A DNA stretch of 64,000 nt from a virus, in IMG/VR virus record IMGVR_UViG_3300045988_126140, positions 69,599 through 133,598 of that record. The stretch is one strand, 5' to 3'. The position numbers and the translations under genes are program-made. Under the pieces are notes generated by a model. That model worked only from the letters and a program-made list of their open reading frames with translations. It ran no database searches and was not told where the DNA came from. This document shows, piece after piece, positions 1 through 64,000 of the stretch. Each line of letters starts with the position of its first letter. Positions within the stretch are counted from its first letter, which is position 1.

Positions 1-2018
1 CTTGTTTTCCAACCAGCCATATTTTGCATGATTGTTTTTAAACCATTACCTAATTTACTTGCATTTTGTAACGGTTCTTGACCTGCAATTATAATACCAA
101 CTAACTCTTGCATACTAACGCCTAATGTTTTTGCTACGGAAGCTGAACGCATCATTGCTTCAGATACGTCTTTACCTGTAACAGCATAGTTGTTGTTTGC
201 ATAGTTGACCATATCCATCATTTGCATCATTTTGGTAGTTTCTTTGGTGTTACCTTTGACTTTCATTGTGACTTTATCTAATGAGTTTGCAACACCACCA
301 TAAGATGCTAATGTTGATTTCAAGTATTTATCTGCATCTGCTTGGCTTGTATCTATAACGTTGGCAAACATAGATGCGTTTTTAGCATATTGTAAAGCTT
401 TGCTGACATTATGGAAACCAGATTGTAATGCCTCGGCAGTGGAATCAATTATATCAATACTACTTCTGGCAACCTCTTGACCTGCCTCACTTGCTTTTTG
501 AGTTAACCAATCTAATTGTTTAGCTGTTCCTGTAAAGGTATCTGGTGCAACCTTTAATAATTTTTTAATTGCTGTATCAGTATCAACAATAGTCTTAGGG
601 ATTGAAGATATAGCTTGAGTAATAACTCTAGCAAACATATTCGGTATTGAATACATTGACAACATAGAGGATAGAGAACTGAAAAATCCCGACGTTTTTC
701 TAGTTGTATTTCCTAGTATATTCATTGCTTGAGTTGCACTTCTAGCACTATTAGTAACTCCGTTTATACCATTTCCGTTAATATTAGATAAACTACTAGA
801 AAAAGTACTCACATCTTTAGTTAACGCTTTTAATTCTGCATCTCTATCTTTTAAATTACTCATATTAGCTATCGTTTGCAATCTTTGTCTAAATTCTTCT
901 ATTTTAGATGACGAAGCTCCTAACTCTTGACATCTTCTTGTTAGGTTCGTTAAATCTTGAGATACTTTATTAAAATCTGCATCAAATTTTACATTAGCTC
1001 TTTTAGTAGAAATTTCACTCTCAAATTGTTTATATTTATTTTCACATTCCGATATTTTATTTTTTAAACCATCAAATTCAGCTTTAGCACCTTCTGTATT
1101 AGGGTCTATATTTCGCAGTTTTGATTGATATTGTTCTATTTGAGTTATTAGCTCTTGTATTCCAGATGTATTAGCAAATTTACTCGTTCCTAATTCAGCA
1201 AGTTTAGCTTTAAGAGATTCTAACTTAGCGACAGATGTATTTACCTTATCAGTGAATGTAATTGAGCCGTTTAATCCTTTTAATGATACTGAAACATTAC
1301 TAATCTCTGCATTTAAATTATGTATTTGTTCATATGCCTTGTCGGATTTTAATATTTGACTTAAATCAGCACCTTTAACATTATTGATTTTATTTTGAAG
1401 TTCTTGGAGTTGCCCCACCTGTGAACTTGTTAAGTTTTTATTTTTGAACATATTGTTAATTTGTTCAGAGGTGTTATTAGCCTTTTGTTGAATTTTATCA
1501 AATGAACTTATTAAATCTCTACTTATATCTATATTAGATTTATTTTTTAAGTTATCCATTTTTTGTGCAGTAGATTGCATCTCGCTGTTAATTTTTGACA
1601 ACTTAGATTCTAACTCGTTATAAGCTTGAGTATTTATAGTTTTAGACATTTGTTTTTGAAGTGATTCTGATTGTTTTTGTAAAACTTTATATTTAGCTAT
1701 AGTATTATCTAATTCTTTATTACCAGTAGAAGTCTTAGTAGAACCACTGCCAAATAAATTTTTCTGTACGTCTTTACTTAAAGAATTTATTTCTTTCAAA
1801 GTATTCTGTATCTGCTTAAGATTGTTTAATTGGTCGTCTTTAAGTTTAAAAGCATTATTTAATACTTTTTGAAGTTCCTCCATTTGAGATTTCATTTTTG
1901 TCGTATCAAATTTCAGATTAACTTCTTTTTTTTCTAATTTCTCTTTCAATTTTGCAACTTCTTGTTCTGCTCCACTTCCGTCTACAGAAGTTTTTAATCT
2001 AATAGTTAAATCTGCCAT
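1..2018 (-). CDS. tail tape measure protein, N-terminal ~672 codons (3' end beyond window edge)
   Basis: Frame open from ATG at 2018 to the window edge. It is absent from the ORF track because there is no stop in the window, and no competing ORF lies in 1..2018. Coiled-coil K/E/Q/L/N-rich start, then ..NYAVTGKDVSEAMMRSASVAKTLGVSMQELVGIIIAGQE.., typical of a TP901-type tape-measure core. It follows two overlapping chaperone-like ORFs. Confidence 0.8.
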   Translation of the reverse strand, partial: MADLTIRLKTSVDGSGAEQEVAKLKEKLEKKEVNLKFDTTKMKSQMEELQKVLNNAFKLKDDQLNNLKQIQNTLKEINSLSKDVQKNLFGSGSTKTSTGNKELDNTIAKYKVLQKQSESLQKQMSKTINTQAYNELESKLSKINSEMQSTAQKMDNLKNKSNIDISRDLISSFDKIQQKANNTSEQINNMFKNKNLTSSQVGQLQELQNKINNVKGADLSQILKSDKAYEQIHNLNAEISNVSVSLKGLNGSITFTDKVNTSVAKLESLKAKLAELGTSKFANTSGIQELITQIEQYQSKLRNIDPNTEGAKAEFDGLKNKISECENKYKQFESEISTKRANVKFDADFNKVSQDLTNLTRRCQELGASSSKIEEFRQRLQTIANMSNLKDRDAELKALTKDVSTFSSSLSNINGNGINGVTNSARSATQAMNILGNTTRKTSGFFSSLSSMLSMYSIPNMFARVITQAISSIPKTIVDTDTAIKKLLKVAPDTFTGTAKQLDWLTQKASEAGQEVARSSIDIIDSTAEALQSGFHNVSKALQYAKNASMFANVIDTSQADADKYLKSTLASYGGVANSLDKVTMKVKGNTKETTKMMQMMDMVNYANNNYAVTGKDVSEAMMRSASVAKTLGVSMQELVGIIIAGQEPLQNASKLGNGLKTIMQNMAGWKT

Positions 2019-2039
2019 ATATTAATCTCACCTGCCTTT

Positions 2040-2483
2040 CTATATAACATCTAAACCTTGCTCTATTAAATATTGTTTCAATTCAGATGGTATTTGTTGA
2101 GCTATTTTAGCTTGTGAATCTGGTATAATAGTTGTTGGAGGATAATAAGCAACTGTAGAATCGCTTTTAAAACTCCAAACTTTACCTGCTTCCCAACCTA
2201 TAATAGGAAAGAAATGCTCTCCCGTTAATACACTTGTCCAGTCCCCATTATCTTGAAATTCTACTACAGCACAATTCATATCAATGCTTGATATTTGTGC
2301 TATTTCTCCCATTTGTCCTGTACGTCCATATGCAGATGGTTCATGGTCAGCATATATTTGTTCATTTACTTCTCGTTGCATTATTTCTACCATTTTATTT
2401 GCCATAGGTGTCATAGCCGTAGAAACAACGGATTTAATATAATTGACTGCACTTTCAATATCATTTACAACCAAATTAATCAC
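2040..2483 (-). CDS. tail assembly chaperone extension ORF (T-like), probably made only as a frameshift fusion
   Basis: Overlaps the end of 2476..2940 in another frame. It has only a GTG start, no SD, and a stop immediately upstream in its frame. Position is directly 5' of the tape measure gene. Confidence 0.45.
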   Translation of the reverse strand: MINLVVNDIESAVNYIKSVVSTAMTPMANKMVEIMQREVNEQIYADHEPSAYGRTGQMGEIAQISSIDMNCAVVEFQDNGDWTSVLTGEHFFPIIGWEAGKVWSFKSDSTVAYYPPTTIIPDSQAKIAQQIPSELKQYLIEQGLDVI

Positions 2484-2940
2484 CTTTTTTCATTTCTTTT
2501 ATTTCCTCTTCCAATTTTTCACATTGTTTATTTAATATTTCTAATTTTTCAGCCTCTAATAATATTCTTTTGCTTAAAGTTAATGAAGTCATATTTGCTA
2601 ATAGATTTTGTTTTTCTAACATGGCTTCTATAACAATTTCACTTACTATTTCATCTACGTCTTGTGCAATAAACATTAATTCTTTTTTACCCTTATTTAT
2701 TGATTTTATTAAATCTTCGCCTAATTCTAAATCCGTAGCTAATTCAAATGCTTTTTTATATATAAGTTCCATTAATGCTTTTTCTTCTAATCCTTGCTCT
2801 AGTCCTTTAGATATTTTTTCTTTTAATTCATTTCTATTCTCGCCAAATATATTATAAACTAAAACAGTTTCTATTTCGTTATTTATTTCCACGTCATATG
2901 AACTTCTAATCATATCTAATGTTAAATCACTTAATTTCAT
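2476..2940 (-). CDS. tail assembly chaperone (G-like), putative
   Basis: 154 aa acidic helical ORF with SD (AAGGGAG) preceded by the 15-mer. First of two overlapping ORFs upstream of the tape measure gene. Confidence 0.5.
   Translation of the reverse strand: MKLSDLTLDMIRSSYDVEINNEIETVLVYNIFGENRNELKEKISKGLEQGLEEKALMELIYKKAFELATDLELGEDLIKSINKGKKELMFIAQDVDEIVSEIVIEAMLEKQNLLANMTSLTLSKRILLEAEKLEILNKQCEKLEEEIKEMKKGD
2484..2490 (-). promoter_or_regulatory. candidate ribosomal slippery run A6G (AAAAAAG)
   Basis: Minus strand reads ATG AAA AAA GGT GAT TAA. The downstream ORF frame reads AAA AAG GTG ATT.., so Lys-tRNA on AAA (2487..2485) can re-pair +1 on AAG (2486..2484). Confidence 0.4.
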
Positions 2941-2995
2941 TTCTTAATCTCCCTTCTTTATTAATTATTTTAATATCTTTCCACTTTTATTTATT

Positions 2996-3036
2996 TTTAT
3001 AAAACAAAATAGGAGAAGGAATTAATCCTCTCCTAT
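2996..3036 (-). terminator. intrinsic terminator
   Basis: Minus-strand hairpin ATAGGAGA(GGA)..(TCC)TCTCCTAT at 3009..3036, followed by UUUGUUUU. Confidence 0.7.
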
Positions 3037-3125
3037 TTCACACATTATACAAATAGTAATTAGAGTTATAACACACAGCTGGTTTTGTATACGTTTATAT
3101 TATGTGTTTATTTTAAATTTTTATA

Positions 3126-3145
3126 CGCAATATTTTTAAATTGCG
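3126..3145. repeat. palindrome CGCAATATTTTTAAATTGCG (copy 1 of a tail-fibre-associated repeat)
   Basis: Same sequence as 5901..5920. Related coding copies at 7853..7875 and 4935..4955. Confidence 0.8.
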
Positions 3146-3148
3146 AAC

Positions 3149-3283
3149 TTACACTAATGAATCTCCATATCCGTCATAACCATCTTGTTTTAATATATCA
3201 AGTGTTGATTCTTTAAACATTTTTGGTACTTGTTCTATTGTTCTAAGTTTCTTTATAATTAAATTAGCATATATTCTTGCCAT
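3149..3283 (-). CDS. small XkdX-like tail-fibre-module protein (44 aa)
   Basis: Not in the ORF track (<60 aa). ATG overlaps the stop of 3283..3648 (TAATG). MARIYANLIIKKLRTIEQVPKMFKESTLDILKQDGY.. resembles the small XkdX/CD1375-type proteins that end Firmicute phage fibre modules (from memory). Confidence 0.4.
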   Translation of the reverse strand: MARIYANLIIKKLRTIEQVPKMFKESTLDILKQDGYDGYGDSLV

Positions 3284-3648
3284 TATTTAGCACCTCCTTC
3301 TTGTAAAGCTAGAATCATTTCAGTTAATTCTGCTAATGCCTCTTCATGTTCAGTGTCCACATTTTTAAGTTGTGTTATTTTTTCATCTATAGTCAGTTCT
3401 TGTTCTATTAAATCCATTTGTTTTACCGCATACACGATTGTTATTGTTGTATCTTGTTCTGTATATCCTGTTATTACTAGATATTCAGTATCTGCATTAT
3501 AACTTGGTTGTTGGTCTATCACTTCTTTAAATCCATATCTAGTCATTAGTGCAACAGATTTGTTAAAACCTACTATTGTTCTACCATCATTTAATTTGTA
3601 ATTTTGTGGAGCATATTCTAATGCTTCATTATTTAATTTTGCATACAT
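3283..3648 (-). CDS. hypothetical tail-fibre-associated protein (XkdW-like position)
   Basis: 121 aa ORF with SD GGAGG, placed between the fibre genes and the XkdX-like ORF. Confidence 0.4.
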   Translation of the reverse strand: MYAKLNNEALEYAPQNYKLNDGRTIVGFNKSVALMTRYGFKEVIDQQPSYNADTEYLVITGYTEQDTTITIVYAVKQMDLIEQELTIDEKITQLKNVDTEHEEALAELTEMILALQEGGAK

Positions 3649-3661
3649 ATTATTTTACCTC

Positions 3662-4222
3662 CTATTTTTTATAAGAAAATTTACCTGTACCTAAATTATA
3701 AAAATATTGTTGTGTTACTTCATCCCACAAACAAGCTACTCCTTTATTATCTAAGCAGGGTCTATAATCTCTAATAAGTTTATCGTTTTCTGATATTTTA
3801 AAATAATTCAAAATCATTCGTGCATATGATTTATTAGAATTACTGCCAAATATGTATATTGGTTCTGTACTATCGAAATTAAAAACCATACCATCTTCAA
3901 CAGTTTCTACTTCATCTATTGTAAAAGACTTATTTTTACTTTTAATTATATGTGGAACGTTATATTTACAATTAGAAAAATAATACACAACTGAATTTAC
4001 TGTTAATGCATATCTATTATCATAATTTCTAAATCCTTTAATTTGTGAATTACCAAATTCAAAACTTCTATCGCCTAAGGGAGTATAATTAAACTCAAAC
4101 ACACTATTTATATTCGGAACATAATTAGTATTTATATATTGGTTTCCAGAACTCTCTATATAAGATACATAATCTACATTTATTTTATTTTTAACGTTAT
4201 TAAATAATAATTTATGCGACAT
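3662..4222 (-). CDS. hypothetical tail-fibre-associated protein
   Basis: ORF track starts at TTG 4228. ATG at 4222 has the better SD (GGTGGGGTGA). Overlaps the stop of the upstream fibre gene. Confidence 0.5.
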   Translation of the reverse strand: MSHKLLFNNVKNKINVDYVSYIESSGNQYINTNYVPNINSVFEFNYTPLGDRSFEFGNSQIKGFRNYDNRYALTVNSVVYYFSNCKYNVPHIIKSKNKSFTIDEVETVEDGMVFNFDSTEPIYIFGSNSNKSYARMILNYFKISENDKLIRDYRPCLDNKGVACLWDEVTQQYFYNLGTGKFSYKK

Positions 4223-5777
4223 ACTCAATCACCCCACCTAACCATTCTGTAGTATAAGTAAAAATAAATTCATATGTTTTATTGGCAGATATTGTCGGAG
4301 TATTTCCATTTTGCCATTTACACGAAGGTAATATAAGTGTTAAATCTTTAGTAGTATTAAAAAACAAGTGGAGTTCTAAAGGTCTACTGCCAGAAATTGA
4401 AGGCAATAAAATTTCTGTTCCGTCTACCATATTGTTAACAATTTGATTCTTTTTTTCAGTTAAAGTCAATGTTGTATTACTTATCGTTAACTCTTCCCAT
4501 GTTTCAACAATTGCTCCACCAGTATCACCTTTTGGAATACCTAAATTTAATAACGGATTTTCAGTTGTTCCAGTAATACTTGCAGTTGCATTACTGCCAC
4601 TCTCAAGTGTAGTTACTTTTCCTATTTGTAAATTTGGAGTTGCACCAGTATCTCCATTGTCTCCTTTCCAATTATACCAAGTGTAATTTTTTGGATTTGT
4701 TGGAGAATCTGCATTTGTATCTACACATAAGCCTATATATGCGTTTGGTGTATCTGATATTTGTCCTGCTAACTGTGGTGCTCCTGTACTTGAATATTTT
4801 ATATGTAAATACTGACTTGTACCCCCACCACTTGATATAGGAAGTGTTATTCCGTTGCCTAATTTACTACCCTTTGAATTTACAAGTTGAAGTAAATTAG
4901 TAGCACTATCTAATGACAAATCAGTTGGTTGGTTGTTCGCAATATCTTTACATTGTGTATTAACTTCATTAATAGCTCCTATTAATGTTTTATTTGTGGT
5001 ATTTAATTCATCATGTGAAATATCATCTATACCATTAAATGAAACATCATCTTTATCAAGTTCAATTTGACTTTCTTGAACTTTCTTTATTTTATTATTT
5101 ACTTCATTTATCCCACCAGTAATTGTTTTTTCATCGGTATTTAAAAATTCATCATTTTTCTTTTGATAATCTTTTAATTCCACAGTTCCTCCACCGATTC
5201 CAGAATCAACATCTTCTCTTAACTGATTTATCGCACCTACTATAGTTTTGTTATCACCAACTAAATTTTCATCTCGTTTCATTTGAATTTCATCTTTATT
5301 TATTCCGTCGGTTATTTCTTTAACATCTTTTATTAATTTTTCTAACACAGGAAGATTTTTATCATTTTTTATTTTTTTATTTAACTTAGCAGTTATATTT
5401 GGTTTAACTACATAATCAAATTCTTCAGATGTAAAACATTTTAATTCATTTTCTATTGTTCCCGAAACTCTTATTTCACATTCATAAGTTCCAATTATAT
5501 CAAAATAATCTGTAGTTAAATCAACTTGATATAATAAATCTTCTTTAGATATTAATGTTGCATCTAAAGGTTTAAATTCATCTGTCTCTGGTTTTAATAC
5601 TGCAAATTCAACAATTAAATCATCTGGTATGGTTTTATCTTCATCAGTACAAATTAATTTAATAAAAATATTACATATATTTAAATCTGTATTATAGAAA
5701 AATATAGTTTTGTCGGATTTAACTTTTGTATTTTTTAAATCTACGGTAATTAAATAATCTTTATCTATATTAATCAT
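4212..5777 (-). CDS. tail fibre protein
   Basis: Three repeats of the fibre motif T(I/L)(V/T/I)G(A/G)INE(V/L)N.., collagen-like GDTG/GDNGDTG stretches, 521 aa, in the tail module. Confidence 0.6.
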   Translation of the reverse strand: MINIDKDYLITVDLKNTKVKSDKTIFFYNTDLNICNIFIKLICTDEDKTIPDDLIVEFAVLKPETDEFKPLDATLISKEDLLYQVDLTTDYFDIIGTYECEIRVSGTIENELKCFTSEEFDYVVKPNITAKLNKKIKNDKNLPVLEKLIKDVKEITDGINKDEIQMKRDENLVGDNKTIVGAINQLREDVDSGIGGGTVELKDYQKKNDEFLNTDEKTITGGINEVNNKIKKVQESQIELDKDDVSFNGIDDISHDELNTTNKTLIGAINEVNTQCKDIANNQPTDLSLDSATNLLQLVNSKGSKLGNGITLPISSGGGTSQYLHIKYSSTGAPQLAGQISDTPNAYIGLCVDTNADSPTNPKNYTWYNWKGDNGDTGATPNLQIGKVTTLESGSNATASITGTTENPLLNLGIPKGDTGGAIVETWEELTISNTTLTLTEKKNQIVNNMVDGTEILLPSISGSRPLELHLFFNTTKDLTLILPSCKWQNGNTPTISANKTYEFIFTYTTEWLGGVIEYVA

Positions 5778-5796
5778 TTAATCATCCTCCTTTATT

Positions 5797-5831
5797 ATTT
5801 TTAAAAGGGTTGTATTTTATAATACAACCCT
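5797..5831 (-). terminator. hairpin, weak terminator
   Basis: AGGGTTGTA..TACAACCCT (5806..5831), followed on the minus strand by UUUAAAAAU and then the SD of 4212..5777. Confidence 0.45.
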
Positions 5832-5897
5832 AATTTACATTCTTTCTAGCTTTTTTAAATTTTTCTTTCCTTTTTATATGAATGTAAGTGTGTAAGT

Positions 5898-5923
5898 GTT
5901 CGCAATATTTTTAAATTGCGAAC
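5898..5923. repeat. palindrome GTTCGCAATATTTTTAAATTGCGAAC (copy 2)
   Basis: 9-bp arms, starting 3 nt after the stop of 5927..7996 (positions 5924..5926 intervene). Core identical to 3126..3145. Confidence 0.8.
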
Positions 5924-5926
5924 TTA

Positions 5927-7996
5927 TTATAAACATAACAGATATTTTATTTCACTTGCTAAAGTATTTCCTACAGCAGTTATTCCATTATCACCTAAAT
6001 GTAAACCATCTGATAAATAGCCTATATTAGCTATGGTTGTATTTGGAACAACACCACTATGTCTATATAAATCTAAAGTTCTAATACTATATTCATCTTC
6101 GACTATTTTTTTAATTACTTCATTGACTAATAATTGAGTAGCATTTCCGTCAGCTCTTTGGGGTGGTAAACATACCAATATCTGAGCTGTTGGGTCATAG
6201 GCTTTTAATGTTTCCATACAATATCTAATTGCACCACACATTGTAGTTTTATCTGAACTTGTTTCACCTGTATCGGTATTACTACCTGCATTTGTTCCCA
6301 TTATAAAACAATATAAATCAAATTTTTCTTTATTAGCAACAATATAATCAACACGATTGACTGCACATTGAGTTTGTCCATCGCCTGTTTGCCACCATGC
6401 ACCTGCTAAACCTCTGTTAGTAGTTAATGCTCCCGTTTTATTATGTACAACTTTTAAAAAACCGTCTTGAGCATCATTACCTCCTCCCCAGTTAGTTAAA
6501 CTATCGCCAATACAAACCATAGTTTTTGGTATCACTTTTTCTTTTTCACCAGCTATATCTAATATCATTTTTCTTACATCGTCATTCCATTCAGAAAAAT
6601 ATTCATCTTCTAATATATCATAATCCAAAATAGGATTATATGAATAAATAGCAGAATAATGCAATGCATCTTTTACATAAGGTATTACATATGATACATT
6701 TGCTGGAAAGGTAGTAGAATATATTTGCTTATCATAAATGGAGTCGTTATTTTTATCAGTACACCAAGGTTGGGGGGCTTGATTTACTATATTCAATCCA
6801 AGGCTACTTACTAAATTTGTAATAACTCCACTATTTGTTGCTCCACTTACATATAAAAAATTTTTATTTTCATCAAAACATCCAAACGTAGGTGGCTTTT
6901 TATCTTTATAAACACACCAAGTTTTAAAGTAAAGTATTTTATTTGTACTGACATCTACATATCCATTATCTTTACCATACAATAAATTGCAATTTGAACC
7001 ATATTTTGTAGCTAAATCGCCAGAATATCCTGTATTTATGTATTTATATATGTTTACAGGTGGACTTTGTTTCGTTTTAAAATTTATATTGCTAGAATCA
7101 ATATTACTATACCAATATTTATTGTATTCATCTGAAAATGTTAATAGTTTCTCATATTTTTCTATTAGTGATAATTTGTTTGTTGTTAATGAAATTTTAA
7201 TATTATTAATATCTACATCACTCTCTGGTGTAAAACCGATTTTTATACCTGTTGCACCTAAAGATTTAAATTCGGATAAATCACATTCAAATTCATTTAT
7301 ATTTTTACCTAACGAATTATGTGACAACTTATTCCAAAACCAATGTGTTGCATCGTTATTTACGTTTTTTGTAGTTTCTGTAGTATTTATGAAATAGCTA
7401 AACCATATAACGGTGCAATTTTTACAATATATATATATATGTTCAGCATCAGTTATATCTATTAAATTCGTCATTTTTGCCCCTTTAGGTATATATCCAT
7501 GCGAATTATCCGTTTCTAATGTTGGAGATATACAAACATTTCTATAACTTAAAAAATCTGTTTTTTGAGGAGTTATACTATTATCTGTTATAGTCATATT
7601 AGTTAAAGTACCATCATCTATTTTAGATTGAATTATATTTGTTAATTGTTCATCTGTAACTACTGCTGTAGGAATTTCAACAGTTGCTATTTGATTACCG
7701 TAATTCATAAGTTTTAGAGTTTGACCACTCATACTCATAGATATTTTTGATAAGTCTACATCACTTCCACCTATTTCAATACCAGTTCCTAAAAGCGTCC
7801 CGTCTTGTTTTTTAATATAAACTTTTCCATCTGTATGTTTTGTAAGAGATAAGTTCGCAATATCTTTAAATTGCGCATCAATTTCATTAAACTTTGAAGT
7901 ATTACTTTTACCATTCTTATCCACAACTAAATCTGGTGAAGTGTAAGGGTAAGAATAACCATCATTACCGTCTCTTACTTTCATTTTATCGCTCAT
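5927..7996 (-). CDS. tail fibre / receptor-binding protein with C-terminal SGNH (GDSL) hydrolase domain
   Basis: C-terminal blocks CIGDSLTNWGG, IMGTNAGSN and DGLHLGDNG fit SGNH blocks I, III and V. N-terminus carries the fibre-type motif NEIDAQFKDIAN. Confidence 0.65.
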   Translation of the reverse strand: MSDKMKVRDGNDGYSYPYTSPDLVVDKNGKSNTSKFNEIDAQFKDIANLSLTKHTDGKVYIKKQDGTLLGTGIEIGGSDVDLSKISMSMSGQTLKLMNYGNQIATVEIPTAVVTDEQLTNIIQSKIDDGTLTNMTITDNSITPQKTDFLSYRNVCISPTLETDNSHGYIPKGAKMTNLIDITDAEHIYIYCKNCTVIWFSYFINTTETTKNVNNDATHWFWNKLSHNSLGKNINEFECDLSEFKSLGATGIKIGFTPESDVDINNIKISLTTNKLSLIEKYEKLLTFSDEYNKYWYSNIDSSNINFKTKQSPPVNIYKYINTGYSGDLATKYGSNCNLLYGKDNGYVDVSTNKILYFKTWCVYKDKKPPTFGCFDENKNFLYVSGATNSGVITNLVSSLGLNIVNQAPQPWCTDKNNDSIYDKQIYSTTFPANVSYVIPYVKDALHYSAIYSYNPILDYDILEDEYFSEWNDDVRKMILDIAGEKEKVIPKTMVCIGDSLTNWGGGNDAQDGFLKVVHNKTGALTTNRGLAGAWWQTGDGQTQCAVNRVDYIVANKEKFDLYCFIMGTNAGSNTDTGETSSDKTTMCGAIRYCMETLKAYDPTAQILVCLPPQRADGNATQLLVNEVIKKIVEDEYSIRTLDLYRHSGVVPNTTIANIGYLSDGLHLGDNGITAVGNTLASEIKYLLCL
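7853..7875. repeat. coding copy of the palindromic repeat (GTTCGCAATATCTTTAAATTGCG)
   Basis: Encodes AQFKDIAN in 5927..7996. A diverged coding copy at 4935..4955 encodes (Q)CKDIAN in 4212..5777. Confidence 0.7.
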
Positions 7997-8039
7997 TTAA
8001 TCATCCTCCATTTCTATATTTTGTAAGAGCAATAATTTG

Positions 8040-8200
8040 CCCCCATATAATTTGTATACTTTTTTGAACTACTCGCCAATAAATTGGCAAGATTCTTGGT
8101 CAATATGCCTAACGGCACAAGTTTACCCAAGCTACCGAGGTAGTCCCGACCTCACTGAATACTAAAATTATAGTGCTAATTTTAGTAAGTTTTTACTTGC
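8040..8200 (-). ncRNA. candidate omega (re)RNA of TnpB
   Basis: In this family the guide RNA scaffold is encoded by the 3' end of tnpB plus the right end. This stretch is visibly GC-richer and more helix-prone than its surroundings. Boundaries not determined. Confidence 0.4.
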
Positions 8201-9310
8201 ATTTATATCTCTATCGTGATGTGTATTACATTTAGGGCAAGTCCATTCTCTTAGTCCTAGATTTTTCACATCACTATTTTTATATCCACATTCAGAACAT
8301 AATTGAGAACTAGCATAGTTTGATGGTGCAATTACTATTTCTCTTCCATACCAATTAGCCTTATATTCTAACATTACTCTAAATTTATACCACGATACTT
8401 CTGATATAGCTCTTGCATTTTTATGATTTTTCACCATATTACCTATTCTTAAATCTTCTATTACTATTACTTGGTTTTCGTTTATTAGCTTTGTAGAGAT
8501 TTTTTGTAGATAATCAGTTCTTTGATTTTTAATCTTTTCATGTAATTTCGCAACTTTAATTCTCGTTTTATTCCAATTACTAGAGCCATATTGCTTTCTC
8601 GATAAATCTCTTTGTAATTTTTTCAATCTCTTAGTTTTATTTCTTAGCCACTTAGGATTTTTGAATTTAACTCCATCTGAACATATTGCAAAATCTTTTA
8701 GCCCAACATCTACTCCAACTTTCTTATTTATTTTAGGAAGCTCATTAATTTCTAGCTCACAAGTTAAAAATATGAAGTATTTCTCTGTGTTAGTTCTTCT
8801 TATAGTTGCAGTTTTAATTTTACCTTCTACCTCTCTCGACTTAGCAAACCTCACTTTCCCTAGTTTTGGTAGTTGAATATACTTATTTAATACTTTAATA
8901 TTTCCATTTACCATTTTTGTCTTGTAAGATTGTATTTCATTTTTCTTAGATTTAAATTTAGGTTTACCCCCTAAATGTTTATAATATCTACTGTATGCAT
9001 TATCTAAGTTTTCTACAGAAGATTGTAAAGCGATACTATCTACTTCTTTAAGAAAAGAATATTGTGATTTTAACTCTTTTACATCCTTAAAAGAGTTATT
9101 CTTGTTAAAAAACTCACCCTTCCAATTATTACAAGGAAGTTGCCCACATTGATACATTTCTTCTACTATATACCACATCTTATCTTTCTCTTGTTGTTTA
9201 TCTAAAAAATAGTTAAATACAAATCTAGCACAACCAATAGTCTTATTAATGAGAATTGTCTGTTCTTTATTTGGATAAATTCTGAATTTATATGCTTTCA
9301 TTTTTACCAT
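8168..9310 (-). CDS. tnpB: TnpB RNA-guided endonuclease (IS605 OrfB family)
   Basis: N-terminal [13 protein letters not shown]; RuvC motifs [11 protein letters not shown] and VIVIEDL; zinc ribbon [23 protein letters not shown]. True start is ATG 9310 after SD AGGGGGTGA; the ORF-track start at 9406 is an upstream extension. Confidence 0.9.
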
Positions 9311-9408
9311 AATATCACCCCCTAAAGGAATATGTTTTATAATTAAACATATACTAAAAAAGCCGATTTGTCTCATGTTTAAAGACATGAGTGTTCTTGG
9401 TTGCATAT

Positions 9409-9439
9409 AAAAAAATATGGGGACATTTCTGCCCCCATA
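9409..9439 (-). terminator. intrinsic terminator after major tail gene
   Basis: Hairpin TATGGGG..CCCCATA (9416..9439), followed on the minus strand by seven U (9409..9415). Confidence 0.75.
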
Positions 9440-9461
9440 AGTTAAAATTTATTAATTATTT

Positions 9462-9971
9462 TTATACACTTGCTTTATCTTCTTCAAATGTCATAAAATC
9501 TCCATTTGTATCAGTACCTATATCAAAAGTTACAGAATAAGTTTGTAAATCTAATGAACTTGTACCAAAGTCTTCAGTTATTTGTGGAGTACAATTAGCT
9601 ATTGTTGCATTTAATATTTTTCTTGTACCATCTGGGAATTTTAATTTCATTTTTCCTGTATAAGTATAAGTAGTAGATGGAGAATCACCTATATGTACTT
9701 TACCTTCTGCATCTTTTGTAGCTCCTAAAGTAACTAAGAACATATCAAAATTCATAACTTCCATTTCTGCTGTGAAAGTCATGGCTTTATTTGCTTTTAA
9801 TGTTATTTTATTTTTACCATCAGCTCTAGCATTTAAAGTGTCTTCTGATTGACCTAAATTAAATGCATTTACATAATCTAATGCTACGTCTTTATCTGTT
9901 CCAGTTTCACCGTTTGGATGAAGTTTCCCTTGCATAGCACCTTCTATTACGAATAAAGTTTCTTGTGCCAT
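9462..9971 (-). CDS. major tail protein, putative
   Basis: 169 aa beta-rich ORF with a strong SD, placed last of the connector cluster and followed by a strong terminator. The call rests on size and position only. Confidence 0.5.
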   Translation of the reverse strand: MAQETLFVIEGAMQGKLHPNGETGTDKDVALDYVNAFNLGQSEDTLNARADGKNKITLKANKAMTFTAEMEVMNFDMFLVTLGATKDAEGKVHIGDSPSTTYTYTGKMKLKFPDGTRKILNATIANCTPQITEDFGTSSLDLQTYSVTFDIGTDTNGDFMTFEEDKASV

Positions 9972-9999
9972 TTCACATTACCTCCATTTTATTAATTAT

Positions 10000-10740
10000 T
10001 TATTCATCCCTCATTAGTCTTGTACCCATATACCAAGGGGGAATTTCTTTACCTTTATATGCTCCTGCAATAGCAAGTTTCCAAGCCAATTCGCAATCTT
10101 CCATTGCTTTCATTGATTTATAAGTGTCTTGTAATTGCCAAGCAGTCCAATTTTTTATTTCTTCATACGTAATTTTTCTCGTATGTATTACTTGTCTTAC
10201 TATTTCTTCAAAATATATAGCATTTTTTTTCATTTGTTTTTCTTTGTATTCTTTTTCATACTTTTCAAATAATGCTATATCTTCAGCCGAACCTTCAATC
10301 TTTTGCTTGATTTCTTTTTTAGGTTCATCATAATACATTATTTCTAAAACAATTTTAGACAATATATTAAAATTGCTATCGTCTATAAAAGATTCAATAT
10401 TATCTTGAGATTTAATAAATATACTATATCCTTTATCTCCACAATTTTTTAACTTTATATCTTTCGTATCATATAAAATCATAAGATATAATATTAAATC
10501 TACTAATAAAGATTTATTCTTTTGAGATAAGGTATAATATATATTAAAAGGCATTTCCACTTCTTCAAAAGCACCATTATTATTCCAATATCGAACCATA
10601 TAAAAAGGCTTTATAAATTCTATACTATCTACCACTTCTATAAAGGTTTGAACCTTGGGTTGTTTAATAATGCCCAAATTAAATTCTTTTAAATCAATAT
10701 CTTTACCAGATAATAATTCTTTAGTGAATTTACATTTCAT
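10000..10740 (-). CDS. hypothetical virion/morphogenesis protein
   Basis: 246 aa ORF in the head-tail joining cluster. Its stop lies in a 15-mer variant. Confidence 0.5.
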   Translation of the reverse strand: MKCKFTKELLSGKDIDLKEFNLGIIKQPKVQTFIEVVDSIEFIKPFYMVRYWNNNGAFEEVEMPFNIYYTLSQKNKSLLVDLILYLMILYDTKDIKLKNCGDKGYSIFIKSQDNIESFIDDSNFNILSKIVLEIMYYDEPKKEIKQKIEGSAEDIALFEKYEKEYKEKQMKKNAIYFEEIVRQVIHTRKITYEEIKNWTAWQLQDTYKSMKAMEDCELAWKLAIAGAYKGKEIPPWYMGTRLMRDE

Positions 10741-11257
10741 TGAAATATCTCACTGTAACACTTGTTATATAAGTGTTGTAATCAATTGGTATTGAATAAT
10801 TTTGTGATGTAGTTCCTATAATTGGTTTTCCAATAGCCTCTAATCTTTCATCTTCTCTAAGAATTTCATTTATTCTTTTGTAAATGATAACATCTCTTGA
10901 ACCATTTAATGTATTGGAACAACTATTGTGACAAACTACACCTATATCTAATCTAAAAGAACTTATAAATGAAGAGGTTTTACCATTATTTAAAGAAGCT
11001 GGTTCATCTTTATACATATTTAAAAATATATAACAATCAGATTCAAATATAGCGTCAAAGAGTTTATTAACTCTACGGTCTATAAATATTTTTTTATCAT
11101 TAAGGTTCTTTATAGGCTCTTTTACTTTAGGTAGAGATAAAATATCATCTTCAGTGGTGTTCGTATAATACAACATTTTATTAATTGTATCATCAAGCAT
11201 TAAAAGAGTTCCCACTTTATTTATATATCTATCTGGAAATGTTATTAACTTGCCCAT
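10730..11257 (-). CDS. hypothetical head-tail joining protein
   Basis: 175 aa ORF, translationally coupled to its neighbours. Confidence 0.5.
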   Translation of the reverse strand: MGKLITFPDRYINKVGTLLMLDDTINKMLYYTNTTEDDILSLPKVKEPIKNLNDKKIFIDRRVNKLFDAIFESDCYIFLNMYKDEPASLNNGKTSSFISSFRLDIGVVCHNSCSNTLNGSRDVIIYKRINEILREDERLEAIGKPIIGTTSQNYSIPIDYNTYITSVTVRYFNEM

Positions 11258-11258
11258 T

Positions 11259-12254
11259 TTAAGATGCCCCCAATCCTCTTATTGTTATATTTTTAATATC
11301 TATAGTTTCACCATTCTTATTTTTTGCTATTAAAGTAATAACTTCTCCAATAATATCAAAATCTAAATCTACAGATATAGTACATTCTTTATTATTTGCA
11401 TTAGTAATTTTACAAAAACCATAATCAAAATCTAATTCAAAATTTACTTCTTCGTCATATTGAATTTTATAAATTAAATCTTCACCTATATGTATTTTAT
11501 CATTTCCTTCTATTTCTCCAGATTTAACAGACGAGTCATAAAAAGGATTATAAGCAACTAAATTATCGTCATCGTCTTCAACTAATTGAGTAGTTTCAAG
11601 TAACAACCATTTGATTAATCCATCACCAGGAGTTTCTCTTCTAGTATACTCAAAATCATTTTTATGAGTTATTTTATAAGCTTGTCTATCTTTTCCCATA
11701 AGTCTTGCACCGACTTTCAAACTAGAAGTTATCGGATTAGAACCTACTAAAACTGTTCTTTTTGCATCTAGGTTAGAAATATATTTATAATCGTGAATAC
11801 CTTTAGAATACATTGTTAAGTTAGTAATATTAACTGGTGTTCTATAAATTTCACCTTTGTATCCAATATTGAACCATTCATTACATCGTTTTAATGTATA
11901 CTTTTTATGAGTCATTGTACTTATTACTTCTTCAAATTCTAATATGTAATATGATTTATTCCAATATATATAACTACCCACATCCACAGGACATTCTAAT
12001 CTACAAACTAAATATTTTTCATCAAATGCTGTTTTATCATTATCAGCTACGTCTTTTATAATCATTCTTTCATGAAGATTAGTTTCTTTATTTATTAATT
12101 CATCTGGTCTCGTATATTGGATTTCATAAGCACTTCGAGCCTCTTTAGTTAAGTAAAACTCAAAGTCGTTAATCATATCATTTCTTTCTTTTTCCTCTAT
12201 TGTATTAAAATCTTTTAGATTTCTTTTTCTATATTTTTCAAAGTAATTACTCAT
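11259..12254 (-). CDS. hypothetical structural protein with Ig-like C-terminal region
   Basis: 331 aa. The C-terminal ~90 aa look beta-sandwich/Big-like (..TISVDLDFDIIGEVITLIAKNKNGETIDIKNITIRG). Location between capsid and tail genes. Confidence 0.45.
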   Translation of the reverse strand: MSNYFEKYRKRNLKDFNTIEEKERNDMINDFEFYLTKEARSAYEIQYTRPDELINKETNLHERMIIKDVADNDKTAFDEKYLVCRLECPVDVGSYIYWNKSYYILEFEEVISTMTHKKYTLKRCNEWFNIGYKGEIYRTPVNITNLTMYSKGIHDYKYISNLDAKRTVLVGSNPITSSLKVGARLMGKDRQAYKITHKNDFEYTRRETPGDGLIKWLLLETTQLVEDDDDNLVAYNPFYDSSVKSGEIEGNDKIHIGEDLIYKIQYDEEVNFELDFDYGFCKITNANNKECTISVDLDFDIIGEVITLIAKNKNGETIDIKNITIRGLGAS

Positions 12255-12657
12255 TTATGTCAACTCCTCTTGTGGCATAACCTATTCTTAACTTTCTTAA
12301 TTCTTTAACATACATTTCTCTAGTTTTCAAAAGGTTATTCAATAAGGTTGCAGGTGACTTAATAGAATATTCACTATCTGTTATATGAATAGTTAACGCA
12401 TCTCTATTAAGTATTTTTGTATCTACAAAAGGAATTAACATACCTTTAGCTAATATTTGTTTTTCTTTCCAATTTAATTCAGATTTAAAATAGCCGTCCT
12501 CTATAGTTAAATCTTGTTTGCATTGTTCAAAATTAGATATTGAAACATATAAATAGGATTCTAACAAATCTTCAAGGACGGATTCATCTATTTCTAATAA
12601 ATCATCTTTACCTAAATGTTTTAGAAATAAATCATAAATTTCTGTAACAGGTGTCAT
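12247..12657 (-). CDS. head-tail connector/adaptor protein, putative
   Basis: 136 aa acidic helical ORF, second gene after the capsid gene. Call by position only. Confidence 0.4.
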   Translation of the reverse strand: MTPVTEIYDLFLKHLGKDDLLEIDESVLEDLLESYLYVSISNFEQCKQDLTIEDGYFKSELNWKEKQILAKGMLIPFVDTKILNRDALTIHITDSEYSIKSPATLLNNLLKTREMYVKELRKLRIGYATRGVDINE

Positions 12658-12667
12658 TTAATCACCT

Positions 12668-13288
12668 CTAATCAATATCTAGTAATTGTTCTCTACCTAG
12701 TAAATCACATAATATTTTTTCTTTTCTTCTTGATAACTCGAAATCACTTTCTTCTGATTTAGTCATCATTATTGCTTTGCAGGCTAGATTTCTTAGGAAT
12801 GATTCTTTTCTATTTTGAATTTTTCTTTCAAATCTATCATCTGGAAGATTTAATAATTCTTCAGCTTTAGCAGTTAATTGACTTTCTTCACTATTATAAA
12901 TAGAAGCTATACCAACGTAATCTACAACATTATCTATTGTGTATTCATCTGATAATACGTCTGTTACAATTATCAGATAATCTTTAAAAAAAGATTTACA
13001 TTTATTTGCAACTTCCCATAATTCTGCTAAAGATATTTCAGTATATTCGTTTGGAAGTAAATCAAAATATACTTCTTCATTCTTATTCATATAAATAACA
13101 CTCATAAAAGACATATTACAAATCTGAACATATATTTCATCTTGATTCTTTTTTAGTTCCATGTTAATTTGTCTTTTAGTTTTTTTCTTTTCTATTTTTT
13201 CTTCTACCTTTTCCATAACATCTTCGGTTACTTCATTGGCAGTTTTCGCTTTAGTTGATTTAGTAGTAGCTTTTTTTATTTTTTCCAT
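12668..13288 (-). CDS. hypothetical protein (K/E-rich N-terminus)
   Basis: 206 aa ORF with SD, immediately after the capsid terminator. Confidence 0.5.
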   Translation of the reverse strand: MEKIKKATTKSTKAKTANEVTEDVMEKVEEKIEKKKTKRQINMELKKNQDEIYVQICNMSFMSVIYMNKNEEVYFDLLPNEYTEISLAELWEVANKCKSFFKDYLIIVTDVLSDEYTIDNVVDYVGIASIYNSEESQLTAKAEELLNLPDDRFERKIQNRKESFLRNLACKAIMMTKSEESDFELSRRKEKILCDLLGREQLLDID

Positions 13289-13307
13289 TTTGTTTATTCT
13301 CCCTTCT

Positions 13308-13341
13308 AAATTAAATAAAGCACTACCAATAAAGTAGTGCT
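13308..13341 (-). terminator. terminator after capsid gene
   Basis: Hairpin AGCACTAC..GTAGTGCT (13319..13341) followed by a U-rich tail on the minus strand. Preceded by a 15-mer variant (13348..13362). Confidence 0.6.
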
Positions 13342-13365
13342 ATGTTAATTATTAATTATTTTTGA

Positions 13366-13545
13366 TTAGTTTTGTATTTTTATTATAGCGTAAGTAGAAG
13401 CTACAGCTACACCTAAATGTACCATACGGTTCATTTCCATTTCGATTTGATAATCTTTTCTAGCTCCAGTAGTATCTTCGTTTAATTCTACATCGCCTAA
13501 TCTTCGCATAAGGTCGTTACTCTTATACCGTTCTCTAAGGAACTG
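13366..13545 (-). CDS. major capsid protein, exon 2 (5' boundary provisional)
   Basis: Frame encodes ..NDLMRRLGDVELNEDTTGARKDYQIEMEMNRMVHLGVAVASTYAIIKIQN*, a plausible capsid C-terminus with no start codon or SD of its own. In frame with 13904..14776 if 13546..13903 is removed. Confidence 0.6.
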   Translation of the reverse strand, partial: QFLRERYKSNDLMRRLGDVELNEDTTGARKDYQIEMEMNRMVHLGVAVASTYAIIKIQN

Positions 13546-13903
13546 CTCATGCTTTCACATGAGAGGAGACTATTTCTTCACCCTATATTTATAGGGGCAA
13601 CCCACTTCCGCCCACTTGGGTGTACGAACTTGCGTTCTAGTCGTTGGAGTTTTTCCTCGTTATATTATAAATTTATTTATAACAGGGGAACTTACCTGCA
13701 TGAACAGGGATTGTAATGAATTTAATCATCTAGTGTTTAGGATTTAACCATGCACCATCTCTACGTTTTTTCTACTTTCGTGCCGTTACGTTTTAGTTTT
13801 CACTATCCGCTTTGGTGTAGAGCTTTACCCATTACCTGCAATTCAAGTTGTGTCCTATACCGATTGCTCGATATACGAGGCGTTAAGCTACGTTTAGCTC
13901 GTT
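13546..13903 (-). ncRNA. putative ORF-less group I-like self-splicing intron in the capsid gene (boundaries +/- tens of nt)
   Basis: About 360 nt, visibly GC-richer and helix-rich, between two capsid reading-frame segments. The proposed 5' exon ends in U (13904) and the insert ends in G (13546) after hairpin CTCATG..CATGAG (13546..13563). Contains CCUAAAC and ACAAUCCC strings reminiscent of phage group IA cores (from memory). Confidence 0.55.
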
Positions 13904-14776
13904 ACCTTCATATCCTAATTTTACAATTGACTCACCGGCTGGTAGTAAAATCAAGTATTTATCTTCTATATCAAATTTACCTACTTCTTTATCATAATAG
14001 TTTGGTAATGGAACTAATGGAGTACCTTCAAATACTCTAGTGTAACCATAATTTCTTCTATCATCTTTTTCTGCGTCAGATAAGAAAGTAGCATCACTTT
14101 TTACATGAGCTAATGCTGATTTAGTACCTAATATTTGTACTTCTGCACCTGTATGGTCAGAAACTTTAGCTATCATTTCTCTTAATGTTTCTGCTAAAGC
14201 AGTATCATTAGAGGCTTTGCATAAATTTGGATTTCCAGAAGCATCATAAGCTCCGTATAAAGTTTTAGTTACTAAAGTACATATTTTTTTATCAAAAGAT
14301 TTAGAAACTCTTTCTACGAATAATGTCCAATCTATAGCACCTTTTAAGAAATCGAACATTTCTGCATAGATTTTGATACCTAGTCTAAAACCTTTAGTAT
14401 CAACTTTTCTATCAAAAATTCTTTGTCTATGAACAGTTTTGACACCAGTAGCCATTAAACTAACTTTAAATAATTCATCATTTTGTACTAAATATTCTTT
14501 TTTATCACCTAAATCAAATGTTTCAACATCAACTAAATCTCCATAAGATTCCATAGTTATTTCATTATGTGTTACTGTTATTAATTCTTCTAATAACTCA
14601 AATACAATAGTACCATTTCTATCTAACCATCTTTTATATTTAGATTTCTTTTCTGGTAATGGTTCTACTTTTTCAAATATCATATTTCTGATTATATCAG
14701 ATGCTTCCTTTTTAGAATAATTACATACTCCATTATGTAAATCTACTATCATTTGTCTAACATCGTTATCTATCAT
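13904..14776 (-). CDS. major capsid protein, exon 1
   Basis: The ORF 13883..14776 runs into the structured insert and stops 7 codons after ..KLGYEG. Size, position after the scaffold gene and downstream terminator fit a capsid gene. Confidence 0.65.
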
Positions 14777-14817
14777 TATTTATAACCTCCTAATTTTATT
14801 AATTGTTTTTCTTGATT

Positions 14818-15327
14818 TTAATAGAATAATATTTTAACCATATCTCTACCTTGTACTGTAAGTACCTCTACAACTTCACCAACTATTCTTTTAGCTCCTG
14901 TTTCACCAACATCTGGAGCAGTGTATTTTTTAAGATTATGTGAACTAGCTTTAACAGTTAATTGGTCTCCTACGGCAACAGTTTCGTCTATAAGTGTTTT
15001 TTCTATAGTGACAACCATTCCTTTATGTAAGAAATAACCTCTCACAGGGTTTCCTGCTTCTGTATCTGGATAATCTCCATGATTCCACATATCTCTTTTT
15101 TCATATCTATGACCGTCAGATGCTACCATAGCTAATATTTTATTAGCGTCATCTTCTAAATCAGTTACTTTGTAACATTCACCTTCTGCTCCTATATCAG
15201 ATACTTTAGCTAAAGTATTATCAGCAAGTCCTTTTACTAATACTACTTCTCCATTTTTTAATGCTTCATCTTCGCATATTATTGATTTGGCAAAATTATC
15301 TTCTACATAATTTAATATTTGTATCAT
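14818..15327 (-). CDS. hypothetical head protein (decoration/scaffold-associated?)
   Basis: 169 aa ORF with strong SD between the scaffold and capsid genes. Confidence 0.45.
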   Translation of the reverse strand: MIQILNYVEDNFAKSIICEDEALKNGEVVLVKGLADNTLAKVSDIGAEGECYKVTDLEDDANKILAMVASDGHRYEKRDMWNHGDYPDTEAGNPVRGYFLHKGMVVTIEKTLIDETVAVGDQLTVKASSHNLKKYTAPDVGETGAKRIVGEVVEVLTVQGRDMVKILFY

Positions 15328-15352
15328 TATTTATACCTCCTAATTTTGTTAA

Positions 15353-16627
15353 TTATTTTTTGTTTTTCCATTTTTCCAATCTACCACCGTAAGGTGCATT
15401 AGAATCCGTAAATTCTTCATTTGGATTTATTATACCTACTGAATTAGCTTTTCCATGTTTAGTTTTACTAAATGATTGAGCTTCTTTAACTTGTTTAGCC
15501 CACATTATAGCTAATTTTCCTTCATATTCTTCTTTAGATATTTCATGTTTTAATACTGTGTCTTGAAGTACTTTAGCATCTTCTGTATCTAAAGAATATT
15601 TTTCAGTTATAGAATCAATTTCTAATTTAAATTGTTTAGCATCGCTATCAGCTTTAAATTGTTTTAATTCTTCATAATCACTCATGTTTTCTAATTGAGT
15701 TTTTAATTCTTCATATTCAACTTTTAATTGGTCAAAAGCAGTTTTTAATTGTGCATATTTTTCATCTTCTGTGTTATCTTCAACAGAATGATTTTCCTTA
15801 TCTTTATCTTCTTCCTCTTCTGAACAATCTTCTTTCTTTTCTTCAGAATTATCTTGAGAACATTCTTCTTTTTGTTCTTCTTCATCTGGAGTGAAATCTT
15901 CTTGTTGAGTTTCCTCTTGATTTTCAAATTCTTCAGTTTCTTGAACTTCTTGATTTTCAAACTCTTTGTCCATTGTTTCACCTCCCTTTTCTAAAGAATA
16001 AATTTTCTTCATTTTTTCTAATTCAGTTTTAACATCTCCACAAGTGAACAGAGATAAGTTAGCTCCTGCCATAGCAGGTTTAACACCTACACCAAGCATT
16101 GTTATACCTAAAAAAGTAAAATCAGTTATTTCAAAGAATCCATCTTCTCTAAAGCTGAAATCGTCAACATTTATTTCCATAGATACTTCTAATACACCAT
16201 CGTTAGAATCTAATATATCAAGTAATTGTTGGGAATACTCCCTCCATATTAATGCTGTGCAAGATAAATATTTCTTACCGTCTTTTTCTACTTGTGTAAT
16301 TATAGTATCTTCTGGAACAAATCCATAAGCTTTTTCAAGGTATATTAATTGATAGTCATAACCATCTGGAGTATCAGTAGCCTCCATTTTAGTATCATGT
16401 CCACCTAAAACCCATTTGTCATCTTCATTTTTATAAACATGAGCTAATAAGGGTATGCCTCTAATACTTTTTTCAGCACATTTCATTTGTGTTTCTGAAT
16501 CAAACCAAGAACCATTTAAATTATCTTGGTCGTGGCATGCAAGTATTCTACAGGGAACGAATCTACTATCACTTGAAGATTTAAAAACTTCCATTTCACT
16601 ATATAATTTTAAATGTTTATTTCCCAA
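15353..16627 (-). CDS. scaffolding protein, possibly fused to an N-terminal prohead-protease-like domain
   Basis: Long acidic low-complexity centre (EEFENQEETQQEDF..) and a coiled-coil C-terminus typical of scaffolds. TTG start. N-terminal ~200 aa are globular. Confidence 0.45.
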   Translation of the reverse strand: MGNKHLKLYSEMEVFKSSSDSRFVPCRILACHDQDNLNGSWFDSETQMKCAEKSIRGIPLLAHVYKNEDDKWVLGGHDTKMEATDTPDGYDYQLIYLEKAYGFVPEDTIITQVEKDGKKYLSCTALIWREYSQQLLDILDSNDGVLEVSMEINVDDFSFREDGFFEITDFTFLGITMLGVGVKPAMAGANLSLFTCGDVKTELEKMKKIYSLEKGGETMDKEFENQEVQETEEFENQEETQQEDFTPDEEEQKEECSQDNSEEKKEDCSEEEEDKDKENHSVEDNTEDEKYAQLKTAFDQLKVEYEELKTQLENMSDYEELKQFKADSDAKQFKLEIDSITEKYSLDTEDAKVLQDTVLKHEISKEEYEGKLAIMWAKQVKEAQSFSKTKHGKANSVGIINPNEEFTDSNAPYGGRLEKWKNKK

Positions 16628-16651
16628 TTCTAATTCACACCCCCTTTCTTC

Positions 16652-16837
16652 TTAGAAAAATAATTTATTAGAAAACATGAATTTTCTTTTATCTTCATTA
16701 CTGAATTTAACTTTAGTACTATTAAGAAAAATATAAACAGTTTTATTATCTATAATACCTTCAGATAAAAACACTAATCCTCGATTTAAAAGTTCATGTT
16801 TATCTTCTTCATTAAATGCATATATGAATTTATTCAT
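16652..16837 (-). CDS. hypothetical protein
   Basis: 61 aa ORF between the subtilase and scaffold genes. Confidence 0.4.
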   Translation of the reverse strand: MNKFIYAFNEEDKHELLNRGLVFLSEGIIDNKTVYIFLNSTKVKFSNEDKRKFMFSNKLFF

Positions 16838-16847
16838 AATATATCAC

Positions 16848-17699
16848 CTACTCATTTATATATAAAAATCCCTCACCTTGAAGTTTTGAACTTATGCCCA
16901 AGTCTTTAGTATGCTTAATAAGTCTTGCATACAACTCTTCTTCTGAAGGAATTCTACCATATTTATTTATAAATTTTTCTCTTAATAATAATGATGCTCC
17001 TGTAACTATAGGTGCTGACATTGAAGTTCCACTGCTCTTACACCATTTATTATCGAAGTATACAGATACAATATCTGTTCCAACAGCTACTATATCCACC
17101 CATTCGTTACTATTACTATATCTAGCAATAGATAAATCTTGATTTACTGCACCAACGTTTACACATTCTTGATAACTAGCAGGATATCCATATTCATCTG
17201 TATTTGCATTTTCATCACCGTCATTACCTGCTGAAGTAACAACAAGAATACCACGTGTATTAGCTTCTTTTACTAATTCATGTAATTCTTCATCACTTTT
17301 GGTGCTTCCTAAACTCATAGATATTACATGAACATTTTGTTCTAAGGCATATTTAAAAGCATTTATAATACTTTTCATATCACCTTCACCTTTAGAGTTT
17401 AGTGCTTTAGCAACTACTACTTCACACTCTGGTGCTATTTGTATTACCTCACCTATACAGAAACTACCATGATTATTTTTATCAGTATAATCTTCTGAAG
17501 TTCCTTCATTTGTAAAATTTTTGCCTGCTACAATATTATTAACTATAAATGAATGAGAATGTGAACCTGTATCAATAATACAAACTCTTTGTCCTTTTCC
17601 GTTATATCCTTGTTCATGTAAAACTTGTATATTAGAAAGTTGTATTCCTTTACATATATAATTCTCATAAGGATTTGTTGATAAAATATTATAATCCAT
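16848..17699 (-). CDS. subtilisin-like (S8) serine protease
   Basis: Catalytic triad contexts VCIIDTGS (Asp), NHGSFCIG (His) and SGTSMSAPIVTG (Ser). Confidence 0.8.
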   Translation of the reverse strand: MDYNILSTNPYENYICKGIQLSNIQVLHEQGYNGKGQRVCIIDTGSHSHSFIVNNIVAGKNFTNEGTSEDYTDKNNHGSFCIGEVIQIAPECEVVVAKALNSKGEGDMKSIINAFKYALEQNVHVISMSLGSTKSDEELHELVKEANTRGILVVTSAGNDGDENANTDEYGYPASYQECVNVGAVNQDLSIARYSNSNEWVDIVAVGTDIVSVYFDNKWCKSSGTSMSAPIVTGASLLLREKFINKYGRIPSEEELYARLIKHTKDLGISSKLQGEGFLYINE

Positions 17700-17719
17700 T
17701 ATATCACCTCCTTATTTTT

Positions 17720-19186
17720 TTAATAATCACCTGCGTTATCCGCTTCTGGCGCTCTATTCGGGTCACCAGACTCCTCTGATGTACTCGGTCTACCACCTGT
17801 ATTTTCAATATCTGCTCCCGACATTGTATGCGAATTAGCTAACGGACTCATAAGAGTTCCAAAATCTAATATACTTTCTATTTGAAGTATATTTAACGCT
17901 TCTAATGGTGAATATCCACATATTCCTAAATGTTCTAGCTTGCTTGTCCACGTTGTTAATCTATTGCAACTAGATTGAATTTTTTCCTCTTTATTAAATT
18001 TGGTTGTATCACAGAAATATAATTGAAAATTTTTTAATGATGAATTTTTACTAAAAACATAATTTAACCATATTTTGATTCTATCTAATAAATTCAATGG
18101 TACTAAACTATCTACAATTGTCCCATAGATTACAGATTGAGTGCTACTTCTATTATCTCCATTAAATAAATTACTATCTATACCAGCTGTATCATATACA
18201 TTTTTAGTTAAATTGTTTATTTCCTCATAATCAGAAACTTTATTAGTTTGTAATGAAACAGAATCTATTGGGTAAGGTGAACTTACAACTCCTATACCAT
18301 CTCTGACATTTTTAACTAATGCTCTATGATAAAACGTTGCTGTTTCTGGCTCTATACTTAAATCACCGTCATCATCTGTAGGCAATAGTTGGTGAATTAA
18401 TTTGAAGTTATTAGCTTCAATATTTTCCATACTAGCATCTGCTAAATCTTTTATCCTACTTAAATCTAAAAGCAATCCAGAATAATATGGAATACCTTTA
18501 CTTTCTATTACTTCTGGAAGAAAAGCTATTGCATTTTCAAGTGGTAACATGTAATAGTTGTCTATGAAATTTTCATCATTTTTCAATTTACCTGCTTTAT
18601 AATCAGCGTATAAATTTTGAATATCTATTGGGTAATATCCTAATTGTTTAGTATTAATACCACTAAGTTTTATACTATAACCTAACATAAAAGATTCGGT
18701 ATAAGTAACTTTGCATAAATCTTCTGGTAAAGAAACAAATGTAATATTATCACTTGTTTCTTGTTTATATAAATATATTTCTCCTTTTCTAAATTCGCTT
18801 TCTAAAATCCAGGGACAAAGAGTTTTTAAATTATATTTTTCTAACTCTAAACAGGCTTTTCTGTAAGATTTAAAAAAGTTATCTTGTCCTTTAGTTATAA
18901 ATTTACTCGCATCTAATGGGACTAAATAATGGTCGTAAGTTAATAAATTCGATTTATAATTTATTATTTCTTTTAAATTACCATTAATAACCCTCATTAA
19001 TTCAGATTGTTGTTGTAGTGTAGTAACATTAGAATAAGGATTTTCTAAGGCACTAGCTATTGTATCCGTATCAACTTTACTTCTCTTTCTACTACTAGCT
19101 ACCTTATCTATACTATTTATATCAATCATAGAAGATTTCTGTGCAAATTCTAAATTATTCTTTCTATTATCTTTCCCTTCGTTCAA
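17720..19186 (-). CDS. portal protein, putative
   Basis: 488 aa ORF directly downstream of terL. TTG start 6 nt after SD AAAGGTGGTGA. Acidic/Gly-rich C-terminal tail. Confidence 0.6.
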   Translation of the reverse strand: MNEGKDNRKNNLEFAQKSSMIDINSIDKVASSRKRSKVDTDTIASALENPYSNVTTLQQQSELMRVINGNLKEIINYKSNLLTYDHYLVPLDASKFITKGQDNFFKSYRKACLELEKYNLKTLCPWILESEFRKGEIYLYKQETSDNITFVSLPEDLCKVTYTESFMLGYSIKLSGINTKQLGYYPIDIQNLYADYKAGKLKNDENFIDNYYMLPLENAIAFLPEVIESKGIPYYSGLLLDLSRIKDLADASMENIEANNFKLIHQLLPTDDDGDLSIEPETATFYHRALVKNVRDGIGVVSSPYPIDSVSLQTNKVSDYEEINNLTKNVYDTAGIDSNLFNGDNRSSTQSVIYGTIVDSLVPLNLLDRIKIWLNYVFSKNSSLKNFQLYFCDTTKFNKEEKIQSSCNRLTTWTSKLEHLGICGYSPLEALNILQIESILDFGTLMSPLANSHTMSGADIENTGGRPSTSEESGDPNRAPEADNAGDY

Positions 19187-19203
19187 ACATTTTCACCACC
19201 TTT

Positions 19204-20323
19204 TTAATTAGCCAAGAAAATATGTCTCTTTTTCTTATTCCTATTTTTCTTTCTTATATCTCTTTCTATCAATTCTGCTAAATAATTACCATAAGTAATA
19301 GAAGAATATCTATCCTTACGATTTCTTCCTTTTTCTTTAAGAACTATATCACCATTCCCCATAGTTTCATAATCTAAGTTTATTGATTCAAATATAAAAT
19401 TAGATGTTTGAATAAATGGTGCTATTTTATTAGCATGATATTCTGCGTCTTGATGATATTTTAAGTCTTTACTAAAATCTCCTCTTTTTTCATTTTCTTC
19501 TATTAATAATCTTATTTTTTTACTACTAAAAGCATTTTTAAGATATACTGCACAATCATTATTTATTTTTTGATTCCCTTTAATTACATATATACAATTT
19601 ATACCATTTTTTAAAGGTTGAAAATCTTTTGATTGCGTACTCATATCATAAATACCAAAAGGTTCGTAATGTTCATCAATATTTTCGTCATAAGATGATT
19701 TTTCCATCTCTTGTATTACTGCTATACCTAAACCACCACCATCTATAATGATTTTATCAGCTTTAAATTCTGTATATAATCTCTTAATTCTAGTGGCTTG
19801 TTTTTCAAATTTCATACCATTATGTGATTCCATATAAACAACTTCTCTAATAATATTATTTCCACTAGGAAGTAATCTCCATAAAGTAAAAATAGAGTTA
19901 TCATTTTTATTTGATTTGTTAGCTTTTGCCGTTGCTACGTCAACTGAAATTATTCTTATTTCATCTTTCTTTTTAGGCATTCGTTTTAATTTTTCTTTCT
20001 TTTTATCTGGATTCCTATAATCGTCGTCCGTTAATGGATAATAACAATTCTTTAAAACTCTTGCATTCAACATATCTGCTGTATTAAAGAAACAATCTCC
20101 ACTTTGTCCATGCCATATAGCACCATATTCCATATTAAATACAAATTCACCCATATCCTCTTTATCTTCTTCAATCTTATCTTTTAAGACAAGTTTATGG
20201 TCTAAAGATGCCAAATAAGGAATTGCACAAGCAAATGCTTTTCCATTTTCAAACATTCTATTAAATATGGTTGTGAATTTTTCATAACTCCAGTGAACTT
20301 TTAACCACGCACTAGAAAGATAT
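19204..20323 (-). CDS. terL: terminase large subunit, exon 2 (nuclease domain)
   Basis: The frame is open upstream of the annotated Met back to 20322 (YLSSAWLKVHWSYEKF..). RNase-H-like nuclease acidic motifs IISVDVA and IIIDGGGLG. Confidence 0.75.
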
Positions 20324-20577
20324 CAATTTGTTATTAACTATAGGTTTTTTATCCTATACTCTGGAGGTTTCCCTCATTTTCATCGGTTAGTCAATTCTAA
20401 CCCAGTTTAGCATATATTTTCATTCTCTAAATTCTGTATAATGAATGTAGGATACTCTTGGGATACTAATTTTAGTATGTAAAATAATTACGGCATTATA
20501 TTCTGTGGAGGGTAATTATCCCTCAAACAGTTTCAGCCCCTATGCGTTACAATACTTATAGTTTTTAAACATATAAG

Positions 20578-21558
20578 TTATCTCGGTATTAGCTTATTTA
20601 TAAAATAATCATTTAAAGTTTTAATTGTATTTTCATAATAAGGTATTCTTAACATATTTATATTATTACTTTTACAATAATTATTTTTAATTCCATCTTT
20701 AATTATTTGGATTTTAAATCCTTCTTCTCCTCCAAATAATTCTACTGGCATAAAATGTTGTCTACCATCGTATTCAACAACTAAATTATAATTAGGAATA
20801 TAAAAATCAAATCTTAGTACATCATTATATTTACAATCATTGAATATGTATTCTCTTTCAAATCCAATATTTTTACTTAATAAATATTCCAGAATTTCTT
20901 GTTCCCCTTTGCTAATTGTAGCTTTTGACATTTTGTCATATCCTTTTCTAGCCATACATTTGGGGCAAATTATTTCAATATTGTTTTTAATTTTATCTTT
21001 AATGTGATAAAAATTTTGCTCATATTCTTTTCCACATTTACATTTTAATTTTAATTTTTCGCCTGGAATATATTCAGTAGACAATAATTCACTTTCACCA
21101 GTACTTTCACATATAAGTTTTACGTCATGGAAACTACAATAATGTCCATTATTGTTTTCTATATTTCTTTGTTTTCTTATTTTTTCAGCACATTTAGGAC
21201 AAGTTTTTGTTTTACTTTTTTTAAATAATTCCCATGTTGTTTCATAAGTTTCACCACACGTTCCACATTTAACTAATAGTGAAGTATATACATTTTTATA
21301 TTCAGTTGAAAGTAATTTATTACCATAAGATTCAATTTCACTTCTAACTTTATCTATACTCACTTTGTTATTAGAACAAGTTTGACAATAATATCTTTTT
21401 TTATTTTTAAAATCTTGAAAACTTCTTTCAAATACATCTCCACATTTACAACGAATTTTCAATTTTTGTTTGTTATTAATATACTCTTTAGTTAATAAGG
21501 TACAACCTTTTGATTCTATATATTCCTTAACTTTATCATAATCATATCTAACTCCCAT
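20578..21558 (-). CDS. intron-encoded nuclease: triple zinc-ribbon repeat plus PD-(D/E)XK (Vsr/DUF559-like) domain
   Basis: Three repeats of LL(S/T)xEY..(K/V)C.CG..(F/Y)E..(F/W)..F........CP.C. C-terminal RFDFYIPNYNLVVEYDGRQHF matches the D..(E)xK nuclease core. Has its own class-2 promoter and SD. Confidence 0.6.
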   Translation of the reverse strand: MGVRYDYDKVKEYIESKGCTLLTKEYINNKQKLKIRCKCGDVFERSFQDFKNKKRYYCQTCSNNKVSIDKVRSEIESYGNKLLSTEYKNVYTSLLVKCGTCGETYETTWELFKKSKTKTCPKCAEKIRKQRNIENNNGHYCSFHDVKLICESTGESELLSTEYIPGEKLKLKCKCGKEYEQNFYHIKDKIKNNIEIICPKCMARKGYDKMSKATISKGEQEILEYLLSKNIGFEREYIFNDCKYNDVLRFDFYIPNYNLVVEYDGRQHFMPVELFGGEEGFKIQIIKDGIKNNYCKSNNINMLRIPYYENTIKTLNDYFINKLIPR

Positions 21559-21579
21559 AAATTCACCCCCTTTTTTATA

Positions 21580-21617
21580 TTATTGTATTAACATAACTCA
21601 ATGATTAATTACTTATA
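21580..21617 (-). promoter_or_regulatory. class-2 bipartite promoter-like element (copy a)
   Basis: Minus strand TATAAGTAATTAAT-N9-ATGTTAATAC, with a 23-nt register (21617 to 21594), upstream of the intron ORF. Confidence 0.5.
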
Positions 21618-21739
21618 AATTATTAATTATTTTATAAACTTAGCCTTTCTTACCATGTATATCACTATACATTTGACCGATTTTACCCTATTTTAAATAT
21701 AAGCACTTATACTTTACTTATATTGAGACATATCTTTTT

Positions 21740-22407
21740 ATCTCCATATTTGATTCTAATGGATAATCTTTATATTCGGGTTTTTCTAAAAACGGAGGTT
21801 TTCTTGGATTTGTTAAGAATTGTTTTAAAACTGAATTTATTACATCTAATTTGATAAGCCTAAATTCATCTGCAACCAATACATTCCCTCTCAAGCCTCT
21901 CGCTCCATCATTAGAAGCTATAGCTGTTATTACAGAACCATTTTTAAATATACATTTAACATTATCTTTATTATTTTGAACTTTTTTAATTTCTTTTGCT
22001 AACGCAGGGTAATCCCTTCGTAAATCTTCAATCTTTTCGGTTATAATTAATCCTGCCTGGTCTTTGTTACCAGATGCAACTATTATTTTAGAACCTGGAT
22101 ATAATATTGCTCTACAACATACAAATATCGCAGTTAGAAATGACTTACCGAGACCACGTGACGCAATAAAGCAGAAACTTGTGCATATATTCATCATATA
22201 AAGTAATATTTGTTGAAACAAATATAAATTAATTCCTAACCAATCCATACAAAATCTATGTGGATTTTTTCTAAAATATTCTGTCCATATTTTTACACCA
22301 TCTAATAAATTTTCATATGAATCTTTTTTTAAGTTTTTTCTTTGTTTGCATTTTAATCTATTCTCCATATCCTTTTTCATCCTCCTCTGTATAAGGAGTT
22401 GAATCAT
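21740..22407 (-). CDS. terL: terminase large subunit, exon 1 (ATPase domain)
   Basis: Walker A SRGLGKSFLT and Walker B VLVADEF. The ORF 21718..22407 reads 7 codons into the insert and then stops. Start is ambiguous (22407, 22380 or 22368). Confidence 0.75.
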
Positions 22408-23203
22408 TATTTATTAACTTTTTAATAGGATTTAAGAAGTAACGATTTAACCACCATTTAATTCTATCCACATCATCGTATTCTTGGTGGACATCTGGAA
22501 TAGGTTCATTTTTTTCTACTTTAGCAATTAATGTACCATAACTTAAATTATCGTCTTCACCATATTTGCTCATTTTAGATGGTAAAACATTTAGTTCTTC
22601 CATACGTTTAGAAATTTGATTAGTTAAGTTTTCAAATGCTTTTTGGTCATTCTTAACTATAGCTCTTTCTCTTAAAACTTCTAACATACATATTGTTTTA
22701 ATTAAATTAACTTCTTGAATGGCTTTAGACGGATAATTATCTGTGTATTGTTCATATTTTCTTTGGAGTAATTCATACTCATCATCTTGAAATCCCTTAC
22801 CCCAAAAGTTAACAATCTCACTTGAAGTAACTGTCTCTCCAGTAATAATATTAGTTACACCATCATAAGTAAGCATATTATCTAAAGATGTTAACCCTTT
22901 AAATGCTTTATCTCTATTCATTATTCTAGTATAATTACCTAAAAAATTATTGCCATATTTCTCAACACATTTTAGATATGTTTCTTCGTCATAATACATA
23001 TCTAAAACCATACATAAATGTATAAATGCTAATCTACGGTCGTTGTTATAATTTTTTAATAACTTTTTAAAATATTTATCAACTACTTCTTTACTCATGG
23101 GTAATTTCTTATCATGCTCATAAAGCATTGATTGTGTAGAGTAGAAATCTCTAACGGTAGGTTTAAATTTACCTGTAGCTGAACATTGTTTTGTGTCTGC
23201 CAT
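22358..23203 (-). CDS. terminase small subunit, putative
   Basis: 281 aa ORF, first gene of the late operon, overlapping the terL start. Call by position. Confidence 0.5.
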   Translation of the reverse strand: MADTKQCSATGKFKPTVRDFYSTQSMLYEHDKKLPMSKEVVDKYFKKLLKNYNNDRRLAFIHLCMVLDMYYDEETYLKCVEKYGNNFLGNYTRIMNRDKAFKGLTSLDNMLTYDGVTNIITGETVTSSEIVNFWGKGFQDDEYELLQRKYEQYTDNYPSKAIQEVNLIKTICMLEVLRERAIVKNDQKAFENLTNQISKRMEELNVLPSKMSKYGEDDNLSYGTLIAKVEKNEPIPDVHQEYDDVDRIKWWLNRYFLNPIKKLINNDSTPYTEEDEKGYGE

Positions 23204-23224
23204 TATATCACTCTCCTTTAAAAT

Positions 23225-23270
23225 GAAAAAAAATGGTTACGACTAATGGAAGGAGTTTTTAGCCGTAACC
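23225..23270 (-). terminator. intrinsic terminator in the late-operon leader
   Basis: Hairpin GGTTACG..CGTAACC (23235..23270), followed on the minus strand by eight U and then directly by the SD of the terS candidate. Confidence 0.65.
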
Positions 23271-23357
23271 TAAAGGGGAGAATTTATTATGAATTTTGAG
23301 CCTTATTTTAAAGACTCAAAAAATACTGATATAATTATCAATATCATTTCAATCCTT

Positions 23358-23388
23358 AAAATAAAAATACCACTCTTATTCGAGTGGT
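23358..23388 (-). terminator. intrinsic terminator after 23397..24524
   Basis: Hairpin ACCACTC..GAGTGGT (23369..23388), then AUUUUUAUUUU. Confidence 0.7.
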
Positions 23389-23396
23389 TTAATTAA

Positions 23397-24524
23397 TTAT
23401 TCAACTTTCATTACATAACTTGCAACTACTCCATCTTCATCAAGTATTAATAATGTTTGAGAAGGTTTATTATATAATTTTTTCTTCATAGCATAATCGT
23501 CTGTTGAAATCAAACTACCATTTACATATATATCTGTGTTATATTGTGAAAACATCTTAGGTTGATGATAATGTCCTAATAAAATTAAATCTATGTTTTC
23601 ACCACCTATAACCATAGATAATTCTTCACTTACTTTATTTAAATTAACTTGGTCGCCATGACATGAAACAACTGTATTTCCTTTTACATTCATTACAGAT
23701 AATTCACCATTATTTATCGAATCTAAAAATACAACATTAGATAAATTTAATGTTCTCATTTTTATCATCTCATTTAATAACATAGAGTAATTATTACCAT
23801 TACTTCTATCGTCTTTCATCATTTCTACTGCTTCATGGTTACCATTATTTTGAGTTACAGTTAAATAAAAATAATTTGACAATTTCTCTATTACCTGTGA
23901 TATTATTTCACTAACACTTACTATTTGTTTTACTAAAGATTCTTGATTAGATAGCTTTATACTATTATGTAATTCACCAGATATTAAATCTCCGTTCAAT
24001 ACTAAATGCAATTTATCTATGTTATTATCAATACAATGTTCTATTGTTTTATTAATTATTTTATCTAACCTTTCTATAGCTATATCTTTATTATATTTAT
24101 TTACTGAATTTTCTACAATCATAGAAATATGTAAATCGCTTAATATTAAAATTCCGTCTTTTCCACTTGAATCTTCTTTTAAAACATAACGATTTAATAA
24201 TGGACTTCTTAAATTTAAATTATTAATTTCTTCTCTTATTAAATCCATTACATTTTCCATCCTAGACAATCCTCTTAATTGTCTATTCACTTCTGTTCTT
24301 AAATCGGTTAGCTTTATTTTTTCCTTTTTTATTTCAGCTAATGTTTTACTGTCCATGTCATTTTCACTTATAGTTTCAGAATATAATTTAAATCCATATG
24401 CTAATTTTCTTAAATGGTCGTCTGAATAATCTGTTTCGTATTTTCTATTTATATCTTCCCATGACATATCATTTAATTTATTAAGTTTATTTAAACAATC
24501 CTGTATTAATCCCTTTTTATTCAT
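23397..24524 (-). CDS. calcineurin-like metallophosphoesterase (SbcD/Mre11-like fold)
   Basis: Motifs ILSDLHIS, LNGDLISG, GNHE, CHGDQ and LLGHYHQP, in the canonical order. Confidence 0.8.
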   Translation of the reverse strand: MNKKGLIQDCLNKLNKLNDMSWEDINRKYETDYSDDHLRKLAYGFKLYSETISENDMDSKTLAEIKKEKIKLTDLRTEVNRQLRGLSRMENVMDLIREEINNLNLRSPLLNRYVLKEDSSGKDGILILSDLHISMIVENSVNKYNKDIAIERLDKIINKTIEHCIDNNIDKLHLVLNGDLISGELHNSIKLSNQESLVKQIVSVSEIISQVIEKLSNYFYLTVTQNNGNHEAVEMMKDDRSNGNNYSMLLNEMIKMRTLNLSNVVFLDSINNGELSVMNVKGNTVVSCHGDQVNLNKVSEELSMVIGGENIDLILLGHYHQPKMFSQYNTDIYVNGSLISTDDYAMKKKLYNKPSQTLLILDEDGVVASYVMKVE

Positions 24525-24544
24525 AACATACCCCCCAAAATAAA

Positions 24545-24576
24545 CAAAAAAATAATTGGGAGGCTTTATACCTCCC
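24545..24576 (-). terminator. intrinsic terminator
   Basis: Hairpin GGGAGG..CCTCCC (24558..24576), then AAUUAUUUUUUUG on the minus strand. Confidence 0.65.
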
Positions 24577-24584
24577 TTATTTAA

Positions 24585-24776
24585 TTATCTTTCAATAGTA
24601 TTTTCTACTTTCAATTTAACATTTTTGTCTCCAACAAAATCAGCGAACAAATCATTAATTGCAAATTTTTCTATATCATAACCGTCTTTATCAGTTTCAA
24701 CAATGAAATATTCACCATCTTCTTCGATAATACGACCTATTTTTATTTCTAATGTTTTTCCTTCTTTAAAAATCAT
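24585..24776 (-). CDS. hypothetical protein
   Basis: 63 aa ORF with SD, downstream of the HU-like gene. Confidence 0.5.
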   Translation of the reverse strand: MIFKEGKTLEIKIGRIIEEDGEYFIVETDKDGYDIEKFAINDLFADFVGDKNVKLKVENTIER

Positions 24777-24798
24777 ATAATCATTCTCCCTTTATTAA

Positions 24799-25104
24799 TT
24801 ATTCACCTTGTATTCTTTTAGCAACAGACTTTTTAAGTCTAACCTTAACAACTTCTTTATCTTCGGTTTTAAAAGGTGTTTCTTTTCCTTCTTTAGTTTT
24901 CATTACACCTTCTCTACCTTTTTTAACTTTCTTATCTACTAAGAACATTCCTAGAGAAACAGATTCATCAACATCTATTTGTTCATATACAGAAGCTACA
25001 ACATCTTCTAATGCTTTTAATACTTCTCTAGCTTCTGCCTGTGATACTTTTAGACCTCTTTCTTCTAAAGCTCCTTGTAGTTCTTTTATTACGTTTATTT
25101 CCAT
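24799..25104 (-). CDS. HU/IHF-like DNA-binding protein, putative
   Basis: About 100 aa. Its pattern (helical N-terminus ..LKVSQAEAREVLKALEDVV.., then a beta-arm ..GMFLV.K.VKKGREG..) resembles the bacterial HU family. Confidence 0.5.
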   Translation of the reverse strand: MEINVIKELQGALEERGLKVSQAEAREVLKALEDVVASVYEQIDVDESVSLGMFLVDKKVKKGREGVMKTKEGKETPFKTEDKEVVKVRLKKSVAKRIQGE

Positions 25105-25242
25105 AAAACATACCCCCCTTATAAATTATAAAATATTAATAAAAATAACAAATATTATAGGCTTTTTTAGCCTTACATAAATAATAGTTAATATACTAGG
25201 AAAAAATTAGGATATTTTGCACACTTTTAAAATATATTATTT

Positions 25243-26418
25243 TTATCGACATTTTTTACATATAGATAATAATCCTTTACTTCCGTTTTTATTAAATTTA
25301 CTCACCAATTTAACTTTGCCACACTTATTACAACGTTTATATTCTCCTTTACATATATTCAAATAATACCAATCTTCTAATTCTTCTTCATAAGCTTGTA
25401 CTATGTTTTTTACTATTGTGTCTAACATTCCTGTAATTGAAGGAAGTTTTCGATTTAATTCCTTGGCTATATTTTTAATCGTCATACCTCCCATCCATAA
25501 ATCTAAAACTTCCTTCTGTTTATCTGTAAATTTAACTTTCTTTAATACTCGTCCTAAATCGTATAAAATACAATCTATATCCGACGTGAAATCATATGCT
25601 TCAGACTCTCTATATAATTGTAATAAAGGCTTAACATGAGTGACATCTAATGTATCTAAACAATCCCATGTTACCGCCCCATTATCTTTTAATAGTTTTT
25701 TAGGTATGTATAATGGATTATATGAATTTTGAACGTATTCCATATCACTTCTCAAACTACTTTTCATGTAATCACATTTATATTTAAACCATCCTTCATT
25801 TTTATTTTGATTTAATTTTTTATTAATATTATTTTGTAACTCTTTATTTTTCTGTATTTCATTTAAGTGATTTATTAAATCTTGATAACATTGTAATTCT
25901 TCATGTTCATTTATATATTCTTTATTAATTGTTCTTTTTGGTACTAATTTAATGTTTTGAACCGATTTTAATACAATCATTGGGTCGTCTTCATTTATTT
26001 GTTCACCATATTTATGAATGTAAGATTTTTCTTTTTTCAATGCTCTTTGAAACTCTTCTTCATTATTATATATTTTTAATTTATTCTTTTTCCTATATTC
26101 TTCATCTGGCTGGAGAATATATGTACCTAAGCTTTCTAATAATTTACATACATTACTATCTGTTGCTAAATCTTCGTTTGCATTCGGTGATAAATTTATA
26201 TGACTTCTCTTCTCATTTTTTTGTTCAAATATTTCGTCCCAAAACAGTTCACCGTTTAGTTCTACCTCGTCTATGTATTTTAAATTCAACAATTCTTTTA
26301 TGTATTCAATTCTTTCTTCCACAGTTTCTAATTTATATTTATCTTTATCTATCTGATAATCAAATATTGATTTACCATTTATTTTTCCGTAAAAATTATT
26401 AAAGTATATTCGTCCCAT
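25243..26418 (-). CDS. putative transcription regulator with sigma-70 region-4-like HTH and C-terminal zinc ribbon
   Basis: ..KFTDKQKEVLDLWMGGMTIKNIAKELNRKLPSITGMLDTIVKNI.. is region-4/LuxR-like. C-terminal CNKCGK..CKKC. Lies upstream of the packaging genes, like RinA/ArpU-type late activators. Confidence 0.4.
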   Translation of the reverse strand: MGRIYFNNFYGKINGKSIFDYQIDKDKYKLETVEERIEYIKELLNLKYIDEVELNGELFWDEIFEQKNEKRSHINLSPNANEDLATDSNVCKLLESLGTYILQPDEEYRKKNKLKIYNNEEEFQRALKKEKSYIHKYGEQINEDDPMIVLKSVQNIKLVPKRTINKEYINEHEELQCYQDLINHLNEIQKNKELQNNINKKLNQNKNEGWFKYKCDYMKSSLRSDMEYVQNSYNPLYIPKKLLKDNGAVTWDCLDTLDVTHVKPLLQLYRESEAYDFTSDIDCILYDLGRVLKKVKFTDKQKEVLDLWMGGMTIKNIAKELNRKLPSITGMLDTIVKNIVQAYEEELEDWYYLNICKGEYKRCNKCGKVKLVSKFNKNGSKGLLSICKKCR

Positions 26419-26453
26419 CTTATATCATCTCCTATTAATTTTATTAATTATTT

Positions 26454-26612
26454 TTACTTCGCATAATTATTTATTTCATCAATTTTATATTCTATCCTTT
26501 CTAAACTCCAACACAATCTTCGTATACATTCCTTACTCCTGCCCTCTTGAATTGCCTGTTTAATTTTTTCCTCCATTTTTATAGCTCTGTCTGTATTAGC
26601 TACTCTACTCAT
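26454..26612 (-). CDS. hypothetical small protein (52 aa)
   Basis: Not in the ORF track. ATG 26612 is coupled to the stop of the upstream ORF (GGGAGGTGATATGAAATG). Stop abuts a 15-mer. Confidence 0.45.
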   Translation of the reverse strand: MSRVANTDRAIKMEEKIKQAIQEGRSKECIRRLCWSLERIEYKIDEINNYAK

Positions 26613-26613
26613 T

Positions 26614-26856
26614 TCATATCACCTCCCATTCATTTATTTTAAACACAAGCGATTCGTACATACTGTCTAAAATATATTTATCGTCTTCTATCGTTGTTAT
26701 TGCCCAATCTTCATATTCAAATTGTTCTTCTAGTTGTTTCTTTACATATCCTTTTATTTTATCTCTAGCCGTATTTTTATCTTTACAAACACATTTAATA
26801 TCTTTCTGAATTCCTTCTTCACTATAATATATTTCTATGACAATATACACTTTCAT
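26614..26856 (-). CDS. hypothetical protein
   Basis: ATG 26856 after SD TAGGAGGTG. The ORF-track TTG at 26877 is a less likely start. Confidence 0.55.
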   Translation of the reverse strand: MKVYIVIEIYYSEEGIQKDIKCVCKDKNTARDKIKGYVKKQLEEQFEYEDWAITTIEDDKYILDSMYESLVFKINEWEVI

Positions 26857-26984
26857 GTTTACACCTCCTAAATTCAATTTTAAGCAATCCTATTTCTTTA
26901 TTGAATAACTAATCCTATTTTCAATTAAAAACTCTTAGAAAAGCTCTTATTAGATATTTTAACTATATCTTGTTTAACCACCTC

Positions 26985-27030
26985 CTATATTAGTGTATTA
27001 ACATTGATGGTAGATAAATTACCTATGAAT
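26985..27030 (-). promoter_or_regulatory. class-2 bipartite promoter-like element (copy b)
   Basis: Minus strand CATAGGTAATTTAT-N9-ATGTTAATAC, register 27027 to 27004 = 23 nt. Confidence 0.5.
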
Positions 27031-27035
27031 TAAAA

Positions 27036-27584
27036 TTATTCATTCTTATATACATAATAATAGAAGATATTATCTATAACGATTCCTATTAACATAAAAA
27101 TAAAACCTATATTTTGAGGTAATGTGATAATAAAACTAAAACCATAGCCAAGTATGCTAGTTATATTACAATAATAAACGGTTTTGTTATCAAATGTCTC
27201 CCTTTTTTCACCTATATATCTTCTAGATTTTAGTCTAGTTCCTCCGCATATTATATTTCTTGTTATTAAAGCACCAAGTATTCCATCCGCTATAAAATAA
27301 GTCACAGAATCAGCCAAGCCTGTCAAAAATAGAATAGTTAAAATTGTATATGCTACAGCTTCTAAGAATAATAATATTCCAAAATATTTATATAATTTTT
27401 CACTCTTAGATAACCATATTTTCGTTATTATAACTACAAAAATACAATTTAATAATGATGTAAAACTTAAAATATTTGAATTAATACTTTGTACTGTTAT
27501 CGTGTGAACTACGGGATAAGCAATACTATAAAATAAATTACTTATAGCTCCTGCAAAAAGTAATAAATCAACCTTTTTATTCAT
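27036..27584 (-). CDS. integral membrane protein (about 5-6 TM)
   Basis: Hydrophobic 182 aa ORF with an ATG start. Confidence 0.6.
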   Translation of the reverse strand: MNKKVDLLLFAGAISNLFYSIAYPVVHTITVQSINSNILSFTSLLNCIFVVIITKIWLSKSEKLYKYFGILLFLEAVAYTILTILFLTGLADSVTYFIADGILGALITRNIICGGTRLKSRRYIGEKRETFDNKTVYYCNITSILGYGFSFIITLPQNIGFIFMLIGIVIDNIFYYYVYKNE

Positions 27585-27920
27585 ATTTAACCCCCCTTCA
27601 TATAATTAAAATTATTTATAGTGTCACTCTAAGTTTACGAATGTAATGAGTAAATGAAAGAGTGTGAGGAAAGAGTTAATGTTCTTTGTTAACTCTTGAC
27701 GAATAAATACAATTCTATCCCCTAGGTAATTCATAATAATTTAAAAACTAAATTATTATTCATTCCTTCCCCTTATCAAAGGGGAATTATCTCTTTATTA
27801 ATTATTTTTACTCTTCTCTTATTTTCTAAGAAAATGAATTTTTTGTCTTTAAAATGTTGCGATTTTTTCATATTATTTTAAATGGCGTTTTTTAGTTTTG
27901 TAACCTTAATGGTAACAAAT

Positions 27921-29120
27921 TTATTTATCCAACCATTTTTTTAAAAGATTCCTCATCCTCTTAGAAGGTATATATAAATTAATTTCTTTTTCTTCTCGTA
28001 TACCACTTCTAAATAACCATTGAATTAATTCTGATAATGACCAAATATCTTCATCTATTTTTACACCTTTATCTGTGAAGAAATTGTTAATTGTAGGTTT
28101 ATAGTATCTATTTATTAAATAGGCACAATTAGTTTTATCTTTATATTCATTTGTCGCTCTACTGTTACAAGGTACAAATCCATTCGTGTATCCTTTACCT
28201 TTACACTGATTTTTATAATCTTCAAAGCAAGTCCACATATTAAATTGACCCTTTCCTTTAATTATGTGTGTAAAGTAATTGACTGTGTTATTTTTTAATT
28301 TCTTCATCAATTCCTTCTTACTAGATTTATCATACCAACTTTTAGATAGTGCAGTAGTTTTGTCTCCTATATCATTTAATTTTCCTTCGTATATATGTAT
28401 CAAACTTTTATATTTAGCACCATTAATTTCTTGATATTCACATAAGTTATAGCTGTCATTAATTTTACTTATTGATTTATATTCATATTCAACATTATTT
28501 AAATCATAGTAATATCTTTGTACTTGACCTTTAAACATATACGTTAATATGTAAACTTCTTTGAATGCTGTAAATATATTAATTGGAAAAGTCCACAGCA
28601 TTAATGAATTATTAAAGAAATATACATCTCCATTTTTAATTGGATTTTTCATACTACTAAATTTACCTTCATATGTATCATCTATCCAATGGGCTTTATT
28701 TTCTTCATCTATTTTGATTATTTTTTCATTTATTAATATTTGAATATCTCGTTTACTTATAGGTATTTGTTCGACAACATCACACACTTCATCTAATATA
28801 AGTATATACTCACCTTCTCGTATGTCATTTATCACTTCTTGACTTAACCCTCTAAATAAAGAATGTGTTGAAATTACGTTATAACCTTCTTTTACAAGTT
28901 CATAGAAGTGATTTGTCTTACTTCCTTTCCCTAGTTTCTCATTCGGCTTTCTGAACTCTCTATTATCACAAGTTTTAATTACTCTATCTATTTCAGATAA
29001 AAACGGTGTTATATACATAAATCTTTCAAATAGTTCATTATTCATATATTGTATTGCAAACGAAGTCTTACCGTACCCACATGGCGCATCAACTACTGTT
29101 ATTTTACATTGATTTTTCAT
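27921..29120 (-). CDS. SF2 helicase-like P-loop ATPase
   Basis: Walker A DAPCGYGKTS, DExx-like ILILDEV, STHS, and a motif-VI-like QWLFRSGIR. Confidence 0.5.
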   Translation of the reverse strand: MKNQCKITVVDAPCGYGKTSFAIQYMNNELFERFMYITPFLSEIDRVIKTCDNREFRKPNEKLGKGSKTNHFYELVKEGYNVISTHSLFRGLSQEVINDIREGEYILILDEVCDVVEQIPISKRDIQILINEKIIKIDEENKAHWIDDTYEGKFSSMKNPIKNGDVYFFNNSLMLWTFPINIFTAFKEVYILTYMFKGQVQRYYYDLNNVEYEYKSISKINDSYNLCEYQEINGAKYKSLIHIYEGKLNDIGDKTTALSKSWYDKSSKKELMKKLKNNTVNYFTHIIKGKGQFNMWTCFEDYKNQCKGKGYTNGFVPCNSRATNEYKDKTNCAYLINRYYKPTINNFFTDKGVKIDEDIWSLSELIQWLFRSGIREEKEINLYIPSKRMRNLLKKWLDK

Positions 29121-29122
29121 AA

Positions 29123-29392
29123 TTATTTATCTCCTTTATTAATTTTTCTTCTAGCTATGTAATATTTGATTTTATCTATTATAACTTTTCCTAAATACCA
29201 AGATATTAACAAACAAAATGCACAAACTGTAGTCAATATTATAAATTCTATAATTTTTATGTTCATTAATAAATAAAACAAAATAAGACATGTATAAGCC
29301 GATACATAAATACTTGTAAATATTCCTATCCAACCTAAAACACCTAATAACACATATCCTATATTAAATAATATATTTTTAAATTTAATCAC
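29123..29392 (-). CDS. small membrane protein (3 TM)
   Basis: GTG start 6 nt after SD AAGGAGTGG, preceded by the 15-mer. Confidence 0.55.
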   Translation of the reverse strand: MIKFKNILFNIGYVLLGVLGWIGIFTSIYVSAYTCLILFYLLMNIKIIEFIILTTVCAFCLLISWYLGKVIIDKIKYYIARRKINKGDK

Positions 29393-29514
29393 AATACCAC
29401 TCCTTTTTATTAATTATTTTTGATAATGCTTATATTTTTTATACAATCCATATAACACTAATGTATTTTAAATGCTTTATCTTTTCTCATACATTCATGG
29501 TCTACCACCTCCTT

Positions 29515-29562
29515 TCTTATATTACTATATTAACGAAATTATATTAAAAATTACCTATGATT
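29515..29562 (-). promoter_or_regulatory. class-2 bipartite promoter-like element (copy c) with mini-ORF
   Basis: Minus strand CATAGGTAATTTTT-N9-TCGTTAATAT, register 29559 to 29536 = 23 nt. Followed by SD and ATG AAT GTA TGA (29498..29487). Confidence 0.5.
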
Positions 29563-29781
29563 TTATTTCTTTTTATTTTTAATTATAGCGTCGTGAATTA
29601 CTACTATCATTATTAGTATAATCATAGGAAGAAACATAATTCCTGTTAATGTTATTATAAAAGCTACCTCTCCAAATGCTTCACCAACTATAACTGAATA
29701 TTTTAAAGCTTTAAATAATATAAATGCAGTTATCACAGCTCCTGATAATGTTGCACTATTTTTACCAGCATATCTCCACAT
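29563..29781 (-). CDS. small membrane protein (2-3 TM; holin-like size)
   Basis: 72 aa hydrophobic ORF with SD AAGGAG, downstream of two tandem class-2 elements. Confidence 0.55.
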   Translation of the reverse strand: MWRYAGKNSATLSGAVITAFILFKALKYSVIVGEAFGEVAFIITLTGIMFLPMIILIMIVVIHDAIIKNKKK

Positions 29782-29809
29782 AATATCAACTCCTTTTTAT
29801 TTATTTCTT

Positions 29810-29852
29810 ATTTATGTATTAACATAACTGTATCAAAAATTACCTATGAATT
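29810..29852 (-). promoter_or_regulatory. class-2 bipartite promoter-like element (copy d)
   Basis: Minus strand CATAGGTAATTTTT-N9-ATGTTAATAC, register 29848 to 29825 = 23 nt. Confidence 0.55.
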
Positions 29853-29934
29853 ACAAAAAATATGTATGTCCTCCAAGATTTTTATTAAGCTTCTTTAATA
29901 CCATTACAAAAACACTCCGAATATATGTGTTATT

Positions 29935-29976
29935 TTATATAATTAACAACTAATAATGAAAAATTACCTATGAATT
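29935..29976 (-). promoter_or_regulatory. class-2 bipartite promoter-like element (copy e)
   Basis: Minus strand CATAGGTAATTTTT-N9-TTGTTAATTA, register 29972 to 29949 = 23 nt. Confidence 0.45.
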
Positions 29977-29996
29977 ACATTATTTTTAATATATAT

Positions 29997-30027
29997 AGTA
30001 TTTAATTTAGTATTTAATAGTATTTAG
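29997..30027 (+). repeat. three tandem ~11-bp AT repeats TAGTATTTAAT (possible unwinding element)
   Basis: TAGTATTTAATT TAGTATTTAA TAGTATTTAG directly upstream of the iterons. Confidence 0.5.
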
Positions 30028-30070
30028 AGTGCCTATATATGTTGATATCGCTTGTATTCAGACTATTATA

Positions 30071-30263
30071 TATGAGTTTTAAAGGTTTTAATATGTGTTT
30101 TTAAGGAACAAATATGTTAAATTAAGTATTATTTCATTTATAAATATGTGTTTTTAAGGTTATTTTATTTCCTTAATTACTCATAATAATTTTAAATATG
30201 TTAAAATAAGGGACTATTAATATGAGATATTAAGGGTTATAATATAACTATGAGAAATTAAGG
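30071..30263 (+). repeat. iteron array upstream of rep
   Basis: Seven copies of TATG(A/T)G(N5-7)TAAGG at 30071, 30092, 30113, 30145, 30197, 30221 and 30249. The first three are 21 bp apart and the last overlaps the rep SD. Confidence 0.7.
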
Positions 30264-30272
30264 AGGTTTAAT

Positions 30273-31229
30273 ATGAGCAAAAATCAAATACTTATGAAAA
30301 ATAATACAATAGTTAGTGCTAGATATAACATATCTCTTATGCATAATAATATATTTATTTTCATATTGTATAAACTTCAGAAAGCTAAGTCTGGTAATGC
30401 ATATTGTTATATAAGCAAACAAGAATTTCAAAATCTTATTTCAAATAAAACACAGAAAACAGTTCCAGGTATTAAAAAAGTATTAGATAATATGCTAGAT
30501 GAAAAAATATATTTTAGAGAAGATGGTGAGTGGAGCTGTAAATATAGTATTATAGCTGGGTATGAATATAATAAAAAAGAAGATTTATTTAAAATAGTTG
30601 TCATTGATAAAGTTTATCATCTTCTTATGAATTACAAAGCTTATACACCTATTAATATGAAAATATTTTTAACTTTAAAATCAATATATAGCCAAAGATT
30701 ATATGACCTTCTTAGATTATGGAGTAATACAAAAGAAAATATAACATATGAACTAGATGAATTAAAAGATTTGTTAATGCTAAATAACAAATATAATTTG
30801 TATGCTGATTTTAAAAGAAATGTTCTTCAACGAGCTAAAAAAGAATTAAATAATACTGGAATGTTTGAATTATCATATACCGAAAATAAAAAAGGACGAA
30901 GTGTAAAGTCTATAACATTTCATGTGAAAGATTTAGATAAAAGAGTATATTTTAAAAAGAAACAAACTGAACAAATTTCGCCATTGTCATACATTTCTAA
31001 TAAGGATTTAATATCAAATGATTGTATATCATCTTTTCAAAAAGATTTTGAACTAATAGATTTCACATACGAAGATATGAATCAAGCTTTTATTGAATCA
31101 ATTAATATAACATTATCTAAATTTAATGTAGATAAAATAGATTATAATGTATATCCTTACTTTAAAGCTGTGTTAAATAATAAAATTAAGTATTATACTG
31201 ACTTATTTATAAAGACAAGTATTTTTTAA
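30273..31229 (+). CDS. plasmid replication initiator (Rep_3/RepB-like)
   Basis: The N-terminus NNTIVSARYNISLMHNNIFIFILYKL fits the Rep_3 signature (from memory). 318 aa, with iterons immediately upstream. Confidence 0.6.
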   Translation: MSKNQILMKNNTIVSARYNISLMHNNIFIFILYKLQKAKSGNAYCYISKQEFQNLISNKTQKTVPGIKKVLDNMLDEKIYFREDGEWSCKYSIIAGYEYNKKEDLFKIVVIDKVYHLLMNYKAYTPINMKIFLTLKSIYSQRLYDLLRLWSNTKENITYELDELKDLLMLNNKYNLYADFKRNVLQRAKKELNNTGMFELSYTENKKGRSVKSITFHVKDLDKRVYFKKKQTEQISPLSYISNKDLISNDCISSFQKDFELIDFTYEDMNQAFIESINITLSKFNVDKIDYNVYPYFKAVLNNKIKYYTDLFIKTSIF

Positions 31230-31369
31230 TCAATTTATCGACAAAATATATTTTCCATGTTATCATAATATAGTACACTCTCATAAGAATTGCAAATATC
31301 ACGTATAACATAGAATTTTCTTACAATTTTAATTAAATTATTACCTTTTGGAGATAAAATGTAATAATC

Positions 31370-31400
31370 AGCCCTTTTTAGGGCTTTTTCTTTTGTTTTT
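31370..31400 (+). terminator. terminator after rep
   Basis: Hairpin AGCCC..GGGCT, then TTTTTCTTTTGTTTTT. Confidence 0.65.
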
Positions 31401-31478
31401 TATAAAAATAAGCAATTTTTCTTAATTTTTAATGTTTTTTATGCATTTTTACTCATTTTTTACTAAAATTTTAGCATT

Positions 31479-31673
31479 TTATTCGTATTTTTTCTTAACA
31501 ATCTCACCAAATTCAGGAGCTTTCATTAAAATTTTCTCACGTATTGACCTATCTTTATAAATTTCCATCAATGATTCTAATTCTTTCAATGAGTTTTCTC
31601 TGATTACTCCACCAATTATTTCTCTTCCATCTCTTGATTTCATTTCCCATTCTACTTCCCAAATTTCTCTCAT
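31479..31673 (-). CDS. hypothetical protein
   Basis: 64 aa ORF, last of a three-gene leftward operon. Confidence 0.5.
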   Translation of the reverse strand: MREIWEVEWEMKSRDGREIIGGVIRENSLKELESLMEIYKDRSIREKILMKAPEFGEIVKKKYE

Positions 31674-31685
31674 ACCATCGACCTC

Positions 31686-31868
31686 CTAAAATAATTTTTT
31701 AACTATATTATATTCACATCCATATTGTGGATTTTTATTGCATTTTTCTTTTAACTCTTCAATTTCTTCCTTGACTTGTTCTTTATTTTTAAGTTTTGTT
31801 TCCTTTTTATAAACTGTTTCACAACAATCATCTATATCATATATATATCCGTACAATTCATATCTCAT
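31686..31868 (-). CDS. hypothetical protein
   Basis: 60 aa ORF with SD. Confidence 0.5.
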   Translation of the reverse strand: MRYELYGYIYDIDDCCETVYKKETKLKNKEQVKEEIEELKEKCNKNPQYGCEYNIVKKLF

Positions 31869-31880
31869 AATTGCCCCTCC

Positions 31881-32999
31881 TTATTTCTTTTTACCATACT
31901 TTTCACATATTTTAAGTACAGTCTCTCTATCAATATAGAAAGTTTGTATTTCTGTACCATATTCCTCATAGTCAAACACTCTCATATTCCCTGCTCCTCT
32001 TAATAAATGTAAATATCCATAGTTAATTATCATATTAGACCTAATTTCATCTTTACATTTACCACCTATAACGATATTTATATTTTGTTTAGTTATATTA
32101 GGTAATATATCTTTAGAAGGTAATTGGGTAGTTAGTATTAAAAATACCCCTGCCCCTGCACCTCTACTAGCTATTAAAGCTAACATATTGTGAAAATCTT
32201 TATTCTTCATATAAGAAGATAACTCTTCTATCACTATAAATCTAATAGGCATTTTTTTAAACTTTCTATATTGCCATATATCAGTACAATTTCTATAAGT
32301 AAACTGTTCATATCTTTTATCTATATCTTGTATAGCATCAAATAATATATCTTCAGCTTCATCTCTGTTTTCTGTATAATGAATTACGTTCTTACAGTTT
32401 CTAAATTCAAATAAATCTACTCTCTTTTCATTGATTAAATCTAATACAACATCACATTTTCTTTTCATTACTAATTGAGATATAATAACTCTTAAACAAT
32501 TAGATTTACCACATCTAGTAGCACCTGCTAAATACATATGTGCATTAGAAGGTTCGCTAAAATCAATATATCTAATGCTACAATCTTCTAAATTAATCCC
32601 AATAGGTATTTTATATCCTTTAGCCTTATGTTTTTCTAAATCAAAGTCAGCACATACTATCTCTTCCTTTTTAATTCTTAATTGAATATAATATCCATTC
32701 TTTTTAAAACTAACATCTTCTTTTTCTTTATTTAATAAATGACAAAACTTATTCTTATTATTACTAAAATCATCTATAGTCATTCCTACAGGTATTATAA
32801 ATTCATATATCTTATAATTTTCATCCTCCCATTTCTTTCTTAACTTAGGTATATCTCCAGAAACATTCTTCATATTGATATTATTAAAGAAATCAGTAAA
32901 ATCAATATGTTTAATATTAAATACATCTAAAACTGATTTACATAATAATGTTATTGTATCCCAAATAGTATTTGTTAAAGGTTCTATTACATTACTCAT
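31881..32999 (-). CDS. FtsK/SpoIIIE-family DNA translocase-like ATPase
   Basis: Walker A GATRCGKSN and Walker B RFIVIEEL. Its size of 372 aa matches plasmid Tra/TcpA-like proteins. Confidence 0.65.
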   Translation of the reverse strand: MSNVIEPLTNTIWDTITLLCKSVLDVFNIKHIDFTDFFNNINMKNVSGDIPKLRKKWEDENYKIYEFIIPVGMTIDDFSNNKNKFCHLLNKEKEDVSFKKNGYYIQLRIKKEEIVCADFDLEKHKAKGYKIPIGINLEDCSIRYIDFSEPSNAHMYLAGATRCGKSNCLRVIISQLVMKRKCDVVLDLINEKRVDLFEFRNCKNVIHYTENRDEAEDILFDAIQDIDKRYEQFTYRNCTDIWQYRKFKKMPIRFIVIEELSSYMKNKDFHNMLALIASRGAGAGVFLILTTQLPSKDILPNITKQNINIVIGGKCKDEIRSNMIINYGYLHLLRGAGNMRVFDYEEYGTEIQTFYIDRETVLKICEKYGKKK

Positions 33000-33118
33000 A
33001 TTATCATCTCCTTTTACTTAACTATATGCAAGTGTGTAGTAAATGTTTCCTAAATATTAAAAAAAATATTTTAGTAACATTATTTAAATATATACATATA
33101 CTATATTGAGGTGATAAT

Positions 33119-33712
33119 ATGACGGAAAGAGATTTAAATGTATTAAACTTTATTAATTTAGTTGCTATGTGTAGAACAGAACATATAAGAAACTTATTTT
33201 TTACAGGATTAACTAATACCACTTGGGATAGAAGAGCTAATAAATTAGTAGAATATAAGCAATTAAAACGATTTAGAAGTGGAATATATAATAGAGAATA
33301 TATTTATTATATTGAAAATAAACCTAATGAAAGATTACTTAGGCATGATATGTATATAACTGAATTAATATATAATTTATTATTACTAGGTGTAGAAATA
33401 ATATACGTAGATAGAAACGTTCAATTAGGTAATGTTATAGCAGATGGTTATATTATAATTAGATATAAAAAAGACAATACTATAATTAAGAAAGGCTTAT
33501 TAATAGAAGTTCAATTGCATGGTAGATTATCAGATTGTATAGATAAATACACAGATATTAATCCCATTAAAGAATATGTTATAGAACAAGGTATGCAGAC
33601 TCTTCCTTCTCTACTTATTATAAGCGACTTACAGGGTAAGATTAGAAATAAAATTCTTAAAACTATGTGTGTAAACTGTAACTTAGAGTGTTTAGACAAG
33701 TGTATATTATAA
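33119..33712 (+). CDS. replication-relaxation (Replic_Relax) family protein, putative
   Basis: N-terminal MTERDLNVLNFINLVAMCRTEHIRNLFF resembles the family signature (from memory). Divergently paired with the FtsK-like gene, as on Gram-positive plasmids. Confidence 0.45.
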   Translation: MTERDLNVLNFINLVAMCRTEHIRNLFFTGLTNTTWDRRANKLVEYKQLKRFRSGIYNREYIYYIENKPNERLLRHDMYITELIYNLLLLGVEIIYVDRNVQLGNVIADGYIIIRYKKDNTIIKKGLLIEVQLHGRLSDCIDKYTDINPIKEYVIEQGMQTLPSLLIISDLQGKIRNKILKTMCVNCNLECLDKCIL

Positions 33713-33721
33713 TGTAAAATT

Positions 33722-33765
33722 GAGTGTGTGATACAACTATTGCTTGTACTACACACTCTTTTATT
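33722..33765 (+). terminator. intrinsic terminator
   Basis: Hairpin GAGTGTGT..ACACACTC, then TTTTATTT. Confidence 0.65.
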
Positions 33766-34322
33766 TGGTATTTCAATGGTTTGATACGGTAAACTAAGGA
33801 GTTTATATAGATAAATTAATACGTAGTGGGGAGTATATTATGTCCAATTAACACCGTATTTTCCCATTTATTTCCAATATATTAAATATACTATTAAATT
33901 CCCATTAAATCAAGTACTAATTTATAAACGTAAAATAACATATTTATGATACCATTTCCCGAGAATAAGCACAACATAGAAACATTTAATTTTAATACTT
34001 TTAAATTAGGCAAAATGAAGTATAACAAAAACGTATTAATTTCCTAGTATTCTTGATTTGCAAATATGGCTATGTTGCAAATATAGGAGCTTGTAGGAAT
34101 TGCTAAAAATCTAATTCGGTATTTTTTACGACATGTAGTTGGTAAACTACTACACAGAATAAAATTTTTGTCAAGCCCCTCCGAATATGATACCACCCCC
34201 TAGATGTTGAAATATCAACATTTCTTACCCTTTGAAAAAAAATTCCTTCTCCAAAAAGTGTGATTAAGTATTAATTAATCGTACATTCTTAATTTTTTAA
34301 AGTGGTTGACTTGTCCAGAATT

Positions 34323-34388
34323 CTAGTTGTCTACAAGCATTTTGCTAGTTATCCACAAGTATTTTGCTAGTTATCCACAAGCTGTTAA
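34323..34388 (+). repeat. three tandem 22-bp repeats each containing a DnaA box
   Basis: CTAGTTGTCTACAAGCATTTTG / CTAGTTATCCACAAGTATTTTG / CTAGTTATCCACAAGCTGTTAA. Boxes are TTGTCTACA at 34327 and TTATCCACA at 34349 and 34371. Confidence 0.75.
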
Positions 34389-34535
34389 TATGTATAAATA
34401 TATATACGAAGGCAAGTATTACCAATACTTACAATTACATTTACAACTACATCTCAAGCTAACAACCTATAAGTCTATATAATCTAGTAATATCAACGCT
34501 TTCATACACTTATACACTTTTTTTCTTAATCTAAG

Positions 34536-34544
34536 TTATCCACA
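34536..34544 (+). promoter_or_regulatory. fourth consensus DnaA box TTATCCACA
   Basis: Exact consensus in the same orientation, in the context CTAAGTTATCCACAAGTA that matches the 22-bp repeats. Confidence 0.6.
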
Positions 34545-35002
34545 AGTAAAATTTTTCTAATTTTTTCATTTTACATTTTTTACCATTTATTCAATTTCCC
34601 CTAATAATCTAAAGTAATTTGTCTATTTTCCTTTATTTTCCTAAAGCGTCTACACTAAAATGTTCTACGGTTTACCTTTATTACCCAATACTATACAACC
34701 GTTGCAATAACTGTATCCTATACCTATAGTGGGTATATTGTAAAGCGTGAAACGGTTGAAACTGCTACATTCTTCTGTTTTCTTCTATTTGTGTATACCT
34801 ATGTATGGTATTCAATCCTAGTTATATCAACACTTCTATTGTTTTCCTTTGCATTTTCCTAAAGCTTACAACCGTTGATAATGCTAGATAGTTAATAAAT
34901 ATACCTATGATAATTAAGATAATAAATCATAATGTTAATTTACATTAATTAATTAAACTATTCTCTTCTGTTCTCTTTACTATATAAACCATGCATATAT
35001 TT

Positions 35003-35013
35003 TGTCGAATACT
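35003..35013 (-). repeat. AGTATTCGACA repeat (inverted copy; contains TGTCGAA)
   Basis: One of four copies (35003, 35340, 35372, 35553). Confidence 0.6.
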
Positions 35014-35339
35014 CTAAAGCTAGTAATATCAACAACTACAGTATTTTATAATAACTTTACAATATAAAACAATCTTTATATTTTCCCTAATTAAATAAAG
35101 CTAATCCTTGATTTACCTTAATATTTTAAAGGAGATATTATCATTCTGCTTTATTTAATTAAGTTAAACTTATTAATTAATACCAACTTTATTTATTAAA
35201 CTTTAAAATCAATTTTAAAATGGAGTATTCCATAAAAATAATTTTGTACTATATACTTTTTTATAGCTTTACTAAAATAAGTATATAGTACTATTCACTT
35301 TAATAAAATTCGTGACCCTATTTTCTACTATCAATAAGT

Positions 35340-35352
35340 AAAGTATTCGACA
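35340..35352 (+). repeat. AAAGTATTCGACA repeat
   Basis: Exact 13-mer, repeated at 35372. Confidence 0.6.
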
Positions 35353-35371
35353 TAATGCACTTTACTTATAT

Positions 35372-35384
35372 AAAGTATTCGACA
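35372..35384 (+). repeat. AAAGTATTCGACA repeat
   Basis: Exact 13-mer, 32 bp after the previous copy. Confidence 0.6.
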
Positions 35385-35552
35385 CTTGCTTTCACTATAT
35401 CAATTATTTTTTATGTAAGAATTATCTAATATGATACAAATATATTTTAATATATAAATTATTTTTTATGTAAAGAATTAATTATTTAGAGGGCGTAAAC
35501 TTTAATAAATAAAGTGACCATATTTTTTACTATCACTTTTTAAAGTAAAACT

Positions 35553-35565
35553 TGTCGAACACTTT
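35553..35565 (-). repeat. AAAGTGTTCGACA repeat (inverted, 1 mismatch)
   Basis: The plus strand reads TGTCGAACACTTT. Confidence 0.55.
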
Positions 35566-35787
35566 AATAATTGACTGTGGAGTCTATCAATTGCCTTGTT
35601 TTTTAAAGTGTTAATTGTCGGACTATCATATAAATTTATTTTTATGTAAAAATTTAATTTTATAATAAGAAAATCCAACACAACTAAAATATAGCTTAAA
35701 CTGTTGATATTACTAACTTGTAGCGTTTTTACTTATCATTTTTCTATCTATATATTTTTTAAGAAAAAAATAAATTTCAAAAAATTG

Positions 35788-35817
35788 TTGACAAATTAAA
35801 CTAGAACGTGATATTAT
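35788..35817 (+). promoter_or_regulatory. sigma-A-type promoter
   Basis: TTGACA-18-TATTAT with TG extension. First of two tandem promoters opening the rightward arm. Confidence 0.6.
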
Positions 35818-35869
35818 ATAAACATAAACAACAACAAAAAAATAATTAATAAAAAATTAAAAAAAGTTG

Positions 35870-35898
35870 TTGACAAAATAGACGACAAGTGATAACAT
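35870..35898 (+). promoter_or_regulatory. sigma-A-type promoter
   Basis: TTGACA-17-TAACAT with TG extension, preceded by the 15-mer at 35839. Confidence 0.55.
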
Positions 35899-35982
35899 TA
35901 AAGTATAAGTATTAGACAAGGGAGAACGCCCAACCGTTCATAAAGTAACAATAAAAATAATTAATAAATAGGAGTGGTAAAT

Positions 35983-36342
35983 ATGAAAACAAGAAATCCA
36001 AAGAACTTAGTTAAAAGATATGGAAATCTTTGCGAATTAGAAAACACTGTATCAGATTGTTATTTAGGAAATTCAAGTTTCTATATGTTATCTGACGGTA
36101 GATACTTGAATGCCGAATCTGATGGTAGTTACAGAGCAGTCGACCATAGAATAATTTTTGGAGCTACAAAAATAAGTGCATACGATAATGACGCTTTTGG
36201 AAAATTACAAAGAAATTACCAACTTATTAGAATAGTTCCAGAGTGTGAAACTATAATGTTAGATAAAAAGCAGAAGATAACATTAGAACAACAAAGAGAA
36301 CTTGACAACCTTGGTTTTGACATAGAATATTATTGGGAATAA
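35983..36342 (+). CDS. hypothetical protein
   Basis: ATG 35983 lies 8 nt after AGGAG; the ORF-track GTG at 35974 is unlikely. The stop sits in a hairpin followed by AGCTC. Confidence 0.7.
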   Translation: MKTRNPKNLVKRYGNLCELENTVSDCYLGNSSFYMLSDGRYLNAESDGSYRAVDHRIIFGATKISAYDNDAFGKLQRNYQLIRIVPECETIMLDKKQKITLEQQRELDNLGFDIEYYWE

Positions 36343-36402
36343 TAATCTATTCCCTAAAGCTCAAGTTTTAAAAATAATTAATAAATAAAGGGGATGTTTT
36401 AA

Positions 36403-36846
36403 ATGCTAAAAGGTGAAATAAGAAAAGGAACAATAAGAAATACAGAAGGACAAGAAAAGAAATATATTAAACAGTTCAAAGGTAACGACCTAGAAAAGTG
36501 TATCATAGCAATAAATAATATGATGCATCAACGTATATACACATCAAGTCACTTAAGAAAAAAATCAACAGTATCATATAATATGAGAACAATTTGCGAA
36601 ATGTTGAAATATGGAGAATTTGACGTCATAGAATACAATTACACTAGAGGACAAGGAAGAATATTAGTGGAAAGTTGGAGTACATTTCCAGTAGAAATTG
36701 ATGATAAAATGACACAATGTACAATGAAGGTTGTCGTTGAACCAAAAACACAAAAAATTATAACAGTATGGTATAATAGCGTTGACGACACTCATGTAAG
36801 TTTAAATATGAAAAGATATAACAAGGACTTAGAAATTGTGTTCTAG
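36403..36846 (+). CDS. hypothetical protein
   Basis: 147 aa. 15-mer, then SD AAAGGGGA, then ATG. The stop is embedded in a 7-bp hairpin followed by AGCTC. Confidence 0.7.
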   Translation: MLKGEIRKGTIRNTEGQEKKYIKQFKGNDLEKCIIAINNMMHQRIYTSSHLRKKSTVSYNMRTICEMLKYGEFDVIEYNYTRGQGRILVESWSTFPVEIDDKMTQCTMKVVVEPKTQKIITVWYNSVDDTHVSLNMKRYNKDLEIVF

Positions 36847-36899
36847 TCCTTCCAGCTCAATACTATCATTTATGATAATGAAAACAATTAATAAAATTG

Positions 36900-36928
36900 T
36901 TGACAAATATTAAATGATAGTATATAAT
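36900..36928 (+). promoter_or_regulatory. sigma-A-type promoter
   Basis: TTGACA-17-TATAAT. Shares the core AAATGATAGTATATAATAT with promoters at 37397, 37861 and 39135. Confidence 0.7.
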
Positions 36929-36963
36929 ATCGATATAAAATAAATTGATAGGAGTGATGAGTT

Positions 36964-37110
36964 ATGAAGAAAGTATATTATAGCTTATATTTAGTAACAG
37001 AAGAAAGCGAAGAATTTTTAGCAAAAGTAAAGTCAAAAGGTCTTGCAATAAGAACTAAAATGTTATATAACAAAATATATGAAGGCAAAGGAAAAATAAT
37101 TATTAAATAG
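36964..37110 (+). CDS. hypothetical small protein (48 aa)
   Basis: Not in the ORF track. Has SD GGAGTG, its own promoter, and a stop inside a hairpin followed by AGCTC. Confidence 0.55.
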   Translation: MKKVYYSLYLVTEESEEFLAKVKSKGLAIRTKMLYNKIYEGKGKIIIK

Positions 37111-37182
37111 AGGATTTTAAGCCCTCTAGCTCAAGCTATCGAATGATAGCAAATTATATTAATAAAAAGGAGATATAAGATT

Positions 37183-37347
37183 ATGAAAAATAAAATGTTA
37201 TTTGTATTAGTGTTAGTATTAGGAATTGTTATATTTAAAAATCAAATATCCATAGCATTGATGTATGCAGTTGACTGTATAGGTTATGCATTCAACATTA
37301 ATGTGGTTGATATTATTGATTTGCTTAATACAATATACTATTTATAG
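37183..37347 (+). CDS. hypothetical small membrane protein (54 aa)
   Basis: Not in the ORF track. SD AAGGAG and a hydrophobic N-terminus. Confidence 0.5.
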   Translation: MKNKMLFVLVLVLGIVIFKNQISIALMYAVDCIGYAFNINVVDIIDLLNTIYYL

Positions 37348-37396
37348 TATTAAGCAATGATGGCAAAAATAATTAATAAATTTTTTAAAATAATTA

Positions 37397-37425
37397 TTGA
37401 CAACATCTAAATGATAGTATATAAT
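37397..37425 (+). promoter_or_regulatory. sigma-A-type promoter
   Basis: TTGACA-17-TATAAT. Confidence 0.7.
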
Positions 37426-37458
37426 ATTAAGTATAAGTAAATAAAGGAGTTGGTTTAA

Positions 37459-37806
37459 ATGACTAAAAAAGAAAAAAATATATTATTAGAAGAATATGGA
37501 TATCAATATCAAATGGAACAACTAATGGATAAGGATATTAGATTTTATAAAAATCTATTAGACAAATTAGGACTTCATAATGACAGAATAAATATAGAAA
37601 ACGATGTTTATTATATGGAAAATGAATTGAGTACTGTAAAATCCCATGCCTATGAAAGCCTTAATGATATAATTGAAAAATACAATGATGGTAAAAGAGT
37701 TAACGTTGAAGTCATGGAAATTTATTTAGAAGAAATAAAATATCAAGCTACTAATGATGATAAAAAATATATAGAAAGCAGTAAAAAAATTATATTAGGA
37801 GAATAA
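37459..37806 (+). CDS. hypothetical protein
   Basis: 115 aa helical ORF. SD, promoter and a stop in the GGAGAA..TTCTCC hairpin followed by AGCTC. Confidence 0.7.
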   Translation: MTKKEKNILLEEYGYQYQMEQLMDKDIRFYKNLLDKLGLHNDRINIENDVYYMENELSTVKSHAYESLNDIIEKYNDGKRVNVEVMEIYLEEIKYQATNDDKKYIESSKKIILGE

Positions 37807-37860
37807 TTTTCTCCTAAGCTCAAGCTATCTAAATTATAGTGAATAATATTAATAAAATTG

Positions 37861-37889
37861 TTGACTTGTTGTAAATGATAGTATATAAT
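37861..37889 (+). promoter_or_regulatory. sigma-A-type promoter
   Basis: TTGACT-17-TATAAT. Confidence 0.7.
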
Positions 37890-37924
37890 ATTAAATATAG
37901 AATAAATAAAGGGGAGTCGATAAT

Positions 37925-38422
37925 ATGAAATATTTTGAAAGTTGTAAGAGTAAAGAAGACGCAAAAAAATTATATAAAAAATTAGCTTTCCAATATCATC
38001 CCGATAAAGGCGGGGATGTTGAAATAATGAAAGCCATCAATAATGAATTTGATGACTTTATGAAGAACTTTAGAGAAGAAAAAAAAGATAGTAAAAAAGA
38101 ATATGAATTTACGGCAACTACATATAGAAACCTTATAGAACAATTAATAAAATTTGACGATATAACCATTGATGTAGTAGGCTGTTTTATATGGATAACT
38201 GGCAACACTTATCCAATAAAAGAAGAATTAAAACAATTAGGATTTAGATTTAGTAAAAATAAAAAATCATGGTATATTGCGCCAGAAGAATATATGAAAA
38301 ATAGAGTCAATTATAAGAAAAAATACAGTATGAATGAAATAAAAAATAAATATGGATGTACTTCTATAAAATCAAAAGGAGGATACAAGAAGGAAAAAGA
38401 TAATATAATAATGATAGGATAA
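37925..38422 (+). CDS. J-domain (DnaJ-like) protein, paralog 1
   Basis: KKLAFQYHPDKGGD carries the HPD motif. C-terminal LKQLGFRFSKNKKSWY block is shared with 42715..43569. Confidence 0.75.
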   Translation: MKYFESCKSKEDAKKLYKKLAFQYHPDKGGDVEIMKAINNEFDDFMKNFREEKKDSKKEYEFTATTYRNLIEQLIKFDDITIDVVGCFIWITGNTYPIKEELKQLGFRFSKNKKSWYIAPEEYMKNRVNYKKKYSMNEIKNKYGCTSIKSKGGYKKEKDNIIMIG

Positions 38423-38497
38423 ATAATTAATAATACTGCTTATAAGAACATAAGCAGTATAGCTCAAAATGATTATATAAATTATTAATAAAAACTA

Positions 38498-38527
38498 TTG
38501 ACAAAAGATAGTAAAATATGATATTAT
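38498..38527 (+). promoter_or_regulatory. sigma-A-type promoter
   Basis: TTGACA-18-TATTAT with TG extension. Confidence 0.6.
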
Positions 38528-38568
38528 ATAATCATGATAAAAATAATTAATAAATAGGAGTGGTAAAT

Positions 38569-39078
38569 ATGAATAAAAAAACATTATGGACTATATTAGG
38601 TATAACAAGTAATGCTATATTTCTAATAGGATTATTATTAATAATAGTATCATTTAAATATGATACTCATAAAGAATATGCATATACAGAAATGACTAGC
38701 ATAAACATACAAAAAGATGACAAAATAATAGCTAATGAACGTCCTCTTGATGATAGTCAAGAGCATGACAATAGAGTTAATAAAGATAATAAAGATTATG
38801 CTACTAATAACACTAGTGATTATGTTATAAAAACAACTACAAAAAAATCTACATACAATAATAATAGCAAAAACAATAGTAATGATAATAAAAACTATAG
38901 TAACACTAATACTAATAATACTAATAATACTAATAATACTAATAATACTAATAACAATAATAACTATACAGTTGAATATACAAACACCAGTTATTGTGGA
39001 TTTTGTGGTAAACAATTAAATAACAACGATGGTATTTGTGAAACTTGCAAAGATATAAGAAGTAAATTAGGAGAATAA
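38569..39078 (+). CDS. membrane-anchored Asn/Thr-rich protein with C-terminal zinc ribbon
   Basis: ATG 38569 after AGGAG. N-terminal TM helix, an (NNT)n tract and CGFCGK..CETC. Confidence 0.65.
   Translation: MNKKTLWTILGITSNAIFLIGLLLIIVSFKYDTHKEYAYTEMTSINIQKDDKIIANERPLDDSQEHDNRVNKDNKDYATNNTSDYVIKTTTKKSTYNNNSKNNSNDNKNYSNTNTNNTNNTNNTNNTNNNNNYTVEYTNTSYCGFCGKQLNNNDGICETCKDIRSKLGE
38914..38949 (+). repeat. 9-bp tandem repeat (AATAATACT) x4 inside CDS
   Basis: Four perfect units encoding NNT repeats. Confidence 0.85.
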
Positions 39079-39134
39079 TTTTCTCCTAAGCTCAATACTA
39101 TCATTTTGATATTGAAAAATAATTAATAAAACTA

Positions 39135-39163
39135 TTGACAACTTATGAATGATAGTATATAAT
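39135..39163 (+). promoter_or_regulatory. sigma-A-type promoter
   Basis: TTGACA-17-TATAAT. Confidence 0.7.
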
Positions 39164-39202
39164 ATTAAATATAAGTAAATTAATAAAAAGGAGAATGATA
39201 TT

Positions 39203-39517
39203 ATGAATAAAAAAGAATTAAGAACAATAGTAAAAGGTTTAGAAGGATATAAAATAGTTTTAACAAAAGAAGAATATAGAAAAGAAGGAAGAAAAAACTT
39301 CCCTAAAAATCCTTTAGAAATAACTGTTGAAGAAATAACAAGAGAAGAATATGAAAAAATATTCTCTAGTGTAAACTTCTTTATTGAAACATTTGGAGGG
39401 ACTGAAAGAATTTATAAAAGTTATACTTTAGCAGGTTATATACCTACTAAATTAGTAAGTACAAGTCCTAATAAAGAAATTAAAATTGTAAGAAGAATAT
39501 CTATTGAAAGATATTAA
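39203..39517 (+). CDS. hypothetical protein
   Basis: 104 aa. SD AAAGGAG. Stop TAA abuts the 15-mer. Confidence 0.7.
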   Translation: MNKKELRTIVKGLEGYKIVLTKEEYRKEGRKNFPKNPLEITVEEITREEYEKIFSSVNFFIETFGGTERIYKSYTLAGYIPTKLVSTSPNKEIKIVRRISIERY

Positions 39518-39574
39518 AAATAATTAATAAAGTTATTTATAATGATGACAAAATCATATATTATATAAATATAA

Positions 39575-39610
39575 AAAGGTTTACTGGTTCATCCTTTAAA
39601 AACCAGTCGT
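39575..39610 (+). ncRNA. covarying stem-loop with conserved 11-nt loop (copy 1)
   Basis: AAAGGTTT ACTGGTT cATCCTTTAAA AACCAGT (stem 39583..39589 / 39601..39607), followed by the 15-mer. Confidence 0.5.
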
Positions 39611-39681
39611 AAAAATAATTAATAAATTTTTTAAAAAGCTTTTGACAATGATAATAAAATATATTAATTGGAGGTTTTAAA

Positions 39682-39918
39682 ATGAACAACAATTTAATAA
39701 GATTAAGAAGTTTAATAGGGAGCGAATTAGATTATGATGATATAATTTGTGCAATGATAGATAAAGACGAAGAAGTAATAATCGATAACGTAAATCGTAG
39801 TAGCAACTTTGAAGAATATGGACTTTGCAATTTGTATCTAGTATATTACAACGACCCAATAAGTAGGACATATGGCATATGGGTTGATGTTGATAATATA
39901 ATACGTGTAATATCATAA
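39682..39918 (+). CDS. hypothetical protein
   Basis: 78 aa acidic ORF with SD GGAGG. A mirror ORF on the minus strand was rejected. Confidence 0.6.
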   Translation: MNNNLIRLRSLIGSELDYDDIICAMIDKDEEVIIDNVNRSSNFEEYGLCNLYLVYYNDPISRTYGIWVDVDNIIRVIS

Positions 39919-39989
39919 GGGCGTTAAGCCCTGGTTCTTAGTCATCAAAATGATGACAGAATATATTAATATTTTGGAGGTAATAATAT

Positions 39990-40220
39990 ATGCGTATAGA
40001 AGGTTATATATTGGACTGTGATAATAATAACTTAGCTAATAGCGTATTAGAATATTTAAAAAGAAAAACAAATAATTTAACTTATAAATATGAAGAGGAT
40101 ATTTACAGTTTATTTGTAAAAGGTGATATAGTATCAAATGATACAGAAATATATATTAACAATTTTATAGATTTTTTAGAAAATAATAATATGTGTTTTA
40201 TGGGTATGTTTGGGGAGTAA
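39990..40220 (+). CDS. hypothetical protein
   Basis: 76 aa ORF with SD GGAGG. Confidence 0.6.
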   Translation: MRIEGYILDCDNNNLANSVLEYLKRKTNNLTYKYEEDIYSLFVKGDIVSNDTEIYINNFIDFLENNNMCFMGMFGE

Positions 40221-40343
40221 TTCCTCAAGTTCTAGATTGTCTAAAATGATACTAAAAATAATTAATAATACTGCCTATATTTATAGGTGATATTGCTCAA
40301 AACTATCAAATGATAGTAAATAATATTAAAGGGGATGGAATAT

Positions 40344-41168
40344 ATGAACGAATTACAAATAAATAATAAATTAGTTGCTACTATACCAAGTTACGAAATT
40401 GCTAAAATGATGGATAGAAGACATAGCGATGTATTAAGAATGTTGGAAGGGAGTGAAAAACCTAAAGTTATCGGAATAATACCAGTTATAGAGGAGAACG
40501 TAGAACTACACTTATCCGATTATTTTATTAAATCTACATTCATAACAAGTCAAAATAAAAAAGTAACTTGTTATGAATGTACGCGAATGGGTTGTGATAT
40601 ATTAGCGAATAAAATGACAGGTGAAAAGGGAATATTATTTACTGCGAAATATGTTAAACGTTTTAGAGAGATGACAGAATATATTGATAATCAAATACAA
40701 CAATTGTCACCAGAAGACCAAGCTGTATTAAATATAATAAATGCAAATGATAAACTTGATAAAGCATTAGCCATAAAGGATTACAAAGATATCATAGAAA
40801 AGCCTTTATTGCAAGAAATAGATAAAATTAAACCATTAGCTCAAAAATTTGAAGCATTTTTAAAAGATGATGGATTAATTGATATAAATACATTTGCTAA
40901 AACATTAGGGATAAAAAATCTTGGAAGAAATAATATGTATAAATATCTTAGAGATAATCACTACATAGATAAAAATAATTATGCTATGCAGAGATATATT
41001 AATCAAAAATTATTTATTCTTAAACCAAGGGGGTATAAAGAAAATTATTATGGTGAGCGTATGCTAATATTTAAAACTTTTATAACTAAAAAGGGATTGG
41101 CTTATCTATTAGGAAAATTAGTCGAAGACGGATATATAACTTTTACAGATGATAATAAAAATAATTAA
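40344..41168 (+). CDS. antirepressor (Rha N-terminal domain plus KilAC/ANT C-terminal domain)
   Basis: LVATIPSYEIAKMMDRRHSDVLRMLE is Rha-like. C-terminal INTFAKTLGIKNLGRNNMYKYLRDNHYI is KilAC-like. ATG 40344 is better spaced from the SD than 40335. The stop lies inside the 15-mer. Confidence 0.7.
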   Translation: MNELQINNKLVATIPSYEIAKMMDRRHSDVLRMLEGSEKPKVIGIIPVIEENVELHLSDYFIKSTFITSQNKKVTCYECTRMGCDILANKMTGEKGILFTAKYVKRFREMTEYIDNQIQQLSPEDQAVLNIINANDKLDKALAIKDYKDIIEKPLLQEIDKIKPLAQKFEAFLKDDGLIDINTFAKTLGIKNLGRNNMYKYLRDNHYIDKNNYAMQRYINQKLFILKPRGYKENYYGERMLIFKTFITKKGLAYLLGKLVEDGYITFTDDNKNN

Positions 41169-41179
41169 TAAATATTATT

Positions 41180-41206
41180 GACTGGAGTTTTATCCAGTCT
41201 TTTTTA
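41180..41206 (+). terminator. intrinsic terminator
   Basis: GACTGG..CCAGTC, then TTTTTTATT. Confidence 0.75.
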
Positions 41207-41679
41207 TTGTCTATAAAATGATAATGATTTTCATTAACATTAAATATTAACTCCAGAAGTTATTTTTATAAAAGCTCAATAAAATCAACCTCTTAAACGC
41301 CCTTCTAAGGCGTTTTAAAATGATTAAGGTATAAATACCTTGTAGGCTATCGAATTCCTTTATAATGGATTATATAGGATATTTTATATTTTTATCTATA
41401 ATTGATAATACTTTTCATTTATATATTTATTCTCATTTAAAAATGATACTAAAATATATTAATTTATGAATTGATAATAAATATCAAATAAAATTATTTG
41501 TTATTGAGAATAATAATCATAACTATAAAAATTAATTTATATATAAAATAATATATTTTTAAAAAAATTTATATTTATTATTGATTTATAAAATTGAATA
41601 TGATATTATATAATCATAGTAGTAAATAAAAAGTTTTAAAAGATTATAAAAATAATTAATAAAATTAATAAAAAAGCTC

Positions 41680-41708
41680 TTGACAACGATAGTTAAATCA
41701 TATATAAT
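41680..41708 (+). promoter_or_regulatory. sigma-A-type promoter
   Basis: AGCTCTTGACA-17-TATAAT. Confidence 0.7.
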
Positions 41709-41740
41709 AATATTAGATAATTAAATAAGGAGTTGATATT

Positions 41741-42253
41741 ATGTTAAGTTTACAAAAAGCAAATAAAATATTGGAATTAGTTAAATCAGAAGGTATAAAG
41801 CTAGATAATATAAAATTAATAAAAGATGATAAATTTTCATATAGTACAAATGGTGTGATAACAATTCAAAATTGTAATTTTAACATAAATTCTAAATGGT
41901 ATGAATTTATGATTAAATACTTAGAAAAAGAATATAATTTAGACTCTAATGTTTATATGTTTTATGACTTTTTAGAAACATTTTCATTTTTACATGAGGT
42001 AGGGCACGCAACACAAGGATTAAAGAATAATGAAAAATATGATGATGAATACTTTTTATATAAAAATACAATATATAAAAGTTATGAAGAAGCTTACAAA
42101 ACTTATAGAAATTTGACACTAGAAAAACAAGCTGATAAATTTGCGGTATCATTCATTAAAAATCATAAACTTGAAATCTGGGCAATAATGAATGATATAA
42201 GTGTAAAAGAGGCTGAAGAAGAGTCTCAATTTTGGGAAACAAATTTATATTAA
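41741..42253 (+). CDS. putative zinc metallopeptidase (HExxH)
   Basis: FLHEVGHATQG contains HEVGH. 170 aa. Family not resolved. Confidence 0.45.
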   Translation: MLSLQKANKILELVKSEGIKLDNIKLIKDDKFSYSTNGVITIQNCNFNINSKWYEFMIKYLEKEYNLDSNVYMFYDFLETFSFLHEVGHATQGLKNNEKYDDEYFLYKNTIYKSYEEAYKTYRNLTLEKQADKFAVSFIKNHKLEIWAIMNDISVKEAEEESQFWETNLY

Positions 42254-42278
42254 TCCTAATAGCTCGAGCTATTAGGAT
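42253..42278. repeat. perfect 26-bp palindrome ATCCTAATAGCTC|GAGCTATTAGGAT
   Basis: 13-bp arms with no loop, centred on CTCGAG. It overlaps the last base (42253) of the stop codon of 41741..42253 and contains AGCTC. Confidence 0.85.
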
Positions 42279-42313
42279 AATTATAAAAACAATTAATAAA
42301 TTTAAAAAAGCTC

Positions 42314-42342
42314 TTGACAAAATAAAATGAAGTGTGATATAA
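42314..42342 (+). promoter_or_regulatory. sigma-A-type promoter
   Basis: AGCTCTTGACA-17-TATAAT with TG extension. Confidence 0.7.
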
Positions 42343-42375
42343 TTAAAATATAAAATAAATAAAGGAGTTGATAAT

Positions 42376-42651
42376 ATGAAAACAAATAGAGATAGAATAT
42401 TAGAAAAATTAAAGAAGGAAGGGTTTATAATAGGTTGTTATGACAGTAATATAGATAAATTAAATTATAACAACATTAAAAAAGTACTAGACGATATTCC
42501 TTTTGGAAGTACTGATATACAAGTATCCCTAAATAGAAAAAAATACATTGTCGAAGTTTCTGATGTAGACAATGAGTATGATTTTAAAATGACAGAAAAA
42601 AACACTTATTTAGACAGATATGGAGATGATGAATATTATGAAAAATGGTAA
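42376..42651 (+). CDS. hypothetical protein
   Basis: 91 aa. SD. Stop in the hairpin AAGGGA..TCCCTT followed by AGCTC. Confidence 0.7.
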   Translation: MKTNRDRILEKLKKEGFIIGCYDSNIDKLNYNNIKKVLDDIPFGSTDIQVSLNRKKYIVEVSDVDNEYDFKMTEKNTYLDRYGDDEYYEKW

Positions 42652-42714
42652 GGGAATTAATCCCTTCCAGCTCTTAAAAATAATTAATAAGATAATTGAA
42701 AGGGGACAAATGAT

Positions 42715-43569
42715 ATGAAATATTTTAAAAATGTAAACTCTTTAGAAGACTTAAAAAAACAATTTAAAAAATTAGCTTTTAAACATCATCCAGATAGAGG
42801 TGGAGACGCTGAAATAATGAAAGCTGTCAATAATGAATATGATATGTTATTTCCTATTTGGAAAAATAGAGATAATATAAAAACAGAGGAAACAGCAGAA
42901 AGCACAAGAAATGAATTTTATACTGCAAATGGTTGGAAGGGTGACAAATATAATAGAGATTTAGATATTAAAACAATAGCAAAATTAGTTAGAAAACAAT
43001 TAAAAGAAGAATTTCCAGATTGTAAATTTAGTGTTACAAAAAATGAATTTTCTGGAGGTTGTAGTTTAACTGTAATTGTAAAAGAAACTCCTAAAAGTGT
43101 TTATGCAAATGATGATAAAAATATAATCAATTATGATATATCACCGTATATCGAATATCCAGAATTATCAATATATGGTAAAGAATTAGTTATAAGAGTT
43201 TGGGAAATAATAAATCAATATAGATATTCTGATTGTGACTATCAAATAGATTATTTTGACGTTAATTTTTATCCATCTTTAAACCTTGGTAATTATGATG
43301 AAACAGTCAAAGTGGTTGAAAAAGTTAAAAAATCTAAAAGACAAGAAAAAAATAATAAAAATAATAATAAATTTGATATAATAGAAAACCTTGAAAAAAA
43401 TGGAATAGAATTATATTTTGAAGGTAAACCATCAGAAGATTTTAGAAATATGTTGAAACAATTTGGATTTAGATGGAATAGAAATAAAAAATGTTGGTAT
43501 GCTAAAAGAGATTCAGATATTTTAATAGTATTTGAAAATTTACAAAATCAATATAAATTAATAGGATAA
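42715..43569 (+). CDS. J-domain (DnaJ-like) protein, paralog 2
   Basis: KKLAFKHHPDRGGD carries HPD. C-terminal LKQFGFRWNRNKKCWYAKR block as in paralog 1. Confidence 0.75.
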   Translation: MKYFKNVNSLEDLKKQFKKLAFKHHPDRGGDAEIMKAVNNEYDMLFPIWKNRDNIKTEETAESTRNEFYTANGWKGDKYNRDLDIKTIAKLVRKQLKEEFPDCKFSVTKNEFSGGCSLTVIVKETPKSVYANDDKNIINYDISPYIEYPELSIYGKELVIRVWEIINQYRYSDCDYQIDYFDVNFYPSLNLGNYDETVKVVEKVKKSKRQEKNNKNNNKFDIIENLEKNGIELYFEGKPSEDFRNMLKQFGFRWNRNKKCWYAKRDSDILIVFENLQNQYKLIG

Positions 43570-43574
43570 TATTA

Positions 43575-43608
43575 TAGGTTTATTGGTTTATCCTTTAAAA
43601 ACCAGCAT
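43575..43608 (+). ncRNA. covarying stem-loop with conserved 11-nt loop (copy 2)
   Basis: AGGTTTA TTGGTT tATCCTTTAAA AACCAG (stem 43583..43588 / 43600..43605), followed by the 15-mer. Confidence 0.5.
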
Positions 43609-43675
43609 AAAAATAATTAATAAATTTTTTAAAAATTCTTGACAATGATAGTAAAAATAATTAATAAGATAGCAC

Positions 43676-43705
43676 TTGACTTTTATATGGGTTGAGTGCT
43701 ATAAT
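43676..43705 (+). promoter_or_regulatory. sigma-A-type promoter
   Basis: TTGACT-18-TATAAT with TG extension. Confidence 0.65.
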
Positions 43706-43732
43706 ATAATATAAGATAACTGAAAGGGGAAA

Positions 43733-44227
43733 ATGATGATGAATAATATTAAAAGATTCTTAAAATTATTAAATGACGAAACAATAGAAGGCAAAATAAT
43801 AGACTGCTATTGCACTCTTCATAAACAAGCATGGTATGATGGAAAAATAAAAACTAAAATAGTACTAGATTTAAATGGAGTAATAACAGCTACAAATGAA
43901 GTAAAAGATAATCAATTACTAATAATAGAACTCAATGAATATGTAGAAGTACCAGAGACAGAATTTGGTAACATTGAATTACAAGATGATTATCAAGAAT
44001 TTGTAAATTATCTAATGGAAGAATGTGAAGAAATATTTGAAAGTGATATAGATAAACAGCAGTATATTTGGGATAATGCAACATGGAATGAATATAAAGA
44101 TTTCAATGGATTAGGTTATGAGGATGAAGAACAATATGTTTGGAATTATATTTGTGATATGGAAGATGCAGATTTTATATATAATGTTATATCAAAATTA
44201 ATAAGCCAACTAGAAATGATGGTATAA
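43733..44227 (+). CDS. acidic hypothetical protein (paralog of 45645..46193)
   Basis: Shared N-terminus (K/E)(R/K)FL..LND(E/D).I.G.I..Y..LH...W.DG.IK..I.L..G. Very D/E-rich C-terminal half. Confidence 0.7.
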   Translation: MMMNNIKRFLKLLNDETIEGKIIDCYCTLHKQAWYDGKIKTKIVLDLNGVITATNEVKDNQLLIIELNEYVEVPETEFGNIELQDDYQEFVNYLMEECEEIFESDIDKQQYIWDNATWNEYKDFNGLGYEDEEQYVWNYICDMEDADFIYNVISKLISQLEMMV

Positions 44228-44303
44228 ACTATTATATGGTAGTATGGAAATATCTATACTACCATATAGAAAAAAGATAATAAAAATAATTAATAAATAG
44301 CTC

Positions 44304-44333
44304 TTGACAAATATATCTACAATGATATATAAT
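44304..44333 (+). promoter_or_regulatory. sigma-A-type promoter
   Basis: AGCTCTTGACA-18-TATAAT. Confidence 0.65.
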
Positions 44334-44365
44334 ATAACTATAATAATAAATAAGGAGTTGATAAT

Positions 44366-44617
44366 ATGAAACAATGCACAGGAGATTATTTATATAAAGG
44401 TTTCTTAATTAATTTTAGCGAATACGACCAAGCTTGGAGATTAGAACCTACATTACAATTAACAGGAGATGATTCCGACACAGCAATAGATTTTGCTATA
44501 GAGTATAACAATGATAGTAAAAAATTTAGAACTATCAATCAAGCTAAAAGATATATAAAAGATAATTACAATGAATTAGTATTAGAAATTAAAAAATTAT
44601 ATGAGGATTTTAAATAG
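44366..44617 (+). CDS. hypothetical protein
   Basis: 83 aa. SD AAGGAG. Stop in the hairpin GAGGA..TCCTC followed by AGCTC. Confidence 0.7.
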   Translation: MKQCTGDYLYKGFLINFSEYDQAWRLEPTLQLTGDDSDTAIDFAIEYNNDSKKFRTINQAKRYIKDNYNELVLEIKKLYEDFK

Positions 44618-44664
44618 TCCTCAAGCTCAAAAGTCAATGATGATAAAAATAATTAATAAAATCA

Positions 44665-44694
44665 TTGACAAATAATAACATAACATGATATACT
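44665..44694 (+). promoter_or_regulatory. sigma-A-type promoter
   Basis: TTGACA-18-TATACT with TG extension. Confidence 0.65.
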
Positions 44695-44723
44695 TAATAT
44701 ATAAAATTGATTGGAGGAATTAA

Positions 44724-45575
44724 ATGATGGAAAAATACATTAAAAGTCCGATGAATTACACAGGGGGCAAAGGTAAATTATTAAGTCAAATATTACCACT
44801 ATTTCCAAAAAATATAAATACTTTTGTAGATTTATTTACAGGTGGTTGTAATGTAGCAGTAAATGTATCAGCTAATAAAATAATAGCTAATGATTTATGC
44901 ACTCAAGTAATAAATACATATAAAGGAATACAAAATAATACTACAGAAAAAGCTATCGAAATGATAGAAAAAATAATTAACGAATATGATTTAAGTAAAG
45001 AAAACAAAGAAGGTTATTTAGAATTAAGAAAAGCTTACAATGATGGTAATAAAGAATGGCATATATTCTATACTTTATTAGCTTATTCATTCAATAATCA
45101 AATTAGATTCAATAAAAAAGGCGAATTTAATATGCCTTTTGGAAAGGGTAGAAGTAGTTTTAACTCAACTTTAAAAAAGAAATTTGAAGACTTTTCAGAC
45201 GCAATTCATAATAAAAATATAAAATTTACAAATAACGATTTTAAAAAATTAAATATAGATAAATTAAAGAATGATGATTTTGTATATTTAGACCCACCAT
45301 ACTTAGTAACAGAAGCTACTTACAATACAGGTTGGAATGAAGAAACTGAAAAAGAATTATTATCATTATGTGACAGATTAAATGAAAAAGGTATAAAATT
45401 TGCAATATCTAATGTATTAGAACATAATGGAAGTAAAAATGAAATATTAATAAACTGGAGCAAAAATTATAATATAAACTACTTAGATTATAATTATTCA
45501 AATTGTAATTATCATAAAAAAGATAATGGACATAAAAGTATAGAAGTTTTAATTACTAACTACAAAAATAATTAA
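44724..45575 (+). CDS. dam: N6-adenine DNA methyltransferase (Dam/D12 class), orphan
   Basis: N-terminal NYTGGKGKLL..FVDLFTGG and catalytic VYLDPPY. No adjacent restriction gene. The stop lies inside the 15-mer. Confidence 0.8.
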   Translation: MMEKYIKSPMNYTGGKGKLLSQILPLFPKNINTFVDLFTGGCNVAVNVSANKIIANDLCTQVINTYKGIQNNTTEKAIEMIEKIINEYDLSKENKEGYLELRKAYNDGNKEWHIFYTLLAYSFNNQIRFNKKGEFNMPFGKGRSSFNSTLKKKFEDFSDAIHNKNIKFTNNDFKKLNIDKLKNDDFVYLDPPYLVTEATYNTGWNEETEKELLSLCDRLNEKGIKFAISNVLEHNGSKNEILINWSKNYNINYLDYNYSNCNYHKKDNGHKSIEVLITNYKNN

Positions 45576-45583
45576 TAAAACCC

Positions 45584-45612
45584 TTGACAATGATAGTTAA
45601 ACATGATATACT
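45584..45612 (+). promoter_or_regulatory. sigma-A-type promoter
   Basis: TTGACA-17-TATACT with TG extension. Confidence 0.65.
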
Positions 45613-45644
45613 TAATATATAAAAATAAAAAGGTGGTTGATATT

Positions 45645-46193
45645 ATGAATAAAACTGAAAAATTTTTAGGATTTTTAAATGATGACAAAATATTTGGTGA
45701 AATACAAGAATTATATCACGAACTACATCTAAATTTATGGACTGACGGTCATATAAAACATGATATAATATTAACTATAGACGGAGATGTTGAATATACA
45801 AGTTATATAGGTAATCAGTCTAGAATGGATGTATATGAAGGTGATGCAATACTTATATGTACTATGGACGAATATCCAGAAGTATTTGACGAAGATTTAG
45901 GGGAATTATCAGAAGTTGATAATTATAATGAATACCTTGAATGGTTAGAAAAAGATGCTAGAATCAATTATGAATATGAAACAACAGAAGAAGTTAAAGA
46001 GCATATTGAAGAGTATGCTGACGACTGGGAAAAATATTCAGAATTTGATTTAATAACATACGAAGAACAGCAACTTTTAGTTTGGCAATTTAATTGTGAA
46101 CAATACGACTGGGATTATATAAACGATAAAATTTATCAAAGAATAGACGAGTTAGAAGAAATAGGGGAAAATTACTTTAAAAGAGGGTTTTAA
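45645..46193 (+). CDS. acidic hypothetical protein (paralog of 43733..44227)
   Basis: ATG 45645 after AAAGGTGG; the ORF-track start at 45603 lies inside the promoter. D/E-rich C-terminal half. Stop in the hairpin AGAGGG..CCCTCT followed by AGCTC. Confidence 0.7.
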   Translation: MNKTEKFLGFLNDDKIFGEIQELYHELHLNLWTDGHIKHDIILTIDGDVEYTSYIGNQSRMDVYEGDAILICTMDEYPEVFDEDLGELSEVDNYNEYLEWLEKDARINYEYETTEEVKEHIEEYADDWEKYSEFDLITYEEQQLLVWQFNCEQYDWDYINDKIYQRIDELEEIGENYFKRGF

Positions 46194-46241
46194 ATAACCC
46201 TCTAGCTCAATCAATGATGATAAAAATAATTAATAAAATTA

Positions 46242-46270
46242 TTGACTTATATAATATAGTATGTTATATT
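46242..46270 (+). promoter_or_regulatory. sigma-A-type promoter
   Basis: TTGACT-17-TATATT with TG extension. The -10 region is duplicated by the 26-bp tandem repeat. Confidence 0.55.
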
Positions 46271-46300
46271 TAATATATAATATAGTATGTTATATTTAAT
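46249..46300 (+). repeat. perfect 26-bp tandem duplication ATATAATATAGTATGTTATATTTAAT x2
   Basis: Units at 46249..46274 and 46275..46300, then a partial third unit. Confidence 0.85.
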
Positions 46301-46330
46301 ATATAATATAAATAAAGGGGTGTTGATAAT

Positions 46331-46633
46331 ATGGATGAAAATGTATGTGCGAATTGTGATTATAATAAGATGTGGGGAGGTAATTGTGAATATGAACAAG
46401 AAGAAAAATGCATATATGCAACTGCTAGATATTTAACTCATGATGAACGTAATAAGATAGAAAAGAAATTAATTATGATTGATTATTTATTAAATGATAT
46501 AGTCGAAATCGACAAAGAGAATACTATCGAGGATTTAACAGATAAGATTTCAGATGTATTGTGTGAAATGGAATATGAAGTCAAATATAGAATTAGAGAC
46601 TTTGAATATATGAAAAAGGAGGGTTTTAAATAA
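46331..46633 (+). CDS. hypothetical Cys-rich protein
   Basis: N-terminal CANCDY..GGNCEYEQEEKC. Stop in an 8-bp hairpin followed by AGCTC. Confidence 0.7.
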   Translation: MDENVCANCDYNKMWGGNCEYEQEEKCIYATARYLTHDERNKIEKKLIMIDYLLNDIVEIDKENTIEDLTDKISDVLCEMEYEVKYRIRDFEYMKKEGFK

Positions 46634-46688
46634 CCTTCCAGCTCTTGAAATGATAGTAAAAATAATTAATAAATTTTTTAAAAAGCTC

Positions 46689-46717
46689 TTGACATCTTAG
46701 TTAAAATCATATATGAT
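46689..46717 (+). promoter_or_regulatory. sigma-A-type promoter
   Basis: AGCTCTTGACA-17-TATGAT. Confidence 0.6.
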
Positions 46718-46755
46718 AATATTAAGATTAAGATAATTGAAAGGGGTTTTATAAT

Positions 46756-47193
46756 ATGAGCAAATATATAACATTACCTAGTACAATAACAATGACTACT
46801 TTAGCATTAGCAAAAAGTTTATCAAGTAAACCAGTATCAACATCACCAGTAATAACATACCTTACTCCAGCAACTGTAAAACCACACATAAGCAAAGTAA
46901 TTTGCACTCTAAAAGCATCTAGTACTCCAGCAACAATGTTGCCTTATCTTGTAGGTTATAAAATAGCATTGCGTGGTACTCACCACAAATACGTATGTGT
47001 GCATAGTGTCAAAATTCCTACATCTTTGTTGATAGTATCAACAACATCAACTGGTATTATTACTTATACAGGTATGAGTTACAGTGGTGGTTATGCACAT
47101 TATACAGTACATGTATTTCCATACACTAGCACAACAACATTAACTGGTTTAATAAAGATGCTAAAAAGTGGTATGTATACATTACTACCATAA
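46756..47193 (+). CDS. Thr/Ser-rich basic protein lacking D, E, N, Q and W
   Basis: 145 aa ORF with its own promoter and SD (AAAGGGG). It is the only long ORF in any frame here. Composition is unlike all neighbours. Confidence 0.55.
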   Translation: MSKYITLPSTITMTTLALAKSLSSKPVSTSPVITYLTPATVKPHISKVICTLKASSTPATMLPYLVGYKIALRGTHHKYVCVHSVKIPTSLLIVSTTSTGIITYTGMSYSGGYAHYTVHVFPYTSTTTLTGLIKMLKSGMYTLLP

Positions 47194-47228
47194 TATAAAA
47201 GGTTTGCAGGTAATCCTTTAAAACCTGC
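47194..47228 (+). ncRNA. covarying stem-loop with conserved 11-nt loop (copy 3)
   Basis: AAAGGTTT GCAGGT aATCCTTTAAA ACCTGC (stem 47206..47211 / 47223..47228), followed by two overlapping 15-mers (47242, 47255). Confidence 0.5.
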
Positions 47229-47332
47229 TAAAAAGATTATCAAAATAATTAATAAAAATAATTAATAAATTTTTTAAAAGCTCTTGGCAATGATAGTAAA
47301 AATAATTAATAAATAATATCAAGGGGGTAAAA

Positions 47333-48115
47333 ATGATGGGGAAAAATATTAATAGAATAGGAGAGAGAAATATAAATACATTTGGAAGTGAAATGGTTAT
47401 AGTAGAATATAGAATGAATAGAGATATCGACGTTTATTTTCCAGAATATGACTGGACTTTTAAAAATGCGAGATATGAAACTTTTAAAAAAGGAAACATT
47501 AAATGTCCTTATGATAGAAGTATATATGGTGTTGGTTACATTGGTGAGGGTAATTATAAGGTAAGTGAAAATCGCAAACTAACTAAAGTTTATAGCACTT
47601 GGCAAAGCATGCTACAAAGATGTTATAGTAATAAATTTCATAAGAAACAACCTACTTATATTGGTTGTGATGTTTCTGAAGAATGGCATAATTTTCAAAA
47701 CTTTGCCAAATGGTATTATGAAAATTATTATGAGGTAGAAGGAGAAAAAATGCATTTGGATAAAGATATTTTATATAAACATAATAAGATATACTCTCCT
47801 AGGACTTGCATATTTGTACCTCAAACTATTAATGGTTTATTTATTAAAAGGGATAATAATAGAGGTAAATCAGTTATAGGGACAACGCCTCGTAAAAATG
47901 GTAAATATCAAGTAAAATGTTGTTTAATAAATCCAGAAACAGGTAAGTCTAAATATGAATATTTAGGGATTTATGACACACAAGAAAAAGGGTTTAAAAT
48001 ATATAAGTATTATAAAGAGAAAAATATTAAACAAGTTGCTGACTATTACAAAGATTTAATACCATACAAATTATATCAAGCTTTATATGAGTATGTTGTT
48101 GAAATAGATGATTGA
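47333..48115 (+). CDS. HNH_3-like/AP2-like homing-endonuclease-family protein, paralog 1 of 6
   Basis: Blocks NRIGE..NTFGSEM, Y(S/N)TW.(S/N)MLQRCY, EWHNFQNFAKWY, HLDKDIL.KHNKIYSP.TCIFVPQTIN (HNH_3-like, with the usual His position reading K) and a C-terminal AP2-like GKYQV....NP.TGKSK.EYLG.YDT.E..F..YK. Confidence 0.55.
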   Translation: MMGKNINRIGERNINTFGSEMVIVEYRMNRDIDVYFPEYDWTFKNARYETFKKGNIKCPYDRSIYGVGYIGEGNYKVSENRKLTKVYSTWQSMLQRCYSNKFHKKQPTYIGCDVSEEWHNFQNFAKWYYENYYEVEGEKMHLDKDILYKHNKIYSPRTCIFVPQTINGLFIKRDNNRGKSVIGTTPRKNGKYQVKCCLINPETGKSKYEYLGIYDTQEKGFKIYKYYKEKNIKQVADYYKDLIPYKLYQALYEYVVEIDD

Positions 48116-48169
48116 AAATTTAAAATGATACCAAAAACTATTAATAAATAATATTAAGGGGTGGTAAAA

Positions 48170-48769
48170 ATGATGAAAGAAACTTGGACTGAAAAAGAAA
48201 TAAGAAGTTATATGAAGAACTTTGTTAATGACATGGACGAAGAAGACAAAATGGTAATAGGGGATATAATTGATGCAATTCCAATATCAGTAGACGGACG
48301 ACTTAAAAATAGTCTAGGTTACTTCTCTGGTATATATAAAAGAAGTGGAGAATTTGTAGAACCTGTAAAATTTAAATTTTCCAAACGTATTAACTGTTAT
48401 GACGATAACACTATAAAACATATTATAAATCACGAACTTTTACACTTATTATCAGACAAGAAGTATGGTAAAAGTACAAGCCATAACAAAGAATGGAAAG
48501 AACTTTGCTGTAAATATAGGATAAATGATGATGAATTCTTTACTCCTAATTTAGAATTAGAAAAAGATTATCACCGTTATCATATATATTGTAATGAATG
48601 TTATAAATTAGTAGGTGTAAGAGACAGATTATCAAAAGAGAAAATAATTCAATTGTTATTATATGGAAGACATCAAGATGATTATGGTAAATTAAGAATA
48701 TATGATAATAAAGAAAAAGGATATATTAAATTAAACAATATAATGGTAAATGATGGTGAAAATAATTAA
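48170..48769 (+). CDS. SprT-like zinc metalloprotease
   Basis: GYFSG..FKFSKR.. and HIINHELLHLL (HExxH), then GK.TSHNKEWK..C. ATG 48170 after GGGGTGG. The stop lies inside the 15-mer. Confidence 0.6.
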   Translation: MMKETWTEKEIRSYMKNFVNDMDEEDKMVIGDIIDAIPISVDGRLKNSLGYFSGIYKRSGEFVEPVKFKFSKRINCYDDNTIKHIINHELLHLLSDKKYGKSTSHNKEWKELCCKYRINDDEFFTPNLELEKDYHRYHIYCNECYKLVGVRDRLSKEKIIQLLLYGRHQDDYGKLRIYDNKEKGYIKLNNIMVNDGENN

Positions 48770-48777
48770 TAAAACTG

Positions 48778-48807
48778 TTGACAAATGATAGTGAAATATG
48801 ATATAAT
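48778..48807 (+). promoter_or_regulatory. sigma-A-type promoter
   Basis: TTGACA-18-TATAAT with TG extension. Confidence 0.65.
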
Positions 48808-48839
48808 TAATGATATAAAACATAAGGAGGTTGGTAATT

Positions 48840-49322
48840 ATGAATAAAAAATTATCAGTACTAATATTAACAGGGATGTTATCAATATCTATGATAGGAT
48901 GCAAAGATGTTGAACTTGATTCTGTGCCAGAAAATACAACTCAACAAATGGATGAGGAAGCAAAAGATAAACAAAAACAACAACTGGTAGAAATAGCATA
49001 TTATTTAACCGAAAATAAGGTGGATGAAATATTCTATGGAAAAGATTACGTTTATAAAATGGAAAAAGATGGTTTAGTATTAACTAACTATTTCCAATAT
49101 GATGAGGTATCTAATGCTATATATACTGGTAAATGGGATAATCTGTTAGATACATTAAAAGAAACATCTAGTACCTTAAAAGAATACTTAAACGACAAAG
49201 GTTACACTAATGTTAGCTTTACAATTCAAATTTGTGACGCAAAGGATAGGGAGGGAACTTGTTATTTGATAATAAAAGATGGTGAAATTGTATTTAACAT
49301 AGCAGATAACATGAATCAATAA
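48840..49322 (+). CDS. lipoprotein
   Basis: Signal peptide MNKKLSVLILTGMLSISMIGC with lipobox S-M-I-G-C. ATG 48840 after AAGGAGG. Confidence 0.7.
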   Translation: MNKKLSVLILTGMLSISMIGCKDVELDSVPENTTQQMDEEAKDKQKQQLVEIAYYLTENKVDEIFYGKDYVYKMEKDGLVLTNYFQYDEVSNAIYTGKWDNLLDTLKETSSTLKEYLNDKGYTNVSFTIQICDAKDREGTCYLIIKDGEIVFNIADNMNQ

Positions 49323-49356
49323 AAGAACTAAAATGATGACAAATAATATTAATTGA

Positions 49357-49388
49357 TAGGCTAGATTTTATTCTAGTCTATTCTTTTA
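49357..49388 (+). terminator. intrinsic terminator
   Basis: TAGGCTAGA..TCTAGTCTA (one mismatch), then TTCTTTT. Confidence 0.55.
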
Positions 49389-49425
49389 TAGTTCAAAAAG
49401 ATTGTAAAAATTATTAATAAATCTA

Positions 49426-49454
49426 TTGACAAAATATACCATATGATATATACT
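49426..49454 (+). promoter_or_regulatory. sigma-A-type promoter
   Basis: TTGACA-17-TATACT. Confidence 0.65.
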
Positions 49455-49487
49455 TATACATATATAAGATATTAAAGGGAGGAAAAG

Positions 49488-50390
49488 ATGATGGAAAAAG
49501 TTAATAATATGGAAAGATTAATAAATAATTATATAGCATACTTGAAGGATATAAAAAACTTATCACCTAAAAGTATTAAATCATATATTCCAGTAGTAAA
49601 GGAAATGATTGAGTATTGTGGATTTAAAAGAATAGATGATATACAAAATTCTACTATAATCCAATTACAAAATTGGTTAAACAAAAAAAGAAATGAAGGA
49701 TTATCTAATCAAAGTCTTAACAGAAGGATAGCTAGTTGTAAATCATTTTATGGTTATCTATGTGCATTTAGGATTATTGATTTTAATGCTAGTAAGGAAC
49801 TTAAACAATTAAGAATTGAATCTAAAGGTAAAATAGGAAACACAGGACAAGTTGACAAAATAAGAACTTATTTAGAATCTGAATATAATAGAAAACCTAA
49901 TTATATGAATATGAGAAATAGATTGATTGTTGAAGTCATGCTTAATTGTGCTTTAAGAAATTCAGAGCTTAGACAATTAAATATAGATAGTATCAATCCC
50001 AATACTGGAGAATTTACAGTTATCCAAAAAGGCGGGACTAGGAAATCTTGCGTGTTATCTAGTAAAACATTACAACTATATAATGAATACATGATAGAAC
50101 GCAACAGAATCCCTTCTAAGGATAATTCTCTATTTCTTAGTAGTTATAAGAGTAGAATAAGTATTGGTGGCTTAGAAAAGCTTATACACAAGATAACAGA
50201 GGTTACAGGACAACAGTTAAATCCCCACGATTTACGTCATATTTCAGCTACAAAATACGTGGAAGCTGGATTTAGTTGTGATGAGGTCGCAAAGTTACTA
50301 GGGCACTCAAGTAGTAATACAACCTTCAGATTTTATTATCACCAAGATAATGACAATAAAAAGAAAATGGTTGAAAATACATGGGATTAA
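49488..50390 (+). CDS. tyrosine recombinase (XerC/D-like integrase family)
   Basis: N-terminal SAM-like domain. ..ALRNSELRQL.. (Arg), HDLRH, LLGHSSSNTTFRFYYH (His, Tyr). Confidence 0.8.
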   Translation: MMEKVNNMERLINNYIAYLKDIKNLSPKSIKSYIPVVKEMIEYCGFKRIDDIQNSTIIQLQNWLNKKRNEGLSNQSLNRRIASCKSFYGYLCAFRIIDFNASKELKQLRIESKGKIGNTGQVDKIRTYLESEYNRKPNYMNMRNRLIVEVMLNCALRNSELRQLNIDSINPNTGEFTVIQKGGTRKSCVLSSKTLQLYNEYMIERNRIPSKDNSLFLSSYKSRISIGGLEKLIHKITEVTGQQLNPHDLRHISATKYVEAGFSCDEVAKLLGHSSSNTTFRFYYHQDNDNKKKMVENTWD

Positions 50391-50398
50391 TTTTAATT

Positions 50399-50436
50399 CA
50401 TAGGTAATTTTACTTAAAGTTATGTTAATATAATGA
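50399..50436 (+). promoter_or_regulatory. class-2 bipartite promoter-like element (copy f)
   Basis: CATAGGTAATTTTA-N9-ATGTTAATAT, register 50399 to 50422 = 23 nt. Confidence 0.5.
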
Positions 50437-50533
50437 TAACAATTAATAAAGTGGATAAAGTTTTGTTGTGTCACAATTAAAAATAACGTTACTTATCCTC
50501 TTTATTAAATTATAATATAAAGGAGGAGATATT

Positions 50534-51346
50534 ATGGGAAGAAAATCAATAAATAGAACAGGGGAGAAAGGAATTAATAATTTTGGAAGTGAGATGATAA
50601 TTGTTAATTCTTATATGAAATTCAATGATAAATATAAAAGAAATTATACTTATGTAGACGTTTATTTCCCAGAGTATAATTGGACTTTTAAAGGTGTAAG
50701 ATATGAGAGTTTCAAAAATGGTAATGTCAAATGCCCATATGAGAGAACTGTGTTTGGAATAGGTTATGTTGGCGAAGGAAAGTATAAGGTAAGTGAAAAT
50801 GGCAAAGACACTAAGAGTTATAATACTTGGCGTAATATGTTGCAAAGATGTTATAATGAAAAATGTCAAGAGAAAAATCCAACTTATAAAGGTTGTACTG
50901 TATGTGATGAGTGGCATAATTTTCAGAACTTTGCGAAATGGTATGAAGACAATTATTATGAGATAGAAGGTGAGAGAATACATTTGGACAAAGATATTTT
51001 ATGTAAAGGCAATAAAATATATACTCCAGAAACTTGTGTTTTTGTACCACAGACAATTAATATGTTATTTACTAAAAGGCAAAATGATAGAGGGGAATCA
51101 GTTATTGGAACAAGCTATCATAAAAGAGATAAAAAATATCAAGCATATTGTAGTTTAATTAATCCTAAAACTGGTAAATCTAAAGATAAATACTTGGGAT
51201 ATTATGATACAGAAATAGAAGCATTTGAGATATACAAATATTATAAAGAACGTAATATTAAACAAGTAGCTGATTATTATAGAGATTTAATACCAGAAAG
51301 ATTATACATGGCATTGTATAATTATGAAGTTGAAATTACAGACTAA
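50534..51346 (+). CDS. HNH_3-like/AP2-like homing-endonuclease-family protein, paralog 2 of 6
   Basis: Same block structure as 47333..48115, with its own SD AAGGAGG. Confidence 0.55.
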   Translation: MGRKSINRTGEKGINNFGSEMIIVNSYMKFNDKYKRNYTYVDVYFPEYNWTFKGVRYESFKNGNVKCPYERTVFGIGYVGEGKYKVSENGKDTKSYNTWRNMLQRCYNEKCQEKNPTYKGCTVCDEWHNFQNFAKWYEDNYYEIEGERIHLDKDILCKGNKIYTPETCVFVPQTINMLFTKRQNDRGESVIGTSYHKRDKKYQAYCSLINPKTGKSKDKYLGYYDTEIEAFEIYKYYKERNIKQVADYYRDLIPERLYMALYNYEVEITD

Positions 51347-51384
51347 AATTGACTATAAAAATAATTAATAAAGGAGATGATAAT

Positions 51385-52194
51385 ATGAGTAACAAAGTAC
51401 AAAAATTATTTGATAAATTAGTAGAAAAATATAATATGAGAGCAATAAAAATAGGTGATGAAACATGGTATGCGATGAACGATTTACCATTAGATAGAAA
51501 AGCAATAAACAGAAAAATGAGTGACCTTAGAAAAAACTTATCTGGTAACGGTGATTTTAAATATACTCCAAACTTTGTAGAGCAAAACACAAGATTAATA
51601 ACAAATTCAACGGTGATTTTAAATCACCTTAGAAATTTTGATAAAGTTCATAATACAGGAGAAATGTTTGGTAACTTTACAATGATAAATTACATAGTTA
51701 TGACAAGTAGACTTGGACACGAATATAAAATAGAAATGATAAAAATTTTAGACGAAATAAGAAAAAATGATTTCTATGTAGATGACAATATATCAAAAGA
51801 ACAATTAAACTCGCTTCAGAACAAAGTTAATAAACTAAAAGATAGATTACATTATGAAAGACGTAGAAAGGCTTACGGGGCTACTCAAATAGTTAAAAAA
51901 ATAAATATAGATAATTTGTTGCCAAGTACATTATTTAGATACCTAGATGAATATTTGAATTTAGGAGATTATATAATAGTAAATAAAAATAGAAGATTTA
52001 GACCTAATGATAATTTTGTTAACAAATGTGCTGATTTAGGTGTAGTCAGAATTGGAGTAAACAATAATATAATATTCTTTAGTGAATTTGCAGAACAAGT
52101 AAATAGAAACAAAGACATCCTTAATATATTGAAAATAATTAATAAAGAAGAATTACAAATAAGAGAAAAGGGAATTGAAAACAGAATTAAATAA
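51385..52194 (+). CDS. putative antirepressor-like DNA-binding protein
   Basis: ATG 51385 after AAGGAG; the track start at 51349 is inside the 15-mer. N-terminal region is KilA-N/Bro-like (weak). One 15-mer copy lies in frame at 52132. Confidence 0.4.
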   Translation: MSNKVQKLFDKLVEKYNMRAIKIGDETWYAMNDLPLDRKAINRKMSDLRKNLSGNGDFKYTPNFVEQNTRLITNSTVILNHLRNFDKVHNTGEMFGNFTMINYIVMTSRLGHEYKIEMIKILDEIRKNDFYVDDNISKEQLNSLQNKVNKLKDRLHYERRRKAYGATQIVKKINIDNLLPSTLFRYLDEYLNLGDYIIVNKNRRFRPNDNFVNKCADLGVVRIGVNNNIIFFSEFAEQVNRNKDILNILKIINKEELQIREKGIENRIK

Positions 52195-52205
52195 TCATTG
52201 CTTTC

Positions 52206-52233
52206 AAGAGGTTTTATACCTCTTATTTTTTTT
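52206..52233 (+). terminator. intrinsic terminator
   Basis: AAGAGGT..ACCTCTT, then ATTTTTTTT. Confidence 0.75.
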
Positions 52234-52319
52234 GCTTTATTTTCAAAATAATTAATAAATTATGAATATTTAAACTCCATTTTGTATATAATATAGTAAA
52301 GAAAATTAATAAAAAGTAG

Positions 52320-52348
52320 TTGTCATTAAGGATATCATATGTTATACT
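52320..52348 (+). promoter_or_regulatory. sigma-A-type promoter
   Basis: TTGTCA-17-TATACT with TG extension. Confidence 0.55.
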
Positions 52349-52375
52349 AAGCAAGACAACTAAGAAGGAGTTAAA

Positions 52376-53248
52376 ATGAAAAAAATGTGTGATAAAAAAA
52401 TTAAAATGGACAGAATGGAAAATAGAGTAAACGATTTAATTAATGAAATAGGTGAAAAAAATATAAATGAAGAAGTGATAAAAGATTTTGCTATAAAAAA
52501 TTTAAAGACAATTAATAGAAGTAGTTTCTACGATGGATTTAGAATTTTAAAAGAAGTATTAGATACAAAGGGAATTAAATACGATTTAAAAGAAGATGAA
52601 TTAATGGAAAAATGTTTATATTTTGACGAATCTAAATACTTCACAAAAACTCAAATATTAGATATAATCAATTCACTTATAAATGCACAAGACAAATTAT
52701 TAATATACATGATATTTAATAAAGTATTAGGTAAGAAATTCAAAGACCTATTAGAAATTAAGGTTTCTGACGTAGCCGAAGACTATAGTTATATAAATGT
52801 AAATGGAAATAAAATACTATGCGACGATATAATGAAAGAGTTAGTTAAAGACACAATAGAACAAGAAGTATATGTTAATACAACAAGAAGTAGAAACGTA
52901 CTTTATTATGATTTAAATATGAATAGTGAATATTTATTCAAGACATTATGTAATAGATATACCAATAATGGTTTAGAACCAATGAAACGTAGTAATTTAA
53001 GTGGAAAATTAACTGTTTTAACAAAAGAATTACAACATGGAGGATTAAATGTTACCTTAACAGCTACAGGAATATATCAGTCTGGAATCATGTATGACAT
53101 GTTTGTATTGCAAGTATTAGATAATATTATATGGACTATACAAAATACAAAGAGCTATCTTGATATAAATGGATATAATATGAATGCCAATGAATTAACC
53201 TATAAATATCACCATTTATATTATGGAACGAACTCTTCAAGAAATTAG
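52376..53248 (+). CDS. hypothetical protein (weak resemblance to a degenerate integrase-like fold)
   Basis: 290 aa ORF with SD AAGGAG. No catalytic R-H-R-Y set recognised. Confidence 0.5.
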   Translation: MKKMCDKKIKMDRMENRVNDLINEIGEKNINEEVIKDFAIKNLKTINRSSFYDGFRILKEVLDTKGIKYDLKEDELMEKCLYFDESKYFTKTQILDIINSLINAQDKLLIYMIFNKVLGKKFKDLLEIKVSDVAEDYSYINVNGNKILCDDIMKELVKDTIEQEVYVNTTRSRNVLYYDLNMNSEYLFKTLCNRYTNNGLEPMKRSNLSGKLTVLTKELQHGGLNVTLTATGIYQSGIMYDMFVLQVLDNIIWTIQNTKSYLDINGYNMNANELTYKYHHLYYGTNSSRN

Positions 53249-53275
53249 AGGTTTTTCTCTAGTTTCTTTTTTTTT
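53246..53275 (+). terminator. intrinsic terminator
   Basis: TAGAG..CTCTA, then GTTTCTTTTTTTTT. Confidence 0.55.
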
Positions 53276-53278
53276 GTT

Positions 53279-53312
53279 TATAGGTAATTTTTCAATACTA
53301 ATTGTTAATATA
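53279..53312 (+). promoter_or_regulatory. class-2 bipartite promoter-like element (copy g) with mini-ORF
   Basis: TATAGGTAATTTTT-N9-TTGTTAATAT, register 53279 to 53302 = 23 nt. Followed by SD AAAGGAG and TTG AGT GTA GAA TAA (53340..53354). Confidence 0.45.
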
Positions 53313-53373
53313 TTAGTATAAGAAAGGAGTTGATGCAAATTGAGTGTAGAATAAAAATAATTAATAAAATCAG

Positions 53374-53402
53374 TTGACAAATTGTAGTGAATATCATATA
53401 CT
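53374..53402 (+). promoter_or_regulatory. sigma-A-type promoter
   Basis: TTGACA-17-TATACT. Confidence 0.65.
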
Positions 53403-53463
53403 TAATATTATAAATAATCAATAAAATATTAATAAAAATAATAAATAAAGGGGATGGAATATT

Positions 53464-54240
53464 ATGGGAAATAAAATAGATAGAACAGGAGAAATAAATT
53501 GTAATACGTTTGGAAGTGAAATGATAATTACGGAATATAGAAGTGCAAAAGACATTGATGTTTATTTTTCAGAATATAACTGGACTTTTAAAAATGTTCG
53601 ATATAGTATTTTTAAAAATGGTAATATGAAATGTCCGTATGAAAGAAGACATTATAAAATTGGTTATTTAGGTGAAGGTGAGTATAAAATGAGTGAAAAT
53701 CGTAAACATACCAAAGTTTATAATACTTGGCATCATATGTTAGAAAGATGTTATGATAAAAAATTTCAAGAGAAACACCCCACTTACAAAGATTGTAAAA
53801 TATCTGAAGAATGGCATAACTTTCAGAATTTTGGCAATTGGTATAATGAAAATTATTATGAGGTAGAAGGCGAGATTATGTGTTTAGATAAAGACATTCT
53901 TGTTAAGCATAACAAGATATATTCACCAGATACTTGTATATTTGTACCTCAAATAATTAATACTTTATTTGTTAAAAGAGATAATGATAGAGGTGAATCA
54001 TGTATAGGTACAAGTCTTAAAGATGGAAAATATCAAGTAAGTTGTAATTTAATTAATCCTAAAACTGGAAAATCAAAAAGCGAATATTTAGGAATTTATG
54101 ATACAGAACTAGAAGCATTTGAGGTTTATAAGTATTATAAAGAAAAGAATATAAAACAAGTAGCTGATTATTATAAAGAACAAATACCATATAAACTTTA
54201 TAACGCTTTATACAAGTATAAAGTTGAAATAAATGATTAA
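53464..54240 (+). CDS. HNH_3-like/AP2-like homing-endonuclease-family protein, paralog 3 of 6
   Basis: Same block structure as the other paralogs. Confidence 0.55.
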   Translation: MGNKIDRTGEINCNTFGSEMIITEYRSAKDIDVYFSEYNWTFKNVRYSIFKNGNMKCPYERRHYKIGYLGEGEYKMSENRKHTKVYNTWHHMLERCYDKKFQEKHPTYKDCKISEEWHNFQNFGNWYNENYYEVEGEIMCLDKDILVKHNKIYSPDTCIFVPQIINTLFVKRDNDRGESCIGTSLKDGKYQVSCNLINPKTGKSKSEYLGIYDTELEAFEVYKYYKEKNIKQVADYYKEQIPYKLYNALYKYKVEIND

Positions 54241-54257
54241 AACAATTAGTAATATTA

Positions 54258-54285
54258 AGACTAGATAATTCTAGTCTATTTTTTG
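54258..54285 (+). terminator. intrinsic terminator
   Basis: AGACTAG..CTAGTCT, then ATTTTTTG. Confidence 0.75.
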
Positions 54286-54347
54286 TTCATTTTTTAGTTG
54301 ATAAATATATCAAGATGTGCTACTTTTATATTAAAGGGGTGATAGAT

Positions 54348-54416
54348 ATGAAATATGTATTAACATTTATGTTTATAAATTTAGTTGGTATAACAATGGG
54401 CTTTATATTATTTTAA
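54348..54416 (+). CDS. possible 22-aa hydrophobic peptide
   Basis: SD AAAGGGGTG 6 nt before the ATG. MKYVLTFMFINLVGITMGFILF. Too short to be confident. Confidence 0.3.
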   Translation: MKYVLTFMFINLVGITMGFILF

Positions 54417-54444
54417 TTGATTTTAAAAATAATTAATAAAACAG

Positions 54445-54473
54445 TTGATAAATTATAATAAACATCATATAAT
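54445..54473 (+). promoter_or_regulatory. sigma-A-type promoter
   Basis: TTGATA-17-TATAAT. Confidence 0.6.
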
Positions 54474-54501
54474 ATATATAAAATAAAAACAAGGGGGATA
54501 A

Positions 54502-54813
54502 ATGATAAATATGATAATAGAACCTATGAACTGTGCAGGGGGAAATGTAATCGAAAAAAATAAAGAAAGAATTAGAAATATAAAACTAGAAATACAAAGA
54601 GGTGGTATTTCGATAAATAATCTATATAGTAAATATAACTACGAAGGATTTAAAACTTTTTTATGTAACAATGTATTATTTGAAGATATACCAGATTCAG
54701 AAGTTATTAGGATATATAATTGTATAAACAAGGAGCAGTTTAAAGAATGGTATATGAGTAGAGGGACTAGAGGTGCGTATGATTTAATAGCATATTATAA
54801 AATTTATAAATAA
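54502..54813 (+). CDS. hypothetical protein
   Basis: 103 aa. SD AAGGGGGA. Start is 54502 or 54511. The stop lies in a 15-mer variant. Confidence 0.65.
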   Translation: MINMIIEPMNCAGGNVIEKNKERIRNIKLEIQRGGISINNLYSKYNYEGFKTFLCNNVLFEDIPDSEVIRIYNCINKEQFKEWYMSRGTRGAYDLIAYYKIYK

Positions 54814-54825
54814 TTAATAAAGATG

Positions 54826-54855
54826 TTGACAAAATAGTAAAGGATATGTTATACT
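54826..54855 (+). promoter_or_regulatory. sigma-A-type promoter
   Basis: TTGACA-18-TATACT with TG extension. Confidence 0.65.
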
Positions 54856-54892
54856 TAGTACATAAATAAAATAATAAAGGAGCTGATATAAT

Positions 54893-55234
54893 ATGAATAC
54901 AGATTTATATAACTTAAATAAAAATTATATATACAAAGGAGAACTTGTAACACTTGTGGATGAGTTTACAGGCGTAATAGAAGAAAATGGTAAAGAGAAA
55001 ATAATTTTACCATCACAAACTGAATGTTTAGGTTACAAAGTAGAAGAGTTTGAAGTAGGAAAACAATATGTATTTGATAAGAGATTAATATCAAAACATC
55101 TAGGAGAATTGAGTGGATGGCAAATAGAAATAGATGGTAAACCAGTCAAAGTTGAAAATAAAAAAAATGGTTATTGTTTCAATGATAAAGGTGAATTGTA
55201 TATGGTATTTGCGAGTTGGTGTAAAGAAGTATAA
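54893..55234 (+). CDS. hypothetical protein
   Basis: 113 aa. SD AAGGAG. The C-terminal ..ASWCKEV resembles the C-terminus of 56452..57063. Confidence 0.65.
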   Translation: MNTDLYNLNKNYIYKGELVTLVDEFTGVIEENGKEKIILPSQTECLGYKVEEFEVGKQYVFDKRLISKHLGELSGWQIEIDGKPVKVENKKNGYCFNDKGELYMVFASWCKEV

Positions 55235-55272
55235 TATAATATACAAAAGATAAAATAAGGGGGAAATTGAAT

Positions 55273-55470
55273 ATGAAATTAATAGAAGCATTTCAAATAG
55301 TTACTGATTCTATAGAAGACGATATAAAATTTTGTAAGGAAATTAACAATGACTTTGACGATGAGTTTCTACATGAAGTTATTGATTTCTTAGAAACAAG
55401 ATGCGATGTATTGAATCGTGCTGAACAAAGGGAGAGAAAATGGAATCAACGTAGAAATTTAGAAAAATAA
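55273..55470 (+). CDS. hypothetical protein
   Basis: ATG 55273 after AAGGGGGA. 65 aa. The stop lies in the 15-mer. Confidence 0.6.
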   Translation: MKLIEAFQIVTDSIEDDIKFCKEINNDFDDEFLHEVIDFLETRCDVLNRAEQRERKWNQRRNLEK

Positions 55471-55492
55471 TTAATAAAAAAGGGGGATTAAA

Positions 55493-56269
55493 ATGGGGAA
55501 AGTAATAGATAGAACAGGAGAAAAGAATTATAATACATTTGGAAGTAAAATGATAATAGCGAATTATAATGGATGTATGGATATTGATATATATTTCCCA
55601 AAGTATGATTGGACTTTTAAAAATGCAAAATATCAACATTTTAAAAATGGAGATATAAAATGTCCTTATGATAGAAGTATATATGGTGTTGGTTACATTG
55701 GTGAGGGTAATTATAAGGTAAGTGAAAATCGCAAACTAACTAAAGTTTATAGCACTTGGCAAAGCATGTTACAAAGATGTTATTCTGAAAAATTTCAAGA
55801 GAAACATCCTACATATATTACTTGTGAAGCATCTGAAGAATGGCATAATTTTCAAAACTTTGCTAAATGGTACAATGAGAATTACTATGAAATTGAAGGC
55901 GAAAGAATGGATTTAGATAAAGATATTTTAGTAAAGCACAATAAAATATATTCTCCAGAGACTTGTATATTTGTACCACAAACTATTAACAAATTATTTG
56001 TTAGATGCGATAGAAGTAGAGGTGAATCAGTTATAGGTACAACTCCTGTAAATGGTAAATATCAAGTAAAATGTTATTTACTTAATCCTAAAACAGGAAA
56101 ATCTAAAAATGAATATTTAGGCTATTATGATAGTCAAGAAAAAGCATTTGAGGTATACAAATACTATAAAGAAAAGAATATAAAAGAAGTCGCTGATTAT
56201 TTTAAAGATGAAATTCCAGTTAAACTTTATAACGCTTTATATTCATATGAAGTTGAAATTACAGATTAA
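55493..56269 (+). CDS. HNH_3-like/AP2-like homing-endonuclease-family protein, paralog 4 of 6
   Basis: Same blocks. 111 nt (55658..55768) are identical to 47501..47611 in paralog 1. Confidence 0.55.
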   Translation: MGKVIDRTGEKNYNTFGSKMIIANYNGCMDIDIYFPKYDWTFKNAKYQHFKNGDIKCPYDRSIYGVGYIGEGNYKVSENRKLTKVYSTWQSMLQRCYSEKFQEKHPTYITCEASEEWHNFQNFAKWYNENYYEIEGERMDLDKDILVKHNKIYSPETCIFVPQTINKLFVRCDRSRGESVIGTTPVNGKYQVKCYLLNPKTGKSKNEYLGYYDSQEKAFEVYKYYKEKNIKEVADYFKDEIPVKLYNALYSYEVEITD

Positions 56270-56297
56270 TAATAATGTATAAAGGAGGTTATATAAT

Positions 56298-56435
56298 ATG
56301 AAACATTTATTTAAATTTATATTATTATTGTTAATTTATGGAGTTTTATTTGAAACATTCGGAGTAAAAAGTTTTGATGGTAAGTGGTTAATTATGACTA
56401 TTTGTGTTACATTGACATATATGTTAGGTAATTAA
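56298..56435 (+). CDS. small membrane protein (45 aa)
   Basis: Not in the ORF track. SD AAAGGAGG and two hydrophobic segments. Confidence 0.45.
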   Translation: MKHLFKFILLLLIYGVLFETFGVKSFDGKWLIMTICVTLTYMLGN

Positions 56436-56451
56436 TAAAGGAGGAGAAAAT

Positions 56452-57063
56452 ATGTTAGATAAATTTAATTTAGAATCATTATATATATTTAATAAAAACA
56501 AATACAAAGTCTACAATGGTACAATTCCTAATTGGGTTGAAATATGTCACGGATTAATAGTTGAAGTGGAAAACGAATATATAGGTAATATTAAAGTAGA
56601 AGGCGAAGAGTACGTTGTATTTCCTTATAGTTGTAATAAAATAGAAGTAGATGTTAAATCCGCAGAAACAGAAAATGTATATGGAAATGATATTATAAAT
56701 GACGTTATAGGAACAATACAAACAAAATCAAGTTTTCAAGGTGGTAAACCTAAAGAATTTGAAGGAAAAATATTTTTTGGTATAGATAAAAATGATATTT
56801 GGACAGACGCAGGATTTTCATTATTAGATAATTTAGAAGATAAATCTATAAATAATCACTCAAAAGAACTTACATTTAATGTAAATAAGAAATATTATTT
56901 TGATGTGAATTTAGTTGATAAAAAAGACATAAAAGATTGGATGTATAAATGTAGTGGAGTTAATGTCGATGTAGCTGATGTAAATAAAGGATTTGTTTTA
57001 GATTCGTGGGAAGATGAATATCATGTTGTAGTTAGAAAATGGTGTAAGTTGAAAAATAATTAA
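56452..57063 (+). CDS. hypothetical protein
   Basis: 203 aa. SD AAGGAGG. The stop lies inside the 15-mer (..LKNN*). Confidence 0.7.
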   Translation: MLDKFNLESLYIFNKNKYKVYNGTIPNWVEICHGLIVEVENEYIGNIKVEGEEYVVFPYSCNKIEVDVKSAETENVYGNDIINDVIGTIQTKSSFQGGKPKEFEGKIFFGIDKNDIWTDAGFSLLDNLEDKSINNHSKELTFNVNKKYYFDVNLVDKKDIKDWMYKCSGVNVDVADVNKGFVLDSWEDEYHVVVRKWCKLKNN

Positions 57064-57121
57064 TAAACTTATTGACGAATAATATTGAAAACTAAATAAT
57101 TAATAAAAAGGAGGAGAAAAT

Positions 57122-57904
57122 ATGAGTGAAAAAACAATAGGTAGAACAGGTGAAACAGCTTATAATAAATTTGGAAGCGAGATGATAATTATTGATTATA
57201 AAGGATGTATGGACGTAGATGTTTATTTTCCAGAATATAATTGGACCTTTAAAAATGCACATTATAGTAGTTTTAAAAAAGGAAATATTAAATGCCCTTA
57301 TGAGAGGAGATATTATGAAGTTGGATATTTAGGAGAAGGAAAATATAAAGTAAGTGAAAATGGTAAACATACCAAAGTTTACCAAACATGGCACGATATG
57401 TTGAGAAGATGCTATGACGAAAAAAGTCTTAAAAGAAATCCTACTTATATAGGCTGTAAGGTAGATAAAGAGTTTCATAATTTTCAAGAATATGGAGAAT
57501 GGAGCGAAGATAACTATTATGAAATAAAAGAAGAAAAGATGTGTCTTGACAAAGACATATTAGTTAAACATAATAAAATCTACTCACCAGAAACCTGTAT
57601 ATTTGTACCGCAAAGAATAAATACTTTATTTACAAAAAGAGATAGTAAAAGAGGAAATAATCCAATAGGTGTTTCAGATTATATAAATGGTAAGTATGTA
57701 GCACAATGTCATATAATTAATCCCGAAACAGGAAAATCAAAATATGAATGTTTAGGTGTTTATGAAACTCAACTTAAAGCTTTTGAGGTGTATAAAGAAT
57801 TTAAAGAGAAAAATATCAGACAAGTAGCTGACTATTACTTTGGTTTAATCCCTAACAAACTATACAATACTTTATATAATTATGAAGTTGAGATAACAGA
57901 TTAA
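57122..57904 (+). CDS. HNH_3-like/AP2-like homing-endonuclease-family protein, paralog 5 of 6
   Basis: Same blocks. 65 nt (57239..57303) are identical to 63936..64000 in paralog 6. Confidence 0.55.
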   Translation: MSEKTIGRTGETAYNKFGSEMIIIDYKGCMDVDVYFPEYNWTFKNAHYSSFKKGNIKCPYERRYYEVGYLGEGKYKVSENGKHTKVYQTWHDMLRRCYDEKSLKRNPTYIGCKVDKEFHNFQEYGEWSEDNYYEIKEEKMCLDKDILVKHNKIYSPETCIFVPQRINTLFTKRDSKRGNNPIGVSDYINGKYVAQCHIINPETGKSKYECLGVYETQLKAFEVYKEFKEKNIRQVADYYFGLIPNKLYNTLYNYEVEITD

Positions 57905-57933
57905 AAATAATTAATAAAATTTATTAGAAGGTA

Positions 57934-57962
57934 TTGACTTTCTAGTAAATACTTTATATAAT
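57934..57962 (+). promoter_or_regulatory. sigma-A-type promoter
   Basis: TTGACT-17-TATAAT, upstream of the first sigma gene. Confidence 0.7.
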
Positions 57963-57995
57963 ATGTAGTATAAGATAAACAAAGGGGGAGAAAAT

Positions 57996-58586
57996 ATGAA
58001 AGAAAAAATTTCAAATGAACAAGGAAGATTGATGATAAAAATAACAAAGGGGATATGGAATAAACGATTTAAAACATTCTCTCTATTTAAAGACGATATG
58101 CAATCATATGCTTATATGCAAATGTGTAGTGCTATAAAAAGATATGATGAAAGCAAAAATGTTTCATTAAATACTTATCTCAATGCTATTGCATGGAAGA
58201 GCATGACAAAATATGTGAGAGACTTTGTATATAAAAATAAAGGTAAAGTTATTTCTGCTGAAGGAATATATACAATGAATGATACATCACTGGATTGTAG
58301 AAAGGAATATAATAAAATAATTAGTCATTTTCTTAAGGAAGATATCAACTATGAAAATATTGAAAAACAAGAGTTTATAGATAAATTTAATAATATAGTT
58401 GAAGAGAGAAATAAACATACGAGCCGAAAAATAAATTTAGATGAACTACATTTCATAATTAATAAACTATATGAAGGTTACAATAAATGCGAAATCAGCA
58501 AAATGTTAGGAGTAAGTAGTACAAATGTTAATAAAAAAGTAAATAGAATAAGAGATATAATTACAGAAATAAAAAATAATGAATAA
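57996..58586 (+). CDS. sigma-70-family sigma factor (small, ECF/group-5 size), paralog 1
   Basis: Region-2-like ..YDESKNVSLNTYLNAIAWKSMTKYVRD.. and region-4 HTH ..CEISKMLGVSSTNVNKKVNRIRDII.. 196 aa. Confidence 0.65.
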   Translation: MKEKISNEQGRLMIKITKGIWNKRFKTFSLFKDDMQSYAYMQMCSAIKRYDESKNVSLNTYLNAIAWKSMTKYVRDFVYKNKGKVISAEGIYTMNDTSLDCRKEYNKIISHFLKEDINYENIEKQEFIDKFNNIVEERNKHTSRKINLDELHFIINKLYEGYNKCEISKMLGVSSTNVNKKVNRIRDIITEIKNNE

Positions 58587-58591
58587 AGCAA

Positions 58592-58621
58592 TTGGCAAAG
58601 ATAGTTTGGTTATGTTGTACT
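58592..58621 (+). promoter_or_regulatory. weak sigma-A-type promoter
   Basis: TTGGCA-18-TGTACT. Confidence 0.35.
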
Positions 58622-58651
58622 TAATATATAAAATAAAGAGAGGTGATAAAT

Positions 58652-58858
58652 ATGAAAACATTAAAATTAACAGACCAAGAGCTAGAAACGTTAATATTGA
58701 TATTGAGTGAAGCTAAAGTATGTCTATCTGGTTGTATTGTTGAAGAATATCAAGACGAAGATTTTGATTGCGAGGATTGTCCATTTGAGCAAAGTAAATG
58801 GGATATTTGGGAAAAACTAATGGAGATTAACTGTGAAGACGACCCAGCTTATAAATAA
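58652..58858 (+). CDS. hypothetical Cys-containing acidic protein
   Basis: ATG 58652 after AGAGGTG. 68 aa. The stop abuts the 15-mer. Confidence 0.6.
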   Translation: MKTLKLTDQELETLILILSEAKVCLSGCIVEEYQDEDFDCEDCPFEQSKWDIWEKLMEINCEDDPAYK

Positions 58859-58897
58859 AAATAATTAATAAACTAATGGATAATAGGGGGATAAGTT

Positions 58898-59470
58898 ATG
58901 AATAAAACAATGATAAGTGATACAGAATATATAAATTTATCTTTAGAATTAACAGGAAAAATTTACAACAAAAATTATAATGGGTTTTCTTCTATTAAAG
59001 AGGATATGATTCAACATTCGTTACTGGAACTTTGGAAATCTAGAAATAAATTTGATGAGTCTAAAGGGGATATTAAAAAATTTATTTGTGCAATTATATA
59101 CAATTCATACAATGTATATTTAAGAAACACTTATTATAAAGATAAAGATATGCTTACATCTATGGATGTTAATATATCTGACGATGGAAAAGAAGAGACT
59201 ACTCTATTAGATACCATAGGAAAAATAGATTTGAAATATAAAGATATTGAATATATGGAATTATTAAAAGAATTTGATGATGTAATTGCAATGCGTAATT
59301 TGGGGAAATACAATAAGATTAATGCAGAAGAATTACATATAATCATGAATATGTTGATGGATGGATACAAACAAAATGAAATATCTAAAACATTAAATGT
59401 AAGCAGTGTGACAATTAATAAAAAAATTAATTTAATCAAGGACGTAATAAAAGAAATTAAAAATAACTAA
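58898..59470 (+). CDS. sigma-70-family sigma factor (small), paralog 2
   Basis: Collinear with 57996..58586 (..FDESKGDIKKFICAIIYNSYNVYLRN.. / ..NEISKTLNVSSVTINKKINLIKDVI..). 190 aa. Confidence 0.65.
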   Translation: MNKTMISDTEYINLSLELTGKIYNKNYNGFSSIKEDMIQHSLLELWKSRNKFDESKGDIKKFICAIIYNSYNVYLRNTYYKDKDMLTSMDVNISDDGKEETTLLDTIGKIDLKYKDIEYMELLKEFDDVIAMRNLGKYNKINAEELHIIMNMLMDGYKQNEISKTLNVSSVTINKKINLIKDVIKEIKNN

Positions 59471-59486
59471 TAAAGGAGAGATAAAT

Positions 59487-60203
59487 ATGAGAAAAATAAG
59501 TCAAGAAGAATTAAATAAAATATTAAAGGAACATGAATTATGGTTAAAAGGAGAAGGAAGAAAATGTGCTGATTTAAGCAATGCTAATTTGAGAGGCATT
59601 AATTTAAGTAATGTTGATTTAACGGGTGCTAATTTGAATAATGCTGATTTAAATAATGCCGACTTAAGCAATACTGACTTTAGCAATGTTAATTTAAGAT
59701 GTGCTAATTTAGAAGACGCTAATTTGAGAGGTGCTACTTTAGTACATACTGATTTAAGATGTACTACTTTAATACGAGCTGATTTAACATCTGCTAATTT
59801 AAGCAATGCTAATTTAAGTAGTGCTAATTTATCCAATGCTGATTTAAAAGATATAAAAACAAATATTCATACTATTGGTTATAATTTAGCTTGTCCAGAA
59901 AAAGGTAGTTTTATAGGATATAAGAAAGCTGGTGGATGTCTAATCGAATTATTGATATTAGAAGATGCTAAAAGAAGTAGTGCAACTACTGCAAAATGTA
60001 GATGTGATAAAGCTAAAGTATTAGATATAGAAAATATTGAAACAGAAGAGAAAATAACTAAGATAAATAGTAACCATGATAGTAATTTTATATATAGAGT
60101 TGGAGAAATAGTACATGTGGATAATTTTGATAATAATAGATGGAATGAATGTAGTACTGGAATACATTTCTTTATAAATAAAGAAAATGCAATAAATTAT
60201 TAA
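59487..60203 (+). CDS. pentapeptide-repeat protein with distinct C-terminal domain
   Basis: About 20 consecutive A(D/N)LxX pentapeptides (CADLSNANLRGINLSNVDLTGANLNNADL..). C-terminal ~110 aa globular part ends ..NRWNECSTGIHFF.. Confidence 0.8.
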   Translation: MRKISQEELNKILKEHELWLKGEGRKCADLSNANLRGINLSNVDLTGANLNNADLNNADLSNTDFSNVNLRCANLEDANLRGATLVHTDLRCTTLIRADLTSANLSNANLSSANLSNADLKDIKTNIHTIGYNLACPEKGSFIGYKKAGGCLIELLILEDAKRSSATTAKCRCDKAKVLDIENIETEEKITKINSNHDSNFIYRVGEIVHVDNFDNNRWNECSTGIHFFINKENAINY

Positions 60204-60236
60204 TAAGACATTGAAGTAAAAATAATTAATAAAGTA

Positions 60237-60265
60237 TTGACTTTTATCCAAAAAAGTTATATAAT
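60237..60265 (+). promoter_or_regulatory. sigma-A-type promoter
   Basis: TTGACT-17-TATAAT. Confidence 0.7.
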
Positions 60266-60290
60266 TATAAGTATAAGGAGGATTGATATT

Positions 60291-60461
60291 ATGTTTAACA
60301 TTAACGATTGGATTTATTACCGACCAAAGAAAGGTAAAAGAAAAGAAAAAGTAAAGGTTATAGGGGTTACTTATGACTTGACTAACTTTAAGTATATACT
60401 AGAAACTAAAGACGAAAGAGTTATCGAGAATGTATCTGTTACTCAATTAAGCGATAGATAA
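60291..60461 (+). CDS. hypothetical small basic protein (56 aa)
   Basis: ATG 60291 after AAGGAGG; the track TTG at 60237 is the promoter -35. The stop abuts the 15-mer. Confidence 0.6.
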   Translation: MFNINDWIYYRPKKGKRKEKVKVIGVTYDLTNFKYILETKDERVIENVSVTQLSDR

Positions 60462-60489
60462 AAATAATTAATAAAAGGAGAGATGAATT

Positions 60490-60669
60490 ATGATGGAAGA
60501 ATTAATAGAAAAAATGGAAAGATTGGAAGAGTTAGTAATAAATACTATATGTGATAGTCAAAGTATATGCAATTATTTTTGTAATGATTGCGATGTGCAT
60601 AAAGATATAAATGAAATAAAAGAAGAATTTGAGGATTTAAAACAGTTATTAGAATTATCAAATATGTAA
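60490..60669 (+). CDS. hypothetical small protein (59 aa)
   Basis: Not in the ORF track. SD AAGGAGAG. Central CDSQSICNYFCNDC. Confidence 0.5.
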   Translation: MMEELIEKMERLEELVINTICDSQSICNYFCNDCDVHKDINEIKEEFEDLKQLLELSNM

Positions 60670-60695
60670 AAATAATTAATGAAGGAAGTGATAAC

Positions 60696-61448
60696 TTGGA
60701 AGAATTAGAAACAAAAGATGTTATAATAATAAAAATGGAAAAAGAAAAAATAGTAAAACAAGTAATAAAACCACCCTTCATTTTTGAAACAAACCAAAAT
60801 TCAATAGTCATTCCAACTAAAGAATTGATAAAAATGAAGGATAGTGACTTTAGAGTTTTACTTGGAATAAGTGGATTAACTAATTGTGAAGATGTAGAGC
60901 AAGAAGGTAATAATGCTAGATACATAGATTTAAAGAAATTAGATAAGTATGTTATAGATTTGACCAAAACTATAGGTATAGATATATCTAATTTTAATAA
61001 AAAAATTAGAACAATGTTAAGAAAAAATTCAGATGAATTTAAACTGATACAATATATAAACGATAAAGGAAATAAAGTAAATTGTTATGAGATTAATTAT
61101 GAAAGTGGTGGATTTGTAACAATACCTAAAGCTAAAGCTGAAAGAGCCTTGTTAACATTAGGAAATAATCCTATTAAAATGTATTGCAATTTATTATGGT
61201 TGTGTCAATTTGAAGGTAAATTTAAACCTACTCATGTTACACAACCAACATTAGCTACATTAATGGGATTAAGTCCTAATAGTGAAAGAATAGTTAAGGC
61301 TAGTATGCAGACATTAATAAATGAAGACTTTATAGAGGTAAATAAGATTAAACAAGCAGTTACAGTTATAGATAAAAATGGATTACCTGTAACACAAACT
61401 AGAACTAAACTAGAGTATAATATAATAGTAGAAGAAGAAAATTTTTAA
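60696..61448 (+). CDS. hypothetical protein with winged-helix-like C-terminal half (replication-organizer-like?)
   Basis: TTG start after GAAGGAAG. ..THVTQPTLATLMGLSPNSERIVKASMQTLINEDFIEV.. looks wHTH-like. Confidence 0.4.
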   Translation: MEELETKDVIIIKMEKEKIVKQVIKPPFIFETNQNSIVIPTKELIKMKDSDFRVLLGISGLTNCEDVEQEGNNARYIDLKKLDKYVIDLTKTIGIDISNFNKKIRTMLRKNSDEFKLIQYINDKGNKVNCYEINYESGGFVTIPKAKAERALLTLGNNPIKMYCNLLWLCQFEGKFKPTHVTQPTLATLMGLSPNSERIVKASMQTLINEDFIEVNKIKQAVTVIDKNGLPVTQTRTKLEYNIIVEEENF

Positions 61449-61670
61449 GCGTAAATTGAAGTGAAACTGAAAATTTACTCTATAATAATCTATAATAATA
61501 TCTATAAGTACTCTATAATAACATCGCACTTTTATATGGTGGTGGGTGGAATTTAGGTAGGGTAAAAATGGAAAAAAGTAATAGCTGAATGGTAAAATTT
61601 GCCTAACTGTTGAAATTACTAGCTTTAAGGAATATAATTAAAAATAATTAATAAAATAGGAGGAGATATT

Positions 61671-62369
61671 ATGAATGAATTAATGTTATTTGATTTTGAA
61701 GGGAATAAAGTAGATATTATAATAAATGATAATGGAGAACCTTTATTTGAAATATATAGTACTGGTATGGCATTAGGGCATGTGAAATATAATTCTATTG
61801 GTAAAGCTTACCCAAGAAAAGAAAGAATAGATAAAGATATTAGAAATGCAGAAATTAAAGTTTGTGTCCAAGCTGGACACAATTATATAACAGAAGAACA
61901 ACTTTATGATTTTATGTTAGAATGTAAAACTGAGAAGTGTAAACCATTTAGAAGATGGGTAACTCATGAAGTATTACCATCATTAAGAAAGACAGGTAAA
62001 TATGAAATACAAACGGATAGTGAATTACCTCAATTACTCAATGATATGACACAATTAGTTGAAGATATGAAATATAGAATTGAAAAACAAAATAAACAAA
62101 TCAATGAACAAAATAAACAAATAGAAGAAATAAAACATTTAGTTGGTATAAGAGCAAAAGATGTATTTGATTACGGTAAAATAATTAAAGAACATTTAGG
62201 TATTAGTAAAGTTAATAAAGATTATAATATTATAAAAGAAATGTTTTTCTATGAAGTCGGAGTATCTAAATGGGAAGATTTAAATTATTCCAGAAATAAC
62301 GTGAAATTATTAATTGATATTTGTAATGATTACAAGCCAAGTATTCAAATCAATATGTTTGAGGATTAA
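61671..62369 (+). CDS. BRO-N-family antirepressor-like protein
   Basis: ..CKPFRRWVTHEVLPSLRKTGKYE.. is the Bro-N signature. Coiled-coil centre. Confidence 0.65.
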   Translation: MNELMLFDFEGNKVDIIINDNGEPLFEIYSTGMALGHVKYNSIGKAYPRKERIDKDIRNAEIKVCVQAGHNYITEEQLYDFMLECKTEKCKPFRRWVTHEVLPSLRKTGKYEIQTDSELPQLLNDMTQLVEDMKYRIEKQNKQINEQNKQIEEIKHLVGIRAKDVFDYGKIIKEHLGISKVNKDYNIIKEMFFYEVGVSKWEDLNYSRNNVKLLIDICNDYKPSIQINMFED

Positions 62370-62539
62370 TTACTCCTTTAACTAATGCAGAACCCCTTAA
62401 ACAAGCATTTACAAGATATTTTGGATATTTCAATAAGAGTAGAGACCAGCTTATATAAATAAAAATTTTACAATATTTGTGAAGATATGTAACATATTTT
62501 TTGTAAATACATAATATATATTAAAAAGGGGTTGATATT

Positions 62540-63445
62540 ATGAATAAAAATACAAGTGTAGCGATAGATATAGGCAATATCACATCTATTGGTGTGTCAA
62601 ATGAAAAAGAAGTTGTTATCGAATCAAGAATTAAAGAGCTTGAAGTAGGTATAGATGACTTTAACCTAAATGAAAATTTTGAATGTGATGGAATTAAATA
62701 TATATCTAACAGTGGTAAATTTGAAAATGATTTATTGAAGTTTAATAAAGAAAACTATCTTCCATTATTATATTATTCAATATCTAAATCAACAGAATCT
62801 AATTTAATTAATTTAATAACTGCTATACCTGCTAGTCAATATAAGAAAAAGGAAGAAATGAAAAACTTTATAGAAAAAAATAATAAGAAAACTTTAATTG
62901 TAGACGGAAAATTAAGAACAATAACGATTAACAGAGTGGAAATATTACCAGAATCATATGCGATTAAAACAATAAAATCTTTAATGAACAAAATAAATAG
63001 AAATACTGATACAATAGTGGTTGATATTGGTGGTGGAACTGTCGATATATCAAATTTTGATAACAATATGAATCTTAAAAATGCAAATTCTATAGCAATG
63101 GGCTTGATAAACATATATCAAAATACTAGAGAATATTTAAATATAACTTATGATTTAAATATGAGCTTAGAAGAAGCTAAAAGAATATTTGATGGAGAAC
63201 AACAATTATTAAATGGTAAATCTGATTATAAACCAGAAATAGTGAAACGATTTATAAGAGCTTTAGTGAATGAAATAAGAGGTTTATATCCTAATTTAAA
63301 AAACAGTAACATAATTCTTGTAGGTGGTGGTAGTAATATATTATATCCCACTTTTTCTAAATTATATCCACAAACGATAATGAACGATGAGGTTAAACTT
63401 CAATGTCAAGGGTTGTTTAATATAGCAGAAAAATTATTTAAATAA
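62540..63445 (+). CDS. parM: ParM/StbA-like actin-type plasmid segregation ATPase
   Basis: Actin-fold phosphate motifs AIDIGNITSIG, VVDIGGGTVDIS and ILVGGGS. 301 aa. Confidence 0.7.
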   Translation: MNKNTSVAIDIGNITSIGVSNEKEVVIESRIKELEVGIDDFNLNENFECDGIKYISNSGKFENDLLKFNKENYLPLLYYSISKSTESNLINLITAIPASQYKKKEEMKNFIEKNNKKTLIVDGKLRTITINRVEILPESYAIKTIKSLMNKINRNTDTIVVDIGGGTVDISNFDNNMNLKNANSIAMGLINIYQNTREYLNITYDLNMSLEEAKRIFDGEQQLLNGKSDYKPEIVKRFIRALVNEIRGLYPNLKNSNIILVGGGSNILYPTFSKLYPQTIMNDEVKLQCQGLFNIAEKLFK

Positions 63446-63458
63446 GTAGGTGATAATC

Positions 63459-63707
63459 ATGGCAAAGACGATTAGAGAGGTTAGGTTAACTTTTAATGAA
63501 AAAGATAAAGATATATCTGAATGGTTAAAAGGAAAATCAAGTCAAACAGCTTATATTAAAGACATTCTTCGATTACACATGCAGATTGAACAGTCGTATT
63601 TAGCTAATAGTGTAAATGTAGAGCAAAGTGTTTCACGTGAAACTGTAAAGGTGGAAGAAAAGAAACAAGATGAGTTTGACTTCTCATTAGATGATTTGGG
63701 CTTATAA
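63459..63707 (+). CDS. parR: ParR-like (ribbon-helix-helix) adaptor, putative
   Basis: 82 aa. N-terminal beta-strand/helix pattern AKTIREVRLTFNEKDKDISEWLK. Immediately downstream of parM. ATG 63459. Confidence 0.45.
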   Translation: MAKTIREVRLTFNEKDKDISEWLKGKSSQTAYIKDILRLHMQIEQSYLANSVNVEQSVSRETVKVEEKKQDEFDFSLDDLGL

Positions 63708-63765
63708 AGAGGGGTTAATTTCCCCTCTAATTTTTTAAAGGAGATTTAAATAATAAAATAATAAT

Positions 63766-63805
63766 CATAGGTAATTTTTATAAAGTTTATGTTAATACAG
63801 TAATA
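63766..63805 (+). promoter_or_regulatory. class-2 bipartite promoter-like element (copy h)
   Basis: CATAGGTAATTTTT-N9-ATGTTAATAC, register 63766 to 63789 = 23 nt, then SD and ATG 63822. Confidence 0.55.
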
Positions 63806-63821
63806 TAAGGAGGTAGATAAT

Positions 63822-64000
63822 ATGGTAGCTAAAATAGATAGGACAGGAGAAGAGAGTATAAATAATTTTGGTAGTAAAATTGTTATTGTTAATTATAGAA
63901 AATACTCTGATATTGATGTATACTTTCCAGAGTACAATTGGACCTTTAAAAATGCACATTATAGTAGTTTTAAAAAAGGAAATATTAAATGCCCTTATGA
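63822..64000 (+). CDS. HNH_3-like/AP2-like homing-endonuclease-family protein, paralog 6 of 6 (5' part; runs off window)
   Basis: MVAKIDRTGEESINNFGSKIVIVNY..DVYFPEYNWTFKNAHYSSFKKGNIKCPY matches the N-terminus of the other five. Confidence 0.55.
   Translation, partial: MVAKIDRTGEESINNFGSKIVIVNYRKYSDIDVYFPEYNWTFKNAHYSSFKKGNIKCPY

Follow-up and report, generated by a model that had tools for sequence, protein, structure and literature searches.

A strand-polarised 15-mer at the gene junctions of a gut phage-plasmid as a candidate PeSL-like linker and recombination joint

Introduction

Why should one AT-only 15-mer recur in the sense orientation at the gene junctions of a mobile element? The question is raised by a ~135 kb phage-plasmid of an uncultured human-gut Firmicute, recognisable as such by its Rep_3 initiator, DnaA boxes and ParM-like segregation protein, of which about half was analysed here as a stretch of 64,000 nucleotides (the window). 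Two arms run outward from an origin with DnaA boxes at ~34.4 kb, where GC skew also flips, and the genes of the right arm are for the most part ORFans. The initial annotation described the 15-mer as a non-random, strand-polarised motif punctuating gene junctions, a description that our analysis upholds, and its preferred analogues were the stoperators of mycobacteriophage cluster A and the C1 operators of P1.

Results

Copy number and polarity

The 15-mer AAAATAATTAATAAA has 38 exact copies in the window, both strands counted, whereas dinucleotide-preserving shuffles averaged 0.02 copies and never exceeded 1, which dismisses a chance origin and agrees with the rough earlier estimate of far less than one chance copy per 64 kb. 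A further 18 copies carry one mismatch (at least 15 had been claimed), and those with up to two mismatches number 79, against 14.7 +/- 4.0 expected. All 32 exact plus-strand coordinates first reported are correct and lie within 35839-61655. The five minus-strand ones also stand, but the total is six, including a missed copy at 24048; as this lies inside CDS 23397-24524, the copy at 52132, rightly placed in a CDS, is one of two intragenic copies and not the only one. The one-mismatch examples were right in 8 of 8 cases on the plus strand and 3 of 4 on the minus strand, 24791 having two mismatches.

No exact or one-mismatch copy in the window is antisense to its local arm, as had been observed before. 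The sole two-mismatch match antisense to an arm is at 44401; those at 35396 and 35451 (minus strand) fall in the gene-free central region, so that their polarity is undefined. Across 300 kb of family loci, 216 of the 229 exact copies are sense, 9 ambiguous and 4 antisense, three of these four belonging to unrelated giant-virus contigs. The motif and its polarity recur in at least 16 close relatives, and the strand flip at the origin in 16 of 16. Since both the arms and GC skew diverge at the origin, orientation with transcription is not separable from co-orientation with replication within the window. The motif marks 36 of 44 junctions (~80%) in the right arm, while the structural arm has it at 11 of 33. 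All exact and one-mismatch copies are listed in Table 1.

Table 1. Copies of the 15-mer and associated features (SD, Shine-Dalgarno sequence; gap, distance from motif to -35 or SD; 12/12, consensus matches of the promoter; L numbers, relatives).
Feature	Position	Strand	Context
Exact	2957..2971	-	terminator precedes; SD of 2476-2940, gap 4 nt
Exact	9448..9462	-	gives 9462-9971 stop; then terminator, then TnpB insertion
1-mismatch	9988..10002	-	holds upstream stop; SD of 9462-9971, gap 2 nt
1-mismatch	13348..13362	-	then terminator-like hairpin
1-mismatch (T5C)	14795..14809	-	SD of 13883-14776, gap 3 nt
1-mismatch	15345..15359	-	holds upstream stop; SD of 14818-15327, gap 3 nt
1-mismatch	21619..21633	-	~60 nt 5' of gene 20578-21558; L062 indel edge
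Exact	24048..24062	-	within metallophosphatase CDS 23397-24524
Exact	26440..26454	-	gives upstream stop; SD of 391-aa LuxR-HTH / 'sigma factor' gene 25243-26418, gap 6 nt
Exact	27794..27808	-	then stem-loop; intergenic, 5' of gene 27036-27584
Exact	29406..29420	-	adjoins SD of gene 29123-29392
Central region	33760..35790		motif-free; arms diverge, motif polarity flips; DnaA boxes ~34343, 34366, 34536
Exact	35839..35853	+	16 nt 5' of P35870 -35; 22 nt 3' of P35788 -10
Exact	35954..35968	+	adjoins SD of gene 35974-36342
Exact	36371..36385	+	SD of gene 36403-36846 4 nt downstream; stem-loop upstream
1-mismatch (T5C)	36881..36895	+	12/12 promoter 36900, gap 4 nt
1-mismatch	37093..37107	+	indel and permutation edge in L118, L119, L147
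Exact	37366..37380	+	12/12 promoter 37397, gap 16 nt; stem-loop upstream
Exact	38540..38554	+	5' leader, adjoins SD of gene 38560-39078
Exact	39116..39130	+	12/12 promoter 39135, gap 4 nt; left edge of cassette 39131-39626 (missing in L118)
Exact	39517..39531	+	gives stop of gene 39203-39517
Exact	39612..39626	+	then T6A5GCTT and TTGACA (gap 15); right boundary of cassette 39131-39626
1-mismatch	40255..40269	+	left edge of Rha/ANT cassette (missing in L118)
Exact	41158..41172	+	stop of Rha/ANT gene 40335-41168; terminator 41180-41199 next; right edge of Rha/ANT cassette
Exact	41649..41663	+	12/12 promoter 41680, gap 16 nt
1-mismatch	42286..42300	+	12/12 promoter 42314, gap 13 nt; stem-loop upstream
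1-mismatch	42677..42691	+	left edge of cassette 42692-43668 (missing in L121; order-swapped in L121, L122, L125, L153)
Adjacent cassettes 42692-43668 and 43669-44660	42692..44660	+	inverted order in L121, L122, L125, L153; block edges are copies
Exact	43610..43624	+	then T6A5 and TTGACA (gap 14)
1-mismatch	43654..43668	+	promoter 43676, gap 7 nt; edge common to both swapped cassettes
Exact	44283..44297	+	12/12 promoter 44304, gap 6 nt; strong stem-loop upstream
Exact	44646..44660	+	promoter 44665 (Dam methylase cassette), gap 4 nt; swapped-block edge
Exact	45565..45579	+	holds stop of Dam gene 44724-45575; promoter 45584, gap 4 nt
Exact	46223..46237	+	TTGACT promoter 46242, gap 4 nt; stem-loop upstream
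Exact	46659..46673	+	promoter 46689, gap 15 nt; left edge of 1.4 kb cassette (missing in L120, L121)
Exact	47242..47256	+	2 nt overlap with copy 47255
Exact	47255..47269	+	then T6A4GCTC and TTGGCA
Exact	47299..47313	+	SD of HNH paralog 47333-48115, gap 9 nt
Exact	48759..48773	+	holds stop of gene 48161-48769; 12/12 promoter 48778, gap 4 nt
1-mismatch	49407..49421	+	promoter 49426 (XerC-like gene), gap 4 nt; hairpin 49355-49382 precedes
Exact	51358..51372	+	adjoins SD (gap 0); 3' of HNH paralog 50534-51346
Exact	52132..52146	+	inside CDS; presumably stop-free frame
Exact	52245..52259	+	terminator 52206-52224 immediately 5'
Exact	53354..53368	+	promoter 53374, gap 5 nt; L006, L122, L123 homology stops exactly here
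1-mismatch	53435..53449	+	adjoins SD of HNH paralog 53464-54240
Exact	54426..54440	+	promoter 54445, gap 4 nt
1-mismatch	54807..54821	+	holds stop of gene 54502-54813; promoter 54826, gap 4 nt
Exact	55464..55478	+	holds 55267-55470 stop; SD of HNH paralog 55493-56269, gap 3 nt
Exact	57053..57067	+	holds 56452-57063 stop; TTGACG, gap 4 nt
1-mismatch	57093..57107	+	adjoins SD of HNH paralog 57122-57904
Exact	57904..57918	+	gives HNH paralog's stop; promoter 57934, gap 15 nt
1-mismatch	58573..58587	+	holds 57996-58586 stop; left edge of cassette 58588-58872 (missing in L053)
Exact	58858..58872	+	gives 58643-58858 stop; right edge of cassette 58588-58872
1-mismatch	59460..59474	+	holds 58898-59470 stop; adjoins SD of pentapeptide-repeat gene 59487-60203
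Exact	60219..60233	+	promoter 60237, gap 3 nt
Exact	60461..60475	+	gives upstream stop; adjoins next SD
1-mismatch	60669..60683	+	gives upstream stop
Exact	61641..61655	+	3 nt 3' of P61610 -10; SD of Bro-N gene 61671-62369, gap 2 nt

Architecture and placement

The conserved unit is TA plus the 15-mer (TA prefix in 124 of 214 distinct family contexts), and this is the usual extension; the one formerly called frequent, AATGATAGTA, is exact at few copies only. The unit forms the invariant core of mutually homologous intergenic modules of 60-90 nt, in which repeat families D5-D20 span motif, TTGACA, TATAAT, SD and ATG in that order, and ATGATAGTA is common to promoter spacers and the 5' flank of the motif. 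The motif is not itself a terminator, as was stated at the outset, being AT-only with no dyad or hairpin and self-complementary just in the overlapping 6-mers TAATTA and ATTAAT. Stem-loops of <= -7 kcal/mol lie within 60 nt upstream of 20 of 56 copies (<=1 mismatch) versus 9% of background windows; the following U-run is mostly missing, and they are poor as terminators. The stop codon of the upstream ORF lies inside the motif at 17 of 56 copies. A role of the 15-mer as a three-frame stop was considered and rejected, a stop being present in two frames only.

Two placements had been proposed, 5' of the SD and 5' of TTGACA, and both proved commoner than first listed: among the 56 copies, 22 have a TTGACA-N16-18-TATAAT-like promoter 3-16 nt downstream, 17 have an SD 0-10 nt downstream and 17 are in other contexts. 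Nearly every right-arm promoter matching the consensus at 11-12 of 12 positions has an upstream copy. Across the 214 distinct family contexts, 75 of 91 distances to an SD measure 0-3 nt. Distances to the -35 fall into two classes, 3-8 nt (n=39, mode 4) and 13-18 nt (n=31, mode 15-16), with none of 9-12 nt, which places the two classes one helical turn apart. This strict helical phasing to the -35 is left unexplained if the motif is an RNA-level signal, such as a processing site or translation enhancer.

Conservation of the 15 positions equals that of the -35 and -10 hexamers. Identity between orthologous copies is 95.4%, compared with 83-87% in their flanks, a modest difference that is inflated by the choice of copies intact in the window. 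Exactness over 15 positions is more typical of the site of a sequence-specific protein. Exact and one-mismatch copies stand at 16:6 in the promoter class, 11:6 in the SD class and 11:6 elsewhere, and this equal constraint suggests a single reader common to all contexts, not alpha-CTD at some copies and the ribosome at others. The main rival reading is a stoperator-like operator for a phage regulator. The motif adjoins the -35 without overlapping it, no repressor homologue is recognisable among the genes of the window, and a second copy lies between promoter and gene at only ~4 of 22 motif-headed promoters, so that a pure roadblock model would leave most cassettes unsilenced. The analogy with stoperators and P1 C1 operators gained no direct support from our data; an operator function is possible and could coexist with the role as linker discussed below.

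Recombination at motif copies

Comparison with relatives favoured the third explanation offered initially, a PeSL-like recombination joint, since the edges of cassette indels and order permutations coincide with copies of the motif. In the right arm, 84% of homology breakpoints are intergenic, and 43% of the intergenic ones lie <=10 nt from a motif, against the 24% given by a null restricted to intergenic positions (p=0.002), a modest enrichment of ~1.8-fold to be read with the tendency of the conserved island itself to end BLAST alignments. Among 27 clean indels, at least one edge is at a motif in 18 and both edges in 11, where the very high density of motifs would by itself give ~25% with both; a single copy is retained in the shorter allele, with an overlap of 8-49 nt between the flanking alignments. 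The cassette swap in L121, L122, L125 and L153 has its edges exactly at 42677, 43654 and 44646, and order permutations also occur in L118, L119, L147 and L158, with the motif at some block edges. The linker, set in its 60-90 nt of partly homologous promoter and leader, supplies the homology for cassette loss, gain and reordering among co-circulating relatives. Not every crossover is at the motif: some lie inside the shared promoter module, 40-60 nt in (for example 45619/46301), which argues for homologous and not site-specific exchange. In the left arm, 1 of 15 breakpoints is at a motif; copies persist there with no sign that breakpoints are associated with them, and recombination is therefore not the entire reason for their presence.

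Discussion

We hypothesize, with confidence evenly balanced, that the motif is a PeSL-like reiterated regulatory linker and homologous-recombination joint of the ORFan-rich variable arm. The linker marks the 5' boundary of an expression unit. Either it occupies the UP-element position of a sigma-A promoter of consensus type (about -54 to -40), or it lies exactly one turn of the helix farther 5', across a T6A5 filler; elsewhere it directly adjoins the SD. Many copies also hold the TAA stop of the upstream gene, and about one third have a predicted stem-loop ahead. On the promoter side, the linker may act in cis on DNA, by way of the alpha-CTD of RNA polymerase or of a factor bound to one face of the helix; on the SD side, it may provide a leader that is A/U-rich and unstructured. 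The near-perfect identity of the copies could be upheld both by this cis function and by selection, at the level of the cassette, for perfect homology to the joints of recipients, the homologous exchange itself being probably carried out by a phage single-strand-annealing recombinase and not by a site-specific system.

The closest known analogue of this linker is found in the PeSL cassettes of T4-type phages. The AT-rich tracts of PeSLs vary, however, whereas the 15-mer of the phage-plasmid is near-invariant.

Results

Abundance and polarity of the repeated motif

The AT-only 15-mer AAAATAATTAATAAA (here called the motif) is present in 38 exact copies in the 64 kb of the window, against a mean of 0.02 and a maximum of 1 in dinucleotide-preserving shuffles, which bears out the proposal of the initial annotation that its occurrence is not random. 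A further 18 copies carry one mismatch, and the matches with up to two mismatches amount to 79, against 14.7 expected. All 32 exact plus-strand copies lie within 35839-61655, in the arm of rightward genes, the same number that had been counted by eye. The exact minus-strand copies, all within 2957-29420, are six and not five, a copy inside a coding sequence, 24048(-), having been missed, and the site at 24791 that had been taken for a one-mismatch copy carries two mismatches. The statement that no copy runs antisense to local transcription holds in the window for exact and one-mismatch copies, none of which is antisense to its own arm, whereas the statement that all exact copies but one are outside coding sequences had to be corrected, two intragenic copies being found. 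By ORF-based coding sequence calls, 52 of the 56 copies with up to one mismatch were scored outside, and of the four scored inside, that at 51358 is probably also intergenic.

When the copies were aligned in register, the conserved unit was found to be TA plus the 15-mer (the 17-mer), with a near-invariant core AA-N-AATTAATAA and tolerant positions at -2, -1, 1, 2, 5, 8 and 15. Direct computation revealed that the 17-mer holds stops in two frames only, the third reading KIINK, which ruled out the idea of a three-frame stop; three-frame stops occur in about 3% of the intergenic 17-mers here, and the motif is not among these. Comparison by eye gave no convincing likeness of the motif to Fur/PerR, IHF or CodY boxes, no Rfam match reached the gathering score anywhere in the window, and a search of the literature with the motif sequence on either strand returned no relevant paper.

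Organization of the element

The window has 25% G+C and consists of two divergent gene arms, whose features are listed in the table. Between the arms lies an ORF-free stretch of 2.2 kb in which GC skew changes sign, and the region 34340-34560, with its DnaA boxes, is probably the plasmid-mode origin of a phage-plasmid. The ParM/Alp7A-like gene and the following gene likely constitute a plasmid-segregation operon. The portal protein is 30-33% identical to those of the Clostridioides difficile phage-plasmids phiCD211 and LIBA2945 (about 130 kb), and LIBA2945 has a backbone syntenic with that of the window. Because of the Rep_3 initiator, the DnaA boxes, the ParM-like gene and the likeness to phiCD211 and LIBA2945, the window is considered to be about half of a phage-plasmid of about 135 kb. 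Neither the motif nor consensus promoters were found in the plasmid-maintenance modules (Rep, origin, FtsK-like gene and ParM operon); in the ParM operon, no copy is present upstream or at the gene junction.

Genes and other features of the window, with the cassettes whose presence or absence is described in the text
Feature	Position	Strand or region	Remarks
Left-arm genes		minus strand	LuxR-HTH protein (PHROGs 'sigma factor'), HU-like, metallophosphatase, terminase-like, portal and tail genes
Right-arm genes		plus strand	Many small genes: Rha/ANT, Bro-N, Dam methylase, pentapeptide-repeat, many ORFans
Integrase-family genes	49488-50390; 52376-53248	right arm	XerC-like tyrosine recombinases
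HNH endonuclease paralogs	47333-48115; 50534-51346; 53464-54240; 55493-56269; 57122-57904; about 63820 onward		PHROG 953
Rep_3 initiator	30273-31229	between arms	
FtsK-like ATPase	31881-32999	between arms	
DnaA boxes TTATCCACA	about 34343, 34366, 34536		Three, perfect; exactly at the GC-skew switch
ParM/Alp7A-like actin ATPase gene, then 85-aa protein gene	62540-63707	right arm	
Indel cassettes	39131-39626; 40270-41172 (Rha/ANT); 42692-43668; 43669-44660; 58588-58872		Edges at motif copies

Inspection by eye of the interval from the origin to the first rightward promoter revealed at least four Spo0A-type 0A boxes (TGTCGAA / TTCGACA), at about 35005, 35347, 35378 and 35553, together with a near-match at about 35617; by analogy with phi29, they suggest that the lytic arm is under sporulation-linked control. 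Two long 'intergenic' stretches that are richer in GC, 20257-20577 and 13510-13882, resemble structured RNA. The first divides the terminase-like ORFs 19204-20256 and 20578-21558, and the DNA around it is missing from the related contigs L056 and L062; in a third relative, L142, 1.1 kb is inserted at about 13670. Both stretches are reminiscent of a group I intron or of another self-splicing or mobile RNA element, and neither matched an Rfam family at the gathering score. The tail-gene arm contains an inserted IS605-family TnpB gene (OrfB_IS605 plus a Cas12f-like TNB domain; 8168-9406, minus strand), immediately 3' of copy 9448 and the terminator of that copy, and a 171-nt structured region downstream of the gene may be its omega-RNA or right end. 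In the pentapeptide-repeat gene (59487-60203) a 15-nt period extends through about 300 nt, and the product is possibly a DNA mimic or an anti-defence protein. Upstream of two early left-arm genes there is another conserved box, TCATAGGTAATTT-N14-17-GTTAATA-N3-4-TAATATA(A)G..GGAGGTGGT (29470-29560 and 26940-27030, sense on the minus strand), which may represent a separate class of promoters, perhaps one read by the 391-aa HTH/'sigma' protein. An identical stem-loop, AAGTTCGCAATTTAAAAATATTGCGAAC, without a U-tract, follows two tail-region genes (5860-5930 and 3080-3150, sense on the minus strand).

Placement at promoters, Shine-Dalgarno sequences and gene ends

Placement was classified for the 56 window copies with up to one mismatch and for a family set of 214 distinct contexts. 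Within the window, 22 copies head a TTGACA-N16-18-TATAAT promoter, 17 adjoin a Shine-Dalgarno sequence (SD), and 17 have other contexts: before terminators, after terminators, as tandem copies, and two intragenic. In the family set 70 contexts head a promoter, many of these promoters having 11-12 of 12 consensus matches, and the remaining copies are without one. Seen from the promoters, almost all those of the right arm with 11-12/12 matches have a copy just upstream. The distance between motif and -35 box falls into two classes, 3-8 nt (n=39, mode 4) and 13-18 nt (n=31, mode 15-16), and gaps of 9-12 nt never occur among the 214 contexts. In the gap-4 class the motif occupies about -54 to -40; in the other class, whose filler at gap 15 is TTTTTTAAAAAGCTC, it lies about 11 nt further upstream. 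Where the motif adjoins an SD, the gap is 0-3 nt in 75 of 91 family contexts. The motif therefore keeps, by these distances, a nucleotide-level register with SDs and, on one helical face, with -35 boxes. A position shortly after a promoter is taken by two copies only, 61641, which follows a -10 box by 3 nt, and 35839.

The motif is the best-conserved portion of modules of 60-90 nt that are homologous between junctions and extend from the motif through the promoter to SD and ATG; a second word, ATGATAGTA, is common to the promoter spacers and the 5' flank of the motif. The stop codon of the upstream ORF is contained in 17 of the 56 copies, and a predicted stem-loop of -7 kcal/mol or lower is found within 60 nt upstream in 20 of 56 copies, against 9% of background windows, most of these stem-loops having no U-run. 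A motif copy is present at 82% of the gene junctions in the right arm, where the genes are mostly without a PHROG or Pfam family, against 33% in the left arm.

These placements bear on two readings of the motif as an expression signal in its own right. The first is a role at the RNA level, the A/U-rich 15-mer being a translation enhancer, a standby site or an endoribonuclease processing site 5' of SDs. The SD-adjacent contexts are the largest class, polarity is strictly sense and the motif is unstructured; moreover, intrinsic terminators are absent from most junctions, and therefore read-through transcripts would carry the motif. We nevertheless regard this role as unlikely. The 70 promoter-heading contexts are 70-90 nt away from the next SD and obey a helical-face rule, the absence of 9-12 nt gaps, that is sensible only on double-stranded DNA; some copies (9448, 13348 and 41158) precede terminators instead of genes, and the window is without any Rfam family match. 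The second reading, for which the case is poorer still, is that the motif serves as a -10-like element (TAAAAATA or AATAAT) for the phage sigma-like protein encoded at 25243-26418, so that middle or late transcripts would begin just 5' of each SD. A match to PHROG 5767 'sigma factor' (E = 2.5e-73) was obtained for this 391-aa protein, many structural-arm genes without a sigma-A promoter follow an SD-adjacent copy, and the motif presumably resembles the T4 late promoter TATAAATA. However, the 'sigma' label comes from PHROG only; the idea is little supported because Pfam and PDB detect just a LuxR-type HTH (E = 0.002 and 0.39), and the protein is also found in LIBA2945, a phage without the motif. 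A start 0-3 nt from the SD would leave almost no leader, the fixed spacing of 4 or 15 nt to sigma-A -35 boxes would go unexplained, and several left-arm operon starts after terminators, for instance in the 24584 and 23396 intergenic regions, have no copy.

The motif in related elements

To gather relatives, IMG/VR was scanned with the 17-mer and contigs were then fetched with protein anchors; this yielded at least 16 contigs of 113-140 kb with 75-96% DNA identity to the window and Rep proteins at least 95% identical. The sole genomic match was a human-gut 'uncultured Firmicutes' MAG, and nucleotide searches of annotated phage and plasmid collections gave no close relative. In the right arm of each relative, exact copies number 12-19 per 12-20 kb, without exception in the sense orientation. 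Across 300 kb of family loci, 229 exact copies were counted, of which 216 are sense, 9 ambiguous and 4 antisense, three of these last being in unrelated giant-virus contigs. In one relative (L162) the motif field can be followed at least 10 kb past the window. Orthologous copies are 95.4% identical, against 83-87% for their flanks, an excess that is partly an ascertainment effect. LIBA2945 has no abundant oriented k-mer despite its syntenic backbone, and no comparable word was present in contigs with a distantly related Dam methylase, which are probably unrelated phages; the motif is therefore considered a lineage-specific expansion. Queries with Rep and ParM, made in search of relatives at an intermediate distance whose motif might co-vary, gave only contigs with Rep at least 95% identical and a single contig, respectively.

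The orientation described for the window was recovered in the relatives, where the motif has the same polarity and switches strand at the origin region in 16 of 16. Since the polarity flips at the DnaA boxes and the GC-skew switch in all of these elements, and transcription and replication are co-oriented everywhere examined, the available sequences cannot separate both polarities, and a fork-polar replication signal like Chi or KOPS, with no part in expression, might be invoked. We give this hardly any credence: a fork signal would be required neither to be almost wholly intergenic nor to keep the observed register with -35 boxes and SDs.

Cassette exchange at motif copies

Synteny breakpoints were defined as the internal ends of alignments to relatives at 85% identity or more. 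In the right arm 51 of 61 breakpoints are intergenic, and 43% of the intergenic ones lie within 10 nt of a motif copy, compared with 24% of random intergenic positions (p=0.002). The supposition that breakpoints coincide with the motif thus held for the right arm, at about 1.8-fold, and not for the left, where no association was seen under the intergenic-only null. An eight-fold enrichment obtained with a uniform-position null was discarded as misleading, being reduced to these values by the intergenic-only null. Among 27 clean presence/absence polymorphisms, both edges are within 25 nt of a copy in 11, against about 25% expected, and at least one edge in 18; the excess over the intergenic null is modest. 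Short alleles keep a single copy, and their flanking alignments overlap by 8-49 nt.

Most tellingly, cassettes are found in permuted order. In four related contigs (L121, L122, L125 and L153) the order is [43653-44660][42688-43645], the reverse of that in the window, and the edges of the swapped blocks coincide with copies 42677, 43654 and 44646; order permutations are also present in L118, L119, L147 and L158, with copies at some block edges. Some crossovers lie 40-60 nt into the shared promoter module, for example at 45619/46301, and therefore the exchange is homologous and not a cut at a fixed bond.

This last observation weighs against a site-specific recombination site, either of an integron-like array served by a XerC-like tyrosine recombinase or as an HNH endonuclease target. 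Cassettes of one orientation bounded by one short conserved site would suit such a system, and two integrase-family genes and five to six HNH paralogs (73-78% DNA identity among themselves, scattered over the right arm) are present within the array. On inspection, however, the motif has no inverted binding arms, which the core site of a tyrosine recombinase needs; crossovers also occur in the neighbouring promoter homology, with the overlaps of 8-49 nt; and an endonuclease site would be selected against instead of conserved. We consider this explanation highly improbable. Every HNH paralog is flanked by motif copies, and relatives have other cassettes in the place of several of these paralogs. 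Homing of the HNH genes at the motif was ruled out, as it is intact on both sides of every HNH gene and therefore no target is disrupted by them.

Discussion

The repeated word of this phage-plasmid is a polar, junction-specific, selected sequence, and gene cassettes are lost, gained and reordered at it. The minor alternatives weighed with the results each fail at least one tested feature. The best reading, which in our judgment has about an even chance of being correct, is a linker on the model of the promoter-early stem-loop (PeSL) elements that is also a homologous-recombination joint. At promoters, the motif would act on double-stranded DNA, either as an UP-like site for the alpha-CTD or as the site of a bound factor, and at SDs it would supply an unstructured A/U leader. 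The motif and its flanking module, being identical across junctions, would be a favoured substrate for homologous exchange. The most efficient spread is expected for cassettes with perfect copies on both flanks, and we hypothesize that this helps to keep the copies identical. If the PeSL-like reading is true, shuffling linkers would be a general solution that arose independently in a gut Firmicute phage-plasmid, PeSL-type shuffling being documented so far in T4-like phages of Gram-negative hosts. One invariant 15-17-mer at about 80% of the accessory-arm junctions is an unusually clean form of such a linker. As a sequence handle, the motif can delimit cassettes, predict exchange points and track the flow of ORFans in gut metagenomes, and, as a portable junction of natural origin offering a stop codon, promoter-upstream element or SD leader, the linker may become a tool for engineering low-GC phages.

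The initial annotation had preferred an operator analogy and named a PeSL-like joint as its alternative; it is the alternative that fits best, whereas the operator is kept here as a possible but distinctly less probable explanation. According to it, the motif would be an operator or stoperator for a putative dedicated phage regulator, monomeric or tandemly bound, at about 80-100 sites. Through an effect on initiation at promoter copies and an orientation-dependent block to elongation at SD copies, this regulator would silence or coordinate the lytic arms, in the manner of L5 gp71 or P1 C1; this is compatible with a role as recombination joint. Asymmetry, dozens of near-identical copies, short intergenic or stop-codon sites and a single orientation are found here, all of them recognised as hallmarks of stoperators in the literature (PMC9283540). 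The sequence is constrained to an equal degree at promoters, at SDs and elsewhere, with positional tolerance confined to the motif edges and position 5, and the helical phasing to the -35 box suits a protein contacting RNA polymerase. No copy is found at Rep, the origin, the FtsK-like gene or the ParM operon, modules that have to remain active in the carrier state; Rha/ANT and Bro antirepressor-like genes are present in the element, a phage-plasmid of temperate type; and the motif is lineage-specific, the syntenic C. difficile relative LIBA2945 having none. On the other hand, no repressor-like protein was found in the window by Pfam, PHROGs or NCBIfam. The sites are upstream of the -35 box with no overlap, the position of an activator or UP element, and the promoters, already 11-12/12 consensus, can do without an activator. 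A second copy before the start codon is present for only about 4 of the 22 motif-headed promoters, and a roadblock would therefore leave most cassettes unsilenced. No lineage with a co-varying motif and regulator was recovered, and 16 of 16 Rep-bearing relatives (Rep at least 95% identical) carry the identical 15-mer. Were the operator explanation true, global silencing of the stoperator type would be seen here for the first time outside actinobacteriophages.

More speculatively, the 17-mer could be the site of an orientation-sensitive phage-encoded regulator, a convergent Firmicute version of stoperators with about 80-100 sites per genome, doubling as a universal homology joint for ORFan cassettes. 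If so, regulator site and homology joint would reside in one sequence, coupling regulation and evolvability.

Compared with known systems, UP elements bind the alpha-CTD at -38 to -59 of strong sigma-70/sigma-A promoters and are degenerate in sequence. The motif likewise consists of A and T only and occupies about -40 to -56 at very strong promoters, and it follows the helical-face rule, with a second allowed position one turn upstream and no gaps of 9-12 nt. The degeneracy of UP elements, however, explains neither the identity over 15 nt nor the copies at SDs or terminators. The C1 operators of P1 are 17-bp asymmetric AT-rich sites dispersed at many promoters, which they overlap, and number about 20. 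Here too an asymmetric AT-rich 17-mer is dispersed at many promoters of a phage-plasmid, but the copies are upstream of promoters or on SDs, far more numerous and strictly polar, and no C1-like protein was recognised.

The stoperators of cluster A mycobacteriophages are known from L5 gp71 and from the structure of the TipsytheTRex repressor (PMC9283540). In that system the immunity repressor of the phage, a monomer with an HTH and a second DNA-binding domain, occupies the sites, one of which overlaps the early lytic promoter as a true operator. Stoperators share with the motif a short asymmetric site in more than 20 near-identical copies in a temperate element, placed in short intergenic spaces or overlapping starts and stops, with a single orientation to transcription in both arms, which here is confounded with the direction of replication. 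The motif has these formal hallmarks of stoperators but not their overlap with early promoters, its copies ending 3-18 nt upstream of the -35 box. Further differences are that no repressor was recognised within the window, that most promoters here have no downstream copy before the gene, that copies are roughly 3-4 times more numerous, and that the sites coincide with cassette-exchange joints within longer homologous promoter modules.

The closest analogy is with PeSLs, the mobile regulatory cassettes of T4-type myoviruses (Arbiol et al., 2010, PMC2839356; Comeau et al., 2014, PMC4122927), for which crossover has been proposed within the AT-rich part (PMC2839356; PMC4122927). By this analogy, the motif appears to work like a PeSL. 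In both systems an intergenic composite of about 60-100 nt is reiterated, from a stop codon in an AT-rich tract to promoter, stem-loop, SD and ATG; dozens of copies per genome are concentrated beside ORFans in a hyperplastic region; indels leave one chimeric element in the short allele, and cassettes are reshuffled. The AT-rich tract upstream of the -35 box corresponds to the motif, with the upstream stop in 17 of 56 copies. PeSLs are further characterised by a stem-loop with terminator or attenuator activity and by excised mini-circles made up of one cassette and one element. Unlike PeSLs, which belong to Gram-negative T4-like myoviruses, the linker is found in a Firmicute siphovirus-type phage-plasmid, and since virus and host differ (phiCD211/LIBA2945-like portal, Rep_3 and ParM backbone) it is an analogue or variant of PeSLs and not a member. 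Its AT-rich part is an essentially invariant 15-17-mer in strict register (4 or 15 nt) with the -35 box; more than 40% of copies are promoter-less and directly on an SD, in the structural arm as well; and the stem-loops, present at about one third of copies and mostly without U-tracts, lie upstream of the AT-rich core and not within the promoter. The linker thus departs from PeSLs in its invariant core, its strict phasing, its large promoter-less SD class and its upstream stem-loops.

What the first reader, a model, noticed from the sequence alone, without database searches (positions are those of the whole stretch)
19204..22407. terL is split by a ~1.4 kb group I-like intron carrying a zinc-ribbon/PD-(D/E)XK nuclease; a precise splice junction can be proposed
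The ATPase half of terL (Walker A/B, 21740..22407) and the nuclease half (19204..20323) are separated by 1416 nt. The insert contains an independently promoted nuclease ORF (20578..21558).

Proposed junction: the 5' exon ends ..AAU AUG GAG AU (21740), and the 3' exon starts A UAU CUU UCU AGU GCG UGG (20323). This gives ..ESNMEI-YLSSAWLKVHW.. in one 595-codon frame.

Group I rules are met:
- The exon ends in U.
- That U can pair as U.G in a 5-bp P1 (GAGAU with GUCUC, 21729..21725).
- The intron ends in G (20324).
- A 10-bp long-range helix (21673..21681 with 20382..20394) brackets the ORF.

In-frame stops rule out an intein. Introns in terminase genes are known in a few phages. This nuclease architecture (three zinc-ribbon repeats plus a Vsr-like core) as the intron passenger is less familiar.
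Basis: partly seen in the sequence, partly recalled or inferred. Interest (0 to 1): 0.7.

Follow-up and report, generated by a model that had tools for sequence, protein, structure and literature searches.

The report
Mobile group I intron splitting terL
The phage's large terminase gene is interrupted by a 1,416-base self-splicing-type (group I) intron that carries its own homing nuclease gene; this is real and neatly documented, but it is an ordinary example of a kind of mobile element already known in phage terminase genes.

Summary
terL (minus strand) is split into exon 1 (22407..21740) and exon 2 (20323..19204) by a 1416-nt insert holding a 326-aa ORF (21558..20578). The proposed junction is right. 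Intron-less alleles in public viral contigs encode one contiguous 595-aa TerL, 99.2-99.7% identical to the predicted spliced product.

The insert is a group I intron by structure, not by database match. Rfam found nothing, but it also missed T4 td.
- The intron belongs to a large family: more than 118 viral contigs, 49 bacterial genome stretches, and AR9/PBS1 gyrA.
- A sequence-only alignment of this family supports P3, P5 to P9.1 and the P3/P7 pseudoknot: 96.4% of cells paired, 37 of 58 pairs compensatory.
- P4 covaries in other family members.
- P1 covaries with each host exon and always has U.G at the splice site.

The ORF sits in the P5 loop and overlaps P5/P4/P6.

The nuclease has three zinc-ribbon repeats plus a Vsr/I-Bth0305I-like core. 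This is a described homing-endonuclease family, already reported in terL introns.

Verdict: a new member of a known kind, of modest interest. Splicing itself is inferred, not shown.

The parts
21740..22407 (-). terL exon 1 (codons 1-222 plus 2 nt of codon 223). Walker A SRGLGKS lies about 22161..22141 and Walker B VLVADE about 21882..21865. The last 5 nt, GAGAU (21744..21740), form the exon strand of P1.
20324..21739 (-). Group I intron, 1416 nt, from A(+1) at 21739 to the terminal G (omega-G) at 20324.
21725..21734 (-). Internal guide sequence. GAUAU (21734..21730) pairs with the first 5 nt of exon 2 (P10). GUCUC (21729..21725) pairs with exon GAGAU (P1, with U.G at the splice site).
21696..21724 (-). 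P2 hairpin (AAUAUAAG ... CUUAUAUU).
21676..21690 (-). P3 5' strand UAGGGUA (21690..21684), J3/4 AAA, and P4 5' strand UCGGU (21680..21676).
21656..21671 (-). Lineage-specific extra hairpin in J4/5 (UGUAUA GUGA UAUACA).
21629..21645 (-). P5 5' strand GGCU plus the P5a extension UUUAUAAAAU. This is the stem whose loop holds the ORF.
20578..21558 (-). Homing endonuclease ORF, 326 aa, with Shine-Dalgarno GGGGGUG at 21570..21564. It has three ~60-aa Cys4 zinc-ribbon repeats (about aa 5-63, 67-125, 143-203) and a C-terminal Vsr/EDxHD-like nuclease (about aa 215-320). Its last codons overlap P5a'/P5'/J5/4/P4'/P6.
20551..20606 (-). P5a 3' strand (20606..20597), P5 3' strand AGCU (20594..20591), J5/4 AAU, P4 3' strand ACCGA (20587..20583), and P6/P6a hairpin (20582..20551).
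20410..20550 (-). Catalytic core, 3' half:
- J6/7 GUAAC
- P7 5' strand GCAUA (20545..20541)
- P7.1-like hairpin with a lineage-specific insertion (20540..20460)
- CAAGAG
- P3 3' strand UAUCCUA (20454..20448)
- P8 (20447..20421)
- J8/7 AAAAUA (20420..20415)
- P7 3' strand UAUGC (20414..20410)
20324..20409 (-). Highly conserved P9 domain:
- three-way junction CUG/CAG with hairpins P9a (20402..20385) and P9b GAGG-GAAA-CCUC (20375..20364)
- P9.1 (20358..20339)
- tail GUUAAUAACAAAUUG ending in omega-G at 20324
19204..20323 (-). terL exon 2: third nt of codon 223, then codons 224-595 and the stop. It begins AUAUC (P10 partner). YLSS is at 20322..20311. The RNase H-like nuclease domain lies further downstream.

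Best explanation
The 1416-nt insert is a mobile group I intron.

Splicing (inferred, not shown):
- After transcription of terL, the intron RNA folds into the classical core: P1-P2, the P4-P5-P6 stack, and P3-P7-P8 with the P3/P7 pseudoknot, plus a large P9 domain.
- The guide sequence GAUAU-GUCUC aligns both exons.
- An external guanosine attacks after U21740, which is held in a U.G pair in P1.
- The freed exon then attacks after the terminal G (20324).
- Ligation gives ..GAG AU|A UAU.. and a 595-aa TerL.

The ORF in the P5 loop encodes a homing endonuclease: three zinc-ribbon DNA-binding repeats plus a Vsr/EDxHD-type nuclease. It presumably cuts intron-less terL alleles at the conserved EIYLSS-coding site. 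Repair from the intron-bearing copy would then spread the intron.

Because the ORF's last codons overlap P5, P4 and P6, translating the nuclease and folding the ribozyme should be mutually exclusive on one transcript. This is an inference.
For: Junction:
- Contiguous intron-less alleles L129/L130/L131/L145 are 99.2-99.7% identical in protein to the predicted spliced product over residues 1-595. They are 98.3-99% identical in DNA.
- Alignment to phiCD211 and SPbeta TerL has no gap at the junction.

Mobility signature:
- Nearly identical terL genes occur with no intron, with the intron plus ORF (1389-1416 nt), and with an ORF-less intron (409-410 nt).
- Substitutions between the intron-containing and intron-less alleles cluster at -30..-3 and +15 of the junction.

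P1:
- All 5 intron-bearing alleles have G at -3, which pairs with the guide sequence. All 7 intron-less alleles have A or U at -3.
- Across the family, the guide sequence changes with the host exon and always gives U.G at the splice site.

P10: 5 of 5 pairs.

Core:
- A MAFFT sequence-only alignment of 20 ORF-less relatives gives 96.4% paired cells, against 76% for shuffles and 34-43% for slid controls. 37 of 58 pairs have compensatory changes. P3 is 100% paired.
- P7 occurs in 4 compensatory versions, including the classical GACUA/UAGUC.
- P3 is 7/7 complementary in 40 of 51 members, against 1.8% in controls. This includes 12 members where an ORF separates the strands by 873-1306 nt.
- P4 covaries: UCGGU/ACCGA, UACGA/UCGUG, CGGG/UCCG, CUGG/UCAG.

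Relatives and stability:
- AR9 gyrA introns of the same family are annotated as spliced, in a 3-piece CDS.
- The ORF-less allele folds with z = -4.25.

Nuclease:
- phrog_559 match at 1e-61.
- AlphaFold2 model with pLDDT 88.7.
- Best Foldseek hits are Vsr 1cw0/1vsr and I-Bth0305I 3r3p, probability 0.99-1.00.
- Homologs are annotated 'group I intron protein' inside terL of Staphylococcus and Enterococcus phages.
Against: - There is no experimental evidence of splicing for this locus: no RNA data.
- Rfam's Intron_gpI model gives no hit even at E<=10 on the window, on the ORF-less allele, or on AR9 relatives. It does give E=2e-5 on the DT1 lysin intron, so this family is unusually far from the curated model.
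- Only one hairpin sits where IA2 introns have P7.1 and P7.2, so the subgroup is unassigned.
- The nuclease has no significant sequence match to any solved structure. Foldseek E-values are weak (0.02-0.12) because the query has several domains.
- Endonuclease activity and target are inferred.
- The substitution cluster could reflect nuclease-resistance mutations rather than co-conversion.
Confidence: 0.9

Rival explanations
1. The RNA is a group I intron, but it does not self-splice. It would be removed only in infected cells with help from a host or phage protein, possibly its own nuclease acting as a maturase.
For: - In Bastillevirinae phages, 4 of 8 validated group I introns spliced only in vivo (PMC11878797).
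- The intron is very A+U-rich, 24% G+C.
- It has short P4 (5 bp), P5, P6 and P7 (5 bp) helices.
- The ORF overlaps the P4-P6 core.
Against: - The full set of core helices and a large, conserved P9 domain with a GAAA tetraloop are present.
- The fold is clearly more stable than shuffles.
- ORF-less copies persist in otherwise intact terL genes, so the nuclease cannot be an obligatory cis maturase.
Confidence: 0.25
2. The insert is a non-splicing insertion. Either terL is a pseudogene, or it is expressed as two separate polypeptides that assemble.
For: - Both halves are open reading frames.
- PHROGs holds separate families for each half: phrog_15503 and phrog_26582.
- No curated RNA model matches.
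Against: - Exon 2 has no start codon before 20256 and no Shine-Dalgarno there. A separate C-fragment would lose the invariant YLSS..HWS segment.
- Exon 1 would gain 7 junk codons.
- Exons stay 98-99% identical to intact alleles, with no frameshifts.
- The insert is a conserved structured RNA with compensatory changes.
- The separate PHROG families are best explained by other intron-split genes annotated as two CDS.
Confidence: 0.04
3. The insert is another class of intervening sequence: a group II intron carrying a homing nuclease, or an intein.
For: Homologous CapR-like/Vsr-like nucleases do occur in a few phage group II introns (PMC12350094).
Against: - The ORF-less form is only 409-410 nt.
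- The boundaries are A..G, not GUGYG..AY.
- There is no reverse transcriptase and no group II hit.
- The topology is P3/P7-pseudoknotted group I.
- An intein is excluded by 13 in-frame stops.
Confidence: 0.01

Closest known systems
Group I introns with phrog_559 'VSR endonuclease' genes in terL of Bastillevirinae phages (Weglewska et al. 2025, PMC11878797), and 'group I intron protein' genes in terL of Staphylococcus (Romulus, K-like) and Enterococcus (156) phages
   Same: Same host gene. Same nuclease family: phrog_559 at 1e-61 and 29-31% full-length identity to the Staphylococcus (Romulus) and Enterococcus (156) proteins. Same logic of an ORF in a ribozyme loop.
   Different: The phage lineage differs: an SPbeta/phiCD211-like siphovirus known only from metagenomes. 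I could not check whether the RNA core family and insertion site are the same. Those introns were found through Rfam/GISSD models; this one is not matched by Rfam.
AR9/PBS1, BpSp and phiR1-37 gyrase A / topoisomerase II introns
   Same: Same RNA family. The last ~95 nt are 79-88% identical. They share the same P3-P9 architecture with compensatory changes. AR9 copies are annotated as spliced.
   Different: Different host gene and phage type (jumbo myoviruses). The AR9 copies lack an ORF. The phiR1-37 ORF lies upstream of P3, not in L5. P4 and J3/4 differ (CUGG/UCAG).
T4 td and S. thermophilus DT1 lysin introns (phage subgroup IA2)
   Same: - U.G at the 5' splice site and omega-G.
- P7 with a bulged nucleotide next to a G-C pair.
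- J8/7 of the AAGAUA type. Some family members even have the classical UAGUC strand (DT1 alignment).
- A hairpin between P7 and P3'.
- An extended P9 region.
- A homing nuclease ORF in a peripheral loop.
   Different: There is one P7.1-like hairpin instead of P7.1+P7.2 (the position of these in IA2 is from my memory). P9 is a conserved three-way junction. The ORF is in L5 rather than P6a and runs into P5/P4/P6. Sequence is too far from RF00028 to score.
I-Bth0305I / EDxHD homing endonucleases and the CapR-like-repeat + Vsr-like outgroup described by Merk et al. 2025 (PMC12350094)
   Same: - C-terminal ~100-aa Vsr-like fold.
- Three ~60-aa zinc-ribbon repeats with weak DUF4379/DUF723 matches.
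- Location in phage introns.
   Different: No significant sequence match to 3R3P or Vsr. Activity and cleavage site are unknown.

Membership tests
Group I intron | The 5' exon ends in U, which forms a U.G wobble with an internal guide sequence (P1). | tested here: met
   GAGAU/GUCUC at 21744..21740 and 21729..21725. The guide sequence covaries with the exon in at least 12 family members, always with U.G. G at -3 is found only in intron-bearing alleles.
Group I intron | The intron ends in G (omega-G), and exon ligation restores the reading frame. | tested here: met
   G at 20324. All 8 aligned relatives end in G. Intron-less alleles match the ligated product.
Group I intron | Conserved core topology: P3-P4-P5-P4'-P6-P7-P3'-P8-P7', with the P3/P7 pseudoknot. 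| tested here: met
   58 pairs, 96.4% paired, 37 with compensatory changes, 0 of 500 shuffles as good, slid controls 34-43%. Searches support P7, P3 and P4.
Group I intron | Guanosine-binding P7 (G-C pair next to a bulged nucleotide) and the conserved J8/7 / R-S sequence elements. | tested here: met
   A[C]GCAUA / UAUGCU, with J8/7 AAAAUA, AAAAGA or AAAAUG. 11 members (8 with the matching GACUA 5' strand) carry UAGUC preceded by AAAUAUA, as in the classical S element (compare the DT1 alignment). Binding itself was not tested.
Group I intron | Match to the curated covariance model (Rfam RF00028). | tested here: not met
   No hit at gathering threshold or at E<=10, and none for relatives. Controls: T4 td was missed; DT1 lysin intron scored 29.3 bits, E=2e-5, below the gathering score of 50. 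The test has low sensitivity.
Group I intron | Guanosine-dependent self-splicing. | not testable with these tools
   Needs an in vitro transcript plus GTP, or RNA-seq.
Group I subgroup IA2 (phage type) | P7.1 and P7.2 hairpins plus P9.0/P9.1/P9.2 extensions; match to GISSD IA2 model. | tested here: inconclusive
   One covarying hairpin lies between P7 and P3', and there is an extended P9 domain. GISSD subgroup models are not available here.
EDxHD / Vsr-like homing endonuclease with CapR-like repeats | Vsr-like (PD-(D/E)XK-related) catalytic fold. | tested here: met
   Foldseek best hits: 1cw0_A, 1vsr and 3r3p_B, with probability 0.99-1.00 and TM-score (target) 0.51-0.63, on a model with pLDDT 88.7. 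Invariant D251, E262, D288, K291; H268 is nearly invariant (>=90%).
EDxHD / Vsr-like homing endonuclease with CapR-like repeats | Three to five ~60-aa zinc-ribbon (CapR/DUF4379/DUF723-like) repeats N-terminal to the nuclease. | tested here: met
   Three repeats, each with two Cys pairs. Weak Pfam hits to DUF4379, DUF723 and Zn_ribbon. Homologs carry PF14311, PF05265 and PF21817.
EDxHD / Vsr-like homing endonuclease with CapR-like repeats | Site-specific cleavage of the intron-less allele. | not testable with these tools
   Only indirect evidence: presence/absence polymorphism and clustered flanking substitutions.
Intein | The insert is translated in frame with both exteins. | tested here: not met
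   13 in-frame stops, the first at codon 8 of the insert.
Group II intron | GUGYG..AY boundaries, domains D1-D6, usually a reverse transcriptase ORF. | tested here: not met
   Boundaries are AAAAAG..AAUUG. The ORF-less form is 409-410 nt. There is no group II Rfam hit. The ORF is a nuclease.

The most novel reading that the evidence does not exclude
The intron may belong to a very widespread but unclassified lineage of group I introns in phages and prophages of Bacillota.

The lineage is marked by:
- a near-invariant P9 three-way junction (..CUG-hairpin-GAUGAAAAU-GAGG GAAA CCUC-CAG..)
- a single P7.1 hairpin
- often a nuclease ORF in L5 whose 3' end is part of the P5/P4/P6 core

Curated models miss this lineage. 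As a result, many split genes (terL, gyrA, dnaE/polC, tail genes) are annotated as fragments.
Probability: 0.35. Interest if true: 0.5.

Novelty: new member of a known kind. Interest (0 to 1): 0.3.

Why it matters
For annotation, terL of this phage lineage should be one spliced 595-aa gene, not two 'terminase' fragments plus an 'HNH endonuclease'.

The set of near-identical alleles captures the life cycle of a homing intron in one gene:
- no intron
- intron with ORF
- intron without ORF
- up to three introns in one terL

The set also shows a flanking substitution tract and an exon change that preserves P1. This makes it a convenient natural system for studying homing and intron-exon co-adaptation.

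The family alignment could also seed a covariance model. That model would find many intron-split phage genes that Rfam misses. None of this changes what is known about how such elements work.

Tried and rejected
- **Rfam, 8 searches.** No Intron_gpI hit for the window at gathering threshold or at E<=10 on sub-ranges. None for the ORF-less allele L023, the AR9/Cpe1181/S-CoN_Ph1 loci, or L144/L135. Controls showed low sensitivity: T4 td was missed and DT1 was found only below gathering. I therefore did not count this against the intron.
Rejected. Its 5' strand is P4, which covaries with ACCGA at 20587..20583. Its 3' strand is the loop and 3' arm of P9a, which covaries locally. In AR9-type members P4 changes but the supposed partner does not.
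- **blastn of the 5' 240 nt of the region against phages.** No match. Only the 3' core is conserved at the sequence level.
- **Sequence searches of the nuclease against solved structures.** Nothing meaningful, either with the single sequence or with a profile of 30 homologs. The fold comparison was needed.
- **Own promoter for the ORF.** Not found.
- **Megablast of the whole terL region against isolated phages.** No close relative, so the host remains unknown. The genome-collection scan gave no contig with this terL exon.
- **The AR9 genome paper.** It could not be read, so experimental splicing of the AR9 gyrA introns is second-hand, from the RefSeq join and the statement in bioRxiv 10.1101/2020.12.14.422802.
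- **My first regex parse of P3** used a loose anchor and gave a diluted signal. It was redone with a control.
Full report
**What is there.** On the minus strand, an ORF with the terminase ATPase signatures runs from 22407 and stops at 21718. It matches Pfam Terminase_6N and TerL_ATPase and carries Walker A SRGLGKS and Walker B VLVADE. A second ORF, 20256..19204, matches the terminase RNase H-like domain. Between them lies a 326-aa ORF, 21558..20578. Joining 22407..21740 to 20323..19204 gives 668+1120 nt and one 595-codon frame reading ..ESNMEI|YLSSAWLKVHW... The intron sits in phase 2 of codon 223 (Ile). The insert has 13 stops in the exon-1 frame, so an intein is excluded.

**The gene is normally continuous and the junction is exact.**
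- The closest isolated relatives are SPbeta YonF (589 aa) and phiCD211 TerL (582 aa). Both are single genes.
- The joined window protein aligns to them without any gap at the junction, inside the invariant block EIYLSS.
- A scan of IMG/VR found 19 loci of the same terL lineage. L129, L130, L131 and L145 encode one contiguous 595-aa protein, 99.2-99.7% identical to the predicted spliced product.
- At the DNA level these alleles are 98.3-99.0% identical to the window's joined exons.
- The only ambiguity is a one-base slide (GAGAU|..G|AUAUC or GAGAUA|..GA|UAUC). Only the first option obeys the U / omega-G rule.
- The split is not between an ATPase half and a nuclease half. It lies within the ATPase domain, just before YLSS. 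I take YLSS to be the ATPase coupling motif, by position relative to Walker B; this is an inference.

**Signature of a mobile element.**
- In the same lineage the site is empty in L129-L133, L138 and L145.
- It is occupied by an ORF-bearing intron of 1389-1416 nt in the window, L113/L140 and L120/L147.
- It is occupied by an ORF-less intron of 409-410 nt in L143 and L023/L144.
- The ORF-less allele differs from the window only by precise absence of the ORF from one hairpin loop.
- Differences between the window and the intron-less alleles cluster at -30, -21, -20, -18, -12, -9, -3 and +15 of the junction. This looks like a co-conversion or target-site tract.
- Other introns occupy two more sites in this terL, after codons 87 and 171. 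L144 carries three introns.

**What kind of RNA it is.**
Rfam gave nothing at gathering threshold or at E<=10. This held for the window, for the ORF-less allele and for relatives. Controls show this test is weak. The T4 td intron was also missed. The S. thermophilus DT1 lysin intron scored 29.3 bits against a gathering score of 50.

I therefore worked from comparative data.
- blastn showed that the last ~95 nt of the insert are 79-88% identical to the 3' ends of inserts that split other phage genes. These include terL of Clostridium phage vB_CpeS-1181, gyrA/topoisomerase II of AR9, PBS1, BpSp and Yersinia phiR1-37, and tail genes of other phages.
- In AR9 the host CDS is annotated as a three-piece join, with two ORF-less introns of ~360 nt.
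It was also in 49 stretches of species-representative bacterial genomes, almost all Clostridia or other Bacillota.

**The fold.** The family has the order P1-P2-P3-J3/4-P4-J4/5-P5-J5/4-P4'-P6-J6/7-P7-(hairpin)-P3'-P8-J8/7-P7'-P9 domain-omega-G.

I took a MAFFT alignment of 20 ORF-less cores, made from sequence alone, and counted pairs for the structure I wrote on it:
- 96.4% of 1134 cells are paired, against 76.1% in partner shuffles (0 of 500 as high) and 34-43% when partners are slid by 1-3 columns.
- 37 of 58 pairs show changes on both sides.
- The P3 pseudoknot helix is 100% paired, with double changes in 6 of 7 pairs.

Independent anchor-based tallies agree:
- P7 exists in four compensatory versions: GCAUA/UAUGC, GCGUA/UACGC, GACUA/UAGUC and GAGUA/UACUC. 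A perfect partner is present in 94 of 100 unique copies.
- The 7-mer before the AAA-UCGGU anchor is perfectly complementary to the 7-mer after CAAGAG in 40 of 51 copies, against 1.8% with foreign partners. This includes 12 copies where an ORF separates the strands by 873-1306 nt.
- P4 is mostly UCGGU/ACCGA. It switches to UACGA/UCGUG, CGGG/UCCG and CUGG/UCAG in sublineages.

Other group I hallmarks are present:
- P7 has the bulged nucleotide next to a G-C pair (A[C]GCAUA/UAUGCU).
- J8/7 is AAAAUA/AAAAGA, and some members carry the textbook ..AUAUAGUCUAA element.
- P1 was read by eye in the sequences upstream of P3. The guide sequence changes with the host exon: GGU/GCC, GGGGU/GCCCC, GAGGU/GCCUC, UGGCU/GGCCA, AGCCGCU/GGCGGCU, GUCGCU/GGCGAC, GCGGAU/GUCCGC. 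It always begins with the G that wobble-pairs the last exon U.

**The window copy.** Exact coordinates are.
- P1 is GAGAU (21744..21740) with GUCUC (21729..21725).
- Immediately 5' of it, GAUAU (21734..21730) is perfectly complementary to the first five exon-2 bases, AUAUC.
- All five distinct intron-bearing alleles have G at exon position -3, paired with the guide C. All seven intron-less alleles have A or U there.
- P3 is 21690..21684 with 20454..20448. P4 is 21680..21676 with 20587..20583. P7 is 20545..20541 with 20414..20410.
- The ORF lies in the loop of P5/P5a (21645..21629 with 20606..20591).
- The ORF's last codons (..AAG CUA AUA CCG AGA UAA) are the P5', J5/4, P4' and P6 strands.
- The lineage has two private insertions: a GUGA-capped hairpin in J4/5, and extra sequence in the P7.1 hairpin.
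- The minimum-free-energy fold of the ORF-less allele has z = -4.25 and reproduces P1, P2, P5/P5a, P6a, P9a, P9b and P9.1.
It uses the P4 strand and the P9a hairpin, both of which have better-supported partners, so I reject it.

**The passenger.**
- The ORF has a strong Shine-Dalgarno (GGGGGUG, 7 nt before the AUG). The consensus scan finds no promoter-like site upstream within the intron.
- It matches phrog_559 at 1e-61 and other 'homing/intron-encoded endonuclease' PHROGs. It gives only weak Pfam zinc-ribbon, DUF4379 and DUF723 hits.
- It has three ~60-aa repeats, each with two Cys pairs. Its C-terminal domain has invariant D251, E262, D288 and K291; H268 is nearly invariant (>=90%).
- Sequence searches against solved structures fail.
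- An AlphaFold2 model (pLDDT 88.7) finds Vsr endonuclease (1cw0, 1vsr) and the I-Bth0305I catalytic domain (3r3p) as best matches, with probability 0.99-1.00.
- This is the architecture described by Merk et al. 2025 (PMC12350094). It is also the phrog_559 'VSR endonuclease' found in terL introns of Bastillevirinae (PMC11878797).
- Homologs at 29-33% identity occur in 329 GenBank phage records. Several are annotated 'group I intron protein' within terL.

**Mechanism and status of each step.**
- Shown by sequence comparison: the exon junction, the group I secondary structure and its conservation, the presence/absence polymorphism, and the nuclease fold.
- Inferred from established group I and homing biology: guanosine-initiated two-step transesterification, P10-guided ligation, cleavage of intron-less alleles by the ORF product, and repair-mediated spread with co-conversion.
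- Speculative: a translation-versus-folding conflict caused by the ORF overlapping P5/P4/P6.
- Unknown: whether the RNA self-splices in vitro or needs a cofactor.

**Novelty.** Group I introns in terminase genes, and this nuclease family inside them, are already documented. This is a new member in an uncultured SPbeta/phiCD211-like lineage; it has no close relative among isolated phages. What is mildly new is the definition of a large, tightly conserved intron family that the Rfam model does not score, and a clean natural allele series. I could not test the family against subgroup-specific models, so a claim of a new subgroup stays open.

Noticed in passing
L144 1783..4785 (IMG/VR 3300030381_000407); also L143, L135-L137, L139: The same terL lineage has two further intron sites, after codon 87 and after codon 171. 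L144 carries three introns in one terL and L143 carries two. None is matched by Rfam. I did not check whether they belong to the same RNA family.
   Followed up: partly
L152, L166, L167, L171, L174, L187, L190, L192 (bacterial genome contigs), 3' of the motif: The same intron family recurrently precedes the exon (F)LNPERVSMPD of a DnaE/PolC-type polymerase. In many loci the exon is followed right after ..CCAGAT by TAA... This suggests a second intron only ~33 nt downstream, leaving a mini-exon between two introns.
   Followed up: no
window 20578..20606: The nuclease ORF ends inside the ribozyme core. Its last six codons (K L I P R stop) are encoded by the conserved P5'/J5/4/P4'/P6 sequence AAGCUAAUACCGAGAUAA. 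Other ORF-bearing members (for example vB_CpeS-1181, L003) end in the same ..AUACCGAGGUAA.
   Followed up: partly
window 21772..21743 and 20309 versus L129/L130/L131/L145: Seven silent differences from the intron-less alleles lie within 30 nt upstream of the splice site, and one lies 15 nt downstream. The rest of the 1.8-kb gene has about 10-22 differences. L113/L140 carry the intron but have the 'intron-less' flank, except for the G at -3.
   Followed up: yes
L148 (T4-like phage td region) and L198 3900..4700 (phage DT1 lysin): Tool sensitivity note. The Rfam search at E<=1 did not report the textbook T4 td group I intron. The DT1 lysin intron scored only 29.3 bits against a gathering score of 50.
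   Followed up: yes
L008 (Staphylococcus phage vB-SscS-F1), L010 (Caldibacillus phage CBP1), L009 (Clostridium phage CB452P1), L005 (S-CoN_Ph1): Genes annotated as two fragments appear to be split by introns of the same or a related family. They include major tail protein, tape-measure 'TMP repeat' proteins and terL, often with an unannotated or 'hypothetical' ORF between the fragments.
   Followed up: no
window 16848..24524: Module order on the minus strand: SbcD-like ORF (24524..23397), a 281-aa ORF overlapping the terL start by 50 nt (23203..22358), terL, portal-like ORF (19186..17720), then a subtilisin-like ORF with a GTSMSAP motif (17699..16848). The exonuclease / yonG-like ORF / terL / portal part of this order matches SPbeta yonJ-yonE and phiCD211; the subtilisin-like ORF was not compared. 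The true terL start may be an internal Met (M10 or M14), since homologs begin later.
   Followed up: no

Follow-up and report, generated by a model that had tools for sequence, protein, structure and literature searches.

Eight copies of a two-box element lie in a 64,000-nucleotide stretch of viral DNA (positions 69,599 to 133,598 of IMG/VR record IMGVR_UViG_3300045988_126140; here called the window). Are these sites promoters, and if so, which sigma factor reads them? The original prediction described eight copies running with local transcription, and all eight were located at the predicted positions. The eight-copy signal is real. The consensus of the window copies is TAATTCATAGGTAATTTTT-N10-TGTTAATA(C/T)A.TAATATAA, in which the columns of the 10-nt spacer hold about 0.2-0.5 bit each. 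The predicted consensus holds overall, but copy a reads TATAAGTAATTAAT and copy e has GTTAATT in place of GTTAATA. The upstream TAATT belongs to the conserved box in five of the eight copies. Box 3, downstream, is present, but copies d, e and f have a distinctly weaker version of it.

The pattern ATARGTAATT-N14-GTTAAT has eight exact matches in the window. Allowing up to two mismatches raises this number to 12, where 1.36 are expected, and none of 100 shuffles reached 12. A 39-nt weight matrix built from the eight copies scores them at 36-48 bits (23-42 bits upon leave-one-out), and a scan of the 64-kb window with this matrix found no other site above 8 bits. The top score in 30 dinucleotide shuffles of the window was 22.7 bits. 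Box 1 alone, TA[GA]GTAATT, occurs 12 times and is accompanied by an in-register GTTAAT at exactly the eight listed copies. The predicted 23-nt register is identical in all eight, and in related contigs GTTAAT is found at offset 23 for at least 111 unique TAGGTAATT sites. All copies are situated wholly within the non-coding 22% of the window and are oriented in the sense direction; the estimated chance of such placement at random is (0.22 x 0.5)^8, or about 2e-8.

Five copies are on the minus strand. Copy a (21575..21617; TATAAGTAATTAAT-N-ATGTTAATACAATAATATAA; 38.7 bits) is found 34 nt upstream of an HNH ORF (20578-21558), and both are carried by a mobile, group-I-intron-like insertion in terL (20324..21739, minus strand). 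The insertion is missing in 98-99% identical relatives, where TerL is intact (595 aa), and its junction fits the 5'-exon-U / intron-3'-G rule; its group-I class is only putative, because an Rfam search did not recognise it. Copy a is absent from the intron-less relatives L017 and L081 and from the ORF-less intron of L007. Copy b (26985..27027; 44.4 bits) begins 9 nt past the stop of 27036-27584 and heads a unit consisting of 26614-26877 followed by the gene of a 391-aa regulator. Copy c (29517..29559; 36.6 bits) begins 4 nt past the stop of 29563-29781 and is followed by a Shine-Dalgarno (SD) sequence with a three-codon mini-ORF, then by 29123-29392 and a 399-aa phrog_2467 protein. Copies d and e form a tandem pair that heads the minus-strand arm, at the divergent region adjoining the Rep_3 gene. 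The proximal copy d (29806..29848; 48.4 bits) is 42 nt upstream of 29563-29781 and is kept in nine relatives. The distal copy e (29930..29972; 36.2 bits) is the weakest, combining GTTAATT with a poor box 3. Its orthologues in L024 and L063 are the sole spacing exceptions in the related contigs, one at offset 24 and one at 22, and both are slippage variants of its T-run.

On the plus strand, copy f (50399..50441; 45.2 bits) begins 9 nt past the tyrosine-recombinase gene, upstream of HNH paralog 2 (50534-51346). Copy g (53279..53321; 37.0 bits) is directly downstream of a terminator-like hairpin with a T-run (53239..53268, plus strand). The SD and mini-ORF predicted behind copy g are there, but the first real gene is HNH paralog 3 (53464-54240), which has its own sigma-A-type promoter, TTGACA-17-TATACT, beyond the mini-ORF. 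Copy h (63766..63808; 40.1 bits) follows the terminator of the ParM-like operon, a hairpin and T-run (63708..63728, plus strand) immediately upstream of it and kept in relatives, and precedes HNH paralog 6 by 29 nt. This promoter is kept in relatives, but with different downstream sequence. None of the window copies heads structural genes.

As predicted, the element encodes two small paralogous sigma-like proteins, which are 36% identical, and a third protein with a region-4/GerE-like helix-turn-helix (HTH). Sigma 1 (196 aa; 57996..58586) and sigma 2 (190 aa; 58898..59470; allele A, with region 4.2 LNVSSVTINKKINLIK), the proposed reader of this second promoter class (class 2), are both on the plus strand. 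They are ECF-like, having sigma-2 and sigma-4 domains and no sigma-3 domain. They match Sigma70_r2 at 22-24 bits, Sigma70_ECF at 21.5 bits and TIGR02937 at about 39 bits, scores at or slightly under the curated cut-offs, and they also match PHROG sigma families. The AF2 model has two helical domains with a disordered linker between them, and all 50 PDB matches listed by Foldseek are sigma factors or RNA-polymerase transcription complexes, mostly of the ECF type.

Sigma 1 is preceded by a sigma-A-type promoter, TTGACT-17-TATAAT (57934..57962, plus strand), that is kept in relatives. Another (58592 to approximately 58627, plus strand) precedes ORF 58643-58858 and sigma 2; relatives have its canonical form (TTGACA ... 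TATACT), whereas the window has a degenerate one (TTGGCA ... TGTACT). All 22 strong sigma-A-type promoters of the window are on the plus arm and none is on the minus arm. The 391-aa sigma/LuxR-like regulator (phrog_5767; 25243..26418, minus strand) is encoded within the unit headed by copy b. It is syntenic with a phiCD211 'sigma factor' that immediately precedes the HU-like, exonuclease, terminase and portal genes, and is a candidate late regulator.

The motif-bearing family consists of low-GC human-gut IMG/VR viral contigs of about 133-140 kb, with at least 6-13 copies in the parts covered. Site counts in these relatives come from pattern-retrieved fragments and are biased lower bounds. Contigs carrying the motif also carry both small sigma genes, and sigma homologues were found only on motif-bearing contigs. 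A search of 185,579 species genomes for the exact motif gave seven stretches, and the only real ones among them are phage contigs in one metagenome-assembled genome (MAG). The genome of phiCD211 has neither a small sigma gene nor the motif (top matrix score 11.5 bits). The genes assigned in the original prediction understate the biology, in that the motif in relatives precedes DNA polymerase III alpha, an AAA_24 protein, an antirepressor, HNH endonucleases and, behind an HNH gene, a DnaB-like helicase. Its distance to unrelated essential genes, such as that of DNA polymerase III alpha, is fixed and short. Class 2 thus looks like a middle class, driving replication and recombination genes, rather than a structural-late one.

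Box 1 type tracks the region-4.2 allele of sigma 2 across these contigs, although the association is imperfect. Genomes with allele A have at least 114 GGTAAT sites versus at least three GGTGAY, and genomes with allele B have at least seven of each (Fisher p = 3e-6). Orthologous operons, encoding proteins that are 88-93% identical, carry the GGTAAT box (2a) in allele-A genomes and the variant AAAGGTGAYTTTT (2b) in contigs 123101 (allele B) and 108657 (no allele call), at nearly the same distance from the operon. The 2b copies share their spacer too, unlike the 2a copies, whose spacer is free; whole cassettes thus seem to have been exchanged, and as evidence this counts for less than point covariation would. 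Contig 123101 also has a frameshifted allele-A copy of sigma 2. Contig 135797, with allele B and no allele A in the 20 kb around the sigma genes, has at least five GGTAAT sites versus at least one GGTGAT, and GGTGAT is found at least three times in allele-A genomes. Box 1 type has no such link to the alleles of sigma 1 or the 391-aa regulator. Region-4.2 alleles I and II of sigma 1 both occur with GGTAAT, and two 45%-identical alleles of the regulator, with differing HTH helices, both occur with an unchanged box 2a.

On balance we favour the interpretation that the eight sites are phage-specific 'middle'-class promoters, probably read by sigma 2 on the host core enzyme. That another sigma is implied, as originally proposed, is supported on comparative grounds: the sites appear to form a distinct, non-sigma-A class, motif and sigma genes co-occur, and box 1 covaries with sigma 2. 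Initiation at the sites, the reading sigma, the start position and the timing are what we infer from these comparisons. In the first step, some 22 near-consensus TTGACA-17/18-TATAAT promoters would let host polymerase with sigma-A transcribe the early arm on the plus strand, which includes both small sigma genes. One of their products, most likely sigma 2, would then displace sigma-A on the host core enzyme. Box 1 (aTAGGTAATTT, equivalent to a -35) would be read by its region 4.2 and, at a rigid distance, box 2 (tGTTAATA, equivalent to a -10) by its region 2. The start would fall within the semi-conserved TAATATAA, only a few bases past box 2, so that the leader ahead of the ribosome-binding site would be very short. 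The genes brought into expression by class 2 would be those for replication and recombination, several cassettes of homing endonucleases (among them the cassette of the terL intron) and genes of small membrane proteins, together with the operon holding the 391-aa regulator. The regulator might in turn activate the structural genes; this late cascade is conjecture, because the structural genes have no class-2 copy.

Sigma 1, alone or together with its paralog, might read the sites instead. Its gene is early too and follows a perfect sigma-A-type promoter; region 4 hardly differs between the window protein and that of the distant relative L138; the analysis turned up no other promoter class for it to read; and the allele-B genome 135797 retains at least five GGTAAT sites. 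We nevertheless consider this unlikely, as its region 4.2 comes in two allelic forms that differ strongly, VSSTNVNKKVNRIR and CSQNTVKKKIHRMR, either of them with the GGTAAT box, and L138 and 123101 use the GGTGAY variant despite a window-like sigma-1 allele I. The sites could also be sigma-A promoters with a weak extended -10 (TRTG-n-TAATAY) and an activator bound at box 1, for example the 391-aa protein. The chances of this are somewhat poorer still. The would-be essential T-7 is C in five of the eight window copies, and in the TG motif, T is less conserved than G and the motif reads CG in copy c and in one 135797 site. Nonetheless TATGTTAATAT matches TRTGnTAATAT, and the -10-like hexamer retains T-12 and A-11. 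The regulator with its GerE-like HTH is conserved here and in phiCD211-type phages, but phiCD211 has it without the motif, alleles with different recognition helices occur with identical box 1, and a gene downstream of copy b would need another source of first expression.

It is decidedly improbable that the sites are not promoters but a cassette repeated by homing endonucleases or recombination, an operator, or an RNA-level signal. HNH genes do follow four of the eight copies, copy a travels with the HNH cassette in the intron, the spacer too is common to the 2b variants, as copying of cassettes would predict, and copies b, c and g are followed by an SD-like sequence and then no ORF or only a mini-ORF. 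However, conserved boxes around a free spacer in the 2a copies point to selection on a bipartite protein-binding site and not to recent copying. Sites at a fixed short distance ahead of unrelated essential genes in relatives, the sense orientation, and the positions behind terminators and at the head of a divergent arm fit initiation sites. The proposed kinship with group-5 (TcdR/BotR/TetR/UviA) promoters, read by related sigmas, is largely refuted and has only a slight chance of being correct. Alignment to the published consensus succeeds at the -10-like GTTAAT, which is the -10 of the BotR-dependent PorfX1, GTTATA being that of Pp47 (PMC4031146), but fails at the -35, where TTTACA (PMC4031146, PMC5311115) is missing from class-2 sites. 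The proteins are similar in size to group 5 and the host range is clostridial-like with low GC, but the SRQ marker, present in all five fetched group-5 members, is replaced by SST and SSV. BLASTP likeness extends over only about 31 residues, which belong to the generic HTH (E ~1e-3), and in tblastn searches PLSDB plasmids gave no match to sigma 1 and GenBank phages none to sigma 2, whereas a TcdR-like query returns 35 plasmid records. Least probable of all is a regulon of a host alternative sigma exploited by the phage. The sigma-H -35 element is RWAGGAXXT. Box 1 resembles it, the G of box 2 is at the sigma-H spacing of 14, and the best PDB/Foldseek matches include proteins named sigma-H. Against this, the -10 part is not GAAT, NCBIfam gives no sigma-H-specific match, the only real occurrences of the exact motif among the seven stretches above are phage contigs in one MAG, and the box 1 variant follows the phage gene allele and not the host.

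The nearest cultured relatives found are the large Clostridioides difficile phages of the phiCD211/phiCDIF1296T type (about 131 kb, GC 26%). They share the GC content of the window and a syntenic late module of regulator, HU, exonuclease, terminase and portal genes (portal 30-33% and 391-aa regulator 31-35% identical), without the AAATAATTAATAAA motif. Intron and free-standing homing-endonuclease genes of phage T4 have their own middle or late promoters, as does I-TevI in the td intron. The terL intron is similar in that its HNH ORF has its own phage-class promoter and ribosome-binding site, this cassette is missing from a similar intron in a relative, and other HNH paralogs follow the same class; the nuclease family and promoter type differ, and the intron class here is putative. 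The TcdR group likewise consists of small two-domain sigmas on clostridial mobile elements, with a -10-like sequence starting GTTA (PMC4031146). It differs in the -35 (TTTACA versus AGGTAAT) and in region 4.2 (SRQ versus SST/SSV), and the window sigmas have no significant full-length similarity to it.

In Bacillus phage SPO1, which also has a Firmicute host, sigma-A transcribes early, gp28 middle and gp33/34 late genes. The window likewise has many strong host-type early promoters, a phage sigma that would be made early and turn on middle genes, and a further regulator, expected from the middle class, as a candidate for the late genes. The SPO1 promoter sequences differ, the element here looks like a temperate phage-plasmid (Rep_3, ParM-like, tyrosine recombinase) with a conjectural late step, and its proteins showed no homology to gp28 or gp34. 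In phage 7-11, the gp47 sigma has been experimentally proven to recognise eight bipartite GTAAtg-16-aCTA promoters, and early transcription there relies on the primary sigma of the host (PMC8948821). Both 7-11 gp47 and phiEco32 gp36, whose promoter is tAATGTAtA, are highly divergent ECF-like phage sigmas that redirect host core RNA polymerase, as proposed here. The small, strongly conserved set of fixed-spacing bipartite promoters ahead of non-early genes also has its counterpart in 7-11, and the box 1 core GTAAT resembles GTAAtg. These are podoviruses of Salmonella and E. coli, with unrelated hosts and no sequence relation shown. Unlike 7-11, it has two paralogous sigmas and a third sigma-like regulator, and its class seems to be middle (replication) and not late. 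If the proposal is true, class 2 serves the replication-stage genes and homing endonucleases of a phage-plasmid. An uncultured gut phage-plasmid of about 135 kb whose self-encoded sigma reads these sites would most likely be a new example of a known phage strategy.

The class-2 motif consists of a -35-like box 1 with a GGTAAT core, a -10-like box 2 (GTTAAT) and a downstream box 3. Its eight copies, a to h, occupy positions 21575-21617, 26985-27027, 29517-29559, 29806-29848 and 29930-29972 of the minus strand and 50399-50441, 53279-53321 and 63766-63808 of the plus strand. Upon extraction they align cleanly in a single register, as the original prediction had it. The consensus of the eight is TAATTCATAGGTAATTTTT-N10-TGTTAATA(C/T)A.TAATATAA, and box 1 reads (C/T)ATAGGTAATTT in all of them. 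The consensus proposed earlier holds overall, except that in copy a an A replaces a G of box 1 and the TT behind the box is AA, and that box 2, given as ending in GTTAATA, ends in GTTAATT in copy e. Three copies (d, e and f) have a weak box 3. The G's contain about 2.7 bits of information per column and the 10-nt spacer about 0.2-0.5 bit.

The pattern ATARGTAATT-N14-GTTAAT has eight exact matches in the window. With up to two mismatches there are 12 matches against 1.36 expected, a number reached in none of 100 shuffles. A position-weight-matrix scan of both strands also recovered the predicted set: the 39-nt matrix gives the eight copies scores of 36-48 bits (23-42 bits when each is left out in turn), every other site on either strand of the window stays at 8 bits or below, and 30 dinucleotide shuffles yield at most 22.7 bits. 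The motif family is discrete and has no degenerate tail. Box 1 by itself occurs 12 times in the window, with box 2 in register at exactly the eight copies, all of which are situated in the non-coding 22% of the window and oriented as their flanking genes. In related contigs the motif was found in 143 unique instances, in which the spacer is free and the flanks of both boxes are conserved. The offset between the boxes is 23 at 111 unique sites; offsets of 24 and 22 occur once each, in both cases where a T-run has slipped in an orthologue of the weak copy e. Even the one-base box-2 variants GTTAAC, GATAAT, ATTAAT and GCTAAT in these contigs retain the register. A two-domain sigma factor having a short linker would impose such a rigid spacing. 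A literature search with the motif string returned primer sequences only.

The window has a GC content of 26% and is divided into two arms. The minus arm (1-30 kb) encodes the tail, head, portal and terminase proteins and, upstream of these, an exonuclease, an HU-like protein and a 391-aa regulator. The plus arm (about 35.7-64 kb) has small genes, a Dam methylase, an antirepressor, a tyrosine recombinase, six HNH endonuclease paralogs, the two small sigma-like genes, a Bro-N protein and a ParM/Alp7A-like actin. Functions of plasmid-type maintenance are represented by the actin (62540-63445, plus strand), the recombinase, which is XerC/D-like (49488-50390, plus strand), an FtsK/SpoIIIE-like ATPase (31881-32999, minus strand) and a Rep_3 initiator situated between the arms (30273-31229, plus strand). 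The element is probably a phage-plasmid, to judge from these genes. IMG/VR contigs of 133-140 kb include many close relatives, at 70-93% nucleotide identity; a single human-gut data set accounts for most of them. A near-identity search of window positions 50-60 kb against GenBank phages found an HNH fragment only and no close relative. By portal and 391-aa regulator the nearest phages are phiCD211, phiCDIF1296T and LIBA, C. difficile phages of about 131-134 kb, at 30-35% identity. phiCD211 shares the gene order regulator-HU-exonuclease-terminase-portal.

Near-perfect TTGACA-17/18-TATAAT promoters number 22 on the plus arm and none on the minus arm, and the minus arm must therefore be started by something else. 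At its head are copies e and d in tandem, followed by c and b. Copies g and h start 10-40 nt past terminator-like hairpins with T-runs, and the terminator-promoter pair at copy h is conserved in relatives while the downstream gene differs. Copies b, c and f start 4-9 nt past a stop codon. The sites thus have two conserved boxes at fixed spacing, lie in non-coding sequence and are co-oriented with the downstream genes, as is expected of phage-sigma promoters. The sigma-A-type promoters of the window, about 22 of them near-consensus, span positions 35788-61638 of the plus strand and form an unusually dense and uniform early set; many share the spacer/extended -10 motif AAATGATAGTATATAAT.

The motif might be read as some form of sigma-A promoter. 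The predicted lack of a TTGACA-like upstream box is borne out, none of the eight copies having one in register. An extended -10 element (TRTGnTAATAY) can be drawn through box 2. This reading fails: the hexamer would be TAATAC, with C at -7, in five of the eight copies, and within the TG it is the G that is better conserved; genuine sigma-A-type promoters in the same window are near-perfect, unlike the class-2 sites. Two other assignments of the boxes are rejected as well. If box 2 were a -35 element and box 3 its -10, the spacing would be only 3-4 nt. As a sigma-A -10 by itself, box 3 is of poor quality in three copies (d, e and f) and lacks a conserved -35 element at the right distance. The class-2 sites are very probably promoters in their own right, as far as sequence can tell. 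A possible third promoter class (TTGGCAAWGATAG) proved to be the -35 region and conserved spacer of ordinary sigma-A-type promoters, and a 9-mer enrichment screen for further promoter classes found nothing beyond the known motifs.

In the window, copies d and e precede a 72-aa membrane peptide, copy c a membrane protein and a 399-aa phrog_2467 protein, and copy b a small ORF, the 391-aa regulator and the HU-like protein, with the exonuclease beyond a terminator. Copies f, g and h precede HNH paralogs 2, 3 and 6, and copy a precedes the HNH gene of the terL intron. A mini-ORF was listed earlier as the feature downstream of copy g; the gene there is HNH paralog 3, preceded by a sigma-A-type promoter of its own. 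Copies c and g are each followed by a good Shine-Dalgarno (SD) site and then only by mini-ORFs of 3-14 codons (29490-29516 and 53322-53360), and copy b by an SD-like GGAGGTGG with no start codon. These remains may be leftovers of displaced genes or leader peptides. In relatives the motif is found 55-60 nt ahead of a DNA polymerase III alpha gene (PHP and DNA_pol3_alpha domains), ahead of an HNH gene followed by a DnaB-like helicase, ahead of a small ORF followed by an AAA_24 protein, and also ahead of an ANT/ORF6N antirepressor and of pentapeptide-repeat proteins. No class-2 copy precedes the structural genes in the window, where only hairpins are found upstream of 22358-23203, and no promoter of any kind was found for them there. 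With replication genes behind it in relatives and no copy at the structural genes, the class looks "middle", that is, of the replication stage.

The region upstream of the first structural-module gene (23204-23396, minus strand) contains a terminator-like hairpin and then two more hairpins, one of them GGTTACGGCT...AGTCGTAACC followed by a T-run, and no recognisable promoter. It could be an antitermination or attenuation point for the late genes. The further region-4-type regulator that had been predicted is indeed present: the 391-aa sigma/LuxR-like protein (25243-26418, minus strand) matches phrog_5767 with E = 2.5e-73. This regulator, which class-2 copy b would drive, is a plausible, if conjectural, late activator; made from the class-2 unit, it would activate the late genes.

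Copy a is situated inside a terL insertion of 1,416 nt (20324-21739, minus strand). Three related loci (L017, L081 and L079) are 98-99% identical to the window at terL and lack these bases, and L017 encodes an intact 595-aa TerL across the junction. At the junctions in the window the group-I rule is obeyed, the 5' exon ending in U and the intron in G, which makes the insertion a putative group I intron. Rfam searches of the whole window and, more sensitively, of 12.6-22.5 kb gave no family match, the terL insertion included. In another relative, L007, the intron is present without positions 20662-21616, which comprise the HNH ORF and copy a, so that the promoter-SD-HNH unit forms a cassette of its own inside the intron. 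The td intron of T4 with I-TevI is likewise host to a promoter-bearing nuclease cassette. The six HNH paralogs of the early arm (47333-48115, 50534-51346, 53464-54240, 55493-56269, 57122-57904 and 63820-64000, the last cut by the window end) have varied upstream signals, namely class-2, sigma-A-type or the AAATAATTAATAAA motif only; the five complete ones are 61-77% identical among themselves. If the sites are promoters, the arrangement illustrates how cassettes of homing endonucleases become connected to a promoter class specific to the phage. Elsewhere on the minus strand, a non-coding stretch of 594 nt between two structural-gene ORFs (13289-13882) appears by eye G+C-richer and structured, has no Rfam match and could be a second, ORF-less intron.

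Other repeated signals were seen in the window. The motif AAATAATTAATAAA, with up to one mismatch, has 61 sites against about 3 expected, all in the sense of local transcription (for example 57905-57918, 58859-58872 and 60462-60475 on the plus strand and 29406-29419, 27794-27807 and 9448-9461 on the minus strand). It usually starts -12 to +57 nt from the stop codon of the upstream gene and then precedes the following start codon by either 4-26 nt or 55-125 nt, in the latter case with a sigma-A-type promoter in between. The related locus L138 has 18 sense and no antisense copies in 20 kb, and phiCD211 has none. The motif is a putative gene-boundary signal. An inverted repeat, GTTCGCAATTTAAAAATATTGCG(AAC), follows two tail-region genes (about 5895-5926 and 3130-3165, minus strand) and could be a terminator or a regulator site.

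The two small sigma factors, sigma 1 (57996-58586) and sigma 2 (58898-59470, both plus strand), are paralogs as predicted, with 36% identity. Their matches to general sigma profiles fall just short of the cut-offs (22.4 and 23.7 bits against 24 for Pfam Sigma70_r2; 38.7 and 39.0 bits against 42.9 for TIGR02937), and PHROG sigma families match them with E = 3.5e-7 to 6.5e-12. Region 4 of sigma 2 (residues 127-183) scores 21.5 bits with Sigma70_ECF, for which the cut-off is 21.1, and the helix-turn-helix (HTH) of the small sigmas aligns with region 4.2 of real sigma factors. The AF2 model of sigma 2 (pLDDT 75) has helices at 8-79 and 104-189 and a disordered linker at 83-115, giving a predicted fold in which a linker joins the sigma-2 bundle to the sigma-4 domain and sigma-3 is missing. 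The 50 PDB matches listed by Foldseek, although weak (E >= 9e-3), are all sigma factors or RNA-polymerase transcription complexes, mostly of the ECF type. A HMMER scan of 1.84 billion representatives found about six clusters below 1e-29 and then generic ECF-like proteins near 1e-13; by sequence the small sigmas form a small isolated clade. In tblastn searches sigma 2 was unmatched in GenBank phages and sigma 1 in PLSDB plasmids, and sigma 2 had no match among genomes taken one per species. Both genes are situated behind sigma-A-type promoters that are conserved in relatives, which makes both early products. The promoter of ORF 58643-58858 and sigma 2 (58592-58627, plus strand) is a decayed TTGGCA...TGTACT in the window and a canonical TTGACA...TATACT in most relatives.

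Homologues of these sigmas were found only in contigs of this phage family, and sigma-bearing contigs have at least 6-13 motif copies each in the parts examined. An exact-pattern scan of one genome per species (185,579 species) returned seven stretches, of which the genuine ones are on two short contigs in one MAG labelled uncultured Firmicutes, the others being chance. The motif, confined to one phage-bearing MAG among so many species, is thus not a host regulon; the genome scans with sigma 2 and the motif narrow the host to "uncultured Firmicutes" and no further. In phiCD211, which has the GC content of the window and a late module in synteny with it, the 391-aa regulator included, no small sigma was found by hmmsearch at E <= 10, the best matrix score is 11.5 bits and a relaxed pattern has no matches.

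The sigma-2 slot has two alleles. Allele A, with region 4.2 LNVSSVTINxKINLIK, is found in the window and 11 contigs; allele B (P0073), with region 4.2 KKGCTKNCIHKKVKRIQ, in contigs 123101 and 135797 and a Logan contig. Allele-B genomes have a second form of the promoter, 2b, which reads AATAAAGGTGAYTTTT-AAGTTGTTnA-TGTTAATATATAAGTATAA, with GGTGAY in box 1 instead of the GGTAAT of form 2a and with the same register and box 2. Form 2b was defined from about a dozen family matches to the relaxed pattern GGTBANTTT-N11-TGTTAATA in IMG/VR, most matches being chance ones in unrelated contigs. Pooled allele-A genomes have at least 114 copies of 2a and at least 3 of 2b, and pooled allele-B genomes at least 7 of each (Fisher p = 3e-6), all counts being biased lower bounds because the fragments were retrieved through pattern scans. 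Contig 123101 has at least two 2a and five 2b copies, and 135797 at least five and one; in the sequence examined no 2a was seen in the Logan contig (at least one 2b) or in contig 108657 (at least three 2b), in which the sigma-2 allele was not seen. At orthologous operons, encoding an AAA_24 protein (93% identical), a 117-aa protein (88%) and a 358-aa protein (90%), allele-A genomes have 2a while contigs 123101 and 108657 have 2b, with an almost unchanged spacing to the start codon. The motif and the small sigmas thus occur together, and box 1 follows the sigma-2 allele, GGTAAT going with allele A and GGTGAY being enriched with allele B; contig 135797 is the exception.

It is possible that sigma 1, its paralog and likewise an early product, is the reader of these promoters instead. 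Two very different sigma-1 region-4.2 alleles (VSSTNVNKKVNRIR and CSQNTVKKKIHRMR) both coexist with unchanged 2a. The same is true of the 391-aa regulator, for which two alleles of about 45% identity and with different HTH recognition helices both occur with 2a; a scan for the regulator in allele-B genomes returned close relatives only, so this control compares two alleles within allele-A genomes. The two regulator alleles are seen among the window (25243-26418, minus strand) and loci L048, L081, L046 and L079; as the late regions around them otherwise share about 90% identity, one allele seems to have replaced the other inside a conserved module. On balance sigma 2 is the best candidate, and it is somewhat favoured as the protein that reads the class-2 promoters.

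A bolder and rather tentative reading is that two natural, distinct sigma/promoter pairs replace one another, allele A with CATAGGTAATTT and allele B with AATAAAGGTGAYTTTT, the -10 box and the register being common to both. Contig 123101 has an additional allele-A copy that is frameshifted and lacks the HTH. It would be mid-switch in this reading, having a frameshifted allele A, an intact allele B and mostly converted promoters at the orthologous operons. The 2b copies share their spacer, so that the switch looks like cassette replacement and not point covariation. Such a switch would be a genome-wide, concerted exchange of the -35-reading helix of a sigma factor and of promoter cassettes within one virus lineage, and 2a and 2b would be ready-made orthogonal sigma/promoter parts for low-GC Firmicutes, clostridia among them.

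If correct, the analysis provides a testable, sequence-level transcription programme for an abundant family of uncultured human-gut phage-plasmids of about 135 kb. The early genes would be transcribed by host sigma-A, and the replication/recombination genes, homing endonucleases and conserved late regulator by a phage ECF-like sigma. It predicts which protein reads which DNA boxes and the outcome of a one-helix swap.

Promoters of the group-5 sigmas (TcdR, BotR, TetR and UviA), to which the boxes had been likened, have TTTACA at -35 and GTTATA (Pp47) or GTTAAT (PorfX1) at -10 (PMC4031146; TTTACA also PMC5311115). The consensus first proposed for them was roughly right, TAG-TTTACA adjoining genes of that family, but box 1 shares only two of the seven bases after TAG and no class-2 copy has TTTACA in register. 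The likeness is limited to the -10 element, where GTTAAT in all eight copies equals that of PorfX1, a six-base AT-rich match that is weak evidence. An SRQ motif in region 4.2 marks the group-5 family (PMC4031146). It is present as [IVC]SRQ in all five members compared, taken from plasmids (a C. difficile TcdR-like protein, P. sordellii TcsR and UviA-like proteins of C. perfringens, C. tetani and C. argentinense), and is aligned with VSSTNV and VSSVTI in the window sigmas. The best BLASTP match covers about 31 HTH residues (E = 7e-4 to 1e-3), with no significant full-length similarity. Membership of the TcdR group is rejected on these sequence comparisons, and the tempting link to clostridial toxin regulators is removed as unsupported.

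Sigma-H promoters have the consensus RWAGGAXXT-14-HGAAT. Here ATAGGTAAT agrees with six of the seven positions that the consensus specifies at -35, and the spacing to the G of box 2 is right; the best PDB sequence match, found with a profile of 16 homologues, is also a "sigma-H" (3mzy, 6e-5). However, the -10 element reads TGTTAAT and not HGAAT, and NCBIfam gave no sigma-H-specific match for the small sigmas.

The closest functional analogue of the class-2 system is the sigma factor gp47 of phage 7-11, which has eight experimentally proven bipartite promoters, GTAAtg-16-aCTA (PMC8948821). A further analogue is gp36 of phiEco32, with starts 6-8 nt downstream of a single box (PMC8948821). The kind of system is thus already known, and what is new is this phage sigma with its promoter sequence; the apparent exchange of A and B sigma-promoter pairs is its newest element and is directly testable.
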